From contig NC_135892.1 in the NCBI RefSeq assembly GCF_964194155.1, positions 79,174,001 to 79,238,000 on the forward strand: a stretch of 64,000 bases of DNA, in the 5' to 3' direction. The translations under genes and the position numbers were made by a program. Shown in pieces: positions 1-64,000 of the stretch. How positions within the stretch are numbered: the first letter of the stretch is position 1; the number at the start of each line of letters is the position of its first letter. The notes beneath the pieces were generated by a model, which was not told where the DNA came from, made no database searches, and saw only the letters and a list, made by a program, of their open reading frames with translations. Origin of the DNA: Cetorhinus maximus. Taxonomy: Eukaryota.

Positions 1-958
1 GTACAGAGGCTGTTCAGAGTTCCAATGCCCTTGGTTTGGAACAATTGCACTAATAGATTCAAAATGTCAAGTTCCCTGCTTGCAATTATGTCACAATATG
101 ATTTTACAGCTCTGCCCTGAACAAGCCTCCGAAAGACCAGGACGGAAACCAGAACGAGGCAACATTACAGTTAGATGAGTATTGAATTTAGGTTGCTTTG
201 GTGCCAATCTTACTGAACCCATAAGGTAATAAATACACTGTCTCGTTGTCTTGGCTTATGACATTAACTGAATGTCCTGTTATAACGGAATGTTAACACA
301 GCTGTAACTGCACCAAGTTTTCCAAATTCTAGATCAAACACCTGACCCACCATGGTCAACCCAAGGAGAAATGTTCAAACTCTGAATGGGTAAAGAATAT
401 ATGTGAAACTCATCATTTCATACATGAGAATTCAGTTAAGGAAACTTTGTACACTTGAGATGTAGGATTTATGGCCGGAGAAGTGAATTCTAATAAATTG
501 TTCCATCATTATTTAACATTATAAAAGTTAATGTTTCTACACTTGGTATATTCAATTTACCCATTATAACTGATTTGAATGATTGATTAGAAACAGAATG
601 TTGGCATTGACTTTGGTTAAGAAATTTTCATTCCTCCTACCCCTACTGCCACCCCTTGCCCCACCCACCAACTTCCATGAAGGCACCATGTCACTCTCTT
701 TCATTACCATTGTTCCTATTCATGCAGTAATGGAAGTAAAAAAAAAGGTACAAAATGCTTAATCAGAATTGTTTTTAATTAGCAATTCTGAAGCACAGAA
801 AGAAAGACTTGCATTTATTTAGCACCTTTTTCAACCTCCAGACAACCCAGAGCACTTTATAGCCAATTAAGCACTTGTAACGAATGTGGTAGCCAATATG
901 CACACACTGAGGTCCTACAAATAGTAATCAGATAATGGCAGGTAATTGGTTTTACTAG

Positions 959-2240
959 AGATAAAAGCAAAGAACTGCGGATGCTGGAAATCCAAAACAA
1001 AAACAGAAACAAATACCTGGAAAAACTCAACAGGTCTGGCAGCGTCGGAGCAAAGAACTGCGGATGCTGGAAATGAGGGCATCCGCCCTCACGCCTTCTC
1101 CTCCCTCCCAGAAACATGATAGGGTTCCCCTTGTCCTCACTTATCACTCCACCAGCCTCCGCATTCAAAGGATCATCCTCCGCCATTTCCGCCAACTCCA
1201 GCATGATGCCACCACCAAACACATCTTCCCTCCACCCCCCCTGGTGGCATTCTGTAGGGATCGTTCCCTCCATGACACCCTGGTCCACTCCTCCATCACC
1301 CCCTACTCCTCAACCCCCTCCCACGGCACCTTCCCATGCAACCACAGAAGATGCAACACCTGCCCCTTCACTTCCTCTCTCCTCACTGTCCAAGGGCACA
1401 AACACTCCTTTCAAGTGAAGCAGCATTTCACTTGCACTTTCCTCAACTTAGTCTACTGCATTCGTTGCTCCCAATGCGGTTTCCTCTACATTGGAGAGAC
1501 CAAACACAGACTGGGTGACCGCTTTGCAGAACACCTTCGGTCTGTCCGCAAGCATTACCCAGACCTCCCTGTCGCTTGCCATTTCAACACTCCACCCTGC
1601 TCTCAAGCCCACATGTCTGTCCTTGGCTTGCTGCATTGTTCCAGTGAAGCTCAACTTCAAACGCAAACTGGAGGAACAGCACCTCATCTTCCGACTAGGC
1701 ACTTTACAGCCTTCCGGACTGAATATTGAGTTCAACAATTTTAGATCATGAACTCTCTCCTCCATCCCCACCCACTTACCGTTTCTTCCCCCTCCTCTTT
1801 GTTTTTTCCAATAATTTATATAGATTTTTCTTTTCCCACCTATTTCCATTATTTTAAAATATATTTCCACCTATTGTTTTATCTCTACCTTTTAGCCCTT
1901 TTAGTATTCCTTCACCCCACCCCACCCCCACTAGGGCTATCTGTACCTTGTTTGTCCTGCTTTCTACCCTTAATTAGCACATTCCTTTAGATAATATCAC
2001 CACCTTCAACACCTCTTTGTCCTTTTGTCTGCGACATCTTTTGGTTATCTCCACCTATCACTGGCTTCTTGTCCCAACAAACACCCCCCCCCCCCCCACC
2101 TTAAACCAGCTTATATTTCACCCCTTTCCTATTTTTACTTAGTTCTGTTGAAGGGTCATGAGGACTCAAAACGTCAACTGTGCTCTTCTCCACCGATGCT
2201 GCCAGACCTGCTGAGTTTTTCCAGGTGTTTCTGTTTTTGT
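959..2240 (+). mobile_element. Penelope-like element, 5'-truncated, GIY-YIG endonuclease, short inverted terminal arm
   Basis: ORF 1064-1729 with NLVYCIRCSQCGFLYIGETKHRLGDRFAEH, frameshifted near its end. 961-1049 is the reverse complement of the element 3' end. 14-bp TSD ATTGGTTTTACTAG at 945-958 and 2241-2254. Confidence 0.9.
2141..2179 (+). ncRNA. Degenerate minimal hammerhead ribozyme motif in PLE terminus
   Basis: AGTT-CTGTTGA-A-GGGTC-ATGAG-GACTC-AAAAC-GTC-AACT. Core positions A6 and G12 are substituted. Confidence 0.55.
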
Positions 2241-2296
2241 ATTGGTTTTACTAGTTCTGGTAGAGAGCTAGATATTAGTCAGGATATCAGGGTGAA

Positions 2297-2535
2297 GTAA
2301 TACAAAAGCTCGATACTGCAGATGTTGGAAACCTGATATAAAAACAGAAAATGCTGGAAGTGCTCAGCAAGTCTGTCAGCAGCTTAGGAGAGAGAAACAG
2401 TGTTAATGTTTCAAGTCAATGATCTTTTGTCAGAATGATTTCTGATAAATGGTCATCCACATGAAACTTTAACTCTATTTCTCCCTCCATACATGTGTCA
2501 AGATCTGATGCATATTTCTAATACTTCCAGTTTTT
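2297..2535. mobile_element. Old ~240-bp palindromic PLE-terminus derivative with two opposed degenerate hammerhead motifs
   Basis: Arms are imperfect reverse complements centred near 2437. Degenerate TSD ATATCAGGGTGAA (2284) / ATATCAGAGAGAA (2536). Confidence 0.65.
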
Positions 2536-3239
2536 ATATCAGAGAGAACTACCCTGCTTACCTTTGAAATAGTGCCATGGCATCTTTTATATTCACCTGA
2601 ATGGGCCAGCACAGCTTTGGTTTAATATCTCACCTGAAAGTCAGCAACTTTAAAAGTGCAGCACTCCTCAGTACTGCATGGGAGTGTCAGCCTATATTTT
2701 ATGCTCAAGTCTGTGGTGTGGCACTTGATCCCATAACATTCTGACTCAGATGAGATTGTTACCATGGCTGAACAGCTATGATAAGTACCTTTGGTGTAAC
2801 ATTTAAGGGTTATAGGACAACACAATGTTTAACTGGTTTAATCTTGACCTTTTTGGTTGGAGAATCTTGACTTTGATTTAGAGATTTGCCTGGAGTGTGA
2901 ATGTCATGGCATAATCTTATCTGGGATGGGAAGGTAGTAAAGTTATTTCCATACTGGATTGGTTTCTTTTTTATTGAGGAAGATGGTCTGGACCTTGCAG
3001 CAATGCAACAATGTGTGGAATATGAGAAAACACACTCACTACTTGTAAATGTGACATCAATTTCTTTTGCTTACATAGTCTGATAATCATACATCTTAAG
3101 TGAGAAAACACCCTCCCTATCAGCAATTCCCATCTAACAAGCTTCATCCATAGTTCATGTATGATTATCCTATCATAGTCTTTCCTCCTTGCCAATCATT
3201 TCCCTCTCTCTTCTCCCCTCTTCTCTGCATTGATTCCAA

Positions 3240-3680
3240 GGAATGTTCTTTCTCCTGGGATGAAGTTGTCTAATGAGGAAAGGTTAAATAGTTCGGGCCT
3301 ATACTCCTTGGAGTTTAGAAAAATGAAAGTTGATTTTGTTGAAACATATGGGATTCTGAGGGGGCTTGACAGCGTAGATGCTGAAAGGGTGTTTCCCCTT
3401 GTGGGGGAATCTGGAACGAGGGGCCACAGTTTTAAAAATAAGGGGTGTCTCATTTAGATGAGGGGGGATTTCTTCTCTGAGGATCATTAATCTTCTCCAG
3501 CAACCAGGGGAGGCTGGTATATTCAAGGCTGAGTTAGACAGAGTTTTGATCTACAAGGGAGTAAAATGGAAAGGCAGGAAAATGGAGTTAAGGCCACAAT
3601 CAGATCAGCCATTGTTATGGAATGGTGGAGTGGGATTGAGGGACCAGATAGCCCACTCCTGCTCCTGTTTCTTAGATGTT
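3240..3680 (+). mobile_element. CR1 LINE 3' fragment
   Basis: LSNEERLNSSGLYSLEFRKMK...YGILRGLDSVDAERVFPLVGESGTRGHS is the CR1 ORF2 C-terminus, followed by the 3'UTR. Confidence 0.8.
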
Positions 3681-3829
3681 CTCCTCTACACATGCACGCA
3701 CCTCCGAGTTTGTATATGTGGAGGTTATCCAGAAGAAGTACTGAATGCAACCTGAATTTTTCAAGGGTGAATAAACATAGGGTATAATGAGAGAAAGACT
3801 CACACCTTTTACAACCTGAGACATACAAA

Positions 3830-4205
3830 AACACTTTACAATTCAGAAGAGCTTCATTGTACTCACTGTTTGTTGTTATATCAGAAAGTGTGGCAGGTAA
3901 TTTGCACAAAGCAAGACTCACAAATAATCACGAGTTAAATGGCCAGGTACTCGTTTCAGTGATGTTATTTGAGGAATAGACATTAGGTTGGAGAGCCTTC
4001 CTACTGGTAGCACCAGTATGGAAACTTTTATGTCCATGTGAGGCTTAATGTGACATCTGAAAGATGGCACCTTTGACAGTGTAGCACTTTCCAAGTACTG
4101 CACTGAAATATCAGATTAGATTGTATGTTCAAGTCCCTGAGGTGGAACTTGAACCCATGATTTTCTGACTGAGGCAACAGTACTACCAACTGAGCCAAGG
4201 CTGGC
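3830..4205 (-). mobile_element. SacSINE1-like SINE
   Basis: Minus-strand GGCTCAGTTGGTAG (A box) and GGGTTCAAGTTCC (B box), with a body shared with 2560-2775. Confidence 0.65.
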
Positions 4206-4564
4206 ACCACTTAAAGGTTACAAAAGCTTGAATCTATAAAGACATTAAAACATGATCCATCCCAAACCAGCAACAATAGTCCAAATAATACCGTGTCAAG
4301 ATTTGTTTTAATATTACATCTCAGCACTTACTCATGCTGACTAAAGACTTGGTATAGATTACTTTTATAAATGTACATACGAATATACATACATACATGC
4401 GAATTAGGACTCTACCTAGCAACAATGCTTTAGAAAACATGTTTAACTTCAAAGTTCACTTTGATACAACAAAAACTAAGACTATCAACAATTCATTGAC
4501 ATAGCCACAGAGAAACAGCACAATTCATCCTCAAAGTGTGAACCTGGACTTGGTGCAAGGGTAA

Positions 4565-4697
4565 TGCAGGCAGCATCTGTCGAGAAAGAGAAACAGCTTA
4601 ATTCTTTCTCCACAAATGCTGCCTGACCTGCTGAGTATTTCCTGCATTTTCTGTTTTTATTTCCGATTTCCAGCATCCACAGTATTTTTCTTTTGCA
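4565..4697 (+). mobile_element. PLE 3'-terminus remnant with small inverted arm
   Basis: GCTGCCTGACCTGCTGAGTATTTCC...TTTCCAGCATCCACAGTATTTT matches the PLE ends at 34420-34496. Confidence 0.6.
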
Positions 4698-5424
4698 GAG
4701 CTTATTGTAGTAGTCTGTATAATCTAATCTGGCTCATATTGATCCTGTAGATAAATTGTGATTGTATATAAAGAATATGCTCAGTAATACAAAGGTAACT
4801 ATCAAAACCTTCTCTCCACTTGAATCAATATGTCAAACTTTGTAAGATCTAGACTGATCAAATTTATGGAGTGCCCACATAAACTCATCAGGACAAAGAG
4901 CTTGCTTTTGCTGTTAGGCTGTTAGTAAATCTAACATCTGTGCTGAATCTGAGAAACAACACTAAATTTCCTTAAGCATTCTGACCAAGCATACATTATA
5001 TAGAGGAGCCGAGTTCATTGGTTGTTTTGCAGGGTGGTAAGGCAGAATCGAAAACATCAAGCTACTTTCGTTCATGTTGATTTTTCTACCTTTTAGAAAA
5101 GATCCTCCCCCCCTCGAAAAATACACACAAACATGCAGCCCTGCGTCCCTGGAAATATTCTCCAACAAAGCTCCTGCTGTATCTCCATGACACTCAAAAA
5201 GTGCAAAGATTTCCCGGATTTATAATCGGGATTTTAGCATTTATAATTAAAGATGCGCAATTGCTATATCCTATTTGTTGCTTGATAGACACATTTTCGT
5301 AATTAAGTAAAAACTTTTATCCTTTTTTTTTACGAGAATCATTTGACAAGGACGTTCTTCCTAGTAAGGTTTGCAACCCGGTTCGAATCTTTTTCGAGCT
5401 TGTGAGAATTATTGGCCCTCTTAC

Positions 5425-5671
5425 CTCTAGTGTCCAAACGAATAGGACCAGTGCTCCCATAGACTGCATCATGTTACTGTAATAGTTGAGGAGGGATTGC
5501 TTGCAACCTCGAGTCCACAGGTTCAGCTCTTCGGTCAGGAATTCGTAGCTGTAATGGGCTGAATTGTTGGTGATCTGCTGCTGGATACAGGGTCGAGGGG
5601 AGCCCGGATTGCAGCAGCTGAATGGGACCCCGTCCGTCAGGTATTTTCCATCAACATTGCTCTTAACACGG
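5425..5671 (-). CDS. PRPH2: Peripherin-2 coding exon 2 (247 nt; rest of D2 loop and start of TM4)
   Basis: Acceptor CCCCACAG|C at 5673-5672. Reads (D)[82 protein letters not shown], then donor GAG|GTAAGA at 5424. Phase is compatible with exon 1. Confidence 0.95.
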
Positions 5672-5901
5672 CTGTGGGGAAGAGATGGTGGGAGTGTTTA
5701 GGGCTCAAAACTTAACTAGCGCAGAAAAAAACTGTGGCCAATGCATTTTATATCTCCATTCCGTCCTTAGTGTTGTAACTCAATAAAGACACGAGTTAAG
5801 GCGAGGAGTAAGACATATCTTCCATGCACATTTCAGTAAGACTCATCTCACTGCACCCACCCGCCACCACCCCACCCCGCTAGTTTTCCTGCTCTACTTA
5901 C

Positions 5902-6482
5902 TCCTTCACCTCCTTGGAGCTGAAGTCCAGGTATCTGTTGCTGATCCACTGGATTTCAAACCAGTCTCGGAATCCATTGTTTCCACAGCAGCGAAATTCG
6001 ATCTGAAGCTGATCGATGGTTTTCTTCATGAAGCAACGACCTGGCGTGTCGGTGTCTCGGTAATATTTCATACCGTTCTTCAACCCCTTGGCCAGAGTAT
6101 CCTCCAGATAAAACTTCATCAGAAAACACAACAGCACAGTGAGGAAGGTCAGGAAAGTGAAAAACAAACAGGCGGCCAGGTAGAACTTGAGGAGAGATTT
6201 CCACCGGGCGTACTTGGCCGGATCGAGGGAATCGTAGCAAAACTTGCCCCCAAAGCAGTTGATGGCGCAGGCCAGGATGCCCACCAGGATCAGGGAATTG
6301 GGTACCAGATGGCTCTCCTCATTGTCCATCACCTCGCTTCGTTTCCTGAGCTCGATCTTAAGGAACAAACCCATTCCAAAGATAACAATTCCTGCCAATA
6401 CACAGAACCAGTTCAGGAGCCACAGCCCCTGAGCCAACTTGACTCGTTTCTGTAAGTTGAACTTGATTTTCAGAATGGCCAT
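5902..6482 (-). CDS. PRPH2: Peripherin-2/RDS tetraspanin, coding exon 1 (581 nt)
   Basis: Translation [25 protein letters not shown]...[55 protein letters not shown] matches peripherin-2. GT donor (GA|GTAAGT) at 5901-5900. Adjacent to TBCC as in other vertebrates. Confidence 0.96.
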
Positions 6483-6554
6483 TTTCTATTTACAACTGAA
6501 GTCGAATCAGTCGAAGTGGAAGAATGGCTTTGGGTAAATCAGTAAGATTCGGGC

Positions 6555-7130
6555 ATGGGTGCTGAAAGGGCAGGAGACAGTCCGCCTGAGATTAACTCAA
6601 CCTTGTGTCCCTCCATACTGACTACCCTAAAAGCGAATCTAAAATTGACACACGGATCCTATGGAAACTATGCGCTCTCCAATGTGCCAAGCCAGAAGGG
6701 GGGAAATAGTCCTCGTCTAAACCTAACTTTGGCGGTCCTTTCCCCGGCAAAGCAGATAGCTCTTCCAGAATGCAGTAGAGAAAATCTGAGACTGCAAGAC
6801 GTCACCTTAAAACCAGTAATAGGTTTTATCGCTAATCATTTAGAGAAAGCTCTGCCCCAGATGAGCGATTGAAATTAATCCGCATTTTTACCGTGTAATT
6901 GCTTTGCCCTCAAGTTGTCAGCGCTTGTATCTTCACCTGCAAGTTTCCTTGCGTTTGAAACGCCGGGCCAGGGTGTTAACCGAAAATTCTTTTCGCTTGG
7001 AACAACTTTATGGATCATTTATTATCGAATTAATATCGTGCACACTCTTTATGTGCATCAGGTTTACTCGTGTCAAATATAATGAAAGCAAAAAAAAAAA
7101 ATTCAACTTAATAAGCTAAGTAAGCTTAAA
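6555..7130 (-). promoter_or_regulatory. PRPH2 proximal promoter with CRX/OTX-type (K50 homeodomain) motifs
   Basis: TAATCC 6876-6881, CTAATCA 6832-6838, GAGATTAA 6588-6595, TAAGCT x2 near 7112-7126, and a TGCTGA Maf/NRL half-site at 6560-6565. Region looks repeat-free and lies directly upstream of a photoreceptor gene. Confidence 0.55.
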
Positions 7131-8289
7131 TATAGGTCAATACCCTGGAATGAACATTGAGATCAAATATAAATAGATCTCTACCAGTCGAGTCCTTTTA
7201 AAGCTGTGGTTCGGATAATGATCTGCACAAAACGTTATGTTTAGAGGGGGTTTATACTGGGCTAAGGGTTCAGCAGATGTTACTTTCTCAATCCTTGTAC
7301 TTCAGAATTTTATTTTAATTTCCGCACCTCTCAAAAACGGTGATGCACAACAATTTGCGTTTATATAGTACCTATGAATTGGTAAGTCTTCCTAGGGAAC
7401 AGTGGGAGTCAACAGAGGGGAGAAGCACTCAGTATTGATATGGTCTTATCTCTCTATCCCTCAATACAGTATATAATAAATACTGCTATCCCTGTTAGGA
7501 ATTTCTTTGTCTCTATCCAAGCCTTATTTCCAAAGAACATATCTTGGGTAGGGTTTAAGAGTTATTGAGGTTATAGACACCATGACCATTTGGGATCCAT
7601 CTACACTCCCTGCACAACAACCACCACCACCCCACCCCAACAACCTATTAACATACAGAGGCATACAAATAGGCCAATTGAATATTTTCACCTTGCATTA
7701 ATAATAATACATTTGAAAATGCTACTTAAATGAAACTCTTTGGTGGGACCTCGGATTCCATGGGACCGCCGAGCATGGGTGCTGTAGGCCTTGCATTAAT
7801 CTGCTGCTGATCTTGGGCTGAGATTGGGGCTGAGGCTGGATGTCCCAGGTGATACATGTATTGCTGAGCTATATCATTGGAAGTGAAGGACAGATATAAT
7901 TTCACCTCACATAACAAAGTTATGGGTGTATCTCAGTTAGCAGCCTTTTGCTATCTTACCCAAGCTGGTGATCCCCAAATGGTGAATTTCTCCATGGTGC
8001 CAACATAACACACACAATGGAACTGGTGCAGAAACTCTTGGAGAAAGAGAGACATTCAGGCAGAAGCTGTGGTTTATGTCAGAACTAATGATTTTAAAAT
8101 AAACAGGAGTAAGGTCTTGCAAAAATAAGTTCCATGAGTTGAGGTGGATTAAGAAGAAATTCCTCAAAAGAGTAAAATAAAATTTTACTGGTACCGTATA
8201 CTAGACTTCACTGAATGACTAGATTAGGGAAGTTAAATACATGGCCATAGATATGGTGCAGGCTTGAATGGTTCAAATTCTTGGATATT

Positions 8290-10050
8290 AGACCCAGCAA
8301 AGCCTTGTGCTGCAGAACTAGCCACACCCCCAGCCAATTTGTTCCAGTCTTGCTACAACACTGGAATCTCCCTAACAATGTGGGAACTTGTCCAGGTCTG
8401 TCCTGTCCACCAAAGGCAGGACAAATCATTTGCTGCCTATTACTGCCCCATCAGTCTACTCTTAACCATCATCAAAGTGATGGAAGATGTCAATGACATT
8501 ACTATCAAGTGGCGCTTACACAGCAATAGCCTGTTCACATATGTTCACTTTGGGTTCTGCCAGGACCACTCAGTTCCAGATCTCATTACAGCATTGGTCC
8601 AAGCATGGACAAATTAGTTAAATTCCAGATGTGAGATGAGAATGACTGCCCTTGACATCAAGGCATAATTTGACCAAGTGTGACGTCAAGGAGCCTTAGA
8701 AAAATTGAAGTCAATGGAATTCAGGGGGAAACTCTCTGCTGGTTGGACAATCATCTGTCTCAGGACATTGCTGCAGGAGTTTCTCAGCGCAACATCCTAA
8801 GACCAATCATCTTCAGCTGCTTCATCTATGACCTTCCCTCCATCATTGGGTCAGAAGTGGGGATGTTTGCTGATGTTTGCAGTGTTTCACTTGTGACTCC
8901 TCAGATACTTAAGCAGTTCATACTCACATGCTTTGAGGCCTAGACAACATTTAGGTTTGGGCTGATAAGTGGCAAGTAACATTCTTGCCCACAAGTGCCA
9001 GGCAATGATACTCAATGGCTTAGCATCCACACTCATTAGCATAGAGATTTCCAAAGACTTCCAATTCTTTGAATGAAGAGTTTTCTTCTCATCTCAGTCC
9101 GAATTGGCCAATCCCTTCTTCTGAGACTATGAATCTGTTCTCTAGATGTCCCATCTAGGGGAAACATTTTCTCAGCAACTATTCTGACAAGCTGCTTAAG
9201 AATTTTGTATGCTTCAGTTAGGTCACCTCTCTTCTTTTAAACTCCAGGGAATATAGGCCTGGCCTACAAAATCTCTCCTCATAGGATAATCCCCTCTACC
9301 CACAAACCAATTGAATGAATCTTTGTTGTACTCCCTCCAGCTAGGGCAAGTATGTCCTTTCTTCATTAAAGAGACCAAAACTGCACTCAGTACTCTAGCT
9401 GTCACCTTATCATTGGTCTGAATAATTGTAGTAAAATGTCATTACGCTTTTACTTCAATTCCTTTGTAACAAAATTTGTCTTCCTACTTGGTGTTAGTTG
9501 ATACTGGTTGGTTGCAGATTTGGAAGGTGCTTTGGAAGAAGCCTTGGTGAGTTACTGCAGTGCATCTTGTAGATAGTACACACAGGTGCAGTTGTGTTGT
9601 GCCAGTGGTGGAGGAAATTAATCATTAAGGTAGTGGATGGGGTGCTGATCAAGCAGAATGCTTTGTTCTGGATGATGTCAAGCTTCTTGAATGATATTGG
9701 AGCTGCATCCATCCAGGCAGGTGAGGAGTATTGCATCACACTCCTGAATTGTGCCTTGCATGCAGTGGGAAGGATTTGGGAAGTCAAGAGTCACTTGTTG
9801 CAGCCTCTGACTTGCTCTTGTAGCCACAGTATTTATGTGGTTGGTCCAGTTAGGTTTCTTGTCAATGGTAACACCCAGGATGCTGATAGTGGGGGAATTT
9901 GACCATGGTAATGTCACAGAGAGCTGGTTATTCTGTCTCTTGTTTGAGATCATCATTGCCCAGAACTTGTATCACACGAATGTTACTTGCAATATACTAG
10001 CCCAAGTCCGATGCTGTTCAGGTCATGTTGCATGCAGGCATGGTCTGCTT
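8290..10050. mobile_element. Cluster of decayed CR1-clade LINE fragments (+ 8290-9010; - 9040-9490; - 9495-10050)
   Basis: RT remnants (YCPISLL..IIKVME, HFGFCQDHSVPDLITALVQ, GVSQ..ILRPIIFSCFIYDL, MFAD) and ILGVTIDKKPNWTNHIN on the minus strand. Confidence 0.75.
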
Positions 10051-12860
10051 CAATATCTAAGTTATCAGTCCAAGGGGCGTAAACATTTCAAAATTTACCT
10101 TGTACCTGCAAGGGTCTAGTCCACAATCCAACAGGCCACATCCAATGGCTCAATAGACTTGGTATTTACTGGACCTAGCACTTAAGGTGCTATTCTAATT
10201 TCCAATTCTCCTGCCATGCACCCATTAAGACTTACTGTGGAATACATAATATGGGCAATGGACCTTTGGTCTTGTATATTTGTAGTCATGTTGTGAGGAT
10301 TGGATCAGGTTTGACAGAAACAGTCATCCTCCACCCATAGTCAACTAGCCAGCTGATACTGTGCATTTACCGCTCGGCAGGAAATGGGAGGGCTTTTAAT
10401 ACAGCATTATTTTTAGGCAGTAATTAGGCTGCAGTAAGTAATGGAATACAGTAATGTCAATTTGTTATGGGACCACTGCACTAGAGCAGAAAATGACAGG
10501 ACAGAATATCTTCTTTAGCAAATGTGGGCACAGCCTCACTAATGATGCTAATGTAGCAAAGAGACCTCAAGCTATCCTGAACCAGTTGCCTGGACCTATG
10601 TAAAAATATACTGGGGATGACTTTCCTCTGATCTTCCTTCTTGATATAGGATTATTGTTGAATCCTTACTACATTTCCACACTATATAATTGAGATCAGA
10701 CTCTGAAAATGAGCAAATGCAAACTCTGTTCTAGTACAGCAATGTTGCTGCTTCTCACCGAAACTATGATTTAATACCAAATCTTCCAAAATAAAATTCT
10801 GAGAAGTATTTTTACTAGAAACATTCATCGTACTTCTACACCTACTAGTAACTTTCGTTAGCTTGGTTTCATTTGATTCCTGTTTGGAACACAGACTAAA
10901 CAATCTTTTGAAAACAGTACTTGTTGATTAGCTGTCATATTCAATTTTCTATTTTCATTACTTCACTTTGGTGAGGTAATCAGTAGTTCCTTTACACGAC
11001 TAGGAAACAACCAATGTTGTCATCCGATTCTTCGACTTTTGCAAATTTCTCTTTATTGGTCCAGTTTCTCTTTGGTTTCCCCTCCTGAGGCAGCAAGGTT
11101 AAGTGGGATGTGACTCTGAAACAAGACTATGGACCGGAAGTCAACCTGGCCTTCTCTCTCCACAGATCTACTCTACTGATGTTTCCTGCAGTTTCTGTTT
11201 TTATCAGATAAGCAGCATCTGCAGAATATTGATTATTTTAAAGGGGGATAACTATATAAAATATTTTGAAAACTCATTTTTTTGTACAAAATTGTACCTA
11301 ACATTACATGTTCAACTAACCAAACAAAATGGGCAGAATACCTATTAAGGATGGTGGCAGGTCCCTGAGGGCTCACAGCTCTGGAGCCTCTGCAGTTCCA
11401 CTGGAAGAGGTGGGCACTGCTGAGGCAGACTGGGTTCCATGAAGGTGCTTCAGCATAGCTTGGTGCTCCCACCCACCACAGCCTCCAATGAGCTGGTGGT
11501 TTTCACCCTTGGCTGCTCCACTGGTGGGCAAGTCCTGGTGATGCCCCTAATTAGGCCTTTATTATTCTAGGCCTGTGGAGTAGATAGCCAATTCTGCTCC
11601 CAGCCTGTCCCTGGGACATTCCCCCAAAATGGAATAGGCCCATAAGGCATTAATAAAATGAAGGATGAAATTTAAATAGGTGGAAAAGATGATAATTAAG
11701 GAAAAGGTGCATATGTTTTTACATCAAATATAGTTTAACTATTTAGCTTTCATAGTTTAAGATTATTGTATTGACAATATCAATTGTGGAGGAGCCTTAT
11801 AGGATGAAATTAATATTCCCCTCCTTCCTCTTCATCCGCCCCTCACCACAATTTCAGTGCAGTAGGTGAAAATTCTCAAAACTAATGTAGCCAGACAGCT
11901 TCCCTGAAGTCTAAGCTAGAACATAGTTGAAATTTATTCCCACTAGTAAGGTAAATTAAACACGGGGTCACGTACCAGAACTGGTCACCTTGAGTGATAT
12001 TGGGCCTCATTTTAATAAGTCCAATGAGAAATCAAAAATAAGCACGAGATGAACTTCAGGCCACAGTGACGCCACCAACAGCTCTCAGGTGGAGCCTGGA
12101 GAAGGCAGTCGGAATGGGGCAGAGCAAAGGCTGCTAGTGGTCCAACCATTGCTTCTCCTCTCGTCTTTACGTGGAAACAATTTTATAGTTGAAATTTAAT
12201 ATGCATTGAAGACCTCCAACAGTTCCTTTTAAGTACAACGGGTTAAACTGTTGTAGAGCCGGAAATACAAAACTAGTCAGAGCTTGTATGGTGCAAGTCT
12301 GCTCAATCTTTGACCTCTTATTAAATCTATTGGCAGGAAACACCTCTAGAGCACCAATATGGTGTTGGACTTGCTTTCACTCCTATTCAGACAGAGGTTG
12401 GCCTCCCACATTGGACCTCTGCATCTTTTTTTCCATCTGCAAGACATGTACAATGTGGTTCAATTTCAACCCTTGTAGATTTGTGTTGGCAGATATTGAC
12501 CCTATAGAAAGTCGATATTGACCCTATAGAAAATCAAAAGCAAGCTAGTTAAAGATGGTCAGAATCACCAAGTGACAGAAGACTTTTTAATTTCATCTAT
12601 TACTGTTATGCATGCTAAAATTAGTTTAAATTATTCTTTATCATCTACATTCCAACAGTATGATAACTAACATGTCAATAGAAACTCAAACACAAGAACA
12701 AAACGTTGACAAGGTTACATTGCATGTACCATTGTCATAGACAAGATACTTCACAATAAAACGTGCGAATTTGTACAAGTTGAGCTTCAACACATACCAA
12801 TTACTGTCCGACAAATAGGACCAAAAATTAAATAAGTTGCCTTTCTTTTAGTCCGTGAAA

Positions 12861-12866
12861 TTTATT
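12861..12866 (-). terminator. Candidate TBCC polyadenylation signal AATAAA
   Basis: TTTATT on + strand, about 90 nt downstream of the TBCC stop codon. Confidence 0.45.
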
Positions 12867-12952
12867 TTATATTCAAGTATAGGAACAGCTGCAATTAAGT
12901 CACGACATTCTCCGATTGCTCAGCAAACACTGACTTCTGGCACGTGATAGAT

Positions 12953-13999
12953 TTATGGCGCTAAGATTTCGTCCCAATCAGTTATTCGAGACTCTTCAGC
13001 CAAAATACTCCAGTTAGGGGAATGGTCAGAGGCGAGCCAATTGAAATCGTCAATAATATTCCAATTGTTTTTCGTTCTGTCTAAGCCTGCCAGCTCAAAA
13101 TCCTTTTCAATGCCTTCGTACTTCCAGTTAAACGGAGCAAAGGAAACTCCAGTACAATCTTCTACGATGGCTCTGCTGGTCACGTGCAAATACACATTTG
13201 CATCCTTAGTATTATGCGTTCGCAGCTGCTGACAAGCGAAGGCAAACGTGCAGCCAATGGACTGGTCAATGAACACTGAGGTAGAGACAGGTCCGCACAA
13301 CACCTTGGAATTGGTGACATTCTTGACATGCAGTGTGTTGGGCGAGCCGAGTAGCTTCACCACGCAGTTGGACAACCTAGTCAACAACACGTCTTTCCCA
13401 GTGATCTCGTCCGCCCGCCGGACCAACACCTGAGAGTCGGCGTCCGAAAAGCCGCAGAGGTTTTCCTCGATCACTGTGGGGTCGCTGGGTTTGTTGTCGG
13501 ATGGGGAATCGGCGGGTTTGGGCTCTTTGGGGCCGGCACCTTCCTTTCTGCGGGATTTGAAAGCGAATTTCTTCTTGGGTAGACATTCCTCCCTCTTCTC
13601 CACCACCATCCCTTGCAACTTCTGCACGGCGTCCTGGGCCTGGCGCAGCTCGTAGGCAGACAGGAACATCATGCTGTCGTTCACGAACTTCTGCAGCTGC
13701 TGCATCTTCCGCGAGATCTCCTCGAAGCGGGTGCTCAGCGCGGTTCTGTCGCTGCCTTCGCAGCTTTCCAGCAGCGCTTCGATCTTCGCCTTCTCCTCAG
13801 AAAACGCCGCGGTGAAGAAGTTGGACTTTTCCTCCTTCACGCTAGTCACATCTTTGGCCATTTTCCTCCTCTCCACCTCCAGCTGCCTCTCTTGGTCCCT
13901 CCGCTGCAGGATCTCCACCATCTTCTCTTTCCGTCGGTCATATTCCGGGATTTCTTCCGTTAAATTCTCTCTGTTCTCGCTCTCCCCCACCAGCGCCAT
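12953..13999 (-). CDS. TBCC: Tubulin-specific chaperone C (cofactor C), intronless, 348 aa
   Basis: N-terminal helical region, PKKKFAFKSR motif, and a C-CAP/cofactor C domain with CGPVSTSVF, ACQQLRTH, LHVTSRAIVEDC, DDFNWLA..SPNW. Single uninterrupted ORF. Confidence 0.97.
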   Translation of the reverse strand: MALVGESENRENLTEEIPEYDRRKEKMVEILQRRDQERQLEVERRKMAKDVTSVKEEKSNFFTAAFSEEKAKIEALLESCEGSDRTALSTRFEEISRKMQQLQKFVNDSMMFLSAYELRQAQDAVQKLQGMVVEKREECLPKKKFAFKSRRKEGAGPKEPKPADSPSDNKPSDPTVIEENLCGFSDADSQVLVRRADEITGKDVLLTRLSNCVVKLLGSPNTLHVKNVTNSKVLCGPVSTSVFIDQSIGCTFAFACQQLRTHNTKDANVYLHVTSRAIVEDCTGVSFAPFNWKYEGIEKDFELAGLDRTKNNWNIIDDFNWLASDHSPNWSILAEESRITDWDEILAP

Positions 14000-14150
14000 T
14001 TTGAACCGTTTCTAAACGAACCCTTAGCAACGAGCCATTTCATTGGTCCCATCTCAGTCGGGTGCCCGCCCCCTTTGCATCATTTATTCTGATTGGGTGG
14101 TAGCTTGGTTCAAAGGGCGATGGGTGCGGCTCTGCTAATGATAGATTGGA
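13994..14150 (-). promoter_or_regulatory. TBCC housekeeping promoter (CCAAT x3, GC box, YY1 motif over the ATG)
   Basis: ATTGG at 14042, 14092 and 14145. CCCGCCCC at about 14065-14072. CGCCATTTT at 13994-14002 overlaps the start codon. Confidence 0.65.
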
Positions 14151-14735
14151 ATCTAAACAATAGGGACATTTTATAATACAAAAGTACAATGCTGCAGATG
14201 CTGGGATATGTTAAATAAAAACAGAAATAGAAAATACTGGAATACTCAGCAGATCAGAATGCATCTGCGGAGAGAAACAGAGTCAACATTTCATATCGAT
14301 GAGCTTTCACCAGATCTGAGGGAAAGATGTAATAGGATTTCAGCCAGTGAAAATGTGTGAGGAAGAACAGGGTCTGTTAAAGGGTCACTGGAGAGATTAA
14401 ATGACAAAAGGTTTCATAGTACCAAAGGGAATGAAACGGGGAAAATAAAGAAACAACCAAGTGTGTCCAGAAGAAGTGCGAGTGGCTGCATAGTTGACGT
14501 CGAAATGCAGTGAAGGAATAAAGAAAGAAACCAGAAAAAACAAACCAAAATACAACATGAAATGAAATAAAATGGGGGCAGAGGTTATGATCTAAAATTG
14601 CCGAATTCATTATTGAGTCCAGAAGGCTGTAGAGTTAAAAACAAAAAAACTACTGCGGATGCTGGAAATCCAAAACAAAAACAGAATTACCTGGAAAAAC
14701 TCAGCAGGTCTGGCAGCATCGGCGGAGAAGAAAAG

Positions 14736-14774
14736 AGTTGACGTTTCGAGTCCTCATGACCCTTCAGCAGAACT
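14736..14774 (-). ncRNA. Minimal type I hammerhead ribozyme motif (A6C variant)
   Basis: Minus strand AGTT-CTGCTGA-A-GGGTC-ATGAG-GACTC-GAAAC-GTC-AACT. Stem I AGTT/AACT, stem II, and a palindromic ACGT in place of helix III. Confidence 0.7.
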
Positions 14775-15898
14775 GAGTAAAGTTAGGAGAGGGGTGAAAT
14801 ATAAGCTGGTTTGGGAGGGGGAGAGAAGTGGGGGGGGGGGGGAGGTGGTTGTAGGGACAAGCAAGCAGTGATAGGAGCAGATAATCAAAAGATGTCACAG
14901 ACAAAGGAACAAAGACAAAGTGTAAAAGGTGGTGATATTATCTAAGAGAATGTGCTAATTAAGAATGGATGGCAGGTACTCAAGGTACAGCTCTAGTGGG
15001 GGTGGGGTGGGGTGGAAAGACTGACAGGGCATTACAGTTATAGATTTAAAAATAATGGAAATAGGTGGGAAAAGAAAAATTTCTTTGCATTGGGAACAAT
15101 GAATGCACCCCTATTCCTCAACCCCCACCTCTGGCACCTCCCCATGCCCACGCAGAAGATGCAACACCTGCTCCTTCACTTCCTCTCTCCTCACCGTCCA
15201 AGGGCCCAAACACTCCTTTCAAGTGAAGCAGCATTTCACTTGCATTTCCCCTAACTTAGTCTACTGCATTCGTTGCTCCCAATGCGGTCTCCTCTACATT
15301 GGAGAGACCAAACGCAAACTGGGCGACCGCTTTGCAGAACACCTTCGGTCTGTACGCAAGAAAGACCCAAACCTCCCTGTCGCTTGCCATTTTAACACTC
15401 CACCCTGCTCTCTTGCCCATATGTCTGTCCTTGGCTTGCTGCATTGTTCCAGTGAAGCCCAATGCAAACTGGAGGAACAGCACCTCATCTTCCGACTAGG
15501 CACTTTACAGCCTTCCGGACTAAATATTGAATTCAACAACTTTAGATCTTGAACTCCCTCCCCCATCCCCACCCCCTTTCCGTTTCTTCCCCCTCCCTTT
15601 TGTTTTTTCCAATAATTTATATAAATTTTTCTTTTCCCACCTATTTCCATTATTTTTAAATCTATAACTGTAATGCCCTGTCAGTCTTTCCACCCCACCC
15701 CCACTAGAGCTGTACCTTGAGTGTCCTGCCATCCATTCTTAATTAGCACATTCTCTTAGATAATATCACCACCTTTTACACTTTGTCTTTGTTCCTTTGT
15801 CTGTGACATCTTTTGATTATCTGCTCCTATCACTGCTTGCTGGTCCCCCCACCCCCCCTTAAACCAGCTTATATTTCACCCCTCTCCTAACTTTACTC

Positions 15899-15937
15899 AG
15901 TTCTGCTGAAGGGTCATGAGGACTCGAAACATCGACT
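15899..15937 (+). ncRNA. Minimal hammerhead ribozyme motif (opposite arm)
   Basis: AGTT-CTGCTGA-A-GGGTC-ATGAG-GACTC-GAAAC-ATC-GACT. Confidence 0.6.
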
Positions 15938-16919
15938 CTTTTCTTCTCTGCCGATGCTGCCAGGCTGTAGAGTGTTAAGTTGAAAGACGGGTGGTGCTGT
16001 TCCTCAAGCTTGCATTGAGATTCATGAGACACAAAAGATAGGAAGATCAAAATGGAAGCAAGGTGGAAAATTGAAATGACAAGTGTCAGGATCATGTTTG
16101 CAGACTAAACGGAGGTGTTCCGCAAAGCGGTCATACAGCCTGCATTTGTTCTCCCCAGTATAGACGAGACCGCATTGTGAGCAGTGAATACAGTATATTA
16201 AATTGAAAGTAGTACAAGTAAATTGCTGTTTCATTTGGAAGGAGTGTGTGGGGCCTTGATGAGAAGGGAGAAGGTAAAATGACAGGTGTTGCATCTCCTG
16301 GAAAGGTAGGAAAGGGAGAGGGTGTTGGGAATGACAGGAGTGAATCAGGGTGTCGTGGAGGGAAGGGTCCCTTCAGAATGCTGAAAGGTGAGTGGAAGAT
16401 GTATTTGGTGGTGGCTGCACGCTGTGGTTGGCCGAAATGTCGGCGATGATCTGTTGAGAAGAGGTTGGTGGGATGGAAGGTGAGAACAAGGGAACCCTAT
16501 CATATTTGTGGGAGGGAAGGGATGGGGTGAGAGCAGAAGTGCATGAAATAGGTTGGACACGGTGGAGGATCCTATCAACCACTTTGGAGGGGGATGGAAT
16601 GGTGGGGAGATCCCCGGTTGAGGAAAAATAAGACATATTGAAAATGCTACTTTAGAAGGTTACCTCATCTGAGCATGTGCGACGGATGGAGAAACTGGGA
16701 GAATGGAATTCTTACAGAAAGTGGGTTGTGATGAAGTGTAGTCAAAGTAGCTGTGGGAGTCATGGGCTTGTCGTGAATTTGTAGTGTGAGGCCATTTTAT
16801 AAACCTCTTGATTTGATCTGTAGGGTGACAGTAAGTTACCCTATGCCACCAAAAGGGAACATAAAATTGTAACAAGTGTTCTTGGGCACTACTAGTACAT
16901 TGACCAAACAATTAGTCAT

Positions 16920-17905
16920 AACGAGTTCAGAATAAACTTCTTCATCCAAAGAGAGGTAAAAATGTGGAACTTTCTACAACGGAGTGGTTGAAGTGAATAG
17001 TACAGATGTATTGAAGAGGAAACTGGACAAGTATTTGGAGAAAGGAATAGATGGTTACGATGGTAAATTTAGATGGGAAAAGGTGGGGAGGCTTGAGTAG
17101 AGCATAAACATTGGCATGGACTGGTTAGGCTGAATGGCCTGTTTCTGTGCTATATATCCTTTCCAATTCTATGTAAAATAATAGGCATGGCCACTGGAGC
17201 AACAAATACAAATTAAATTATAAGATCGTGAGTGTCCAAAATACATTCCATACCCTGTGGTGCCCACCAGCCGTACAACGAAGCACATTTATAACAGGTG
17301 ATGGATGTGCTTATTTCAGTGTTTTATTTACAATATAGTGATGCAATAATTTTAATACTGAATCATAGAATGATATAGCACAGAAGGAGACCATTTGGGC
17401 CACCATTGTGTCTGTATCAGCTTTTTGACAGAGTGATCGAATTAGTTTTGCCTCCGCCCCCTCCCCTGCTCTTTCCCCATAGCACTCCAACTTTTTCTGC
17501 CAAGTATTTATCTAATTCCCTTTTGAAAGTTATTATTGAATCTGCTTACATCACCCTTCAGACAATGTATTCCAGATCATAAATATTTGCTGCAGAAAAA
17601 ATGTTTTTTTCATGTCACCTTTGGTTCCTTTGCTAATTACCTTAACTGTGTTCTCCAGTTACTGACCCTTTTGCCACTTGAAACAGTTTCTCCTATTTAG
17701 TCTCAAAATCATCCATGGTTTTGAACAGCACTATAAATTTTCATTTAAGCTATAAGGGGGAAAATATTTCTCAACATAACTGAAGTCTTTCATCCTTGTT
17801 ATCATTTTAGTAAATTTCCTCTCCCCCTCTCTAAGGCCATGACATCCTTCCTAATGTATGGTGCCCTGAATGGGACGCAGCCCACCAGCTTGGGCCTAAC
17901 AGATT
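16920..17905. mobile_element. Two CR1 3' fragments (+ 16920-17175; - 17360-17905)
   Basis: CR1 3'UTR signature GGCTGAATGGCCTGTTTCTGTGCT...ATTCTATG, and its reverse complement starting AATCATAGAATG. Confidence 0.7.
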
Positions 17906-18174
17906 TCATAAAATGATTACAACTTGACAGGTCTACCACCTCATACTGGGTATCTTTTTGCTAAAATTCAAACTAGTTAGGAGGGGAGGATCATAGACTG
18001 TGATTGCTTTGCTGAAATTGAAAATCCCATTAACTGCAAGTTACATTCATGGCTAAGGTGGGCTGAGAGGAAATGCTTAGTCATGATGCTCCAACCATCA
18101 TGTGTGCAGCTGGCTGGATGGCGCAGGTGATATGTTCCTCCTTGCTGGATGTAGGATGAGTTGTGGGCACTACA

Positions 18175-18850
18175 GCTATAACAACTTGTATTTAACTTTA
18201 TTGTAAAAACAGCCCAAGGTTATATTACATTACATTATAAAGCAAAATTGGACACTGAGACACATAAGATGATATATGGGCAGAAGGCCAAAAGCTTGCT
18301 CAGAGGGGCAGGTTTTAAGGAGTATCTTAAAGGAGGAAAGAGAGGTAGAGAGGCACAGAAGTTCAGGGAAGAAATTCCAGAGTTAGGGTCTAAGCAATAA
18401 AGGGTCACCAGGGTGGAGACATTAAAATTGGGTATGCGCAAGAGACCACAATTAGATGAGTGCAGGTACCTTAAAGGGTTGTGGGGCTGGTGGAGTTTAC
18501 AGAGCTATAGAGGGATGATGCCATGAAGGGACTTGAAAAGAAGGATGAGCCTTTTAAAATCAAGGCATTGCTTAATGGCAAGTCAGGATAAATCAGCGAG
18601 CATAGGGTTGATGGGTGAATGGGACTGGTACAAGTAGGGACATGGACAAGAAATGTCAAGTTTACGGTAGGTTGAATGTGGGGGTCTGCCAGGAGTGCAC
18701 TGGAATAAAGGCATGGATGTGGGTTTCAGCAGCAGATGCGCTGAAGCTAAATGGAGCTGGGCGATGCGGGCAGTTTCAGTAATATGTATATATATGCATG
18801 CATATGTGGTCAGTTCATCTTGGGTCAAATATGACACCTGTGTTGCAAAG
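18175..18850 (-). mobile_element. L2-clade LINE 3' fragment
   Basis: Reverse-complement similarity to 30100-30650, with an L2-type tail AACAACTTGTATTT. Confidence 0.6.
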
Positions 18851-19129
18851 CCAGTAAAGTGACAGAATACAGCTGCATCCAAAAATCAGCTCTCCAAAGC
18901 TACCTAGTATTAAAAACATTGCTAATTCAGTCAAGGTATCGATCCAAAATCCCTAGCAGCCAATAATGTTTATCCAGAGCCTTAGCTTAATGGAGATAGG
19001 GATCTGTTCTTCAGTCTGCTTCCTGAGTTGCCATGTTTGTTTTCTCTTGGTGGGTTTAAGAATGATTGAATCAAATGCTCCTCGACACCAATTTCTCAAA
19101 GGCATTCTATTTCAAGTGCAGACCCCTAT

Positions 19130-19603
19130 TTCACAGAATCACAGTGCAGAAGAGGCTCTTCGGCCCATCGAGTCTGCACCGACATGTGAGAAACACCTGA
19201 TCTACTACCTAATCCCATTTACCAGCACTTGGCCCATAGCCTTGAATGTTATCACATGCCAAGTGCTCATCCAGGTACTTTTTAAAGGATGTGAGGCAAC
19301 CCACCTCCACCACCCTCCCAGGCAGTGCATTCCAGACCATCACGACCCTCTGGGTAAAAATGTTTTTCGTCACATCCCTCCTAAACCTCCTGCCCCTCAC
19401 CTTGAACTTATGCCCCCTTGTGACTGACCCTTCAACTAAGGGGAACAGCTGCTCCCTATCCACCCTGTCCATGCCCCTAAGAATCTTGTACACCTCGATC
19501 AGGTCGCCCCTTAGTCTTCTCTGCTCCAACGAAAACAACCCAAGTCTATCCAACCTCTCTTCATAACTTAAATGTTTCATCCCAGGCAACATCCTGGTGA
19601 ATT
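19130..19603 (-). mobile_element. Young CR1 3' fragment
   Basis: Open frame FTRMLPGMKHLSYEERLDRLGLFSLEQRRLRGDLIEVYKILRGMDRVD...TRGHKFKV...WNALP. Confidence 0.9.
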
Positions 19604-19669
19604 TAATTAGTTTAATGAGCCCAGCATTCATGGCAGGTGGCTGCCAGGGATGGCTAAGAAGCACCTTAA

Positions 19670-20033
19670 CCAATATGTAGAGGTTATATTACTGGATTAA
19701 TAATAGAGAAATGAGAGTTCAAATCCCATCATGGCAGTTTGAAAATTGAATTCAGTTTTTAAAATTTGCAAATTAAATGCTGGTATCAATAAAAGTGACC
19801 ATGCTATCATTGGATTGTCATCAAAAAGTGAATTGCTTCACGATTGTACTTTGGGAATGGAAACCTGTTATCTTTGCTTTGTCTGGCCATTTTGTGACTC
19901 CAACCCCACCCTAATATGGTTTGATTCTTAACCGCACTTTGAGTAGCTACCGCATCACCCAGTTCAGGGCAACTAGGTATGGGTAATAAATGCCAGCCTT
20001 GGCATTGATGCCCACATCCCAAGCAGAAATAAA
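19670..20033 (+). mobile_element. HE1-like tRNA-derived SINE (other copies: + 44445-44822; - 48645-49028; - 52955-53320)
   Basis: GAGTTCAAATCCC B box and tail GGG.ATGGGCAATAAATGCTGGCC...CACATCCC shared among four copies. The family name is from recall of shark SINEs. Confidence 0.65.
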
Positions 20034-21899
20034 ATATGGTGACAACTGAATTTTATGTACACTTCTTGCATGGTACATCCCCCCACAAATGTTATATATG
20101 AAAACTAGATGAAACATAAATGAATTTCTACACCGACTATTCCGAAACAGACACTAGGATTGCAGAGCTATTATGTAAGTATGCTTTTCTTGATAATGTG
20201 GACCACGGATGTGCCAGAGGCTAAATTAATAATAAAGGACCAGACACTAAATTCTTTTAATTCAAAATCTGGTTCATATATGCTTTAAAAAACAAAAATT
20301 CTGAAACTGAGAAAATATATAATCAAAAAGGTAGCATACTTAGAGTAGGTTAAGATTATAAAGTAATCACATCATGGTTTTGATATCGCTCAATGTCTGA
20401 TGCCCAAGTCTAAAGAGCTACGTTAATAGAGACCTTATAAGTTGTGCCTTCTTATGGCTTATCAGCAAGGATGGCACCAGTAGTTTACTCCTGATAAATT
20501 TGAAGTTTGTTTTGCATAAAAAAATGATTATCCACTCATTTGAAAGCAAACCAATGAAGTTGGGGTAGAAGTTTAGAGCAAACAGGTATTTTTAAAAAAA
20601 CCAGATAATTCAAATTAAACAACTTTAAATTGAGTAGACTGTAAAAAAAAAATTTAATCACCTCATAAATTCCAAAATCCTATGGATAATGTTTTACAAT
20701 GATTAGTATGTACAGGGATGTTAGCTGGATTACCAGATAAGGGCGAGTACAGATGATGCACAACGCTGTATATAATAGAACTTAAAATTGTTATTCAGCT
20801 ATTAGATTTCTATGGCTTATATTAAGTTTTCTTTCCAAGTTTTCTTTCATATAAGCTTTCTTTTGAGATTTATTGCAGATTCATAAGATGTCTATCATGT
20901 TGCAATAAAGTCAGTGTCATCTTGGAATCTTTGTGAAAATAAGAGATTAGCCTTTCCTTGAACTAATAAATTTAGAGGTGAAAGTTCATTTTGAACTTGT
21001 TAAATAAAATGCATCCTTTAAAGCTATGCTTTTGGAATGAAACTACTTTGTGTAAGGGCAGTGTATCTGCAGTTATAACTGCTAATCTTTTGATTTATTA
21101 TGTTTCTACCAAAATGGTCATTCTGCTGTTAGATGTCTAACCGTATGATTTTTTAAAGGGGCAGCAGAAAGACCAGTAGGATATGCATATTGGTCATTGA
21201 CATCTGGAGAAAGAGATAGGAAAGACAGCATTAGCTATCATAATTGGCCTATATAAATTTTACCAATATTTGCACAGTAGGAAGGCAGTAATTATGGGCC
21301 ACACATACTGGTGCCAAAAAGAGGGATTCTAGTCTAGCTACTTCTACACTAAGAGGGCTGGAGTCAGCTTATTATTGTGATATCAAGTGCAAATCTAGCA
21401 AGTAAAATGCTGATGGTTTATACAAAATCTGAGAACATTACCTTCCTTTTGACAAGAAGGCAGTTAAATATCGCTCAGTTATAAAACTTTCCAATAACAT
21501 CAAGTACAAAGCTGTGAATCTACACCTAAAGAAATACGTTTATCACAAAACTTGCATTTCATATTTAAAACTTGACAGATCAGAATGAACTCAAGAAGGC
21601 TACTTGATATGAAGTGTTCTAATTAATTAGCAGTTTAGTGTCAAGGTCAAGTACTGCATGCTTCCTATGAAAACCATATTGGCACTGTGTACATGAAAAC
21701 TTTCTCCAAGCTGCACAGTGATTGAATGATATGTGATTATCCATTTTCTCAAATCAGTCAAACTCTGAGTTGCTGAGTTTGGTTTTCAATACCATAGAAA
21801 TAGGACTGATATTGATTATTATTCCATTTATTAATTGAAGTGTTTTTAATACTAACAAATTTCCAAAGCATTGATCAAGTAGTCTGGGGTCTGGTTGTG

Positions 21900-22310
21900 A
21901 TGCTTAGGTGGATGCTAGATCCGAGTAACACTAATATGCCATCCAAAATAATAAGTGTTACCATGAATGCACTGAGAATTTTTTTTCAACATCATTGTGT
22001 ACCAGAAATAATCTTATGCAATGGTCTTTGCTTTACATCCCCAATGTATGCCAGATTTCTACAGCATAAAGAGATGCAGCATTTCTTACCATTCCAGTTT
22101 GAATGGAGAGGCAGCAAACTTTGTTAGACCATTCTAATGTGACAGAGTCAGACACAATTACTCTGATGTTCTCCATTATATCTTTTTAAACAAGTCACAC
22201 AGTACCAACAAATGCATGCCTACTAAATTATTGTTTGGTAGATGGCTGTATATGTGATAAGATATAATGCAGCTAACTTTAGGTTGCTGTTCAAAAGCAG
22301 GCCAAACTTG
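21900..22310 (+). mobile_element. Highly decayed Gypsy integrase fragment
   Basis: TMNALRIFFQHHCVPEIILCNGLCFTSPMYARFLQHKEMQH resembles the rve core (..HGLPE..SDNG.QFTS..F..FL). Confidence 0.5.
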
Positions 22311-22325
22311 CAAATTAAATACTAA

Positions 22326-23568
22326 CATAAAAGCAAAATACTGCGGATGTTGGAAATCTGAAACAAAAACAAAAATAGCTGGAAAAACTCAGCAGGTCTG
22401 ACAGCATCTGCAGAGAGTAATACAGTTAATGTTTCGAGTCCGTATGATTCTTCATCAGAACTAAGGAAATATAGAAATGAGGTGAAATATAAACTAGTTG
22501 AGAGGGGTACGACAGGTAGAGCTGGATAGAGAGCCAGTGATAAGTGGAGGCAAAGAAGAGATTGCCAAAGATGTCATAGACAAAAGGGTGTTGACGTTGG
22601 TGATATTAGCTAAGGAATGTGCTAATGGTGACATTAAGGGTAGAGAACAGGACGAGCAAGTGACAGATTACCCTAGTGGGGGTGGGGTAGGGGGGGGAAG
22701 GGATTGAAATAGGCTAAAATGTGGAGATAAAACAATGGATGAAAATAAATTTTAAAATAATGGAAAGGGGTAGGAAAAGAAAAATATATTAAAAAAAATT
22801 ATAAATTATTGGAAAAGGGGGGATCGGAAAGGGGGTGGGGATGGAGGAGAGAGTTCATGATCTGAAGTTGTTGAACTCAATGTTAAGTCCGGAAGGCTGT
22901 AAAGTGCCTAGTCGAAAGATGAGGTGCTGTTCCTCCAGTTTGCGTTGAGCTTCACTGGAACATTACAGCAGGTCAAGGATGTCCGTGTGGGCATGAGAGC
23001 AGGGTGATGTGTTGAAATGGCAAGCGACAGGGAGGTCTGGGTTATGCTTGCGGATAGACCGAAGGTGTTCTGCAAAGCGGTCACCCAGTTTGCGTTTGGT
23101 CTCTCCAATGTAGAGGAGACCGCATTGGGAGCAGCGAATGCAGTAGACTAAATTGAGGGAAGTGCAAGTGAAGTGCTGCTTCACTTGAAAGGAGTGTTTG
23201 GGCCCTTGGATGGTGAGGAGGGGGGTAAGTAAAGGGGCAGGTGTTGCACCTTCTGCGGTTGCATGGGAAGGTGCCATGGGAGTGGGTTGAGGTGTAGGGG
23301 GTGATGGAGGAGTGGACCAGGGTGTCCTGGAGGGAATGATCCCTGCGGAATGCTGCCTGGGTGGGTGAAGGGAAGATGTGTTTGGTGGTGGCGTCATGCT
23401 GGATTTGGCAGAAATGGCGGAGAATAATCCTTTGAATGTGGAGGCTGGTGGGGTGATAAGTGAGGACAAGGGGGACCCATTCATGGTGCTGGGAGGGAGA
23501 GGAAGGTGTGAGGGCGGATGCGCGGGAGATGGGCTGGACACGGTTGTGGGCCCTGTCAACCACTGTGG
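22326..23568 (-). mobile_element. Penelope-like element, 5'-truncated, no inverted arm
   Basis: Minus-strand NLVYCIRCSQCGLLYIGETKRKLGDRFAEH with one frameshift. Complete 3' end ATAAAAGCAAAATACTGCGGATG on the + strand. Confidence 0.9.
22424..22462 (-). ncRNA. Minimal hammerhead ribozyme motif with canonical CUGAUGA/GAAA core
   Basis: Minus strand AGTT-CTGATGA-A-GAATC-ATACG-GACTC-GAAAC-ATT-AACT. One stem II mismatch and a CpG-type change in helix III. Confidence 0.68.
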
Positions 23569-24022
23569 GTTAAATAGTTATTCTCTGAAAATTGTAGTTC
23601 AATTTCAATTTCTGGTTGCAGGGATAAGTTGGAATGCTAGATCCCTGAATTAATAACTAAAAGACTGAGACATACCATTTTCAGATTGGGGTCTTAAAAT
23701 TTGGAAAAGATTTATTGTTGACATCCTGGATCAATCAGGAAAAGGTTTATAGATCACATGAAGGAGGGTTGTGGCCTTAATCATCAGATGTATAATTTCT
23801 AGTCCATGCCCAGATACTTCACTGGTAAGACTGAAAAAAACTCTGTAACACTAAAGCCAGTTGAAGAATAATTTATGTCAAGTGATGCTTGTATTCTAGG
23901 ACAACTTCAGCCTCTAAAAAGGGCTGAAATAAAATCATGCCATATCTCAAAACACAGAGATATCCATACTAACAAAAGATTAATTTTTACTTATTAAAGA
24001 TACAGATTTTAAACATGCCTGG

Positions 24023-24743
24023 GCACAGATAATGTGTACTATATCTTGCTTAGTGAAAATTATAAGATTGTTACTATATCTCTTTTCTAAACACTAGATT
24101 TAACACTAAACATAAAAAGGTTACCTGAATTGCTCTTTCAAGAAAACAAGTTTTGTTCCATACACTAATTCTTCAGCATAGCATGCCATTGTGATTATCA
24201 ATTCCTAACTAAATTGTGGTGCACCTTTTGCTCTAAATGTAAGTTTAGTACAAATAAACCTGAAAGTATTTGATTGACCAGGAAATGGAAACAATTTCAC
24301 TTTTTCCATGTATTGTCAATAATAAAGTGGATATTCTCTGCAACAATTATTGTAGTTTCCCTAGGTTATCCTTAGATTAAAAATCAAATTCTATGTTATA
24401 ATCAAAACACTGAGCCCATTGTACTTTCTATGGATGTTGGTGTCCCGGAAATCGTACAAGTATGTTGTTATTCTTCCAGAAATTCCTGTACCGCCGAGGG
24501 TAGATTGGATAACTGAGCACAGATAATGTGTACTATACCTTGCTTAAGACATAAGAACTAGGAGCAGGGGTAGGCAATTCAGCCCTTCGAGCCTGCCCCG
24601 CCATTCAATACGAACATGGCTGATCTCATTTCGGCCTGAAAATTATAAGATGTTACTATATCTCTTTTCTAAACACTAAATTTAATACTGCACATAAACA
24701 AAGTTATCAGAATTGCTCTTTCAATAAAACAAGTTTTGTTCCA
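24023..24743 (+). repeat. Local ~138-bp direct duplication (24023-24160 and 24517-24743); second copy carries a 90-bp CR1 3' tail (24547-24636)
   Basis: GCACAGATAATGTGTACTATA...AAAACAAGTTTTGTTCCA occurs twice. The insert ACATAAGAACTAGGAGCAGG...ATGGCTGATC is a reverse-strand CR1 end. Confidence 0.85.
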
Positions 24744-25689
24744 CCACAACTCTTGCATGTTTCTTAAAGTGAACAAATTATGAAATAGAATATACAGTAC
24801 CTTTGAGTGATGTTTATATGCATCAGAACAAATATATTTGTTTACAACCAAACATTTACAGCAAGAAGAATACTTATCAACTTTATTCATAATACGTGGT
24901 TATTGTATATAAATAAATCTCATTCGCGTACAAAATATAACAGCAAGGGGGTGGACTCGAGTATAATTGAAAGAGCAACATTTTGAACTTAATTTCAACT
25001 GCATGGAGAAGTACTTCAAGGTTCTTAGAATCAATACAGTACTATGCATGAACAAATATTCATCTCACTCTAAAATCTCACCGTGTAAAATATAAATGTT
25101 TTCTCTCCGGTCACTAAACGTAAACAATTTATTCTCGTTTTAAAGAAATAGGTCTGTCCACAGAAAAGGAAATCAACAGTCACAGATTGTTGTAGAAGTT
25201 GGTGCGTTTTCCAGATGCTTAAACAAATTAAAATAGCGCCGCTGAATTAGTCCTATCCCAAGTTTTTTTTGTCCAGTTTACGTTACAGCGTCGGCCGTGC
25301 CAAGCAACTATTCAGTGGATTTCAATACTATTGTTCAGTAAAGAGAATCAAATCAGAGAGCGTGTCAGGACGTAAACATCGGGGTTTCAATGGTAAAGGA
25401 TATTTCTGAAACCGACAGTGTAACAACTATTAAACGGGGGGTTTTTAATGTCAAAATGAAATACAGAAAACGAAGTATTCTATACTCCCTCGTGTACTAG
25501 GTCGTACACCACTGTTAGAGAGTTCAGCATTTCCAATGTTCCACATCAAAAAGTTCAGACAAAATTTGCGTCCCTCTTATGTGAGCATGGAGATAAGGTG
25601 AAAAGATTGTTACTGCAGATTTTTTAAAAAGCTATTTCGATAAAAGATCGGGTCTCATTCAAGATATAAAACATGAACAAGTCACGAAA

Positions 25690-28650
25690 GCAGTGAAGCT
25701 CCACCGGACTGGGTCACATCAGCTGCTTCTCTACCCACCGCCTCCCTTGGCCAAGGGGACTGAATACTGGCCAATGAGCGTGGCGCTTTGAGGGGGCGGA
25801 GCGTCCGCCGTAGACCAATGGGATGCGACGGGTGGTTGCGGTACGCGCGTTTGTTTGTTCAGGGCAAGGACCCCGGCCCATGCGCCGCGCTTCGCGTGGT
25901 TAGAAAGAGGGGAGGGGGGTAATTTCTCGGAACCATTTCATTTCACTTTTCTTACAAATGTTCAGGAAACATGGCCTTTTTAAAAAAATAATAAAATAAA
26001 TATATCTACATCATCTGAGGGCAGCTGAGACTTAAATCTTAAAACCGTGTCAGATATTTGCCCTTTCAAATCGCTTGTGTCATGTGATCCTGGGACCCAC
26101 CAACAACACAATTCCATTAAATCCCAATAATAAAATATTTAAATTTTTAAAAAATCAATTTTGGCTGTTCTTTCGTGGAGCAAGTAGAGAGTGTGAAAGA
26201 AACGCCACGTAACCCGTCGCCTTTTTTTTTGAAAAAAAAGATAATTTTTACCCACAATGAAGGTGCTATTCAACGAAACACAAAACTCGTTTTTTTTTCT
26301 CTTTTTAAAAAAAGGGGTAAACAATGACCGTCCTCGCACTTTTTAAAAGAAGTTTCAAACATTTCCCCTCCTTTCCCCCCCCCCCCCACCAATCAGGAAA
26401 AAAAGACACATGTGAAACAAGCAAGTTCAAACAAAATTGAAAGCGGGGAGTTTTTAAAAAAATAGAAAGACGGTGTTTTTTTATATTAAAAAATCAACGT
26501 GTAGTTTATTGTATATAAAAATATGTTTTTTTTTCCTTACAGGAAAATGCCCTGAACAGCTCTTACTTTTCAATGTGTGTTGAGTTGGATTTTTTTTTGT
26601 TCTTGGTCATCTCGCCCCTGATTTGATGGCGAGGAAACCCCGTTGACAAGGCACGCTTCATGACGGTGAGTTCCTTCAGTGTATTATAATTTTGTGATAA
26701 AATTTTCAAGGGAAAAAAACAACTCCTTCGGGGAGGGGGGGGTGGAAAGAAAGAAAAAAAATAGGGTCTAAGGGAAAATATTCTTTCGGCTTGAAAAAAA
26801 AAATCACACCCCCCCCCACCCGTCTTTAGGAACAGCAGCAGCAGAAAGCGGAGGGCAAAAATAATCACCCATCAACGACAACAGCACCACCACCAAAAGA
26901 AAAAAAAAAGCTATTTCAGTGGCCACTTTATAAAATATACTCTTCCCCGTCTTCGTTCTCTCTTCTTCCCACCCCCCCCTCCCCTTCCTCTCTCTCCTTT
27001 CATCTGCAGCCTCTCCCCAAACTAAATGAGTCATTGTACAGAGAAAGCTGTTCGAAAATATAGTTTTTCTTTCCGCCCCCGTGATCACGACGAGTTTTTT
27101 TTTCCCCCCACACAAAAAAATAGACCAGGGAGAGGGAGAGAAATAATCGTCCGAGATCCCTCCCTCTTTTTTTCCTGCTTTCTAAGCGGTTTTATCTGGA
27201 GTCACGGGCGGCTGTTTAGCAGCACCATTTGGTAAATTGACCTCACGGGGTTATTTTTCAAAGCGGCGATTCTAGATTCTCCCTGTAGATTCCCCCCCTC
27301 CCCCTCCTCGCCTCAAAAGACGGAGAGAGACCGGGGGTGGGGGAGAGAAGAAAGAAAGATTCCGACCAAAGATGGATGGCTGAAGACCGACTCCGGCAGT
27401 CACTACCGGCGCTTTGGTTTTTCCTTAAAACGCTCAGTTTAAAAAAAATCCTCGGATCTGCCGATTACTAGCGTTACCCAGCAGATGCTCCCTCTCGGCG
27501 GCTTAAAATAAAATAAACCTTAAGCCCGACGCCGGAGAGAGAAAAAAAAAACCTTAAGAAACCGTTTGCTCCGCTCCTCCCGTTCATGGCGATGGGCGGG
27601 ATTGGAGGTCGATCTTTGGTTTTATTTTCAGACTTCTAGTTTCTCTCTTACCCTTCTGATGGCGTTTGACACATTTCCATCTGATTTGAGGGTTTTTGCT
27701 CAAACTTTCTTTTCAAAAAAATGAATGGACGGTTGCTGTTTTCGCAAAACACTGACATTTATTTCCCTCCCTACCTCGTTCAATTATTAAGTCGATTATT
27801 TATTTTTTTTTAAACTGGTTTGACTGCGATTCCGGATAAAAAAAAAATAAAACCGACTAATAATCGCTGCCTTTGTGTCCCGCCATCGGGTTATCAGTTA
27901 GGTGTCGGTGTCCCTTCAGCTTCGCTGCTTTCTTTCCATGTAACGTCTCGCTGGAAATGTTCTTCCTTTAGAGAGAGAGGAAAAAAACATTTTCTTTCCC
28001 TCCTTTATTCGACGCCCAACTAAAGTTGACGGAAAAATTCGATTTTTTTTTTACTTTGTGGAAAATGTTTTAACTGCTGCATCTGTGGGCGGGATTTTGA
28101 AGACATTTTTAGTTCGGTTTCAACCCAGTTTTTTTTTTAAAAAAAGCAACTAAACAAACGGTGACCAGCCTTCGTTTTTTGACTGTTTAAAAACGTTTTT
28201 TCGACGGCGTTCGTTGTTGGGGCAGCTCTTTTTGCCTCTTAATTTTACAGGCCTCTAGGCGTCTCTTTCTTCCCCCTTCCTTTCTCCGTTTAATTGTTTT
28301 CGCCAAAAAGTTATTTTAATAATATTTCTTTCTACTGACCACGTAGGCAATAAATAGCTCAATTTTCGAGTAGGAAACGATGTGGTTGATAACTCGACTA
28401 CGGGAGATGATCATGCTGGCGTTGTGCCAACACTGGTTGCGCAGTTTAAATTCGCTGTAGCGTCGCCATTTTAGCTGCTTGGAGCTACCGAACATTTCAT
28501 TTTTGACATTTTAGATACTAGAATTTCGTTCTATTTGCAAGATCATAATGCGGCCGGATATAAATGTATTTATCTAACAACAAGTCTGGATTATAGTAAC
28601 GTGCACTGTACGAATGATTGCTATAATAAAACATCATGTAAATACTTCTG
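25690..28650 (+). promoter_or_regulatory. CpG-rich island, probable BICRAL promoter region
   Basis: CpG density visibly above the flanks and no recognisable TEs. CCAAT at 25771 and 25815 flank GGGGGCGGA at about 25792. YY1 motif CGCCATTTT at 28464-28472. Lies upstream of the BICRAL coding exons. Confidence 0.7.
26543..26665 (+). other. BICRAL: Candidate 5' non-coding exon of BICRAL (123 nt)
   Basis: Strong acceptor TTTTTTTTTCCTTACAG|G and consensus donor ACG|GTGAGT inside the CpG island. Assignment to BICRAL is inferred from position and strand. Confidence 0.55.
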
Positions 28651-29479
28651 TGTGCTTTTGTTGGAGGGGATCGTAACCATTCAATTTGCTTAAAATTTGA
28701 ATGCATTGAGGTCCCTTAAAGTGTTTCATCCATTGAATTTCGTTCGTTGTAGTTTTGATATTGCTGTGAGTAACATAGCTGGGAATTTCAAGGGGTTCAT
28801 CTAGTGTTCAAGGATTTTGTTAATATGCATTGCAAGCGAAAACAAAAGTTGGTTAGCCAACTAATAATTAATTGGCCTACGTTTGATGCACCAAAATTTT
28901 AGAAGTTGCCGCAAAAACATGGCTGCCAGTATTTCAGAATATATACTAAAATCGCTCTCATGGTTTTATGTATAGATATATACCGATAGATATATTTACA
29001 TAGATATATATTTAATTGTTAAAAGTTTGCTTGATGCACTGAGGTTATGTAAAATCTGGAGCATGAAACAACTGTTCCGTAATTACATACGTTCTTGTAC
29101 TAGAGAAAGAGTCATTATTCGATTAAAATTGTGACATGCTTAAATTGGAAGGAATTCTGGCACATGTTAAGTGTGCAAATGGACAAACGGAGCTGGAGAC
29201 CATAATCCATTTTTTTTGCTGAATAGGCCCATTTTCAGAATTAATGCTCAAATTTAGTGTGCAATTGCAGTGCTCCAAAATATTTTTAAAAAATCACATC
29301 AAATGTTAGCATTTTCAAAAATTATGCAAAGCCACATAATTGTAAATTAAAAGTCATTTATAAATGAGAGATATAAGCTAGCACATAACCAAGTGGGGAT
29401 GCAAAGTTGATTCTACAAGAGGCAAATTTGATAATTAAATTCTCTTTAAGTGGTATAATTGACACAGATCCTTGAACAT

Positions 29480-30650
29480 GTTGTCCTATCCCAAATGCTC
29501 ATCTTTCTTTCAACTCTTATGTTTGAACTTTGATCAGGTTTTCGCCCGCGACACAACACTGAATCGGCCCTTATTAAAGGCATAAGTGACATTCTATGTG
29601 ATTGTGGTACACACCCTCCAGCCTTTGACATGGTTGACCCCACAATCCTTCACCCAATGCCTCTTCGTCCATTGTCCAGGTGCGTGGGACTGCCCTCACC
29701 TGGTTCCATCTTTATTTGCCCAGTCATAGTCAGAGACTCTCCAGTAATGATTTCTCTTCCCACTTCTATACAGTTACCTCTGAAATCCCATATGGATTTA
29801 TTCTTGTCCTTTCCTATTTCTTATTTATGTCTACCCCTTGGTGATAACACCTGAAAAATGTCAAATTTCACATGTATGTTGACATCACCCAGCTCTACCT
29901 CACCACCACCTCTCCAGACCCTTCCACTGCCTTTGTTTTTTCACACTGCTTGTCCGACACCCAGTATTGGACAGGTAAGAGGTTCTCCCAATTGAATATT
30001 ATGAAGTGGCAAGCCATTGCTTTGGTCCACGTCTCAAATCTGTTCCCTAGCCATTGACTCCACCAACACCTTCTGAGTTTGAACCAGACTATCGGCAACC
30101 ACGGCATCCCATTTGACCCTAAGCTGATTATCTGGCCCCATATTCTCTCCCTCATCAAGACCACCTACTTCCACCTTCATAACATCCCCATTCTCAGCTC
30201 TTGCCTCGGCCCATAGGCTGCTCAAACCCTCATCCAGGCCTCATGTCTCCAGACTCTTATCCTAGTGTTTGCTTAGCTGGCCTGCCACTTTCTGTAAACT
30301 CTCGCACCATGTCTTGTTCACCCAGCATCCCTGTGGCCATTGGCAATCATTCCAACAAAGCCTCGAACCTTCTGAGATTCTGGGCTCTTAAGCATATCTG
30401 GTTTCCATCAACCCATGATTGACTGCTGTGCTTACAGCTGCCTAGGCAGTAAATTCTGAGATTCACTCCTTAAACCTCTTAAACCTCTCTGCCTGTGTAC
30501 CTCTTTTAAGATACCTTAAAACCTTTTTCTCACCTGACCTGATACCTTTTTATGTGGCTTGGTGTCAAGTTTGTTTGATCATGTTTCTGTGAAGCAGTGT
30601 GGGACATTTTACTATGGTAAAGGCACTATATAAATGCATGTTGTTGGTAT
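29480..30650 (+). mobile_element. L2-clade LINE RT/3' fragment
   Basis: SGFRP.HNTESAL, AFDMVD and MYVDITQLYL (YADD-derived) remnants, with tail AAAGGCACTATATAAATGCATGTTG. Confidence 0.75.
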
Positions 30651-33613
30651 GACAGATATAAAAAAAGACCTGGCTTCATGTGAACAGCAAAATCTCTTAA
30701 TGATGTGAAAAAGGTGGCAAACATTATTTGAAATGAAACATTCCTTCTGAAACATACACTATGATCCAAGAACAGTGTTACATTCAGTAATCATTAAATA
30801 AAAACACATCATAAATGCATTCTTTTGCTGAAGGATTCAGCCCTGACCATCTGTGGCTTTACCTGTCACATTATAGTATATGCATCATGTTACTCCAACA
30901 GTGTATGCAGTGGTCTCTGAATCTGAATGACAGAAGTTTCAAAGGGCAGGTGGGAGCTAAATCCATCATGTTATAAAATACAACATAGTATTACAATTTG
31001 AAAGTAAAAGCAATGTAATATGGTGCTGACCGGATTGCCACTGATCCTGCTTTATTAGTACCACTGTTTTACAAGCTGCGATCCAGAGGATATGACGTCT
31101 AACTGATAAGAGGTAATGTAAGTCGTTGTGATGATGAAGTTACAAGTGGAATATAAATGATATCCACAGCTTCTCTTGTAGATTTTTTTATTGGAATTGT
31201 TCAGTTACAATTAAAAGGGGAAAAAAAAACACACTTTTTTCATGGTGTGCAGGAGTGCATTTCATAGTGTGTAATATAAACAGAACACATGATTACACAC
31301 ATTAGTTGCATTTGTATCATACTCTAAATAACATTTTTTAAAGCAAGATTGGTAAAATTGATCAGGGGTTACATACATAGCTCCTGTGTCAAAGTACTAA
31401 ATTGCTGAGGATCTTTGTATATTGCAAATGAATTCTTACTGTCATGTGCATGTGTACCATTCTATTATTTAATAAATATTTTAGTTACTCTCCTGTGGTA
31501 TTGATTATAATGAGTCAGGAGGCAAAAGAACAATCTACCATAAAAGGCTACAACCATACACATTGTGGATTATTGAGCCTGGAAGTTGCTGCATATTTGC
31601 ACCTAAAGACATGTGCAATATAAGTGCAAATCAAACATACAGCCTAAAAATTGCAGAATTTTGAGTGTAAATACGTTATATAGTTAAAACAGTACAACCT
31701 CCCCGATTTTTTTTAAAGATTGTTTATTGAACCCTCAGCCAAATGCTTCTCAATAATTATGATCCCATCCCAATTTATAGAACCTTTTAGGCAAGATTCC
31801 TGCAAGTGCACTTACTCATAAGCTCTCTTTGAATTAAGGCCAGATTTTCAGTGGGAAGCAGTAATTTTTCTGGCGGTATATTAAATTTTATTTAGTATTT
31901 TAAAAAATTCTTGTCAATCAATTTTCAGTTTCTTCGATTTTAAATGGCATAGGTATAAATCATATTAAAAATTGAAAAGCTTCCTTGATTGCAGGTTCTT
32001 AAAGTGCTGTCCCTAAGGTTGTGAAAGGTGCCATGTAAATGCAAGTTCCTTTTTCTGTTATGTGGTCTGTTGCAGCTCTAGTTCAAGTATAATAAGGCCT
32101 AGGACGACCAGGGTTGGAAATCAATTATGCTTGCTTGGCAGTTTTATCCCTATTTTTAAAGCCCAGAATACTTGAAGATGGCAGGGAAGATGGTTCCGAT
32201 TGCAAGTAGGTAATGGCATGCAGCGGTAGTAAATGGGTGAGAGGAGTGGGGAGAAATAGTAGTTCTGTCAAATGCTTTGGTGGTTCTAGGATCTGGGAAC
32301 AGTGGGATTACAATGTGGGTGTCAGGAAGTTGCAAGTAGTCAAAGCATTTGAGTGGCCTGAGACTAATGGGAGTGGTGTGTTAGTGTGTGGCAGCAATAG
32401 CTGGTCTGGGTTTGGCAATGCAAGGTACATGGTGAGTCGTAGGAATAGTGGAGAGAGGATCCTGGATTAGTATTGGGATCAGTGAGTACAGGAGTGTTTA
32501 ACAACAATGGTTCGGGGAAGGGTATTACAGGATCTGGAAATACAGGAAGGAGGGTCCTAGTTTTGTGAGTGCTGGAATAGATGTGTGGTCAGATTGGAAT
32601 TGTTGGGATCCTCAAACTCAGGACTGGTGGGAGAGGCAGGGATAGTTTGATAACATGGCGAGTGTACTTAATGTATCCTTGGGCCTATAGTCAACCGTCC
32701 CAGTATTGCTACAACACTGGCATCTGCCCAGGTACATGTTGTCCACAAAAAGCAGGAAAATCCGATCCGACCAATTACTGCCCATCAACTTATTCTCAAT
32801 CATTATGGAAGGGATCATTGACAATGCTACAAAGTGGTATTTACTCACATGCTCACCAGTGCTCGGTTTGGATTTCGCCAGGACTACTCTGCTCTAGTCT
32901 TCGTTACAGTCTTGATCCAAAATGGGCAAGAAAGCTGGATATTGAGGTGAGACTGCCTTTAACTTCAAGGCAGCATTTGATTGAGTATGGCATCATGGAG
33001 CTTTTGTAAAACTGAAGTTGATGTAGTTGGAGAAAACTCCACTGGTTGGAGTCATACTTGGCACAAAGGAATAAGGTAGCAGTTGCCTGAGGCCAATCAC
33101 CTCAGCCCCAAGGCATTGTGGCAGGAGTTCCTCAGGGCAGTGTCTAGGCCCAACTATCTTTAGCTGCTTCATCAATGAACTTCCCTCCGTCATAAGATCA
33201 GTAGTGGGATGTTTGCTAATGATTGCACGGTGTTCAGTTCTATTTGAAACTCCTCTGAAATTGAAGTAGTATGTGCCCACAATCAGCAAGACCTAGACAA
33301 TATTCAGGTTTGGGCTGATAAGTGGTAGGAAACATCTGTGCCACTGTTACGACCATGTGAGGAGGGGTGAAATTATTGTCCTATTCTTCAGTTGCAGGTT
33401 TGACTATAACAGGGTTTTTTTGTGAATTTAGAGAGGATGTGCTTCGCCAGTTCTATAAGTCCTACTATTTATGCTTTCAGGTTGTAAAGTATTACTCAGA
33501 CAGATTTTCTTAGGTTAAATAAAGAACAGGTTTATTGAAACAACAACACCCATCATCACACACATTCAGTTGGAAAAACTCAGCAGGTCTGACAGCATCT
33601 GCGGAGAGGAATA

Positions 33614-33654
33614 CAGTTAACATTTCGAGTCCGTATGACTCTTCATCAGAACTG
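33614..33654 (-). ncRNA. Minimal hammerhead ribozyme motif, canonical core
   Basis: Minus strand CAGTT-CTGATGA-A-GAGTC-ATACG-GACTC-GAAA-T-GTT-AACTG, with perfect 5-bp stems I and II. Confidence 0.72.
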
Positions 33655-34361
33655 AAGAAAAATAGAAATGAGGTGAAATATAAGCTGGTTGAGGGGGGTG
33701 GGACAGGTAGAGCTGGATAGAGGGCCAGTGATAGGTCGAGGCAAAGAAGAGATTGCCAAAGATGTCATAGACAAAAGGACAAAGGGGTGTTGACGGTGGT
33801 GATATTAGCTAAGAAAGGTGCTAATGGATATTAAGGATAGAAAGCAGGATGAGCAAGTGACAAATAGCCCTAGTGGGGGTGGGGTCAGGGGAAAGGATTG
33901 AAATAGGCTAAAAGGTGGAGATGAAACAATAGATGGGAATACATTTAAAAATAATGGAAATAGGAGGAAAAAGAAAAATATGTTTAAAAAATATAAATAA
34001 TTAGAAAAAGGGGGATCAGAAAGGGGGATGGGATGGAGGAGAGAGTTCATGACCTATTTCCATTATTTTTAAATGTATTCCCATCTATTGTTTCGTCTCC
34101 ACCTTTTAGCCTATTTCAATCCCTTCTCCCCACCCCATCCCCATTAGGGCTATCTGTCACTTGCTCCTCCTGCTTTCTACCCTTAATGTCACCATTAGCA
34201 CCTTTCTTAGCTAATATCACCACCGTCAACACCCCTTTGTCCTTTTGTCTATGACATCTTTGGCAATCTCTTTGCCTCCACCTATCACTGGCCCTCTATC
34301 CAGCTCTATCTGTCCCACCCCCCTCAATCAGCTTATATTTCACCTCATTTCTATTTTTCTT

Positions 34362-34402
34362 CAGTTTTGATGAAGAGTCATACGGACTCGAAACGTTAAC
34401 TG
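34362..34402 (+). ncRNA. Minimal hammerhead ribozyme motif, C3U variant
   Basis: CAGTT-TTGATGA-A-GAGTC-ATACG-GACTC-GAAAC-GTT-AACTG. Confidence 0.65.
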
Positions 34403-34723
34403 TATTCCTCTCCTCAGATGCTGTCAGACCTGCTGAGTTTTTCCAGCTATTTTTACTTTTGTTTCAGATTTCCAGCATCCGCAGTATTTTGCTTTTATCA
34501 CACACATTCATCTGGGCCCACACACACGGTACAAATGGCATAGTAAGAGGATAGGCATACAGCATTTTTACAGTTCATGAAAAATAAAACAAAAGAGTAT
34601 ACGGTTAGCTGTTCCTTTGCTGGTCTCGATGTGGTGGTTCCACGTTGCGGCCGGCTTGTTCAGCTGCGTTCCTGGATATAGTTGTATGGAGCAGTTTTCT
34701 AATTTTTTACCGAAAAGACATCA

Positions 34724-35413
34724 GGCCAGGATTTCCCGATTGGCGAGTGGGAGTCGGGGCCTGCTTGCCTACATGTAAAATGACACCCGGTGACGTCGGG
34801 CGGAACTCCCGACGTCACCCCGCCCCATTTAAATTTTCAGGTAGGCAGGGGCTCGGCAGAATCAGCTGTGCGCCTGCCAACCTGTCAGTGGCCAATTGAG
34901 GCCATTGACAAAGTCATTAAAGTCATTAGTGGACCTGCTCGTCCAATCTTAAGGTTGGCAGGCAGGCCGGGAGCTCTGGCGGACATTAGAAAAAGCATGA
35001 AACCTCATCCACGGGTGGGATGATGTTTCATGCAGGTTTTAAAAAATGTAATAAAAGTGTATTTGAAAGTGATGGACATGTCCCAACTCATGTGACAGTG
35101 TCACATGAGGGCATATGTCAGGGAATTTTTTTTCTTCTATTTTTCAGATTTTTTTATTGTGGAGCCAATCTCCCTGATCACTTAGCCTCAGGGAGATGAG
35201 TGCGCTCTTTCGTGCACATGTGCGAAAGAGTGCACTCTCAGCTCAGGGAATTCCCCCCCCGCCCGCTCGCACAGGGAGCGCATAGCGGACCTTAATTGGC
35301 CTGCCCACGTAAAATGGCAGCATGCCCCCAATTGGGGGCGCCAATCGGAGGCGTGCCTCCACGCGCCCGTTCCTAAACTTCCCCCCACCCCCGCCGGGGG
35401 GAAAATTCTACTC
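34724..35413 (+). mobile_element. Hairpin-rich MITE (GGGCAGAATTTT-type TIR), copy 1
   Basis: Degenerate TIRs GGCCAGGATTTC / AAAATTCTACTC with flanks TCA/TCG. Homologous to 41003-41647, 53484-54170 and 55344-55925. Confidence 0.75.
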
Positions 35414-36344
35414 TCGGTTCGCAGTTGGTTCTCTTCTCAGGATGGTTGCTTTATAAACCGGGCATTGCACTGCCAAGAGAGAGAGGGACAGTGAGGGCAC
35501 ACAGCTTCAAATCCTGTGTTCAGCACAGCATTGCCCTTTTTTCTCTGCCTCCTGCTTGGTAAGGGGGTCCTTGAAAATACTTTGCTGGGTGTATATTCCA
35601 GAGAAATTCTAATTACTTCATGCTGCTGCAGTTATTGTTTCATAACAGGTAATTGCATTTTGGTGTTTCATCTCAGAAACATTTTAAAAGTGTCAGGATG
35701 GTGTGCATCGACAGAGGATGGGATCTTTCACGCTTCCCAGGGGTTGGGTGTTTGCCTTCATCCTACTTGGTGGAATGCAAAATTGTGTGTATTGCAGCAG
35801 CCTGGGCAATTTTCCATTGTCTGTAGAAGGGGCCCCAGTGTTTTTAAAAATCCTGCCAGAAGAAGAAAAAATTAGAAATTGTATTTTCAAAAAGCACATC
35901 CTCATAACAGCCACACATGTACCAGGCAATGACATGAGAGTATAACTACCTTCCATGACATTCAATGGCATTACCATCACTGAGCCTCCCACCATCACCA
36001 TTCTGGAGGTTACCATTGACCAGAAACTTAACTGGATCAGCCACATAAATTCTGTGGCTAGAGGAGCAGGTCATTTGCTGGGTATTCTGGTGGCTCCCTC
36101 TTGACTTCTCAAAACCTATACATCATTACAGGATACAAGTCAATGATGGAATACTCTTCACTTACCTGGATTAGCTCTGCTCCATCAACACTCAAGAAGC
36201 TCGACACCATCGGGACAAAGCAGCCCACTTGATTGGTACCCCATTTATCTCCTTAACCATTCACTCCATCCACTGGTGGGCCATAGCTGCAGTGTGTACC
36301 ATGTATAAGATGCACTGAAGCAACTCGACAAGGCTTCTCTTCAG

Positions 36345-37294
36345 TGCTTTACTACGGAGTATCCCTGTGCTCTTAATCTTTCTCTAAACCTTGGCAGAAT
36401 AATGACTCTTAAGTGCCATAAGACACAACCTTGATCTACCTTGGATCATTTGTGTGTGTGAAATACGCCTGCAATTTCTCATCATCACACTCTTTAGGCT
36501 GGCCGTTCATGACATAATTTTGCATTTTACTGAACTGCACATCCTTGCAAGTTTCTTCACTATTTTCTCTGACAGACATTGGCATGTCATTTGTGTATGT
36601 AAAGTAATTCACAGGTAACTCAGCGTGTAGAAATGAATCTGTCTTCACGGGAAGATAATCTACACTTGCATGATCTACTGACTTACAATCTTTAGTGTCA
36701 TACTGATGGGCCATCAAAATCATTAGCCATCTCTGAATTTGTGCTGCCGCTAAGGGTGGTACTCCATTCTTTGAGCCAAACATGATCGTAAGGGCTTGGT
36801 GGTCACTTAACAAAGTGAACTTCCTACCATACAAGTATTTGTGGAATTTAGTAACACTATATGATTGCAAATGTCTCTTTCTCAACTTGAGTAATTTTGC
36901 TCTGACTTCATTAACATATGTGAAACATACGCCACAGGCTTCTCCACACCGTCTTCCATTATGTGAGATAACATCACACCTTGATCTCCTGAACCATTCA
37001 CAAAACATCCAGACATCACCTGTGTATTCAGCAGGGGTGTGGAACAAACCATTAGACTCATTCACTGAGAAGAGAACTCCTTCGGCCATAATCTAATCAC
37101 TTCTAAGCAATGAACCTGGAATCAACTTTGCTACGATCATGTTTGGATAACTGGTCAGTTTGCAAAGGGAGATCATGTGATGAACCAATTGACCCTCTGT
37201 GTTTAACAAACTACTTTTCTCCAGCCTCAGTCAGAAGAAGGAGACAGTCTGAGTTTTGAGACCAGGAAGGCCCTGATTGGGCATTCTCCCTCTC

Positions 37295-37332
<38 letters not shown>

Positions 37333-39700
37333 CAGCTATCCCGCAAGCTTGTTTCCTGCCTGTTGTTTGACCAGCCACACGTTGTGGGCAGCATCTTCAA
37401 AAATCAATCCAGCAGCTGCAGACTCCAGAAGAAAAGAGAGAAATCTTCTGTCAACATCTTTAAATCATCTCGATGCAGAATCTGGAAAGATCATCAAACC
37501 CAGTCTGAAATCATTTAAGTCATCAATCTACAAGATCTGTGTACAATTCACTTTTTTTTCACTCTTGAACCATTTAACTTGCCCTTCCATGTTGTAATTT
37601 ACTTGTGTGTGTGTTTGAACTCTTGAATGCACATGTGAGTGAGAACTGGAGACTTCTTATTATTTTATTTAGATTGAGCCTTAAAGTACAATAAATACTA
37701 TTCCCCTTTTAAAAACTTACACACAGCCAGGTTTTCTTGCGTCATTTACAGTTACAGCACTTAAACACGTAAACACTCACTGAATTGGCAAGCAAATTCT
37801 TAGAAAAAAAAACACCTGTTGTGGTTAATTGAGGAGTGGAAAGAGGGAAGCCAGTCTACCACTTCTCATCTGACCATAACACTTTTGTGTGTATGAATGG
37901 TAAGCGGCCCCTTGTTCTTGCCTGTTAATTCTAATCTCAAATATGCATTTGACAAATTTACCTTATTGAAAACCTTGCTATTGGCTAAGTTAGAAAACAA
38001 ATTTTCACTGATAGGTAGTGGGTAAGTATAATTCCTGATCACCTTATTTACCATTTTCTTATAATCTCCACAATTGTGGAGATCCGTTTTTTGTACTACC
38101 ACAATGGGTGTGGCACATTCACCGCTCCTCTCAATTGCCCTAGTTCTTTCTGATCTATCCAGGTGTTTACTTACTCTTTCTAAGACACTGGGCCTAGCCT
38201 TGCAAAATGTCGGCTGTACATTATCCTCTATCTTGACTTCGGTCTTGTGATACCTAACTTTACCTTTTGGTCCTCCTTGCTCAAAGACTACTTTGTGCTC
38301 TCTTAGCACTTCCTTAATGGTAGATGTACTCTTACTGATCCCTACTATAAGTAACCCAGCCCAATTTATCCCTATTTTCTTAAGCCAATTCCTTCCCATC
38401 AGTGAGACTTTGTTCCCTTCTACTATTACCAATGGCAAGTAATAGGATGCATCATCGTATTCAACCCTAATACTAACATCACCTAACACCGGAATACTGT
38501 TATTGGACCAACTAATCAGTTTCACATCAGTTTTGTGTACGGGAATGTGACTTAAAGATGTCTTGTCCTCTCTCTGAGGTAACAGGTACCTGCTGTAACT
38601 ATCAACAATGAAAACAAGTTGTGAATCTCTGACTTTCGTTCTTACTGTAGACGCTAGAATTATATCTTCAACCCTTTTAATCTCAGCTATATGATCTGTT
38701 TTTCTTGCTCTCTTGAGAACAACTCTTGATTTTCCTGCTTGATTACACCAACTTCTGTTTCCATGTCAATCATATTTATATTTGAGGACTTCCAAACTCC
38801 TGAACAAGCTTTAGATCTACCACAACCTCGACTTGGTGCAAGGCTGCAACTTGGCACTTTGCTGCAAACTGGAGTATTACTGTTTCCTCCTGCATGCCGT
38901 CTGAATGTGACCGACTTTCCCACAGGCATAGCACTTTGACTGGAATGGGGCCATTTAAATGGTTGGTGACTACCATGGCAACAGCATCTAAATTTCTGAC
39001 TCTGAACTTGGCTGCTGTGGTCTGGATCTCACTGAAATCTGGTGGACCTCCCTACCAGCTCAGGGAAAGAACTCCCATGCAACCTGTAACTATCTCTTTC
39101 TGCCATTTCTATGCTATGGCCTCATCACAGATCTCCTTTCATGTTAGCTTATTGCCTTTGCTCAAAAGGTTGGCTTGGATCTTATTGTTTTTTAGGTATT
39201 CTATGAACATCTCTCAGATTTATTTCTAAATTCGCGCCATACCCACAGTGATGAGAAACTCTTTAATTCAATAATGTAATCTGCAAAGGTCTCATTTGGC
39301 AACTGCTTCCATTCAACGAATGCAACTCTCAGTGCAATGTCAACCTTAGTCGTGTCATAATATGAGTCCAGAATCTCTCTAATTTCGGAATAGTCCATAG
39401 TACTGGAGTCTTGAGCAGCTGGCTCCATCATGATGAGGAAAACACTTACTTTATCCTCATCTCTTATTTTATTCACTTTTAGCTAAATGTGTAACCTTAA
39501 TTCGTAATTACACCAGTCCTCTTTGTTAAGGTTGAATTCCCCCAATATTCCCATTATTCTCAAACATGCCTTCAGTGCCATTTTTTCAATTACATAATGT
39601 GCTAACTCACTGTGTACCTGAATATGCTGTGCATGCAGAGCAATCTCAAAGCTCCTCAAATTCATAGGAGTTCCAGAGTGTGTTATAATGCTCTTCAGTC
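36345..39700 (-). mobile_element. Decayed Gypsy LTR retrotransposon internal region (gag, CCHC knuckle, protease, RT, RNase H)
   Basis: Gag MGILGEFNLNKEDWCNYELRL, knuckle CYACGKVGHIQTAC (about 38891-38933), RT CATPIVVVQK...CGDYK...YPLP...LSNAYLRLEL, RNase H FHKYLYGRKFTLLSDHQAL...AAAQIQRW. Many stops and frameshifts. Confidence 0.85.
37020..37881 (+). mobile_element. LTR-like insertion inside the Gypsy RT, with a (CT)n microsatellite at about 37285-37332
   Basis: Ends ...GACCATAACA, with AATAAA at about 37690. The end resembles the reverse complement of the LTR start at 33345. The 5' boundary is uncertain. Confidence 0.55.
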
Positions 39701-39861
39701 CTTATTTTCTTTTACATTTAACTCCCATCCTCATTGCCACCTTTCTGTTGAGTATTGCCCTTCTGCAGGCAGCCATTATCGAACAACTTTATTTATACCT
39801 CCCCAACAGAGAGGGCAATATAACAAAATGCTCAGACCTTGCAATGTACTATACTTATAAG

Positions 39862-42800
39862 TAGGAATATAGGCACGCAGGAGCAGGAGTAGGCCATTAG
39901 GCCCCTCAAGCCTGCTCTGCCATTTAACTAGATCACGGCTGATCTTCTATCTCAATGCCGTCTTCCTGCACTACCCTGTATCCCTTGATGTTATTGATAT
40001 CTAGAAATCTATCGACCTCACATAATCAATGACTGATCCTCCACAACCCTCTGGGGTAGAGAATTCCAAAGATTCACCACCTTCTGAAGAAATTCCTCCT
40101 CATCTCGGTCCTAAATGGCTTACCTCTTATTCTGAGACTCCCCCACCCTTGCCCTCCAACCAGGGGTAGCATCTTTCCTGCATCTACCCTGCCGAGCCCT
40201 GTAAAAAAAACCATTTATTTCTTCAATGAGATCACTTCTCATTCTTCTAAACTCTAGGCAATACAGGCCCAGTCTCTTGAATCTTCCCTCATAGGACAAT
40301 ATCGTCATCCCAGGGATTAGTTTGGTGAACCTTCATTGCACTCTCTCTATGGCCAATATATCTTTCCTTGGGTAAGGAGATCAAAACTTCACACAGTACT
40401 CCAGGTGTGGTTTCACTAAGGCTTTAGCAACTGCAGTAAGACTTCCTTGCTCCTGCACTCAAAATCCTATTGCAATAAACACTAACATGCCATTTGCCTT
40501 AATTGTTTGTTGCACCTGCTTGTTAGCTTTCAGTGACTTATGAACAAGAATACCTAGGTCTCTTCGGACATCAGCACTTCCCAAGCTCTCCCCATTTAGG
40601 AAGTACTGTGCATTTCTGTTTTTCCTACAAGTGTGGATAACTTCACATTTTTCCACATTATATTCCATCTACCATGCTCTTGCCTACTCTACTCACTTAG
40701 TCTGTCTTAAATCTCCTTGAAGCCTCTTTGCATCCCCCTCACAACTCACATTCCCACCAAGTTTTGTGTCATCAGCAAACTTGGAAATATTACATTTTGT
40801 CCCCACATCCAGAACATTGATATAGATTGTGAATAGTTGGGGCCCAAGCACTGATCCTTCCGGCACTCCACTCGTCACAGCCTGCCAACCTGAGAATGAT
40901 CCATTTATCTCTACTCTGTTTTCTGTCTGTTTACCAATCTTCAATCCATGCCAGTGTATTTCCCCATATCCCATGAGCTCTAATTTTGCTTACTAACCTC
41001 CTGGGCAAAATTTTTCCGTCGGCGATCTGGGGGTGGGGCCCGCTCGCCGATGCAAAAATGACATGGGATGACGTTGGGCGGAACCCCCAACGTCATCCCG
41101 CCCCATTTAAATATTCAGGAAGGCGGGGGGACAGCGTGATCAGCTGTCCGCCCGCCGACCTGTCAATGGCCAATTGAGGTCATTGACAGGGTAGTTCAAC
41201 CAATTGAAGGCCCTGCCCGTCCAACCTTAAGGTTGGTGGGCAGGCTAGGAGCCCTGGCGGGCTTCTGAAAAAAACATGAAACTTCATCCACTGGCAGGAT
41301 GAGGTTTCATGTCGGTTTTAAAAAACTTTAATAAAGTTTTTGTGATATTTATTAACATGTCCCATCTCGTGTGACACTGTTAATTTTTCTATTTTTGGAG
41401 TTTAAAAAAACTTTCAGCGATCTCCCTGAGGCAAAGTGCTCTTTCGCATTTGGGGAATCTCCACCCCCCACCCCCTCCCCGCCCGCACAGGAAGCGCATA
41501 GTGCTTCCTGGCGGACGTCATGCTAGACGGGCCCTTAATTGGCCCACCCACTTAAAATGGCGGCGGAGCCCATTTTGGCGGCAGTTATCGGCGGCCCACC
41601 CGCCACCGAATTGGTTGGGCCCGCCTGTCAAGGGCAAAATTCTGCCCCCTGTGTGGGATCTTATTGAAAGCCTTCTGAAAATCTAAATACACCACACCCA
41701 CTGGTTCTCCCTTATGTATCCTGCTAGTAACATCCTCAAATAAACTCCAACAGGTTTTTTAAACATGATTTCCCTTTCACAAATCCATGTTGACTCTGCC
41801 TGATCTCACCATTATTTTCTAAATGCCCAGTTATCACATCTTTAAAATAGATTCTAGCATTTTCCTTACTATAATGTTTGGCCAACAGGTCTGTAATTCC
41901 CTGTAGTTTTCTCTCTCCCTCCTTTCTTAAGTAGTGGGGTTACATTTACTACCTTCCAGTCTTCATGCACCATTCCAGAATCTATAGAATTATGAAAGAT
42001 GATCACTAATGCATTCACTATATCTACAGCCACCTCTTTAAACACTCTGGGATGTTGATCATCAGGTCCAGGGGATTTATCAACTTTCAGTCCCGTTAAT
42101 TTCTCCAGCACTACTTTTTTTAACTCACAATTTCTTTCAGATCCTCAATCTCACAAGTCCCTTGGCTCCCCAATATTTCAGGGAGTTTTTTTTGTAGAAA
42201 ACCATCATACATACATTCCAGGAATTCGTCGTCCTCATCATTCGTGCTAATTAGGTTTACCCAGTTTATATGTAGATTGAAGTCCCCTATGATTACTGTA
42301 TTACCTTTGTTACATGCACCTCTAATTTCCTGATTTATACCATGCCCTACATTATCACTACTTTTTCGTGGTCTATAAACAGCTCCTATCAAAGTTTGCT
42401 GTCCCTTGCTGTTTCTTAGCTCCACCCAAACTGATTATTACATCTTGATCTTCCGATCTAAGATCCTCTCTGACTAATGTACTGATCCCATCCTTTATTA
42501 ACAGTGTGACCCACCTCCTTTTCCTTTTTGCCTATCCTCCTAAACGCCAAATACACTTGAACTTTCAGTTCCCAGCCTTGGTCACCCTGCAGCCATGTCT
42601 CGTACTGGCAATTAGTTCAAACGTGTTTATTTCTATTGGTGCCATCAATTCATCTACTTTGCTGTGAATGCTGCGTGCATTCAGGCGGATTGCCTTTAAT
42701 TCTGACTTATTATTTTTGCAATCTCTAGCCTTAACTGCTGATGTACTCTTATGTTTGACTGCTCTGTCCCTTCCTGACACACCTTGATAACCATTTCCCT

Positions 42801-43810
42801 TATTGCTACCCTGCTCTCTTACCTTCTCTTCTCTCTTTAGTTTATCATACCTTCCCTCATCCCCCACTATTTAGTTTAAAGCCCTCACTACTGCCCTAGT
42901 TATATGACTCACCAGAACACTGGTCCCAACACAGTTGAGGTGAAGACCGTCCCAACTGTACAGCTTCCACTTTCCCCTCCTGATGCCTGTGCCCCAGGAA
43001 TCGAAATCCATTTCTCCCACACTAATCTTTAAGCCATGCATTTAACTCTCTAATCTTATTTACCCTACGCCAATTTGCTCATAGCTCAGGAAATAATCCA
43101 GAGATTATTACCCTTGAGGTTCTGCTTTTTAGTTTAGTCCTAGCTGCGCATACTCCCTAAGCAGAACCTCCTTCCTAGTCCTGCCTGTTGTTGGTACCAT
43201 CGGAGACCATGACCACTGTATCTTCCCACCTCTCCCACTGCAAGTTCCTCTCCAGCCCAGAGCAGATCTCCCGAACCCTAGCAGCAGGCAGGCAACACAG
43301 CCTTCTGGACTCTTGCTCTTAGCTGCAGAGAACTGTTTCTATCCCCCTCACTATACTGTCCCCTATCACCACTACATTCCTGTTAGTTCCACCCACTTGA
43401 ATGGCTTCCTGTTCCATGGTGCCACAGTCAGTTTGCTCATCCACCCTGCAGTCCCCACTTTCATCCGTACAGGCTGTAAGCACCTTGAAACTGATGGAGA
43501 ATTGCAAGGACTGAGGCTCCTCCACTTCTACCTTCTTGACCCCCTCACCCGCCTCACTTGCAGTCACACCCTGCTGTCCCTGACCACTGACCAAATGAGA
43601 AGACCCTATCTGAAAAGATGTGACCACCTCCTGGAATAAAGGTACCTTTTCCCCAACCTGATGTGTCACAGTGTCTGCAGCTCGGCCTCCAGCTCGATGA
43701 CTCCTCAAGCCGCAGACACTTAACGCAGATATATTTGCTCTGGGTCACACTGGCATCCAGGCACTCTCGCTTTCTATAATTGCAGCACATCACCTGCCCT
43801 GCCATCCTAA
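39862..43810 (-). mobile_element. Near full-length decayed CR1 LINE (ORF1 zinc finger + SGNH esterase; ORF2 APE + RT)
   Basis: ORF1 MAGQVMCC...YICVKCLRL and VVVIGDSIVRG. ORF2 LNARSI, VIIGDFNL, KSPGPD, GVPEGSVLGPQLFTIYIN...KFADDTKLGG. 3'UTR at about 39862-39950. Confidence 0.9.
41003..41647 (+). mobile_element. Hairpin-rich MITE, copy 2 (inside CR1)
   Basis: TIR GGGCAAAATTTT / AAAATTCTGCCC and 3-bp TSD CCT. The host reads AACCTCCTGTGTGGG when the insert is removed. Confidence 0.85.
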
Positions 43811-46800
43811 TGTATCTTAATTTTTTAACTACTTAATCATTTTCTTAATTAATTTTGAATTAAATTATTGCCTCTTCTCTTAAATGCAGTACCTTTGGAA
43901 TTCTGAGAGTGCTCTGTCTTTTTAATGCATCGATAGTGAGACTGCCTTCTCCATTGTTACCATATTTCTGGCAGTAAATCTGGTGACTCGGTAAATCACA
44001 TCCATGGCAGCTTGTTTGACATTATTCAAGGAGGTGGTCACTGATAAAGGTGATCACTGCATAAAGCCATCAAATCTACTATCTCCTATGTATTTTCCGA
44101 ACTCTGTTTCTTGAATTTAGCAGCTGTTAAATGATAATATCTTTGGTAGAACTATCCTACACAGCTAAAATCCTGGAGCTCCTTCCCTAACAGCACTGTA
44201 AGTGTACCTGCACCACATGGACTGCAGCAGTTTAAAAAAGTCACAATTAGGGATGGGCAATAAATGCTGGCCTTGCCAGCCACACTCATCCCAAGGAGGA
44301 ATAAAAAAATGTGATGAACAGTTGCATCTGCCAGTGATTTGATACACGTTGTATAATATGTTCCTTGTTTCGGTGTTTCTTGTTGAAGATTTCCCATTTT
44401 TATTTGGGACAAAACATTTTGATCATTCCATTTTGTTAGGCTATGGTAGCATTATGTTTATATCACTGGGCTAGTAATCCAGAGATCAAGACTAATGATC
44501 TGGAGACACGAGTTCAAATCCCATCACAATAGCTGGAGAATTTAAGTTCAGTCAATCAAGTAAATCTGCACTAAAAGCTAGCACCAGTAACGGTGATCAT
44601 GGAACTACCGATGGTCATAAAACCCATCAGATTCACTAATATCTTTTAGGGAGGGAATTCTGCTTTTCTTATCTCGTCTGGCCTGCAGGTGACTCTAAAC
44701 CCATATTGATTGACTCTTAACTGCTGTCTGAAATACCCTAGCAAGCCTGTCAGTTGTAGGGATGGGCAATTAATGCTGACCTTACCAGCAAAACCAATAC
44801 CCCTTGAATAAATAAAAAAAAATTCTCTTTAATTGGAATTAGAACATTACTCCCATATATCTCAAAATATTACACAGGAAATTAAATACAATATATACGA
44901 TTACATCTATTCTCAGTTTTGAGGTCAACAACATTTCATAACATATAGCATGAAATCATATTTCTGAGATATGATAATTGCTCACCATACCGATTTCTAA
45001 ACATGATTAATTGTTAGCTTTTTAATCATTAGCAAATAAAATTGCAAGTGAATTCAAAAACAAGATCAAAATCAAATGAATTCAAAAACAAGATCTAAGG
45101 AGTTACTTCTTGATTTCACAGCTTTGCTGTTGCTGGGTTCAATTTGGGCTTAAACAATGAAATTATTTTACTAAATGTTTTATTACATTTACAACAACCT
45201 TACATAGTTTGTGAGACTCCTGAACCCATCTAAATCATCTTAAATTCTCTTTGTATTCTACCATTGAAATAAGTCATATTATGCACTGGAACATCACATA
45301 CGAAGGTAAACACATTTGCAAAGTAACTACATTTTTTGTCATAATGATTACATATTTACTTAAGAAATTTTCACCAATTTATAATCACCAATGATTTCCC
45401 ATGGCAAGGCAAAGGATACACTGATGTAAGTGTGTCACTTCGAGAAAATGCACATCATATGCTAGACACAATAAGATGCATGAAAAGCCTTCCTAAATGA
45501 CACTGTATATACACAGTGTTTTCAGTGTCCAACTAGATAAGCTCAGGTTTCAGGAACTCAGTGCCTAACTTAAAATTTTGGGTGCTTCTCAATAAAGATA
45601 AAGGCAATTAAAAAAATACAAAGGACAGTGAGTCCAACAGAAATTTTAGCTTCCGAGGGTGAATTACTGATGCAGCATGTACTAAACTAGAAAGGTGACA
45701 CTAGCTGTATTGCACAAAGATCTGTTATTTTTATTTGCTCCAGAGGTGGTGCTTGACCTGTCTTAGCCAGTTATAACAAACCCAGTTAAAAAAAATATAC
45801 AGTTTACTCCAACTATATGTAAGCAAAGGGTATTGTGTGTACTTTCTGTATTTTACATATTTCTAGTAACACTTAACCTGCTGCATTTTGTTGATAACAC
45901 CTATAAAATAGCATATGCACTAACTCAACATGACTGCAGAAACATAATACAGAAAAGATAAATCTGGAATAATACATCAAACTAGTCCATGACAGTAGGA
46001 CAAGGGGCACAAGTTCAAATCAATATTAGACAAATTTAGCACTGATGTTATCAGTTGGTCAAAAAAAAAAGTGGTCAGTGTAGGGAACTCCTGTGTAGGA
46101 CATTGAAGACACAAACTCTGGAATAATTAAGAAACAGCTGCTGCGATGGAAGGACTGCAGGATCTTTCAGGATAGACTAGCCAAATGAGTGACATTGTCA
46201 TGGGACAATATCTGTGCAGGTTGCATGGAAGTGATCCTGGTGTGAAACAAGTCTGGTGCATGGAAACAAATCATAGGCAACACATCTAAACTGAGTTGTG
46301 GTGGGTGGGGACATGCAACTGATTCTGTTGAGGTGCTGATAGTTTCCATGGGGACTCATCTAGCCCATTTGTACAATTCTAATAGTGACTCAAATTCAGG
46401 AATTTTCTAGTCAGTAGGCTTGTAGCTTAAGTCGGTCCTGCATCTTGTGGATTACTTCAAAAATCTCGTTCCTTGGAATGAACCACAACCTGAGGTGGAA
46501 CCAGCATCTTTCCTATTGTCCACACACAGAGAACTGCATTCTTGTACAATGCAGGTTGAAGGAGAGGTTTAGGAGAAGAGAAAGGAAAATAACAATAAGG
46601 AGAGATGTTACATATCCTAGCAAGTCGCATTTGATAAGCTAGATACCAAGTGGCCTCGAAGCAATGCCTTCTAGATGTTGCAGATTGATCCGATGGTTTC
46701 AGTAACCACCCCTACCCCCACCCCCCCAAACTTCCTCTTTAGAAAAACAAATCTGAACAGGGCTTTAAACCAGCCTCTGCTGGTGCTGAATCCCTCTGTG

Positions 46801-46814
46801 GATCTTATGGCCTA

Positions 46815-49800
46815 CATCCTAGGGTCTTAAAAGAAGTGGCTGCAGAGATATTGGATGCATTGGTTGTAATCTTTCAAAACTCCCTAGGTCCTGTAAAGAT
46901 CCCAGTAGATTGAAAAACCTGGTTCAAGGAAAGAGGAATCGGAAAGCAGGAAACTGTAGTCCAGTTAGCTAATATCTGTGCTAATATCATTGGGAAAATA
47001 CTGGAATCCATTATGAAGGATGTGGTAGTACGACATTTAGAAAATCATAGGCAGAATTTTTTAGCTCGGCGTGTGGGTGCATGCCTGATGCGATCGGATG
47101 AGCGTCCCGATGTCATCCTGCGTGATATTTTGCTCGGTGGGCGCGTGCAAAAGTCAGAAGCACGCCCGCCGACAATTAAGAGGCCAGTTAAGGTAATTAA
47201 AGATTTTTTGTGGTCAGTCCAACCTTACGGTTGGCGGATGGGCAAATCGACCACGCGGACTTTGCATTTTTCATGAAACCGCATCCGAGGGCGGGATGAG
47301 GTTTCTGTTATTAAATGAAAGAAAAATAAAAATCTATGGACAGCATTTTTATCATGTATATGTTCAGGTGACTGAGTGTGATGCTGGCACATTTTTTGCC
47401 AATTTTAAAAACTTTATTTAATGCTTTTCATGGCTTCAGCTCCCTGAGGCCCGCACTGATGTCAGTGCACGCCCCCTTCCCACCCCCACCCCGACAGCGC
47501 TGAGCTTCTCAGCGCGCGTTTCACGCTGGATGGCTGTTAATTGGTCTGTTCCCTGGCCAATCCCAAACCCGCTGATTGCGCCCGCCAACCTAAAAAATCA
47601 GCAGTGTCAGCATGGCTTTACGGAAGGGAAATCATGTTTGACAAATTTATTAGCAGGGAGCAGAAAATTAGGATAGATGGGCCATTTTCAGCTTGGCAAG
47701 CTAACTATTGGAGCGCTGTAGGGATCAGTGCAGGGGTCTGAACTATTTACAATCTATATTAATGACATGGATGAAGGGACAGAGTGTATTGTAGCCAAAT
47801 CTGCTGCTGGTGCAAAAATTAATGGGAAGCAATTTGTGAGGAGTACACAAAGAATTTGCAAAGTGATATAGATAGGTTAAGTGAGTGGGCAAAAATGTGG
47901 CAGATGGAATGTAATGAAGGAAAATGTGAGGTTATCCATCTTGGTAGGAAAAATAGAAAGGCAGAATATTATTTAAATAGAGGGAGACTGCAGAATGCTG
48001 TGGTACAGAGGGATCTGGGTGTCCTTGTATGTAAATCACAACAAGTTAACATGCAGGTACAGCAAGAAATTAGGAAGGCAAATGGAATGTTGGCCTTTAT
48101 TGCAAGGGGAATGGAATATAAATGCAGGGAAGTTTTGTTGCAATTGTACGCGGCATTGGTGAAACTACACATAGAGTACAGCATACAGTTTTGGCCTCCT
48201 TGTTTGCAGTGGAAGCAGTTCAGAGAAGATTCTAGGATGAAGGAGTTGACTTATGCGGAAAGATTGAGCAGGTTGGTACTATATTGGAGTTTAGAAGAAT
48301 GAGTGGTAATCTTATTGAATATATATGATTCTGAGGGGGCTTGACAGGTTAGATGCTGAGAGATGCTTCCTTTCGTGGGGGAATCCAGAACTAGGGGGCA
48401 CAGTTTCTTAATAAAGGGTCTCGTACTTAAGATCGACATGAGTGGTGGAACCTTGTGCCCTACCCTGTAGTAAGTTTGGTGGCGGGGGCATTTAATCGGG
48501 TGGGAGGTGGGGAGTCCACCACCTTCCCGCTTTCACCTTATTTAAGTTCCTGGCGGTAAGGCTGTGCATGTCCTTCTAGCCCTACCGCCAATTGAGGCCC
48601 TTAAGTGGGAAATTAATGGCCATTTAAGGGCCTCATCCCGCTTTAAAAAAAAATTCTTTGATGGGATGTGGATGTTGTCAGCAAGGCCAGTATTTGTTGC
48701 TCACCCTTGAACTAATGGCTTGCTAGGCTATTTCAGAGGGCAGTTAAGAGTCAACCACATTGCTGTGGCTCTGGAGTCATACGTAGGCCAGACCAGGTAA
48801 GGATGGTAGATTTCCTCCTTTAAAGGAAATTAGTGAACCAAATGGGTTTTATGACAATCGATGATACTTGTTATGGTCAGCATTACTGAGACTAGCTTTA
48901 TATCCCATATTTATTAATTGAATTTAAATTCCACCAGCTGCCATGGTGGGATTTGTACCCGTGTCCCCAGACGTTAGCCTAGATATCTGGATTACTAGTC
49001 CAGTGACATTACCACTACACCATCATCTCTGCAACTGCTACCACTGGTATTAACTCAGGGACAGTTGACCAATGAGGAGCACAATAAGCATACCCTGGCA
49101 TGTTTGCTTGCGGGCTCCCAGGAAGGGGGTCCCTCATTCAAAGACACTCAGTACCTGATCAGGGACCGGCATTGGGAAGGTGGTGGGTGGGGGAGGGATT
49201 TGCTGAAAATGACTCCCTGCTATTGCTGCCTATTCCCTCTCCTGCGAACCCCACCCTTGACCCTCTTCCTGCCATCACTCACCTATGCCTGGGTCCCTCC
49301 TTGATCCGAGGCCTCGGGAGGCGCTGCTGAGTACAGAAGAGCTGCTGGGCTCTGATTGGCCGTCACCACTCGGCAGGCAGGGTTCGCCCCCCGCCCCCCC
49401 CTCCAAAGTCCTTGATCCTGGGGGAAGGTCTGCCACTGGCTTGTTAAATGCTTGAGAGGCAAAAGATATGGTGGACCTTCCCTAAAAGAGGTGATGCGGG
49501 GTTCTCGCTGTTCTGCAGCCAGCAGCTGAGATCCCCGTTGTCTCCACAAGATTCCGCCCGAGGAATTTTTTCTGTCGGAGAGTTGTTAATTTTTGGATTC
49601 TCTTCCACAGAGACCAGTGGATGCTGGGAAATATATTCAAAGCAGAGGTGGGCAGATTTTTGACCTACAAGGGAGTGGTGGGTTATGGGGGGGCAGGCAG
49701 GAAAGGGGAATTGAGATCACAATCAGATCAGCATGATCTTATTGTATGGCAGAGCAGGCCCTGCTCCCGCTCCTATTTCTTACATTGCTATGTTCTTATG
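46815..49800 (+). mobile_element. CR1 ORF2 fragment interrupted by MITE-related inserts (about 47049-47600; 48443-49559) and an HE1-like SINE
   Basis: LQSDIDRLSEWAKMWQMECNEGKCEVIHLGRKN...RDLGVLV. Inserts begin AGGCAGAATTTT and TGGTGGAACCTTG, and the latter ends CAAGATTCCGCCC. Confidence 0.75.
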
Positions 49801-51419
49801 TGTAAACAGAGATGTGAGAGTAGCTTTTCCAGAATTCCACCCTTGAATAAAGAATCAAAAAAACTAATGCAGTTTGATGAAAATAGTTTGGATTCAGGCC
49901 CACATGGTCATATACCAGATATATTATGCTTATAAAATAAATAGGACAGTTAGGTGCAAGTTCAAGAGTTCCACGAAGATTATTGAGAGTCTGCTTAATC
50001 ATAATTGACAATGTACATTTACCTCAAGAAGCATAAATGCTATGTAAAGCAGGGTAATCAAAAGTAATTGTGAAGTGCTTTGTGATATACTGAGAAATTG
50101 AAAGGTGTTATATAAATGCAGCTTCATTCTTTCCAAGTTTCGAGGACCATATCCAATGTTGTACATTTTCAATTTGTTAGCAAAATCTTTTAAATGGCAG
50201 AGAAAGTTGTGCTTAGGTTGTACCAGATCTAGTAAGTTACAAAAGTTATTTCTGATCCATTTCTAGATTTGTAGATTTTCATCCTAACCCACAAGACACC
50301 AGATGCTTTGCTGCAGAAAACATTTGTTCTCAGCTAAATCACAACCCAGATCTCCAATAGTTTCATTATTTATGTCAGAATGAGTATTGGCAGGTTTTAA
50401 GCAGACTCAAATGGAAATGCACTTTTTGTACATAGTTTCTTGAGGTCACTTAATTAGCAGAACTTCAAATGATGAGTCTAGGGAGCACACTTATGTGCAA
50501 TTTAAAAACTGCATATGAAGTGTTTGGCAGGTGACAAAGGAGAATTTTTTAATGTTCTGGAGAGCTTTAAGAAGCTTCTCAATCTATTAACAACCTTCTG
50601 TAAAGGCTGAAGAAATAGGGGACCAAGAAGAGACATGCAAAGATGAACAGAAAGGGAACCCAACATGCAGATATGAAACTACAGGTTTGTGATTGAACAC
50701 CCCAACGCCATCTCAATTTCAGCAGACATTAAATTGGTTGATATTGCATGAGGTGGCTGCCTATAAAGCATTGTGCTCCATCTCCATTGGTTAGCACTGT
50801 GGTATGTTTGCAAGGAGATGGAGCCAAGTTAACAACACTGCTGTGCTATGACAACTCTGCATCTACCTCTCCTCTAACCAGACCCTGAGAAGATGATTCC
50901 ACATAGTTCAATGTGCCAAGCCTTGCAAAATGGTTGGTGCCATCTTGATGAGAATGTTCAATCAAGAGACCCTAGTTCTGCATATTCCTACATGTCTTCT
51001 TTCATGCAGTGCCACTGAAAGCTTAATGTCAGGTCTGTTGTCCCAGTTTCCTTTGAGAAGAAGAGCATCCAGATGTATTAATTGCCTGCCAAGCTAAATT
51101 ACGTTCCCTTTGTATTTGCGAGTATGCAGGTACCAGTGTGTGGGCACGGAGTGACCTGGCTGGCATCCTCCTGTAATAGCCAAGGACCTTAATAATGTCG
51201 ATTTTCATGCAGCCATTTGGGAAGCCATAGAAAAGCTAATGCACTTTCAGTAAATGCACTGTTATAGGTCCTTGAACAAAGGATTTTACATGCTGTTATA
51301 ACCATATCTTTGCATTAATGGCCATTTCAGCATTTTTCAAGGTCTCTAGAGGAACCACTACATAAAGGTTTTTAGACTTTCGCTGCATCTATATTTGCTG
51401 CAACACCAGGGGGAGCTCA

Positions 51420-54400
51420 TAGAGTTATGGAGCTATTTACAGTGCAGAAGGAGGCCATTCAGCCCATTAAGTTCATGCTTGCTCCCCGCAGAGCAATCTA
51501 GTCAGTCCCACTCCCTTGCTTGGTCCCTGCAAGTTTATTTCCTTTAAGTGCCCATCCAATTTCCTTTTGAAATCATTGATTCTTTTCACAACTGCCATCC
51601 TCGTGGACAGTGAGTTCCAGGTCATTACCATTCGCAGCGTAAAATAGTTGTTCTTCACATTCCCTGTGTATCTCTTGCTCAAAATCTTAAATCTTGTGTC
51701 CCCTAGCCCTTGTACTAACAACTAATGGGAAAAGTTTTTCCTTGTCTACATTATCTAAGCCTGTCATAATCTTACACACTTTTATCAAATCTCCCCTCAA
51801 TCTCCTTTACTCCAAAGAGAACAACCCCAGCCTTTCCACCCTAACTTTGTATCTAAACGCCCCTCCCTCCCACTGCCCCCCAACCCCACCCCTGAGACCA
51901 TTCTGGTAAATCTCCTCTACACCCTCTCAATGACATTCACATCTTTCCTAAATTGTGGTGGCCAGAACTGGGTGTAGTACTCTAGTTGGGGCCTAACCAA
52001 AGATTTATATAGATTCAGCATGCTTTCCCTGCTTTTACTTGATGCCCATATTTATGAAGCCCAAGATCCCATATGCTTTGCTGACCACTCTCTCAATATG
52101 TCATGTCACCCTAAAAGATCAATACACATGCATCCCCAGGTGCATCTGCTCTTGCACAAACTTTAGAATTGTGCCATTAAGTCTATATTACCTCTCCCTA
52201 TCCTATCTGCCAAAATGCCTCACCTCACACTTCTCTGCATTAAATTGCATCTTCCATTTGTCTGCCCATTCTGCTGAGCCTATCGATGTTGCAGACAGTT
52301 CGTGTGATCCTCACTGTTTGCCACTCCTCCATTGGTATCACTGGTAAATTTTGAAATTTTACTCCATATTTCAAGATCCAAATCATTTGTATATAGCAAA
52401 AGAAGCAGTGATCCTAGCACTGACCCTTGAGGAAAACCATTGTCTTCCACCCTCCAGTCCAGAAATGAACCATCTACCATGACTCACTGCTTTCTGTCCT
52501 TAAGCCATTTTTTTATTTTATCCAATTGCACACTGGCTTTCCTATTTTTTTAAGCCTCAGTTTTGTTCACCAGCCTTTTATGTGGTACCTTGTCAAATGC
52601 TTTCTTAAAATCCATGTAGACAATATCCACTGCATTCCCTTCATCAACCTTCTCTGATACTTCATCAAAAAGTTCAATTAGATTAGTCAGGCACAATCTG
52701 CCTTTTACAAATCCATGCTGGCTTTCCTTAATTTCTCGAACCTCTCCAAGTGCCTGTTCATTTTTTACCCTGATTATTGTTTCCCAAACCATAGCCACCA
52801 CTGATGTTCGACTAACTGGCCTCTGTTGCTCGGACTGGCCTTGCACCCCTTCTTGGGTGTCACGTTTGCCAATTCTCTAGCGCCTCCCCCATATCTAGGG
52901 AAGCTTGACAAATTAAGGCAAGCCATTCCACCCTCACTTCCTTTAGCAACCTGGGATTTTTTTTATTCTTTCTGGGATGCTGGCAAGACCAGCATTGGTT
53001 GCCCATCCCTAATTGCCCTTGAGCTGAGTGGCTTGCTCAGCCATTTCAGAGGGCATTTAAGAGTCAACCACATTGCTGTGGGTCTGGAGTCACATGTAGG
53101 CCAGACCAGGTAAGGACAGCAGATTTCCTTCTCTAAAGGGTATTAGTGAACCATATAGTGTCATGGTTCTTATTACTGACTACTAGCTCTTAATTGCAGA
53201 TTTATTAATTGAATTCAAATTCCACCAGCTACCACGGTGGGATTTGAACCCATGTACCCCAGAGCATTAGCTTGGGCCTCTGGATCACTATGGCAGTGAC
53301 ATTACCACTACACCACCATTTCCCTCCCTAACCAGGTGACTTATCTACCCGAAGTATTGCCAGCATTTCCAGTACCTCCTCCCTTTCAATTTTCACACTA
53401 TCCATTGCCTCCACTATCTCCGCTTCTACCAATATTTTGTCAGATTCCTATTCCTTAGTAAACACAGATACAAAGAACACATTGGCCAGAATTTTCCCGT
53501 CGGCGATTTGGGGACAGGGCCCGCTCACTGACGGGAAAATGACGCGGGATGACGTCGGGAGGAACCCCTGACCTCATCCCTGTCCCTTTAAATTTTCAGG
53601 AAGGCGGGCGGGCAGCGAAATCAGCTGTCCGCCCATCAACCTGTCAATGGCCAATTGAGGCCATTGACAGGGTAATTAAAGTAATTAAAGGCCCTGCCCA
53701 TCCAACCTTAAGGCTGGCGGGCAGGCCAGGAGCCCTAGGGGGCTTCTGATAATACAAGAAACCTCATCCATTGGCAGGATGAGGTTTCATGTTCCTTTTT
53801 AAAAACTTTAATAAATGTAATTGATATTTATTAACATGTCCCATCTTGAGTGACATTGTCACATGAGGGGGACATGTTAATAATATTTTTATTTCTCTAT
53901 TTTTTAACTTTTGTACACTGTCAGTAATCTCCCTGAAACAGCACTTTGTCTCAGGGAGCAGTGCGCTCTTTCGCGTGCATGCGTGAAAAAGTGCACTTTG
54001 ACAGCTGGGGATTCCCTCCCCCACCCCCGCACAGGAAGTGCATAGCGCTTCCTGTTGGGCAGGCCGCCACTCAAAATGGCGGTGGGCCCCGTTTCGGTGG
54101 CAGGGGTCGGCTGTCTGCCCGCCACCGAGCCGGTGGGGTCCGCACGCCCAGCAAGGGCAAAATTCTGCCCATTAAATATTCTAGCCTTGCCCTGCGCCTC
54201 TAAGCATATATCACCCTCTTTGTCCTTAATAGGACTCACTCCAGCTTTTACCACTTGTTTACTATTTACATGCTGGTAGAAGATTTTTGGGTTCCTTTTT
54301 ATGTTGACTGTCATTCTATTCTCACACACCCTCTTTGCCGGCCTTATTTTCCTCTTCACCTCCCCTTGCAACTTATTGTATTTGACCTGGTTTTCACTTG

Positions 54401-54590
54401 AAGAATTCACCTGATATGCACCATGCATCCTTTTTTGTTTCATCATAATCTCTATCACTCTCATCATCCAAGGAGCCCTGCTTTTGGCTCCCTTACCTTT
54501 CACCCTTGTTGGAATGTACCTAGCCTGTAACTGAAGCATCTCTTCCTTAAAGATCACCCATTGTTCCATTACAGTCTTTCCTGTCAATCT
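51420..54590 (-). mobile_element. CR1 ORF2 fragment with nested SINE and MITE
   Basis: SQHGFVKGRLCLTNLIELFDEV...VDIVYMDFKKAFDKVPH and GFPQGSVLGSLL. Confidence 0.85.
53484..54170 (+). mobile_element. Hairpin-rich MITE, copy 3
   Basis: TIR GGCCAGAATTTT / AAAATTCTGCCC and 3-bp TSD ATT. Confidence 0.85.
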
Positions 54591-55343
54591 TTACCCTGGC
54601 TACCCGCACGTGTGCAGATGCAGTCAGTGGCGTAATAGTCAGTGATGTCCTGCCAGGCTGGATTAGGGAATTGGTTCCCAAAATCTTTCAAGATAAAATA
54701 AAAAGTGAACGTGGCATGATTGGAGAAGTAAGAGCTCAGTGAAATTGCTTTTAAAAATAAATAATAAAGTAAGGAAGATTTTAAAAAATAAATAACAAAT
54801 GAATCTTAGAACTAATCCAGGTCAATCTTTGAGCTTGTACTTGCAAAGGTGAATCTCAGCCTTTCAATTTATAACCTTTAAAGGATTTGGCAAAAATTTA
54901 AAAAAAGTTAATTAAAAAAAATACAAAAGGCAACCAGGCCACCACTGTTGGGGGGTGGTGGTGAAACCTCTCGATAGAACGAATATTTCTTGTGCCCCTA
55001 CCCAGGTAGGTAGGGAGGGCCTTAGACCTACCAGGAGTGCTGTCACCCCAGCCTACTGTTGGGTGGCTGTCTTCAGGCAGTCAATCTTCCCCCAATTGCA
55101 TCGGAACATGGAAGGCTGACTGCAAAATCCCAGACCGTCTGCCTTTAACAAAGCTCTTAATTAACTTAATTGCCTGTCCACCTTGTGGGTGTGGTCAACC
55201 TTTCCAGGCCCCAGATCCATGTCAGTCAAAATGACTGACATTAGGAACAAGGCTGGGAAGCTGGCATGCTGGCTGGCCTCATAATATTTGGGCCTGGTCT
55301 GCCCCCGTTCCCAGTGTTGTGGGGCCCAAAAATTCAACCTAAT

Positions 55344-55925
55344 GGGGAGAATCTTCTGGTCAGCAAGTGGGGGGCGGGGCCCGCTCGCCGACACGTAAAA
55401 TGATGCAGGATGACATCGGGTGGGACTCCCGACGTCACCCCGCGTCACTTCCATTTTCAGTTCGCCGGGGACGCAGCCAAGTCAGCTGGGTGCCCACCGA
55501 CCTGTCAACGGCCTATTGAGGCCATTTAAAAAGTAATTAAGCTCATTAATGGACCTGCCCGTCCAACTTTAGGGTTGGCGGGCAGGCCGGGAGCCCTGGC
55601 GGGCTTAAGAAAAAGCATGAAACCTCATCCACGGGTGGGATGAGGTTTCATGAAGGTTTTTAAATATTTAATAAAGGTTTCAGTAAAAGTGATGGACATG
55701 ACCCAACTTGTGTGACAGTGTCACATGAGGGGACATGTCAGGGAAACGTTGCTATCATTTGCCGATCTCCCTGAGGCAGCACTTAGCCTCTGGGCCTTAA
55801 TTGGCCTGCCCACATAAAATGGTGGCGTGCCCCCAATTGGGGACGCCGATCAGAGGTGTGCCTGCCCGCGCCTGCTCCTGCACATTCCCCCCCCCAATGC
55901 GGGGGGGGGGGGGGGGATTTTCCCC
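55344..55925 (+). mobile_element. Hairpin-rich MITE, copy 4 (abuts an older related end at about 55340)
   Basis: TIR GGGGAGAATC / GATTTTCCCC, 3-bp TSD AAT, and the same internal hairpins. Confidence 0.8.
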
Positions 55926-56756
55926 AATGTTTTTTACAGCTTGGAATTCTTTTAGGAATGAATAATTCTGTATAAATCCCACCACCTGCTGTCTGCTATT
56001 GGAAGCTCTTTGTAAGACGTTGAGTAAGACTGTGGCCCGATTTAAGCATGTAACTAAGGGAGCCTCAGCAAATACAGTTTACTATACCTGGTTGGTCATT
56101 AAGCCAATCAGCTTTCCTATTATATGGTAATTCTTACATTTTATCTGGTTATTTAAATCATGTTTGTAGAAAGCAAATTATTTTCCTATCATAACAACAC
56201 AAATTATTTGATGATTTTCTATAGCTGTTACATATTGCGACTACAACTATAAACAACACAAGCTAGTTCAGTATTGTTTCAGTATTCTAGCATACAGCAC
56301 ACCATTTGTACGTTTAACAAAAGTGTTATGCATAAATTCAGTCATTTTCAAGGATAGGCTGGGGATGTTTTGATAGCCTCTACTCCACTTTCCTACCCAA
56401 TTCCCCTATCCCTTGATTTGCTGAGATTAGAAACCTATCTATCCAGATATACTCGACGATGGTGCATCCACAGCCCTCTGGAGTTGAGAATTCCAAAGAT
56501 TCACAATCCTCTGAGTCAACTCACCTGATAGTAGAAGCCTTGAATTGAAAAGCTAGATATAAAGAGTATCATACAGTTTCAAAGAAAATTATTAACCCTA
56601 GAAATTGCTCATCCTGTGGAGGCCCTAATAGCAGGGTTCATGTTCAGCCAATGTGGTTTGCTCATATATGGTAGTGCAAAATTCTGAATTATAATTTTGT
56701 AATTGCTAGTTGAAAGCAAAAAGTATTATTCTAATCTTGTGTCTTTTCCAGTTGTC

Positions 56757-56797
56757 ATGGATGATGACGATGACCGTGATCTGCGAGATGTTATTGG
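56757..56797 (+). CDS. BICRAL: BICRAL (GLTSCR1L, ncBAF/GBAF subunit) first coding exon, 41 coding nt (exon starts 56752)
   Basis: Acceptor GTCTTTTCCAG|TTGTC ATG. Reads MDDDDDRDLRDVI(G), then donor GG|GTAAGC. Matches the BICRA/BICRAL N-terminus, and synteny with TBCC/PRPH2 favours BICRAL. Confidence 0.88.
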
Positions 56798-56889
56798 GTA
56801 AGCGTTCTCTTTGTAAAATTATATATAAATTAATTTTCAAATTGATTTGAATATTGTGTCAGCTTGGTCTAGAAACCACTGCAGCAATT

Positions 56890-57260
56890 GAACATATAAC
56901 CTAGGCTGACACTTCAGTGCAATACTAATGGAGTACTTAATGTTGGAGGTGACATCTGTTGGATAATATGGTGAACTGAAAGTTAATCTAGTTGTTTAGA
57001 CGGGTGTTAAAGATTCCATAGAATTGTTCTAGGAAGATGTTTTCTTTCTCCTGAGTTTCTAGCCAACATTCCCCACTCAACAAAGACCACCAAAAAACAG
57101 AATATTTAATCATTCATTCATTCATTCACTGTTTGTGGGTCCTGACTGAAAGTAATTTGCCTGCCGCTTTGTTGTGTGAAAACAGTGGCTGAACATAGTT
57201 GTGAATGTTTCAAGACCCCTTTAGGACATGAAAGATGCTAGATAAATAAGTTCTTTCCAG
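56890..57260 (+). mobile_element. Decayed SacSINE1-like SINE
   Basis: CTAGGCTGACACTTCAGTGCAATACT body and tail GAAAGATGCTAGATAAATAAGTTCTTT. Resembles the reverse complement of 2560-2700 and 800-850. Confidence 0.5.
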
Positions 57261-58379
57261 AACGGTACTGGAGCAGCATTATAAAAATGAGTAAGTAAAT
57301 TTCTCACACCTGATCTTACAAGACACCCTCTCAGCACTTTTAAAACCTTTTTAATAAAAAATGGCCACAGCTACTGAACCACCAGTGTGGAGGAGGGGTA
57401 AGGTGGGCTGTGACTGGAATTCCAGCCAGTGTCTGGTCATTGGCCTTAATTGGCCTTTTAATTATCTTAAGAAGCTACCTGCTGCTTGTGGGCGGGTAGC
57501 CATTCTGTTCCTGATCCGACATGAGGGAAACAGCTCAAGGGCGGGATGGTGTTGACCAACTGACATGGGCTGGTGGCCCCAAATTATGTGCCAATCTGCC
57601 TCTGTTCCCACCTGCATGTTGGGGCAAAAATCCTGCCCCCCGCCCAGTCTGCTTTTTCTAAGCCCTAGGAGGCATTTAAATGATGGGGTGGGGCTTAAGT
57701 TTCAATTCAATTAGGCCAGCCATCCCTGCTATTAAAGCAGATTTGCCTGGGCTGTGGATGAGTACAGCCCCAAATTCCCTCAACTTGCAAAATTATTTTT
57801 TGATTTTTTTTTTAGAATAGCTTCTGGCGTTGAAAGAACGCCTACAAATCAATATCCTACCCCAACAACCCCTCGGTTCCAGTAGAGTTAAAATTCTTTG
57901 CCTTGGTTGAGGAAAATGAGCAAATGTTACAACCAAGGAAATAATGGTTTTATAGGACACAAGAAATGGAGGATCCCTAGGTCTTGATGTCAGTGTATTT
58001 GAAAGGAACATTTTGCTTATGTTTTTTTCCATCAGGATTTTGGTTCACTTCTACAGTATGTCAAGAATGCTTTGATTGAAGAGTCCCTACAAAATAAGTA
58101 ATATAGCTTGTTTTTTTAAGGCAGATGGTTAACAGAAAAATGACTACCATAGAGATGAAAGGTGCAATGCGTTGTTTGCTAAATTTGGGCAAATACCTTT
58201 TATCTTCACATGATTTAACTTTATATTTAACTAGAGCTATTTTTCCTAAAGAAATTCAGGCATAAAGCATAGCTTTTAAAGAAAACAGTTATTTAGGAGA
58301 AAAATAATTAAACAACATACTTGAACAACAATAAAAAACACTTTCTGACTCTCCAAAATGCATACCATTTTGGAAATCA

Positions 58380-59950
58380 CGCTGACTAAAGATTGATAAA
58401 GAGGAGGTACCAGCTCTACTTAAAGTAGATAGACTTGCACGTCCAGATAGGATGCATCCTGGGTTGCTGACAGAAGTAAGGTTGGGAATTAGGGAGGTAC
58501 TGATTATAATCTTCTAATCCTCTTTAGATATGGGGGTGCTGCCAGAGGACTGGAGAATTGCAGATGTTACACACTTGTTCAAAAAAGGCTGTAAGATTAA
58601 GCCCAGCAATTACAGACCAGTCAGTTTAACCTCAGTGGTGGGGAAACTTTTAGAAATGATAATCAGGTCAAAATTACTAGTTGCTTGGGCCAGTATGGAT
58701 TAATGAAAGAAAGCCAACACAGATCTGTTAAAGGCAAATTGAGTTTAACTAACATGATTGAGTTATTTGGTGAGGTTACAGAGAGGGTTGATGTGGGGAG
58801 TGTGATTGATGTCATGTATATGGACTTTCAAAAAGTGTTTGATAAAATACCTCAAGGCTTGTCAGTAAAGTTGAAACCCATGGAATAAAAAGGAGTAACA
58901 TGGATATGAAATCGGGTAAAGAACAGGAAACAGTGTAGTGGTGAACGGTTGTTTTTTGGACTGAAGGAATGTATACAGTGGAGTTCCCCTGGGGTCAGTA
59001 CTAAGATCACTGTTTTTCATGATATATTTTAATAGTTTGGACTTGGGTGTACAATTTCAGGGTGCAATTTCAAAATTTTCAGATGAAACCATTTTTGGAA
59101 GTGTAATGAACAGTGAGTGCATTGATAGACTTCAAGAGGACATGAGCTGGTGAAATGGGTGGACAGATAAAATTTAACGCAGAGAAGTGCAATGGGATAC
59201 ATTTTTGTTGGGAGAAAGAGGAGAGGCAATATAAAATAAAGGGTACAATTCTAAATGGAGTGCAGGAACAGAGAAACCCATGGGTATATATACACAAATC
59301 ATTGAAGGTGATAGGGCAGTTTGAGGAAATAGTTAAAAAAACATAGTGGATCCTGGACTTTATAACTAGAGGGTATAAAGTACAAAAGCAAGGAAGTTAT
59401 GATGAGCCTTTCTAAAACACTGGCTTGGACACAACTGGAGCATTGTGTCCTTTTCTGGACACTGGACCTTAGGGAGGAGTGAAGGCCTTAGAGAGGGTGC
59501 AGAAAAGATTTAATAGACTGGTTTCAGGTATGAAGGACTTCAGTTACATGGATAGATTGGTGAAACTGGTGCTGTTGAGAGGAGTTTTGATTAGAGATCC
59601 TCGAAAATGAAGAGGTGCCTGGACAGAGTAGTTAGGGTGAAACTTGCCATTGGTGGAAGTCGCGGGAAACCGAGGACACTGATTTAAGGTGAATGGCAAA
59701 GGAACCAGTGGTGACACGAGGAAAAACATTTTTACACAGTGAGTGGTTAGGATCTGGAATGTACTGCCTAAGTGTGATGGGGCAAATTCAATCTCAGTTT
59801 TCGAAAGGATATTGGATAATTATCTGAAGAGAAAAGATTTGCAGGGCTACAGGGAAAAGATGGTGGTGTGGGACTAGCTGAGTTGCTCTTGCAGAGAGCC
59901 GGCATGGACATGGCAGACTGAATGACGGCCTTTTGTGCTGTACTGATTGT
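58380..59950 (+). mobile_element. CR1 ORF2 RT to 3' end, decayed
   Basis: ESQHRSVKGKLSLTNMIELF...DVMYMDFQKVFDKIP and FNAEKC, followed by the 3'UTR. Confidence 0.85.
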
Positions 59951-61511
59951 AATGATCCTTTCTGTAACTTTTTCTGTGAGTCTTTCTCTACTTGTGTCTA
60001 GTTTATTTCTTTAATTCTGTAATTCTTTTTGCGTCCTATTCCCACTCTCACATCTTTAATTCTTTTCTGTGTGTTTCGGACCTTTGTTTCTTGGAACCTT
60101 GATTACAGTAGATTAGTGTGCCATTACACCATGTCACAATAAGGGTTTGTTCTCTCCAAATTCCCCAGTGCATTCCTGATTTCTGAATCTTAAGGGTGGG
60201 GTTGGGGGTAGAGTTGTTCAGTCGAGGTGAGACATTTTCCGTAAAAAGGTAGGGAACACTGGAGGGCATCCCAATTTTGTTGTTCCAAACTTATAGTGGC
60301 TAATTATACAATACCATAAACAAAGGCATGTAACTGGTATACTATCGTGTCTTCATGGCCTTCATCACCGGTGTATGGTATAGGAAGATTTTTTAAAAGT
60401 ACTGAAAAACAAAATTAAACTCTGTATATTTTGCCTTTTGTTTTCTTCTATTTTAAGTTTCTTTCAATGCAATTCCTAGAGTAGTATCCTGAATATTCAG
60501 AGAATTGTAGGATAAAGTTTAGACTTCACTGTGCCACATTTTTGGCTTGTTTGAGCTAGACCTCCATTCAATTCCAGTATAAATACATCCATTTTGCAAT
60601 GAAATCCAAACAATCATTTTGGCCTCTTTTCCCGAGGCAAGATTTTGGCCCTGATATGGAGAATTGAATTGAGGCAGGCGGGTGTGTAAATTTGCATCGC
60701 TGGCCAGTTTGCCGGCATCATCCTACCCCCAGGCCATTTTCCTGGAGGCTGGATTGGAGGCAGAACTGCTACCTGCCCGCAAGTGACAGATAGCCAATTG
60801 AGTTAATTAAAAGGTAGTAACAGACAGCAGCTCGTTCCATACTGGAGGGCCTCCTATTGGCTCTCCAGTTTCGAAAGCTTGCCTGTCATTCTTAATTGGA
60901 CACCTAGCATGCCATTTAGCCACTAGTTGGACAATCTTGGCAAAATTGCTGTTGGATTGCTATGCATGACATAGTGCAGTTCGGGACCTGTATTTGACCC
61001 CAATGTCAGGGGACGACCTAAAACATGGAATCCTGCTGCTTATCTCAAAAGTAGTCAAAGTGCTAATTTTTGTTTACTGTAGCTACCGAAATAGTCACAC
61101 CACGGTCTGGTTCAAAGATTTCAGAATTCCTATTAGCACTTCTATGATAAGACTTGACTCTTATGTGATGTAGGTTTATTGGGCCACTCATGCAGAAAAT
61201 TTTACATTAAATTGGCCAATCATTTCAGAGTAAAAATAAGATACTAGACTTAGATCTGCATTAGTAACAGATTAAACATTTCATTTCCTGTTTTGATGTT
61301 GTATGTGCAGTGTGTAGTTGGTAGTTGTGTACAGTCTGCTCTACAGTCGATTTGAAAAAAATCTTCTAGTCAGATTTATATTTTTTTGTAAAGTAAGCAT
61401 CAACTTTTTCCCATCCTGGAAACTATTCGTAATTTGCAATGTAATTAAGCAATTCGTAAATTGCTTAAAGAATTAATATGGTTTCATTGGTTACTTTTTT
61501 TATTTTTATAG

Positions 61512-61560
61512 CGATGTACAGGCATTGAATGATTTTCTTCATGGACCTGGTAGTCAAGAA
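61512..61560 (+). CDS. BICRAL: BICRAL second coding exon (49 nt); gene continues beyond the window
   Basis: Acceptor TTTTTATAG|C. Reads (G)DVQALNDFLHGPGSQE, then donor GAA|GTAAGT. The phase-2 junction GG+C gives Gly, in frame with the previous exon. Confidence 0.9.
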
Positions 61561-62287
61561 GTAAGTATTTTTATGTTTACCGCTATGAATCATAATGCTT
61601 CTAAATTAACAATTAATACATCCATCGACATTTTATTGATTTCTTTGTCAAGTAGCCTTACATTAAGTGTATCTAGTATAAAATTTTAAAGCAAAAGTGA
61701 CCTTGGATCAAGTAGAATTGACAACTTGGTATATTTCTGCTTTTTTCTGATCAACAGAATTTAATAGTAACAGGATTAAAAACAAAATGATGACATAGTA
61801 TGTTGCCAGGATTCAAAAGGAGACAGTGTCTCTTAGGCTGCCGGTATAGCCAGTGTTGGTATAGCCAGAGCAAATTGGACAGCAAGTCAAAGCTGTTCTG
61901 TATTTTAAAAAGTGGCAGATTTCGAAAATCGGAGTTCAGCAAAGTCCCTAATAAAGTTTTCCTGAGTTTGTGATGGTCTTAACCCCCAAAGCAATACAGA
62001 CAAGTCTCAATCTCTGGGTACACATAATAACTTAAATTACTCAATGTTGACTTGTGTTAGCGTTCAGAGGGAATCTTTTGCCTGCCTGTGCTCCTTGACA
62101 TAACTGTCTCCCAAATCACTTACAACTGCACTTACACGTTCCCAATTGTCTAAATTTTGGCCCTCTATTTGGAGCATAGTGTTGGAGTATAGATACTCAT
62201 GAGGTTAATTGGCCCTGTTTGAATTGAGAGGCGGATGGAGAGAACATGTTCTGAGTCATTTTTAGGGGGTTGTATCATCGAGAGTAG

Positions 62288-64000
62288 TCAGTTCCTTACA
62301 GCAAAGCCTACATTAGGCTCACGTGTTTCCTCTGAGCTCCTCCCCTGCCAGATAAGCGTGTAATGTTTTGCTTTTAGTGATCCACTCATGGTGAGTCTGA
62401 TCTCTTTTAGGGAAGCTATGTCAATGTTCAGCCTATGAAGTTCCATGTCGATTACAGCTGTCTCGCGCGTGTTATCAACCAACTTCAAGTCGTCTGTCAA
62501 TCCCATACACGTGTCCTGGCGTTCCAGCTTGCCAATTGAAGAGTTGCCATCTTTTTTTCTTATTTGTTTTGTTAGTTTGTCTGGTGCGATGGATACTGTC
62601 CACTTGTTGAGCAGAGACTCTAAGCTCCAAGCTCCCATTAAAGCAGCTGGACCATGGCAGGTCAGCACCTTACTAGCCAGGGGCTTCCCGACTTGAGGTG
62701 GGCGATGGCTGACTAGTGGAATGCAATGGTCCCTCCTACTTTCTGAGACAGCCCTTGGCACCCGTTCCCTATGCCAGTCAAGTTGGACTTGCCACTCGTA
62801 ACTGCCGTCTCCTGTGTTGTGTTAACGCTTTGCAGTGAAACTGGAGTGCCCTGTTCAGGGCGCAAGCCTGGGCAAAATTTATGGAAACCCCGGGCTGCCT
62901 AAACGAGAGAGTCCCCCTCTCCGCCTCCCCGGTTTAGTCCAAAGGAATGCAAAGCACTGCCTTTGGCACTGGCTTGCTTGCAGGAGTTGCTGGAAAGGTG
63001 ACATATTTGGACATAGTCCACCTTTGAGCTCCAGTCCAAGTTTTTTGTCAGGGTTTACTCCTTTAGCCTTCAACTTTCCCAAGGTATCCATAAGGCAGTG
63101 GAGCTATTTGCACATGCTTGGAAGCTTGGTTCATGAGTGCTATGGTGTGTCCACATGCTGAAGAGTTTGCACGCTGCATGCCTGAGGGCCAAACCTCCTC
63201 CAAGTTCCTTTGAAACTTTAGCCTGCAGCCACAATGGACCCAGTTTCTGTGTGGTGCCGCGAGGAGGCAAAGCTGAGGACTTGCTGATGGAAAGGCTGTG
63301 TACTGACAGGGAGAGACTTACACATTTGGCTCTTTTTTTCGCATTGCTGCTAGCCAGCAGGTACAGGGGTGTAGGTAGAAAATGAGAAGCAAGCTAGCAC
63401 GCAAAAGTGGAAAGCGTACCTTCACCTACACAGTAAATGCATCACAGTGACCTGTAGGACACAGGCAGCTACCACAGTGCTGATTGCACCAGGGTTGGGA
63501 CGCAACCTTTGAAGTTTTTCATTCATCGCAGAAATGCTGCCCTCGTATCAACATTAACCATGCTACCTACCCAGATAAAAACCAACAGTTCCTCACCACG
63601 ATTGAACAGGTGCTCTCTGGCATTCCCATAGAGAGTGCAGAAGCGAAATGGAACATATTTCGAGAAACCGCCCAAAATACTGCTCTCTCAACAGATGGAA
63701 TTGCTGACTGGTTGGAGGCTAACATTACCATGATGGAACCTGTTATTGAAGCCAAATGGTCCACTCTCATTAACTGCAAGTGAAATTCTAGTGAGAAGAC
63801 TCTGAATGCACTAAGAGCCACTCGAAATAAAGTCCAACAGACTTATAGGCAGTGCGCCAATAACTACTGGTTGCAGCTTTGCCTGAATATCCAGATGTCT
63901 TTTGACACATGGGAATGCTAGGGCATGTATGAAGGGATCAAAAAAGCAACAGGTCCATCAGCAAAGAAAATGGCTCCATTGGAAACAAAAGCAGGGCAAC
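62288..64000. mobile_element. RTE-type LINE with inverted 5' part (- 62288 to about 63370; + about 63440-64000, runs off the window)
   Basis: Minus strand TRETAVIDMELHRLNIDIASLKEIRL...GSLKAKHYTLIWQG...VGFAVRN is an APE N-terminus. Plus strand SYHSADC...PRININH...WNIFRE...DWLEAN is the APE end and linker. Confidence 0.7.

Follow-up and report, generated by a model that had tools for sequence, protein, structure and literature searches.

What are the short motifs that recur in this 64-kb stretch of shark DNA (64,000 nucleotides, hereafter the window), and do they act as ribozymes? The sequence-only reading took them for minimal type I hammerheads that sit within the pseudo-LTR (pLTR) of a Penelope-like element (PLE), able to self-cleave only as dimers. 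All six clear copies that it listed are present, with 0 to 2 mismatches to its pattern; four were placed exactly, and the two given as 33614 and 34362 were each 1 base off (33615 and 34363). The three older copies were also located. No match to the pattern was found in 30 shuffles of the window, versus six in the real sequence, and a reversed-pattern control gave 0 matches in the whole genome versus 27,948 with the true pattern. An Rfam scan of the whole window returned no hammerhead family at E≤10, probably since those models call for a helix III. A MIR8562 match at 33887-34130 lies below the Rfam cut-off and corresponds to an inverted junction between two PLE arms.

The host element and its motifs

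The six clear copies represent four broken insertions of one Penelope-like retrotransposon, which the motifs terminate; 14736 (minus)/15899 (plus) and 33615 (minus)/34363 (plus) are head-to-head inverted arms. The features of the window are as follows.

953..1057, minus: inverted stub, tail only and without motif, on the 5' side of the 1079..2244 copy
1079..2244, plus: 5'-truncated PLE copy with endonuclease end, 3' UTR, pLTR with motif and short tail; 83% to an intact copy, GIY-YIG 21.8 bits (just below cut-off)
2141..2179, plus: minimal type I hammerhead motif, U6 subfamily, with G12A from CpG decay
2401..2437, minus: decayed old motif from an older family whose loop II has 3 nt
2438..2474, plus: old decayed motif, head-to-head with 2401..2437 and joined at the helix I start
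14281..14317, minus: old decayed motif, G6, ATGT
14636..14735, minus: conserved tail 3' of the motif, with a predicted long stem GATGCTG/CAGCATC
14636..15080, minus: inverted arm (3' UTR plus pLTR) of the 14.6-16.0 kb insertion
14736..14774, minus: minimal hammerhead motif, C6 subfamily, remaining core and ACGT intact
15103..15552, plus: C-terminal Zn-linker and GIY-YIG endonuclease frame, 97% to an intact 917-aa protein; GIY-YIG 24.4 bits, cut-off 22.6
15108..15966, plus: forward arm of the 14.6-16.0 kb insertion, ending about 30 nt past the motif
15899..15937, plus: minimal hammerhead motif, C6, broken palindrome ACAT
22320..23568, minus: 5'-truncated PLE copy, A6 subfamily
22424..22462, minus: minimal hammerhead motif, A6, ACAT, one stem II mismatch
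33568..34056, minus: inverted arm of the 33.6-34.5 kb insertion
33615..33653, minus: A6 minimal hammerhead motif with a core of canonical letters; helix III is ATGT, which in a dimer would give two G·U pairs
34052..34497, plus: forward arm of the 33.6-34.5 kb insertion
34363..34401, plus: minimal hammerhead motif, A6, intact ACGT, C3U

Every clear copy in the window has some defect. A is found at position 6 in three of the six, in none are a canonical core and an intact palindrome found together, and all nine copies are probably inert, decayed passengers. The distance of about 100 nt to the element 3' end proposed earlier holds for 14736, 22424, and 34363 (100 to 105 nt) and not for 2141 (about 70), 15899 (about 30), or 33615 (about 50 nt).

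Intact copies elsewhere in the genome consist of a 5' pLTR motif, 128 nt, a 924-aa frame encoding reverse transcriptase (RT) plus GIY-YIG, about 350 nt, a 3' motif, and a tail of about 105 nt. The two motifs flanking the frame are about 3.29 kb apart; same-strand spacing is 3,290 to 3,302 nt in 8 of 20 full-length loci, and the 924-aa frame is present in most of the 20 loci L101-L120. RT and the C-terminal GIY-YIG domain lie within one open reading frame (RVT_1 E=8e-7, 29.4 bits, cut-off 29.6; GIY-YIG E=0.0015). The tandem pLTRs, inverted 5'-truncated arm, and optional tail are the structural marks of an EN+ PLE. Together, anatomy and encoded protein support the placement of the motifs in a PLE pLTR. 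The protein also reads a Neptune-type linker, CPRRRCNTC, and a CCHH motif, CSQC...H...H. Neptune is defined by CCHH together with a CX2-5CxxC linker that precedes the endonuclease (PMC8557442), the linker being described in Nematis as well, and a recent survey reports Neptune and Poseidon as the only PLEs found in vertebrates (bioRxiv 10.64898/2026.07.22.740005). Judged from these protein motifs, the element probably belongs to the Neptune clade.

The motifs match the published consensus for the minimal hammerheads (min-HHRs) of metazoan PLE pLTRs, CUGANGAH...GAAAN-palindrome-NUH (Cervera and De la Peña 2014, PMC4209133), and a new ribozyme class was rejected for the window copies. Shared with the published set are the type I topology, the extra nucleotide after A9, G10.1-C11.1 (A-U at 10.1-11.1 in the older family with a 3-nt loop), a palindromic 15.2-16.2 without loop III, a short helix I, a U-rich 5' flank, and one copy per pLTR, most copies being solitary and truncated. 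The loopless ACGT helix III singled out by the sequence-only reading is indeed present, but belongs to this consensus and is no special trait of the family. Type I hammerheads in vertebrate PLE-derived repeats are also described in non-LTR retrozymes from PLE pLTRs (Li, Clavereau, and Pollet 2026, bioRxiv 10.64898/2026.07.22.740005), a survey that, as described there, sampled one chondrichthyan. A retrozyme layout, defined by tandem short repeats that each carry a hammerhead, occurs in one array elsewhere in the genome (L265; 267 nt, 4.3 units). The window copies, in contrast, are truncated PLE ends, dispersed or inverted and not tandem short repeats, and a retrozyme reading was rejected for them.

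Loss of A6 in the recent subfamilies

The letters CTG(A/C/T)TGA proposed for the core fit, but the variable letter is the conserved core A6. The genome holds 73,550 copies with an otherwise intact core, against 4,000 to 9,000 given for coelacanth and Xenopus (PMC4209133); 17,781 carry A6 and 55,769 (76%) do not. A tighter pattern, also genome-wide, matched 4,532 A6, 3,479 C6, and 19,937 U6 copies of 27,948, the U6 figure being obtained by subtraction. In the published min-HHR rows compared here position 6 is always A, whereas in the shark it is mostly U or C, and the only core variant noted in the text compared is U3-A8; no cartilaginous fish occurred among those rows or in a term search of supplement 2 (PMC4209133).

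A tree of 115 copies built from flanks only gives the lineage order A6, U6, C6 (support 0.81 at the A-to-U node and 0.84 at the U-to-C node). Median terminal branches are 0.056 for A6 (n=22), 0.030 for U6 (n=37), and 0.009 for C6 (n=51), falling to 0.003 in the C6 GGGCC/GGCTC group (n=28), and the youngest copies on the flank tree are C6. When the youngest family was searched with the core left free, 9,310 copies were recovered; in a by-eye count of the first 100, none had A6 and 89 had the other 12 sites intact. The CUGANGA core with A6 is present in the older A6 subfamilies and absent from the youngest family. In one old, amplified A6 subfamily, helix I contains a C·A mismatch (AGCT/AACT). 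The element is very abundant and has still been multiplying in recent time, and in its most recent, most abundant versions the core A6 has been swapped to U and then to C with the rest of the fold kept.

Constraint on core and stems

Core conservation exceeds that of the flanks when subfamilies are compared. Across 12 core and palindrome sites, 0 changes were shared and 32 private, versus 252 and 939 in the UTR (P=0.0012), in a sample partly chosen by core; among 61 copies chosen irrespective of core the figures were 1 and 22 versus 195 and 476 (P=0.008). The palindrome ACGT, which contains a CpG, showed 0 shared and 14 private changes between subfamilies. GAAA...UH (G12, A13, A14, A15.1, U16.1, H17) is without shared change at its fixed sites, position 17 being C or U, while N7, N17, and loop II vary freely (14 shared, 29 private; P=0.0002 against the core). 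Conservation by itself is no proof of catalysis, since a 30-nt block of the tail reaches about the same level as the core.

The stems were likewise constrained. The claim that stem II pairing is kept between subfamilies stands as to the pairing, but its example, GGGTC versus GAGTC, turns A-U into G·U on one side only and is not compensatory; two-sided changes were seen only after further subfamilies were added. In 19 distinct hand-picked rows, 97% of cells were paired and two pairs showed two-sided change, helix I changing on one side only. Whatever the rooting, six of seven shared stem changes leave a standard or G·U pair in place or create one, the seventh being root dependent. G·U intermediates in stem II outnumber mismatches (418 versus 270 copies), in a test that presumes symmetric mutation, from which the private mutants of the U6 family deviate by about 2:1 toward mismatch (by eye).

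Within the U6/C6 clade the core test is not significant (1 shared versus 10 private, P=0.48; 0 versus 4, P=0.58, in the C6 clade alone), and constraint there therefore rests on the four stem changes that followed the loss of A6. Every one of these keeps pairing, and after the C6 switch one stem II pair passed on the tree from U-A through U·G to C-G, a full two-step compensation. About 5 shared changes per 12 sites would be expected in this clade at the UTR rate, against 0 to 1 observed, and the free positions within the motif changed 11 times; 48% of UTR sites are likewise without shared change.

Cleavage, transcript ends, and alternative readings

In a monomer, helix III cannot close because A15.1-U16.1 would enclose just 2 nt, as is apparent from the sequence. 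Monomer folds do not differ significantly from shuffles (z -0.2 to -1.3), and by nearest-neighbor calculation the double-hammerhead form is 2 to 7 kcal/mol worse than two separate folds, even with ACGT intact. The window copies lack a same-family partner in cis, since they are single or on opposite strands. In one hammerhead tested at 0.3 mM Mg2+, the rate was 0.30 per min and fell to 3.6e-6 per min with A6C (PMC7151607), and in a full mutational scan A6 mutants are low in activity (PMC9901934). By analogy, U6 and C6 versions probably cut only weakly. A natural A6C hammerhead with the other core letters kept is described from phage Bcep176 (Perreault 2011, PMC3088659; PMC7151607). That is a single phage ribozyme which works as a monomer, whereas here U6 and C6 occur in tens of thousands of vertebrate retroelement copies without helix III, and the order of the changes can be traced.

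Copy 5' ends show no significant pile-up at the cut site in a targeted junction set (5 of 42 kept junctions at +1, P=0.22; 58 of 100 had been dropped as indel variants or off-family), and only 1 of 30 ends in a C6 set and 0 of 30 in an A6 set fell within 2 nt of it. Of the 11 distinct frame-bearing L101-L120 copies whose 5' motif is not complete, not one begins at +1; two begin at +3 and +5. Ends cluster instead near the helix I start (9 of 30 in -38..-31; 40 of 100 in a by-eye count), where YYAGTTC is presumably Inr-like. Four inverted junctions (L329, L367, L383, and L389) join an arm that ends at the helix I start to one that begins at the cut site or 1 base away. Splicing was also considered, either at the poly-Y/AG that precedes helix I or at CAG/GT 50 nt past the motif. 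Inverted arms, however, meet directly at GTTCTG and share no upstream exon; such a joint was also absent from four contig sets presumed to be RNA, although these are uninformative on this point.

A close, assayed system is PAc of Anolis carolinensis (Frangieh et al. 2024, PMC11167929), with which the shark element shares the tandem pLTR-ORF-pLTR arrangement, a hammerhead near the ORF start, an optional tail (30 to 40 nt in PAc), and a lack of evidence for RNA ending at the cut site. PAc differs in belonging to the Poseidon clade and in having an ORF that begins inside stem II, whereas the first ATG of the shark element lies about 150 nt past the motif and its linker is CX4CX2C. PAc is known from assays and the shark element from its sequence. 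In the lizard element, cleavage required the element protein and was dispensable for insertion in vitro (PMC11167929).

On balance, we lean toward the reading that the motifs are minimal type I hammerheads in the pLTR of a very abundant PLE that has multiplied recently and that in the recent subfamilies they form a slow self-cleaving fold, in need of a second copy or of the element's own protein, and not an obligatory processing step. Transcripts would begin at roughly helix I's first base and reverse transcription in the tail stem-loop, the stem at 14636..14735 being, by analogy with PAc, probably the region where it starts. The RNA copied would be mostly uncut. Helix III would form only between two copies, ACGT with ACGT, and U6 or C6 would reduce the cleavage rate further, which the element may tolerate because uncut RNA is its template.

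A minor though appreciable chance attaches to the view that catalysis was lost with A6 and that the fold was kept for a noncatalytic job, as a binding site for the element protein or as the downstream part of an internal promoter in the first 40 nt. The low activity of A6 mutants in the scan (PMC9901934) and in A6C assays, the spread of two successive position-6 changes through the lineage, the lack of a pile-up at the cut site, and the clustering of 5' ends near helix I are all consistent with it; an internal promoter is present in Penelope, and Naiads are described as spreading without hammerheads. However, the fixed letters are the catalytic ones (G5, G8, and G12, CpG sites included) while N7, N17, and loop II are free, and the G·U intermediates point to same-strand RNA rather than to a DNA site.

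We are doubtful of a more adaptive account, in which two successive changes (A6 to U, then C) tuned the hammerhead down with G8, G12, palindrome, and pairing kept, giving a conditional ribozyme licensed by the element protein, by Mn2+, or by a second copy; with fewer cuts, more full-length template would remain, and low-cutting versions would so have taken over the genome.

The sequence-only reading, taken to mean that every subfamily cuts itself after GUY at a useful rate, as dimers only and with position 6 tolerated, we consider improbable. The palindrome unchanged between subfamilies speaks for it, as do the tandem motifs 3.29 kb apart, the L265 array, and the four inverted junctions at or beside the cut site. 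Dimers of the schistosome minimal hammerhead do cleave, but weakly although they have A6; A6C slows a hammerhead in Mg2+ (PMC7151607), the excess of ends at the cut site is not significant, and 0 of the 11 frame-bearing copies start at +1. Finally, a neutral relic in the recent lineage, from which A6 drifted away with the rest unchanged merely for lack of time, would fit the nonsignificant core test in the U6/C6 clade and the unchanged UTR sites, but is very improbable given the deficit of shared core changes there, the 11 changes at free positions, and four stem changes that all keep pairing.

The kind of motif, the loopless ACGT, and the PLE location are known; the loss of A6 in recent, abundant subfamilies appears to be new. 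A literature search returned no report of this PLE family in sharks or of PLE A6 variants, Repbase, Dfam, and most subscription papers, which may describe it, lying outside its scope. The purpose of PLE hammerheads has been called unclear, and it has been suggested that they merely ride along (PMC8557442). In this genome, subfamilies of one element can be ordered by age, and along that series one core letter passes from A to U to C with the rest constrained; young copies with an intact gene for the matching protein are present as well. If the conditional-ribozyme reading is true, the dated subfamilies would constitute a natural experiment on the role of the hammerhead in PLEs.

Minimal hammerhead motifs in the window

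The six clear motifs that the sequence-only reading had claimed were recovered by pattern with 0 to 2 mismatches, at 2141+, 14736-, 15899+, 22424-, 33615- and 34363+, compared to no matches in 30 shuffles of the window; they represent four insertions. The three older copies it proposed are genuine, yet decayed, and two of them make up one head-to-head pair. In Hertel numbering, the motif runs AGTT (helix I, 5' side), C3 U4 G5 N6 N7 G8 A9, A and a helix II of 5 bp whose loop has 5 nt, followed by G12 A13 A14, A15.1 C G U16.1, H17 and AACT (helix I, 3' side). None of the six motifs has both a canonical core and an intact ACGT, CpG decay accounting for most defects. Three further remains of the Penelope-like element (PLE) had escaped the first reading:

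4600-4695, + strand: older PLE tail stub
11131-11241, + strand: older PLE tail stub
15962-16771, - strand: older internal PLE fragment, adjoining the 15108-15966 arm

Pseudo-LTR pieces number 86 in 864 kb, about 1 per 10 kb. The Rfam match to MIR8562 at 33887-34130 (65.5 bits, cut-off 211) is not a microRNA gene and corresponds to a hairpin formed where two PLE arms meet in opposite orientation.

The metazoan PLE minimal hammerhead consensus of Cervera and De la Peña (PMC4209133) is CUGANGAH-G..C-GAAAN-palindrome-NUH; it lacks loop III, has G10.1-C11.1 and places one more nucleotide after A9. In that study a monomer showed no cleavage, and cleavage by dimers was weak. The features singled out by the sequence-only reading are those of this consensus. 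Identity as a PLE minimal hammerhead motif is near certain; that part of the earlier interpretation stands, whereas activity, there as in every claim made here, is something we infer. No cartilaginous fish was seen in the examined portion of the PMC4209133 alignment, a literature search found no report of shark PLE hammerheads, and a 2026 preprint on tandem retrozymes sampled one chondrichthyan (bioRxiv 10.64898/2026.07.22.740005).

The window also contains an intact, single-frame TBCC gene at 12953-14011 (-), with Pfam TBCC_N and TBCC above cut-off, and tetraspanin coding exons at 5898-6485 (-) and 5317-5697 (-) (Pfam Tetraspanin). We take the latter to resemble peripherin-2, presumably a neighbor of TBCC in other vertebrates. 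Broken LTR-type pol remains (RT_RNaseH match) lie at 36436-38765 (-). Frames at 19209-19688 (-), 47823-48302 (+), 53904-54590 (-) and 62288-62821 (-) presumably resemble LINE pieces; Pfam gave no relevant match for the three of these searched.

The host element

Window positions 15103-15552 encode the end of a GIY-YIG endonuclease; an intact protein encoded elsewhere in the genome matches it at its C-terminus with 97% identity. A protein search of the 3.99-Gb genome, in which the window occupies G000:C14:79,174,001-79,238,000, listed many 924-aa open frames. Across 20 loci the order is motif, 128 nt, 924-aa frame comprising RT, a CX4CX2C linker and GIY-YIG, ~350 nt, motif and tail, to which a truncated arm in inverted orientation is frequently added; in 8 of them two same-strand motifs lie 3,290-3,302 nt apart. 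Among the 120 protein matches listed, the highest-identity named relatives came from Chiloscyllium punctatum (two proteins, at 69% and 65%), and named marine invertebrate proteins showed ~50% identity, a pattern consistent with a shark as host. The family likely belongs to the Neptune clade. In one copy elsewhere (L110:1262-5500, -) part of the interior is duplicated in frame, which extends the open frame to 1,412 aa. All copies share a conserved block ~20-55 nt 3' of the cut site (window example 14636-14735, -); with the predicted stem GATGCTG/CAGCATC it spans both usual 3' end points, and the two together are likely an RT start signal.

Replacement of core position 6

Genome-wide, a relaxed descriptor found 17,781 A6 and 55,769 non-A6 copies (controls, 0 and 1), and a tighter pattern 27,948 (4,532 A6, 3,479 C6, 19,937 U6), exact-pattern counts being biased to young copies. 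In an 864-kb sample chosen, the window excepted, without regard to the motif, 20 of 29 motif-covering copies were A6 (4 U6, 4 C6, 1 G6); most old, decayed copies thus still have A6. With the motif columns excluded, a tree of 115 copies came out ladder-like: A6A7, A6U7, U6, C6U7, C6C7, then a return to C6U7 with G1.1. At position 6, parsimony on 113 of these (two long-branch rows removed) required two shared changes, one from A to U that covers 88 tips and one from U to C that covers 54. Terminal branches shorten along A6, U6 and C6 (0.056, 0.030, 0.009); several copies in the youngest group do not differ at all. The youngest family, searched with the core unrestricted, has 9,310 copies; by eye, the first 100 comprise 99 C6 and 1 U6, with 11 altered at another core site, 9 of these at CpG.

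Constraint, cleavage and copying

Changes shared by three or more tips were compared with private ones. The core plus palindrome (12 sites) had 0 shared and 32 private changes, the stems 7 and 37, the free positions (N7, N17, loop II) 14 and 29, and the UTR 252 and 939 (core versus UTR, P=0.0012). Because many of these copies had been selected by core-requiring patterns, the test was repeated with 61 copies whose selection relied on protein, tail or fixed step, with the same direction (core, 1 versus 22; UTR, 195 versus 476; P=0.008). Within the U6/C6 clade alone core constraint was not significant. Once A6 was gone, every stem change kept pairing: A-U to G·U at 10.2, U-A to U·G at 1.1 and, at 11.4/10.4 in stem II, U-A to U·G to C-G. 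The G·U intermediate was counted in 418 copies (by eye, a single subfamily sequence accounts for 52 of the first 100), compared to 270 copies of the mismatch alternative, which by eye resemble scattered mutants of abundant families. Against constraint stand a helix I with a C·A mismatch in an old A6 subfamily and a tail block conserved as much as the core. Retention of the fold for a non-catalytic role is a possible but rather unlikely explanation.

A fully working dimer ribozyme we consider doubtful, given what position 6 does elsewhere. The phage Bcep176 hammerhead, which has A6C, cleaved at under 0.1 per min (PMC3088659), and introducing A6C into a fast hammerhead took its rate from 0.30 to 3.6e-6 per min at 0.3 mM Mg2+, with 0.067 at 1 mM Mg2+ and 0.18 at 0.3 mM Mn2+ (PMC7151607); a complete mutational scan found low activity for every CUGA mutant except the C3/G8 swap (PMC9901934). 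A literature search found no measured A6U rate. GUU cleavage sites are slower than GUC. On the other side, a tandem array at L265:1416-2562 (G000:C1, near 45.24 Mb) repeats a 267-nt unit 4.3 times at 99% identity, every unit carrying a C6 motif, 5' UTR and ORF start; this young, retrozyme-like array could provide cis dimers. That the motif is a neutral relic, as the null result within U6/C6 might allow, is highly improbable in view of the core comparisons.

A template of cut RNA would be expected to yield copies that start at position 1.1. No pile-up was seen there: 1/30 and 0/30 in two sets, 5/42 in a set enriched for starts at -8 to +5 (P=0.22), and 0/11 among copies that have the frame but no complete 5' motif. 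This agrees with PAc, the Poseidon-clade PLE of Anolis carolinensis, for which reads ending at the cut site are described as absent, cleavage as requiring the element's protein and insertion as independent of cleavage (PMC11167929). Starts were commoner near the first helix I bases (9/30 in -38 to -31 by script, yet 10/30 at -40 to -48; 40/100 near the helix I beginning by eye), which suggests, short of proof, that the A of AGTT is where transcription begins; Drosophila Penelope has an internal promoter (PMC2377424). Contrary to a no-cut reading, four loci (L329, L367, L383, L389) have inverted junctions joining the helix I start of one arm to the other arm at, or 1 base from, the predicted cut site, a weak hint of cutting.

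We lean, by a modest degree of confidence, towards a genuine minimal hammerhead that is dispensable for copying. Its helix III would form only between two motif copies or with protein help, and U6/C6 would slow cleavage further. Copying would not depend on cleavage, which may act on a minority of transcripts by trimming or limiting them.

What the first reader, a model, noticed from the sequence alone, without database searches (positions are those of the whole stretch)
33569..34496. Non-coding ~930-bp palindromic PLE insertion with one hammerhead per strand and a perfect 14-bp TSD
Seen: two inverted arms of about 390 bp, no GIY-YIG or RT sequence, one arm with the complete 3' tail and the other truncated, bounded by an exact TSD, so it inserted as one event. 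Inference: either a by-product of PLE inversion during target-primed reverse transcription, or a non-autonomous ribozyme-bearing hairpin retroelement that propagates as a unit (retrozyme-like but inverted).
Basis: partly seen in the sequence, partly recalled or inferred. Interest (0 to 1): 0.7.

Follow-up and report, generated by a model that had tools for sequence, protein, structure and literature searches.

The report
Head-to-head Penelope retrotransposon insertion scar
This mirror-image stretch is a decayed, one-off insertion of a very common jumping gene (a Penelope-like retrotransposon) that landed as two head-to-head copies of its ribozyme-bearing end, a layout already described for this class and likely shared by thousands of sites in this genome.

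Summary
The palindrome is real: 393 paired columns with 18 substitutions, a 48-nt tail on one arm only, and an exact 14-bp TSD. Both arms are 3' ends of a Penelope-like element (RT plus GIY-YIG) whose hammerhead motif has 39,602 genome matches. Of 97 hammerhead-anchored loci, 27 are head-to-head, all pairing one tailed with one tail-less arm, with varied junctions and a TSD mode of 14 bp. The junction recurs at one other locus, whose two arms belong to another subfamily (common descent rejected, p-AU 0.007). Even mini-palindromes with identical junctions arose independently. Both hammerheads are mutated (C3U in the core; C15.2U) and would be buried in the arm duplex. Each arm holds sequence the other lacks, which argues for two separate reverse-transcription events rather than simple fold-back (inferred). 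The layout is in print (PMC8557442, PMC3846280, PMC4209133), and this scan noted it before in other genomes.

The parts
33555..33568 (+). Left copy of the 14-bp target-site duplication
   Evidence: Exact match to 34497-34510
33569..34055 (-). Inverted, tail-less arm: 3' end of the PLE from the ORF's last codon to 48 nt short of the tail end
   Evidence: Maps to 539 to 48 nt from the 3' end of long copy L139 at 92%
33614..33654 (-). Minimal type I hammerhead motif, C15.2 changed to U
   Evidence: Motif scan and stems
33965..34052 (-). Unpaired 88 nt: extra 5' reach of the left arm, ordinary PLE 3' UTR plus the ORF stop at 34049-34047
   Evidence: 94-97% to single-orientation family copies; parent C-terminus read
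34052..34055 (.). Head-to-head junction on an imperfect 4-nt microhomology (A-T/C-C-T)
   Evidence: Parent sequences on both sides; arms overlap by 4 nt
34053..34496 (+). Tailed arm: last ~445 nt of the PLE
   Evidence: Maps to 449 to 0 nt from the 3' end of L139 at 92%
34362..34402 (+). Minimal type I hammerhead motif with the core change C3U
34449..34496 (+). 48-nt tail present on this arm only
34497..34510 (+). Right copy of the target-site duplication; first 3 nt also match the element's continuation after the tail
22329..23570 (-). Longer copy of the same family in this window, carrying a broken GIY-YIG endonuclease end (identifies the parent; separate insertion)
   Evidence: 87-88% to the arms by BLAST; Pfam PF01541 E 6.5e-5, above cut-off

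Best explanation
This is a decayed, single insertion of two head-to-head 3' ends of an endonuclease-bearing Penelope-like element between a 14-bp target duplication, likely made when the element's enzyme primed reverse transcription separately at both cut DNA strands and the two short copies were then joined. In detail: the GIY-YIG nuclease cut the two strands about 14 bp apart (inferred from the TSD). One cut strand copied element RNA from the tail end, giving the tailed 445-nt arm; the other copied from a second start about 50 nt further in, giving the tail-less 490-nt arm (inferred). Both copies stopped early, short of nearly all the ORF, and were joined at a 4-nt imperfect microhomology (junction shown, joining step inferred). 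The hammerheads are passengers of the parent's terminal repeat. The unit has left no detectable offspring.
For: Parent: same 3' end continues into GIY-YIG and RT (PF00078 E 9.6e-8 in L137); L138 is a tandem unit with same-strand hammerheads 3,247 nt apart. Routine product: 27 of 97 hammerhead-anchored loci are head-to-head (23 direct, 4 with inner pieces; 95% CI 19-38%), 27 of 27 pair a tailed with a tail-less arm; a TSD of 9 nt or more was found at 24 of 28 tried (window included), 10 of them 14 bp. One event: the two arms are sister tips among 83 copies (support 0.73) and rank 1 and 2 for each other. Two templating events: the left arm has about 90 nt that the right lacks and the right 48 nt that the left lacks, so neither can be a fold-back copy of the other; among 23 direct palindromes the tail-less arm is longer in 7, the tailed in 6, equal within 5 nt in 10. 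In vitro, a PLE protein cuts and extends both strands and starts at two adjacent RNA sites whose spacing is the tail (PMC11167929). No offspring; computed sensitivity 0.96 at 4.6% and 0.82 at 8% divergence, indels ignored.
Against: L032 (C10:51.33 Mb) has the same junction register, the same arm asymmetry and a tail-less start at the same place, 52 nt from the end on one reference; only 4 palindromes had exact anchors in that neighbourhood and 2 share the register. Microhomology between TSD end and tail-less arm, expected if that strand primes on RNA, is weak: 4 of 24 have 2 nt or more against 6.5% of 552 control pairs, and this locus shows none by the exact test. Sister support for the window arms is modest (0.73) and one other copy ties at 95.4% with the right arm. 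PMC11167929 saw no difference in start site between the two strands, which does not by itself explain the strict tailed/tail-less pairing. The sample is the first 100 exact matches on one contig, so it favours better-preserved copies.
Confidence: 0.9

Rival explanations
1. Same by-product, but made by self-priming: an antisense element RNA (or a first cDNA) folds back at the junction and is copied, with ends trimmed during integration, as proposed for rotifer Penelopes. This competes with the two-priming step only, not with the by-product verdict.
For: PMC3846280 proposes self-priming on an antisense template for head-to-head junctions (passages). Arms are sisters in 4 long palindromes (window, L084, L092, L032), as one template predicts. 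The junction has microhomology.
Against: Each arm holds sequence the other lacks, and either arm can be the longer (7 vs 6), so trimming or a template switch must be added. Many mini-palindrome junctions carry extra bases between the arms.
Confidence: 0.3
2. A non-autonomous hairpin element that is transcribed and re-inserted whole.
For: One other locus shares the junction register and asymmetry (L032). Identical junctions recur among mini-palindromes: 8 and 5 of the first 50 loci listed.
Against: L032's arms are 97.4% alike but 87-88% to the window arms, which rank 33rd-41st of 82 for them; holding the four arms in one clade is rejected, p-AU 0.007; its unpaired part also matches other copies best. 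A control junction neighbourhood gave 10 palindromes with 9 different spacings, one pair equal. In the identical-junction mini-palindromes the junction faces the tail either way (4 vs 4; 3 vs 2) and the tail-less arm starts 29-57 nt from the end in 13 of 14 (one at 94), each with its own flanks. One hammerhead per strand cannot release a monomer; folding it costs about 60 kcal/mol against the arm duplex.
Confidence: 0.03
3. Two independent insertions, or a later rearrangement or assembly artefact, that happen to lie head to head.
For: The family is dense (about one hammerhead match per 100 kb; 10 fragments in this window).
Against: One TSD encloses both arms; arms are sisters; 18 substitutions between the arms rule out a read-level fold-back artefact; 27 of 27 pairs obey the tailed/tail-less rule.
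Confidence: 0.03

Closest known systems
Inverted-repeat insertion units of endonuclease-positive Penelope-like elements (PMC8557442 passages; PMC3846280 passages)
   Same: Inverted 5'-truncated copy adjacent at the 5' end, head-to-head junction, tail on one end only, one TSD round the whole, hammerhead in the terminal repeat.
   Different: Both arms are cut short before the ORF; tail difference is 48 nt here against the 30-40 nt described (family mode 30-39); TSD mode 14 bp against 8-10 bp in the rotifer examples; no perfect palindrome at the junction.
Dual minimal hammerheads on opposite strands in Schistosoma PLE remnants (PMC4209133, parts 1-2 of 4 read)
   Same: Minimal type I motifs 100-700 bp apart on opposite strands, read there as truncated PLEs; here about 720 bp apart.
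   Different: Different host and family; that paper did not describe TSDs or tails for those pairs in the parts read.
Neptune (or Nematis) clade of PLEs
   Same: [quoted passage not shown]
   Different: No RT tree was built, so Neptune versus Nematis is not decided here.
Animal non-LTR retrozymes (PMC7761336 passages; bioRxiv 10.64898/2026.07.22.740005 part 1 of 5 and passages)
   Same: Non-coding, PLE-derived, type I hammerhead.
   Different: Retrozymes are head-to-tail tandems with two same-strand hammerheads that release a circular RNA; this is head-to-head with one damaged hammerhead per strand and no offspring.

Membership tests
EN+ Penelope-like element insertion | Parent encodes RT plus C-terminal GIY-YIG | tested here: met
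   PF00078 above cut-off in L137, both domains weakly in L136; PF01541 above cut-off in the window copy; all copies read are broken
EN+ Penelope-like element insertion | Partial tandem with pseudo-LTRs in the parent | tested here: met
   L138: same-strand hammerheads 3,247 nt apart, upstream repeat runs on into the body; 1 of 10 long loci fetched showed this
EN+ Penelope-like element insertion | Inverted 5'-truncated copy adjacent at the 5' end | tested here: met
   This locus and 27 of 97 sampled loci
EN+ Penelope-like element insertion | 30-40 nt tail at one end only | tested here: met
   48 nt here; 3' ends in the sample cluster at 0-9 and 25-39 nt
EN+ Penelope-like element insertion | Target-site duplication | tested here: met
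   14 bp; found at 24 of 28 tried
EN+ Penelope-like element insertion | Minimal type I hammerhead in the terminal repeat | tested here: met
   Motif and stems I and II present; not detected by Rfam
Neptune clade | CX2-5CxxC linker motif between RT and EN | tested here: met
   CX4CX2C in the window copy; shared with Nematis
Neptune clade | RT groups with Neptune in a tree | not tested
   No reference RTs were fetched
Non-LTR retrozyme | Tandem same-strand units, each with a hammerhead | tested here: not met
   One hammerhead per strand, head to head
Non-LTR retrozyme | Intact, foldable hammerhead core | tested here: not met
   C3U on plus strand; both motifs buried, about 60 kcal/mol penalty
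Non-LTR retrozyme | Spreads as a unit (many copies of the same unit) | tested here: not met
Non-LTR retrozyme | Expressed as a circular RNA | not testable with these tools
   Only assembled contigs were offered

The most novel reading that the evidence does not exclude
These scars record an unsolved step of the PLE cycle: each insertion uses both cut strands as primers on element RNA, one always at the tail start site and the other always at the inner start site (27 of 27 pairs), and the two cDNAs are end-joined. This genome holds thousands of such scars, enough to map both start sites, the nick spacing and a strong stop at the 5' edge of the hammerhead by counting alone. Two title-and-text searches found no paper that makes this count; the idea itself appears in earlier notes of this scan.
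Probability: 0.5. Interest if true: 0.4.

Novelty: new member of a known kind. Interest (0 to 1): 0.13.

Why it matters
As a locus it is ordinary: one of probably several thousand similar remnants in this genome (estimate from 39,602 motif matches and 27 of 97 in head-to-head units). Its only wider value is as a data point on how PLEs integrate, which PMC8557442 and PMC11167929 call unresolved: the strict tailed/tail-less pairing and the non-nested arms constrain models of that step.

Tried and rejected
DNA search with the 161-nt junction: only this locus spanned it, but only 40 of 1,655 candidates were scored, so it was replaced by exhaustive pattern scans; its paired hits were overlapping matches to single arms, not palindromes. 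L063 (3 mismatches) has no family sequence and was dropped as chance. Rfam: no hit at gathering score; the miRNA-precursor hits at E 1e-11 are far below their cut-off of 211 bits and reflect any long hairpin. A 1,021-aa open frame in L106 had no Pfam family and was not pursued. Public runs (4 of 24 laid, all contigs): contigs of two other coded organisms cover the flanks and run 22-28 letters into the element ends, a hint that the insertion predates their split, but under the tool's 31-letter bar, so not counted. The one guessed-RNA run laid holds family sequence and has no depth in the unique flank bins; this says nothing on whether this locus is transcribed. Whether the junction itself stands in other individuals or in RNA remains open. 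TSD-to-arm microhomology test: weak. Sample bookkeeping: 100 listed hits gave 98 fetched loci (two pairs shared a stretch), L048 dropped as the same locus as L047, leaving 97. Supplements of the papers were not opened; those of PMC4209133 and PMC11167929 may show such pairs in more detail.

Full report
Observation. The region holds an inverted repeat whose arms lie at 33568-33964 and 34053-34448, with 18 substitutions in 393 columns. It is bounded by an exact 14-bp direct repeat at 33555-33568 and 34497-34510. Mapped on a long family copy, the left arm covers 539 to 48 nt from the element's 3' end on the minus strand and the right arm 449 to 0 nt on the plus strand. The 88-nt centre is therefore extra reach of the left arm, ending in the parent ORF's last codon and stop. 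Each strand carries a minimal type I hammerhead motif; the plus-strand one has C3U in the core and the minus-strand one C15.2U. In a transcript of the whole unit about 380 arm-to-arm pairs form, and forcing the hammerhead fold costs about 60 kcal/mol.

Parent. The same 3' end continues, in a copy at 22329-23570 of this window, into a GIY-YIG domain, and in longer copies elsewhere into a reverse transcriptase. A CX4CX2C motif before the nuclease points to the Neptune or Nematis clade as defined in PMC8557442 (passages); no tree was built. L138 is a tandem unit with hammerheads 3,247 nt apart whose upstream repeat runs on past the tail into the body, so the tail end is an internal point of the RNA, as PMC11167929 found for an anole PLE (main text read). 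The intact 28-nt hammerhead motif has 39,602 matches at up to 2 mismatches in the 3.99-Gb genome, against 0 for the reversed control. That the host is a cartilaginous fish is my guess from recall and from earlier notes, not tested.

Is the layout special? I took the first 100 exact motif matches on contig C1, which gave 97 independent loci. In 27 of 97 the anchored arm has a head-to-head partner (23 adjacent, 4 through inner pieces), and in 27 of 27 one arm is tailed and the other is not. A TSD of 9 nt or more was found at 24 of 28 tried, this locus included, with 14 bp the mode (10 of 24); mismatched flanks gave at most 9 in 420 pairs. Junctions differ from locus to locus. The window itself holds a second pair at 963-2240 with a 14-bp TSD. 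The layout matches the text of PMC8557442 (inverted truncated copy, one-sided tail), PMC3846280 (inverted repeat, tail, TSD) and PMC4209133 (hammerhead pairs on opposite strands).

Does this unit propagate? A 28-nt junction pattern with up to 3 mismatches found this locus and L032; a degenerate version added only a chance hit. Expected sensitivity is 0.96 for copies as old as the arms and 0.82 at 8% divergence. L032 is the main result against my reading: same register, same asymmetry, same tail-less start. But both of its arms are 97.4% alike and only 87-88% like ours, and a clade of the four arms is rejected (p-AU 0.007). The junction lies on an imperfect 4-nt microhomology whose odd base differs between the two loci. 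Two further palindromes nearby in sequence have other spacings. A control neighbourhood gave 10 palindromes with one pair of equal spacing. The strongest control is the class of back-to-back hammerhead mini-palindromes (295 loci with exact anchors): among the first 50, two junction strings recur 8 and 5 times, yet in those loci the junction faces the tail either way (4 vs 4, 3 vs 2) and the other arm's start varies. Identical junctions thus arise independently in this family.

Mechanism. Shown: one TSD, two overlapping arms, sister relationship of the arms among 83 copies, microhomology at the centre. Inferred: staggered nicks about 14 bp apart; one strand primes at the tail end and the other about 50 nt further in; both cDNAs abort and are end-joined. 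The argument against simple fold-back is that neither arm is a subset of the other, and across 23 direct palindromes either arm may be the longer (7 vs 6, 10 equal). PMC11167929 shows both strands cut and extended and two start sites, which makes this plausible; PMC3846280 offers antisense self-priming as the rival. My test for microhomology at the tail-less end was weak (4 of 24 vs 6.5%). I put 0.9 on the by-product verdict and roughly two to one on two-priming over self-priming.

Age and activity. About 2.3% change per arm (18 of 393, halved) and damaged hammerheads mark an old, dead copy. Expression could not be judged from the contigs offered.

Verdict. Real, correctly described in outline, and ordinary: a new instance of a known PLE insertion type. 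Paper searches run. Earlier notes of this scan report the same layout in at least 5 other genomes; they are AI notes and were used as leads only.

Noticed in passing
Genome-wide; sample L033-L135: 5' ends of family copies pile up 130-139 nt from the tail end, 2-8 nt upstream of the hammerhead core (61 ends, against 4, 3 and 8 in the next three 10-nt bins). Many such short copies have their own TSD, so they are true ~130-bp insertions. It may mark the RNA's 5' end or a reverse-transcription stop. Anchor selection forbids shorter anchors but does not explain the peak.
   Followed up: partly
Genome-wide; L146-L159: 295 mini-palindromes with back-to-back hammerheads within 20 nt; recurrent junction strings are independent events.
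   Followed up: yes
window 963-2240: Another tailed (80 nt, minus) plus tail-less (1.19 kb, plus) pair of a related subfamily with a 14-bp TSD at 945 and 2241.
   Followed up: yes
window 14647-16778: Older, more diverged head-to-head complex of the same superfamily (69-78% to L139); no clear TSD found.
   Followed up: partly
L032 / L145 (G000:C10:51.33 Mb): Palindrome of a younger subfamily with the same junction register as this locus, next to a (GAAGAT)n run; no clear TSD seen.
   Followed up: yes
L138:390-3826 (G000:C25:22.665 Mb): Near full-length tandem unit of the parent, about 3.25 kb, with a ~260-nt upstream repeat; reading frames broken.
   Followed up: partly
window 33090-33340: Left flank reads like a decayed LINE reverse-transcriptase fragment (recalled CR1-type motif in broken frames); not tested against a library.
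   Followed up: no
window 34720-35400: High-copy, GC-richer repeat with several short inverted repeats right of the element.
   Followed up: no
L106:2119-5181 (-): 1,021-residue stop-free frame with no Pfam match, upstream of a family copy.
   Followed up: no
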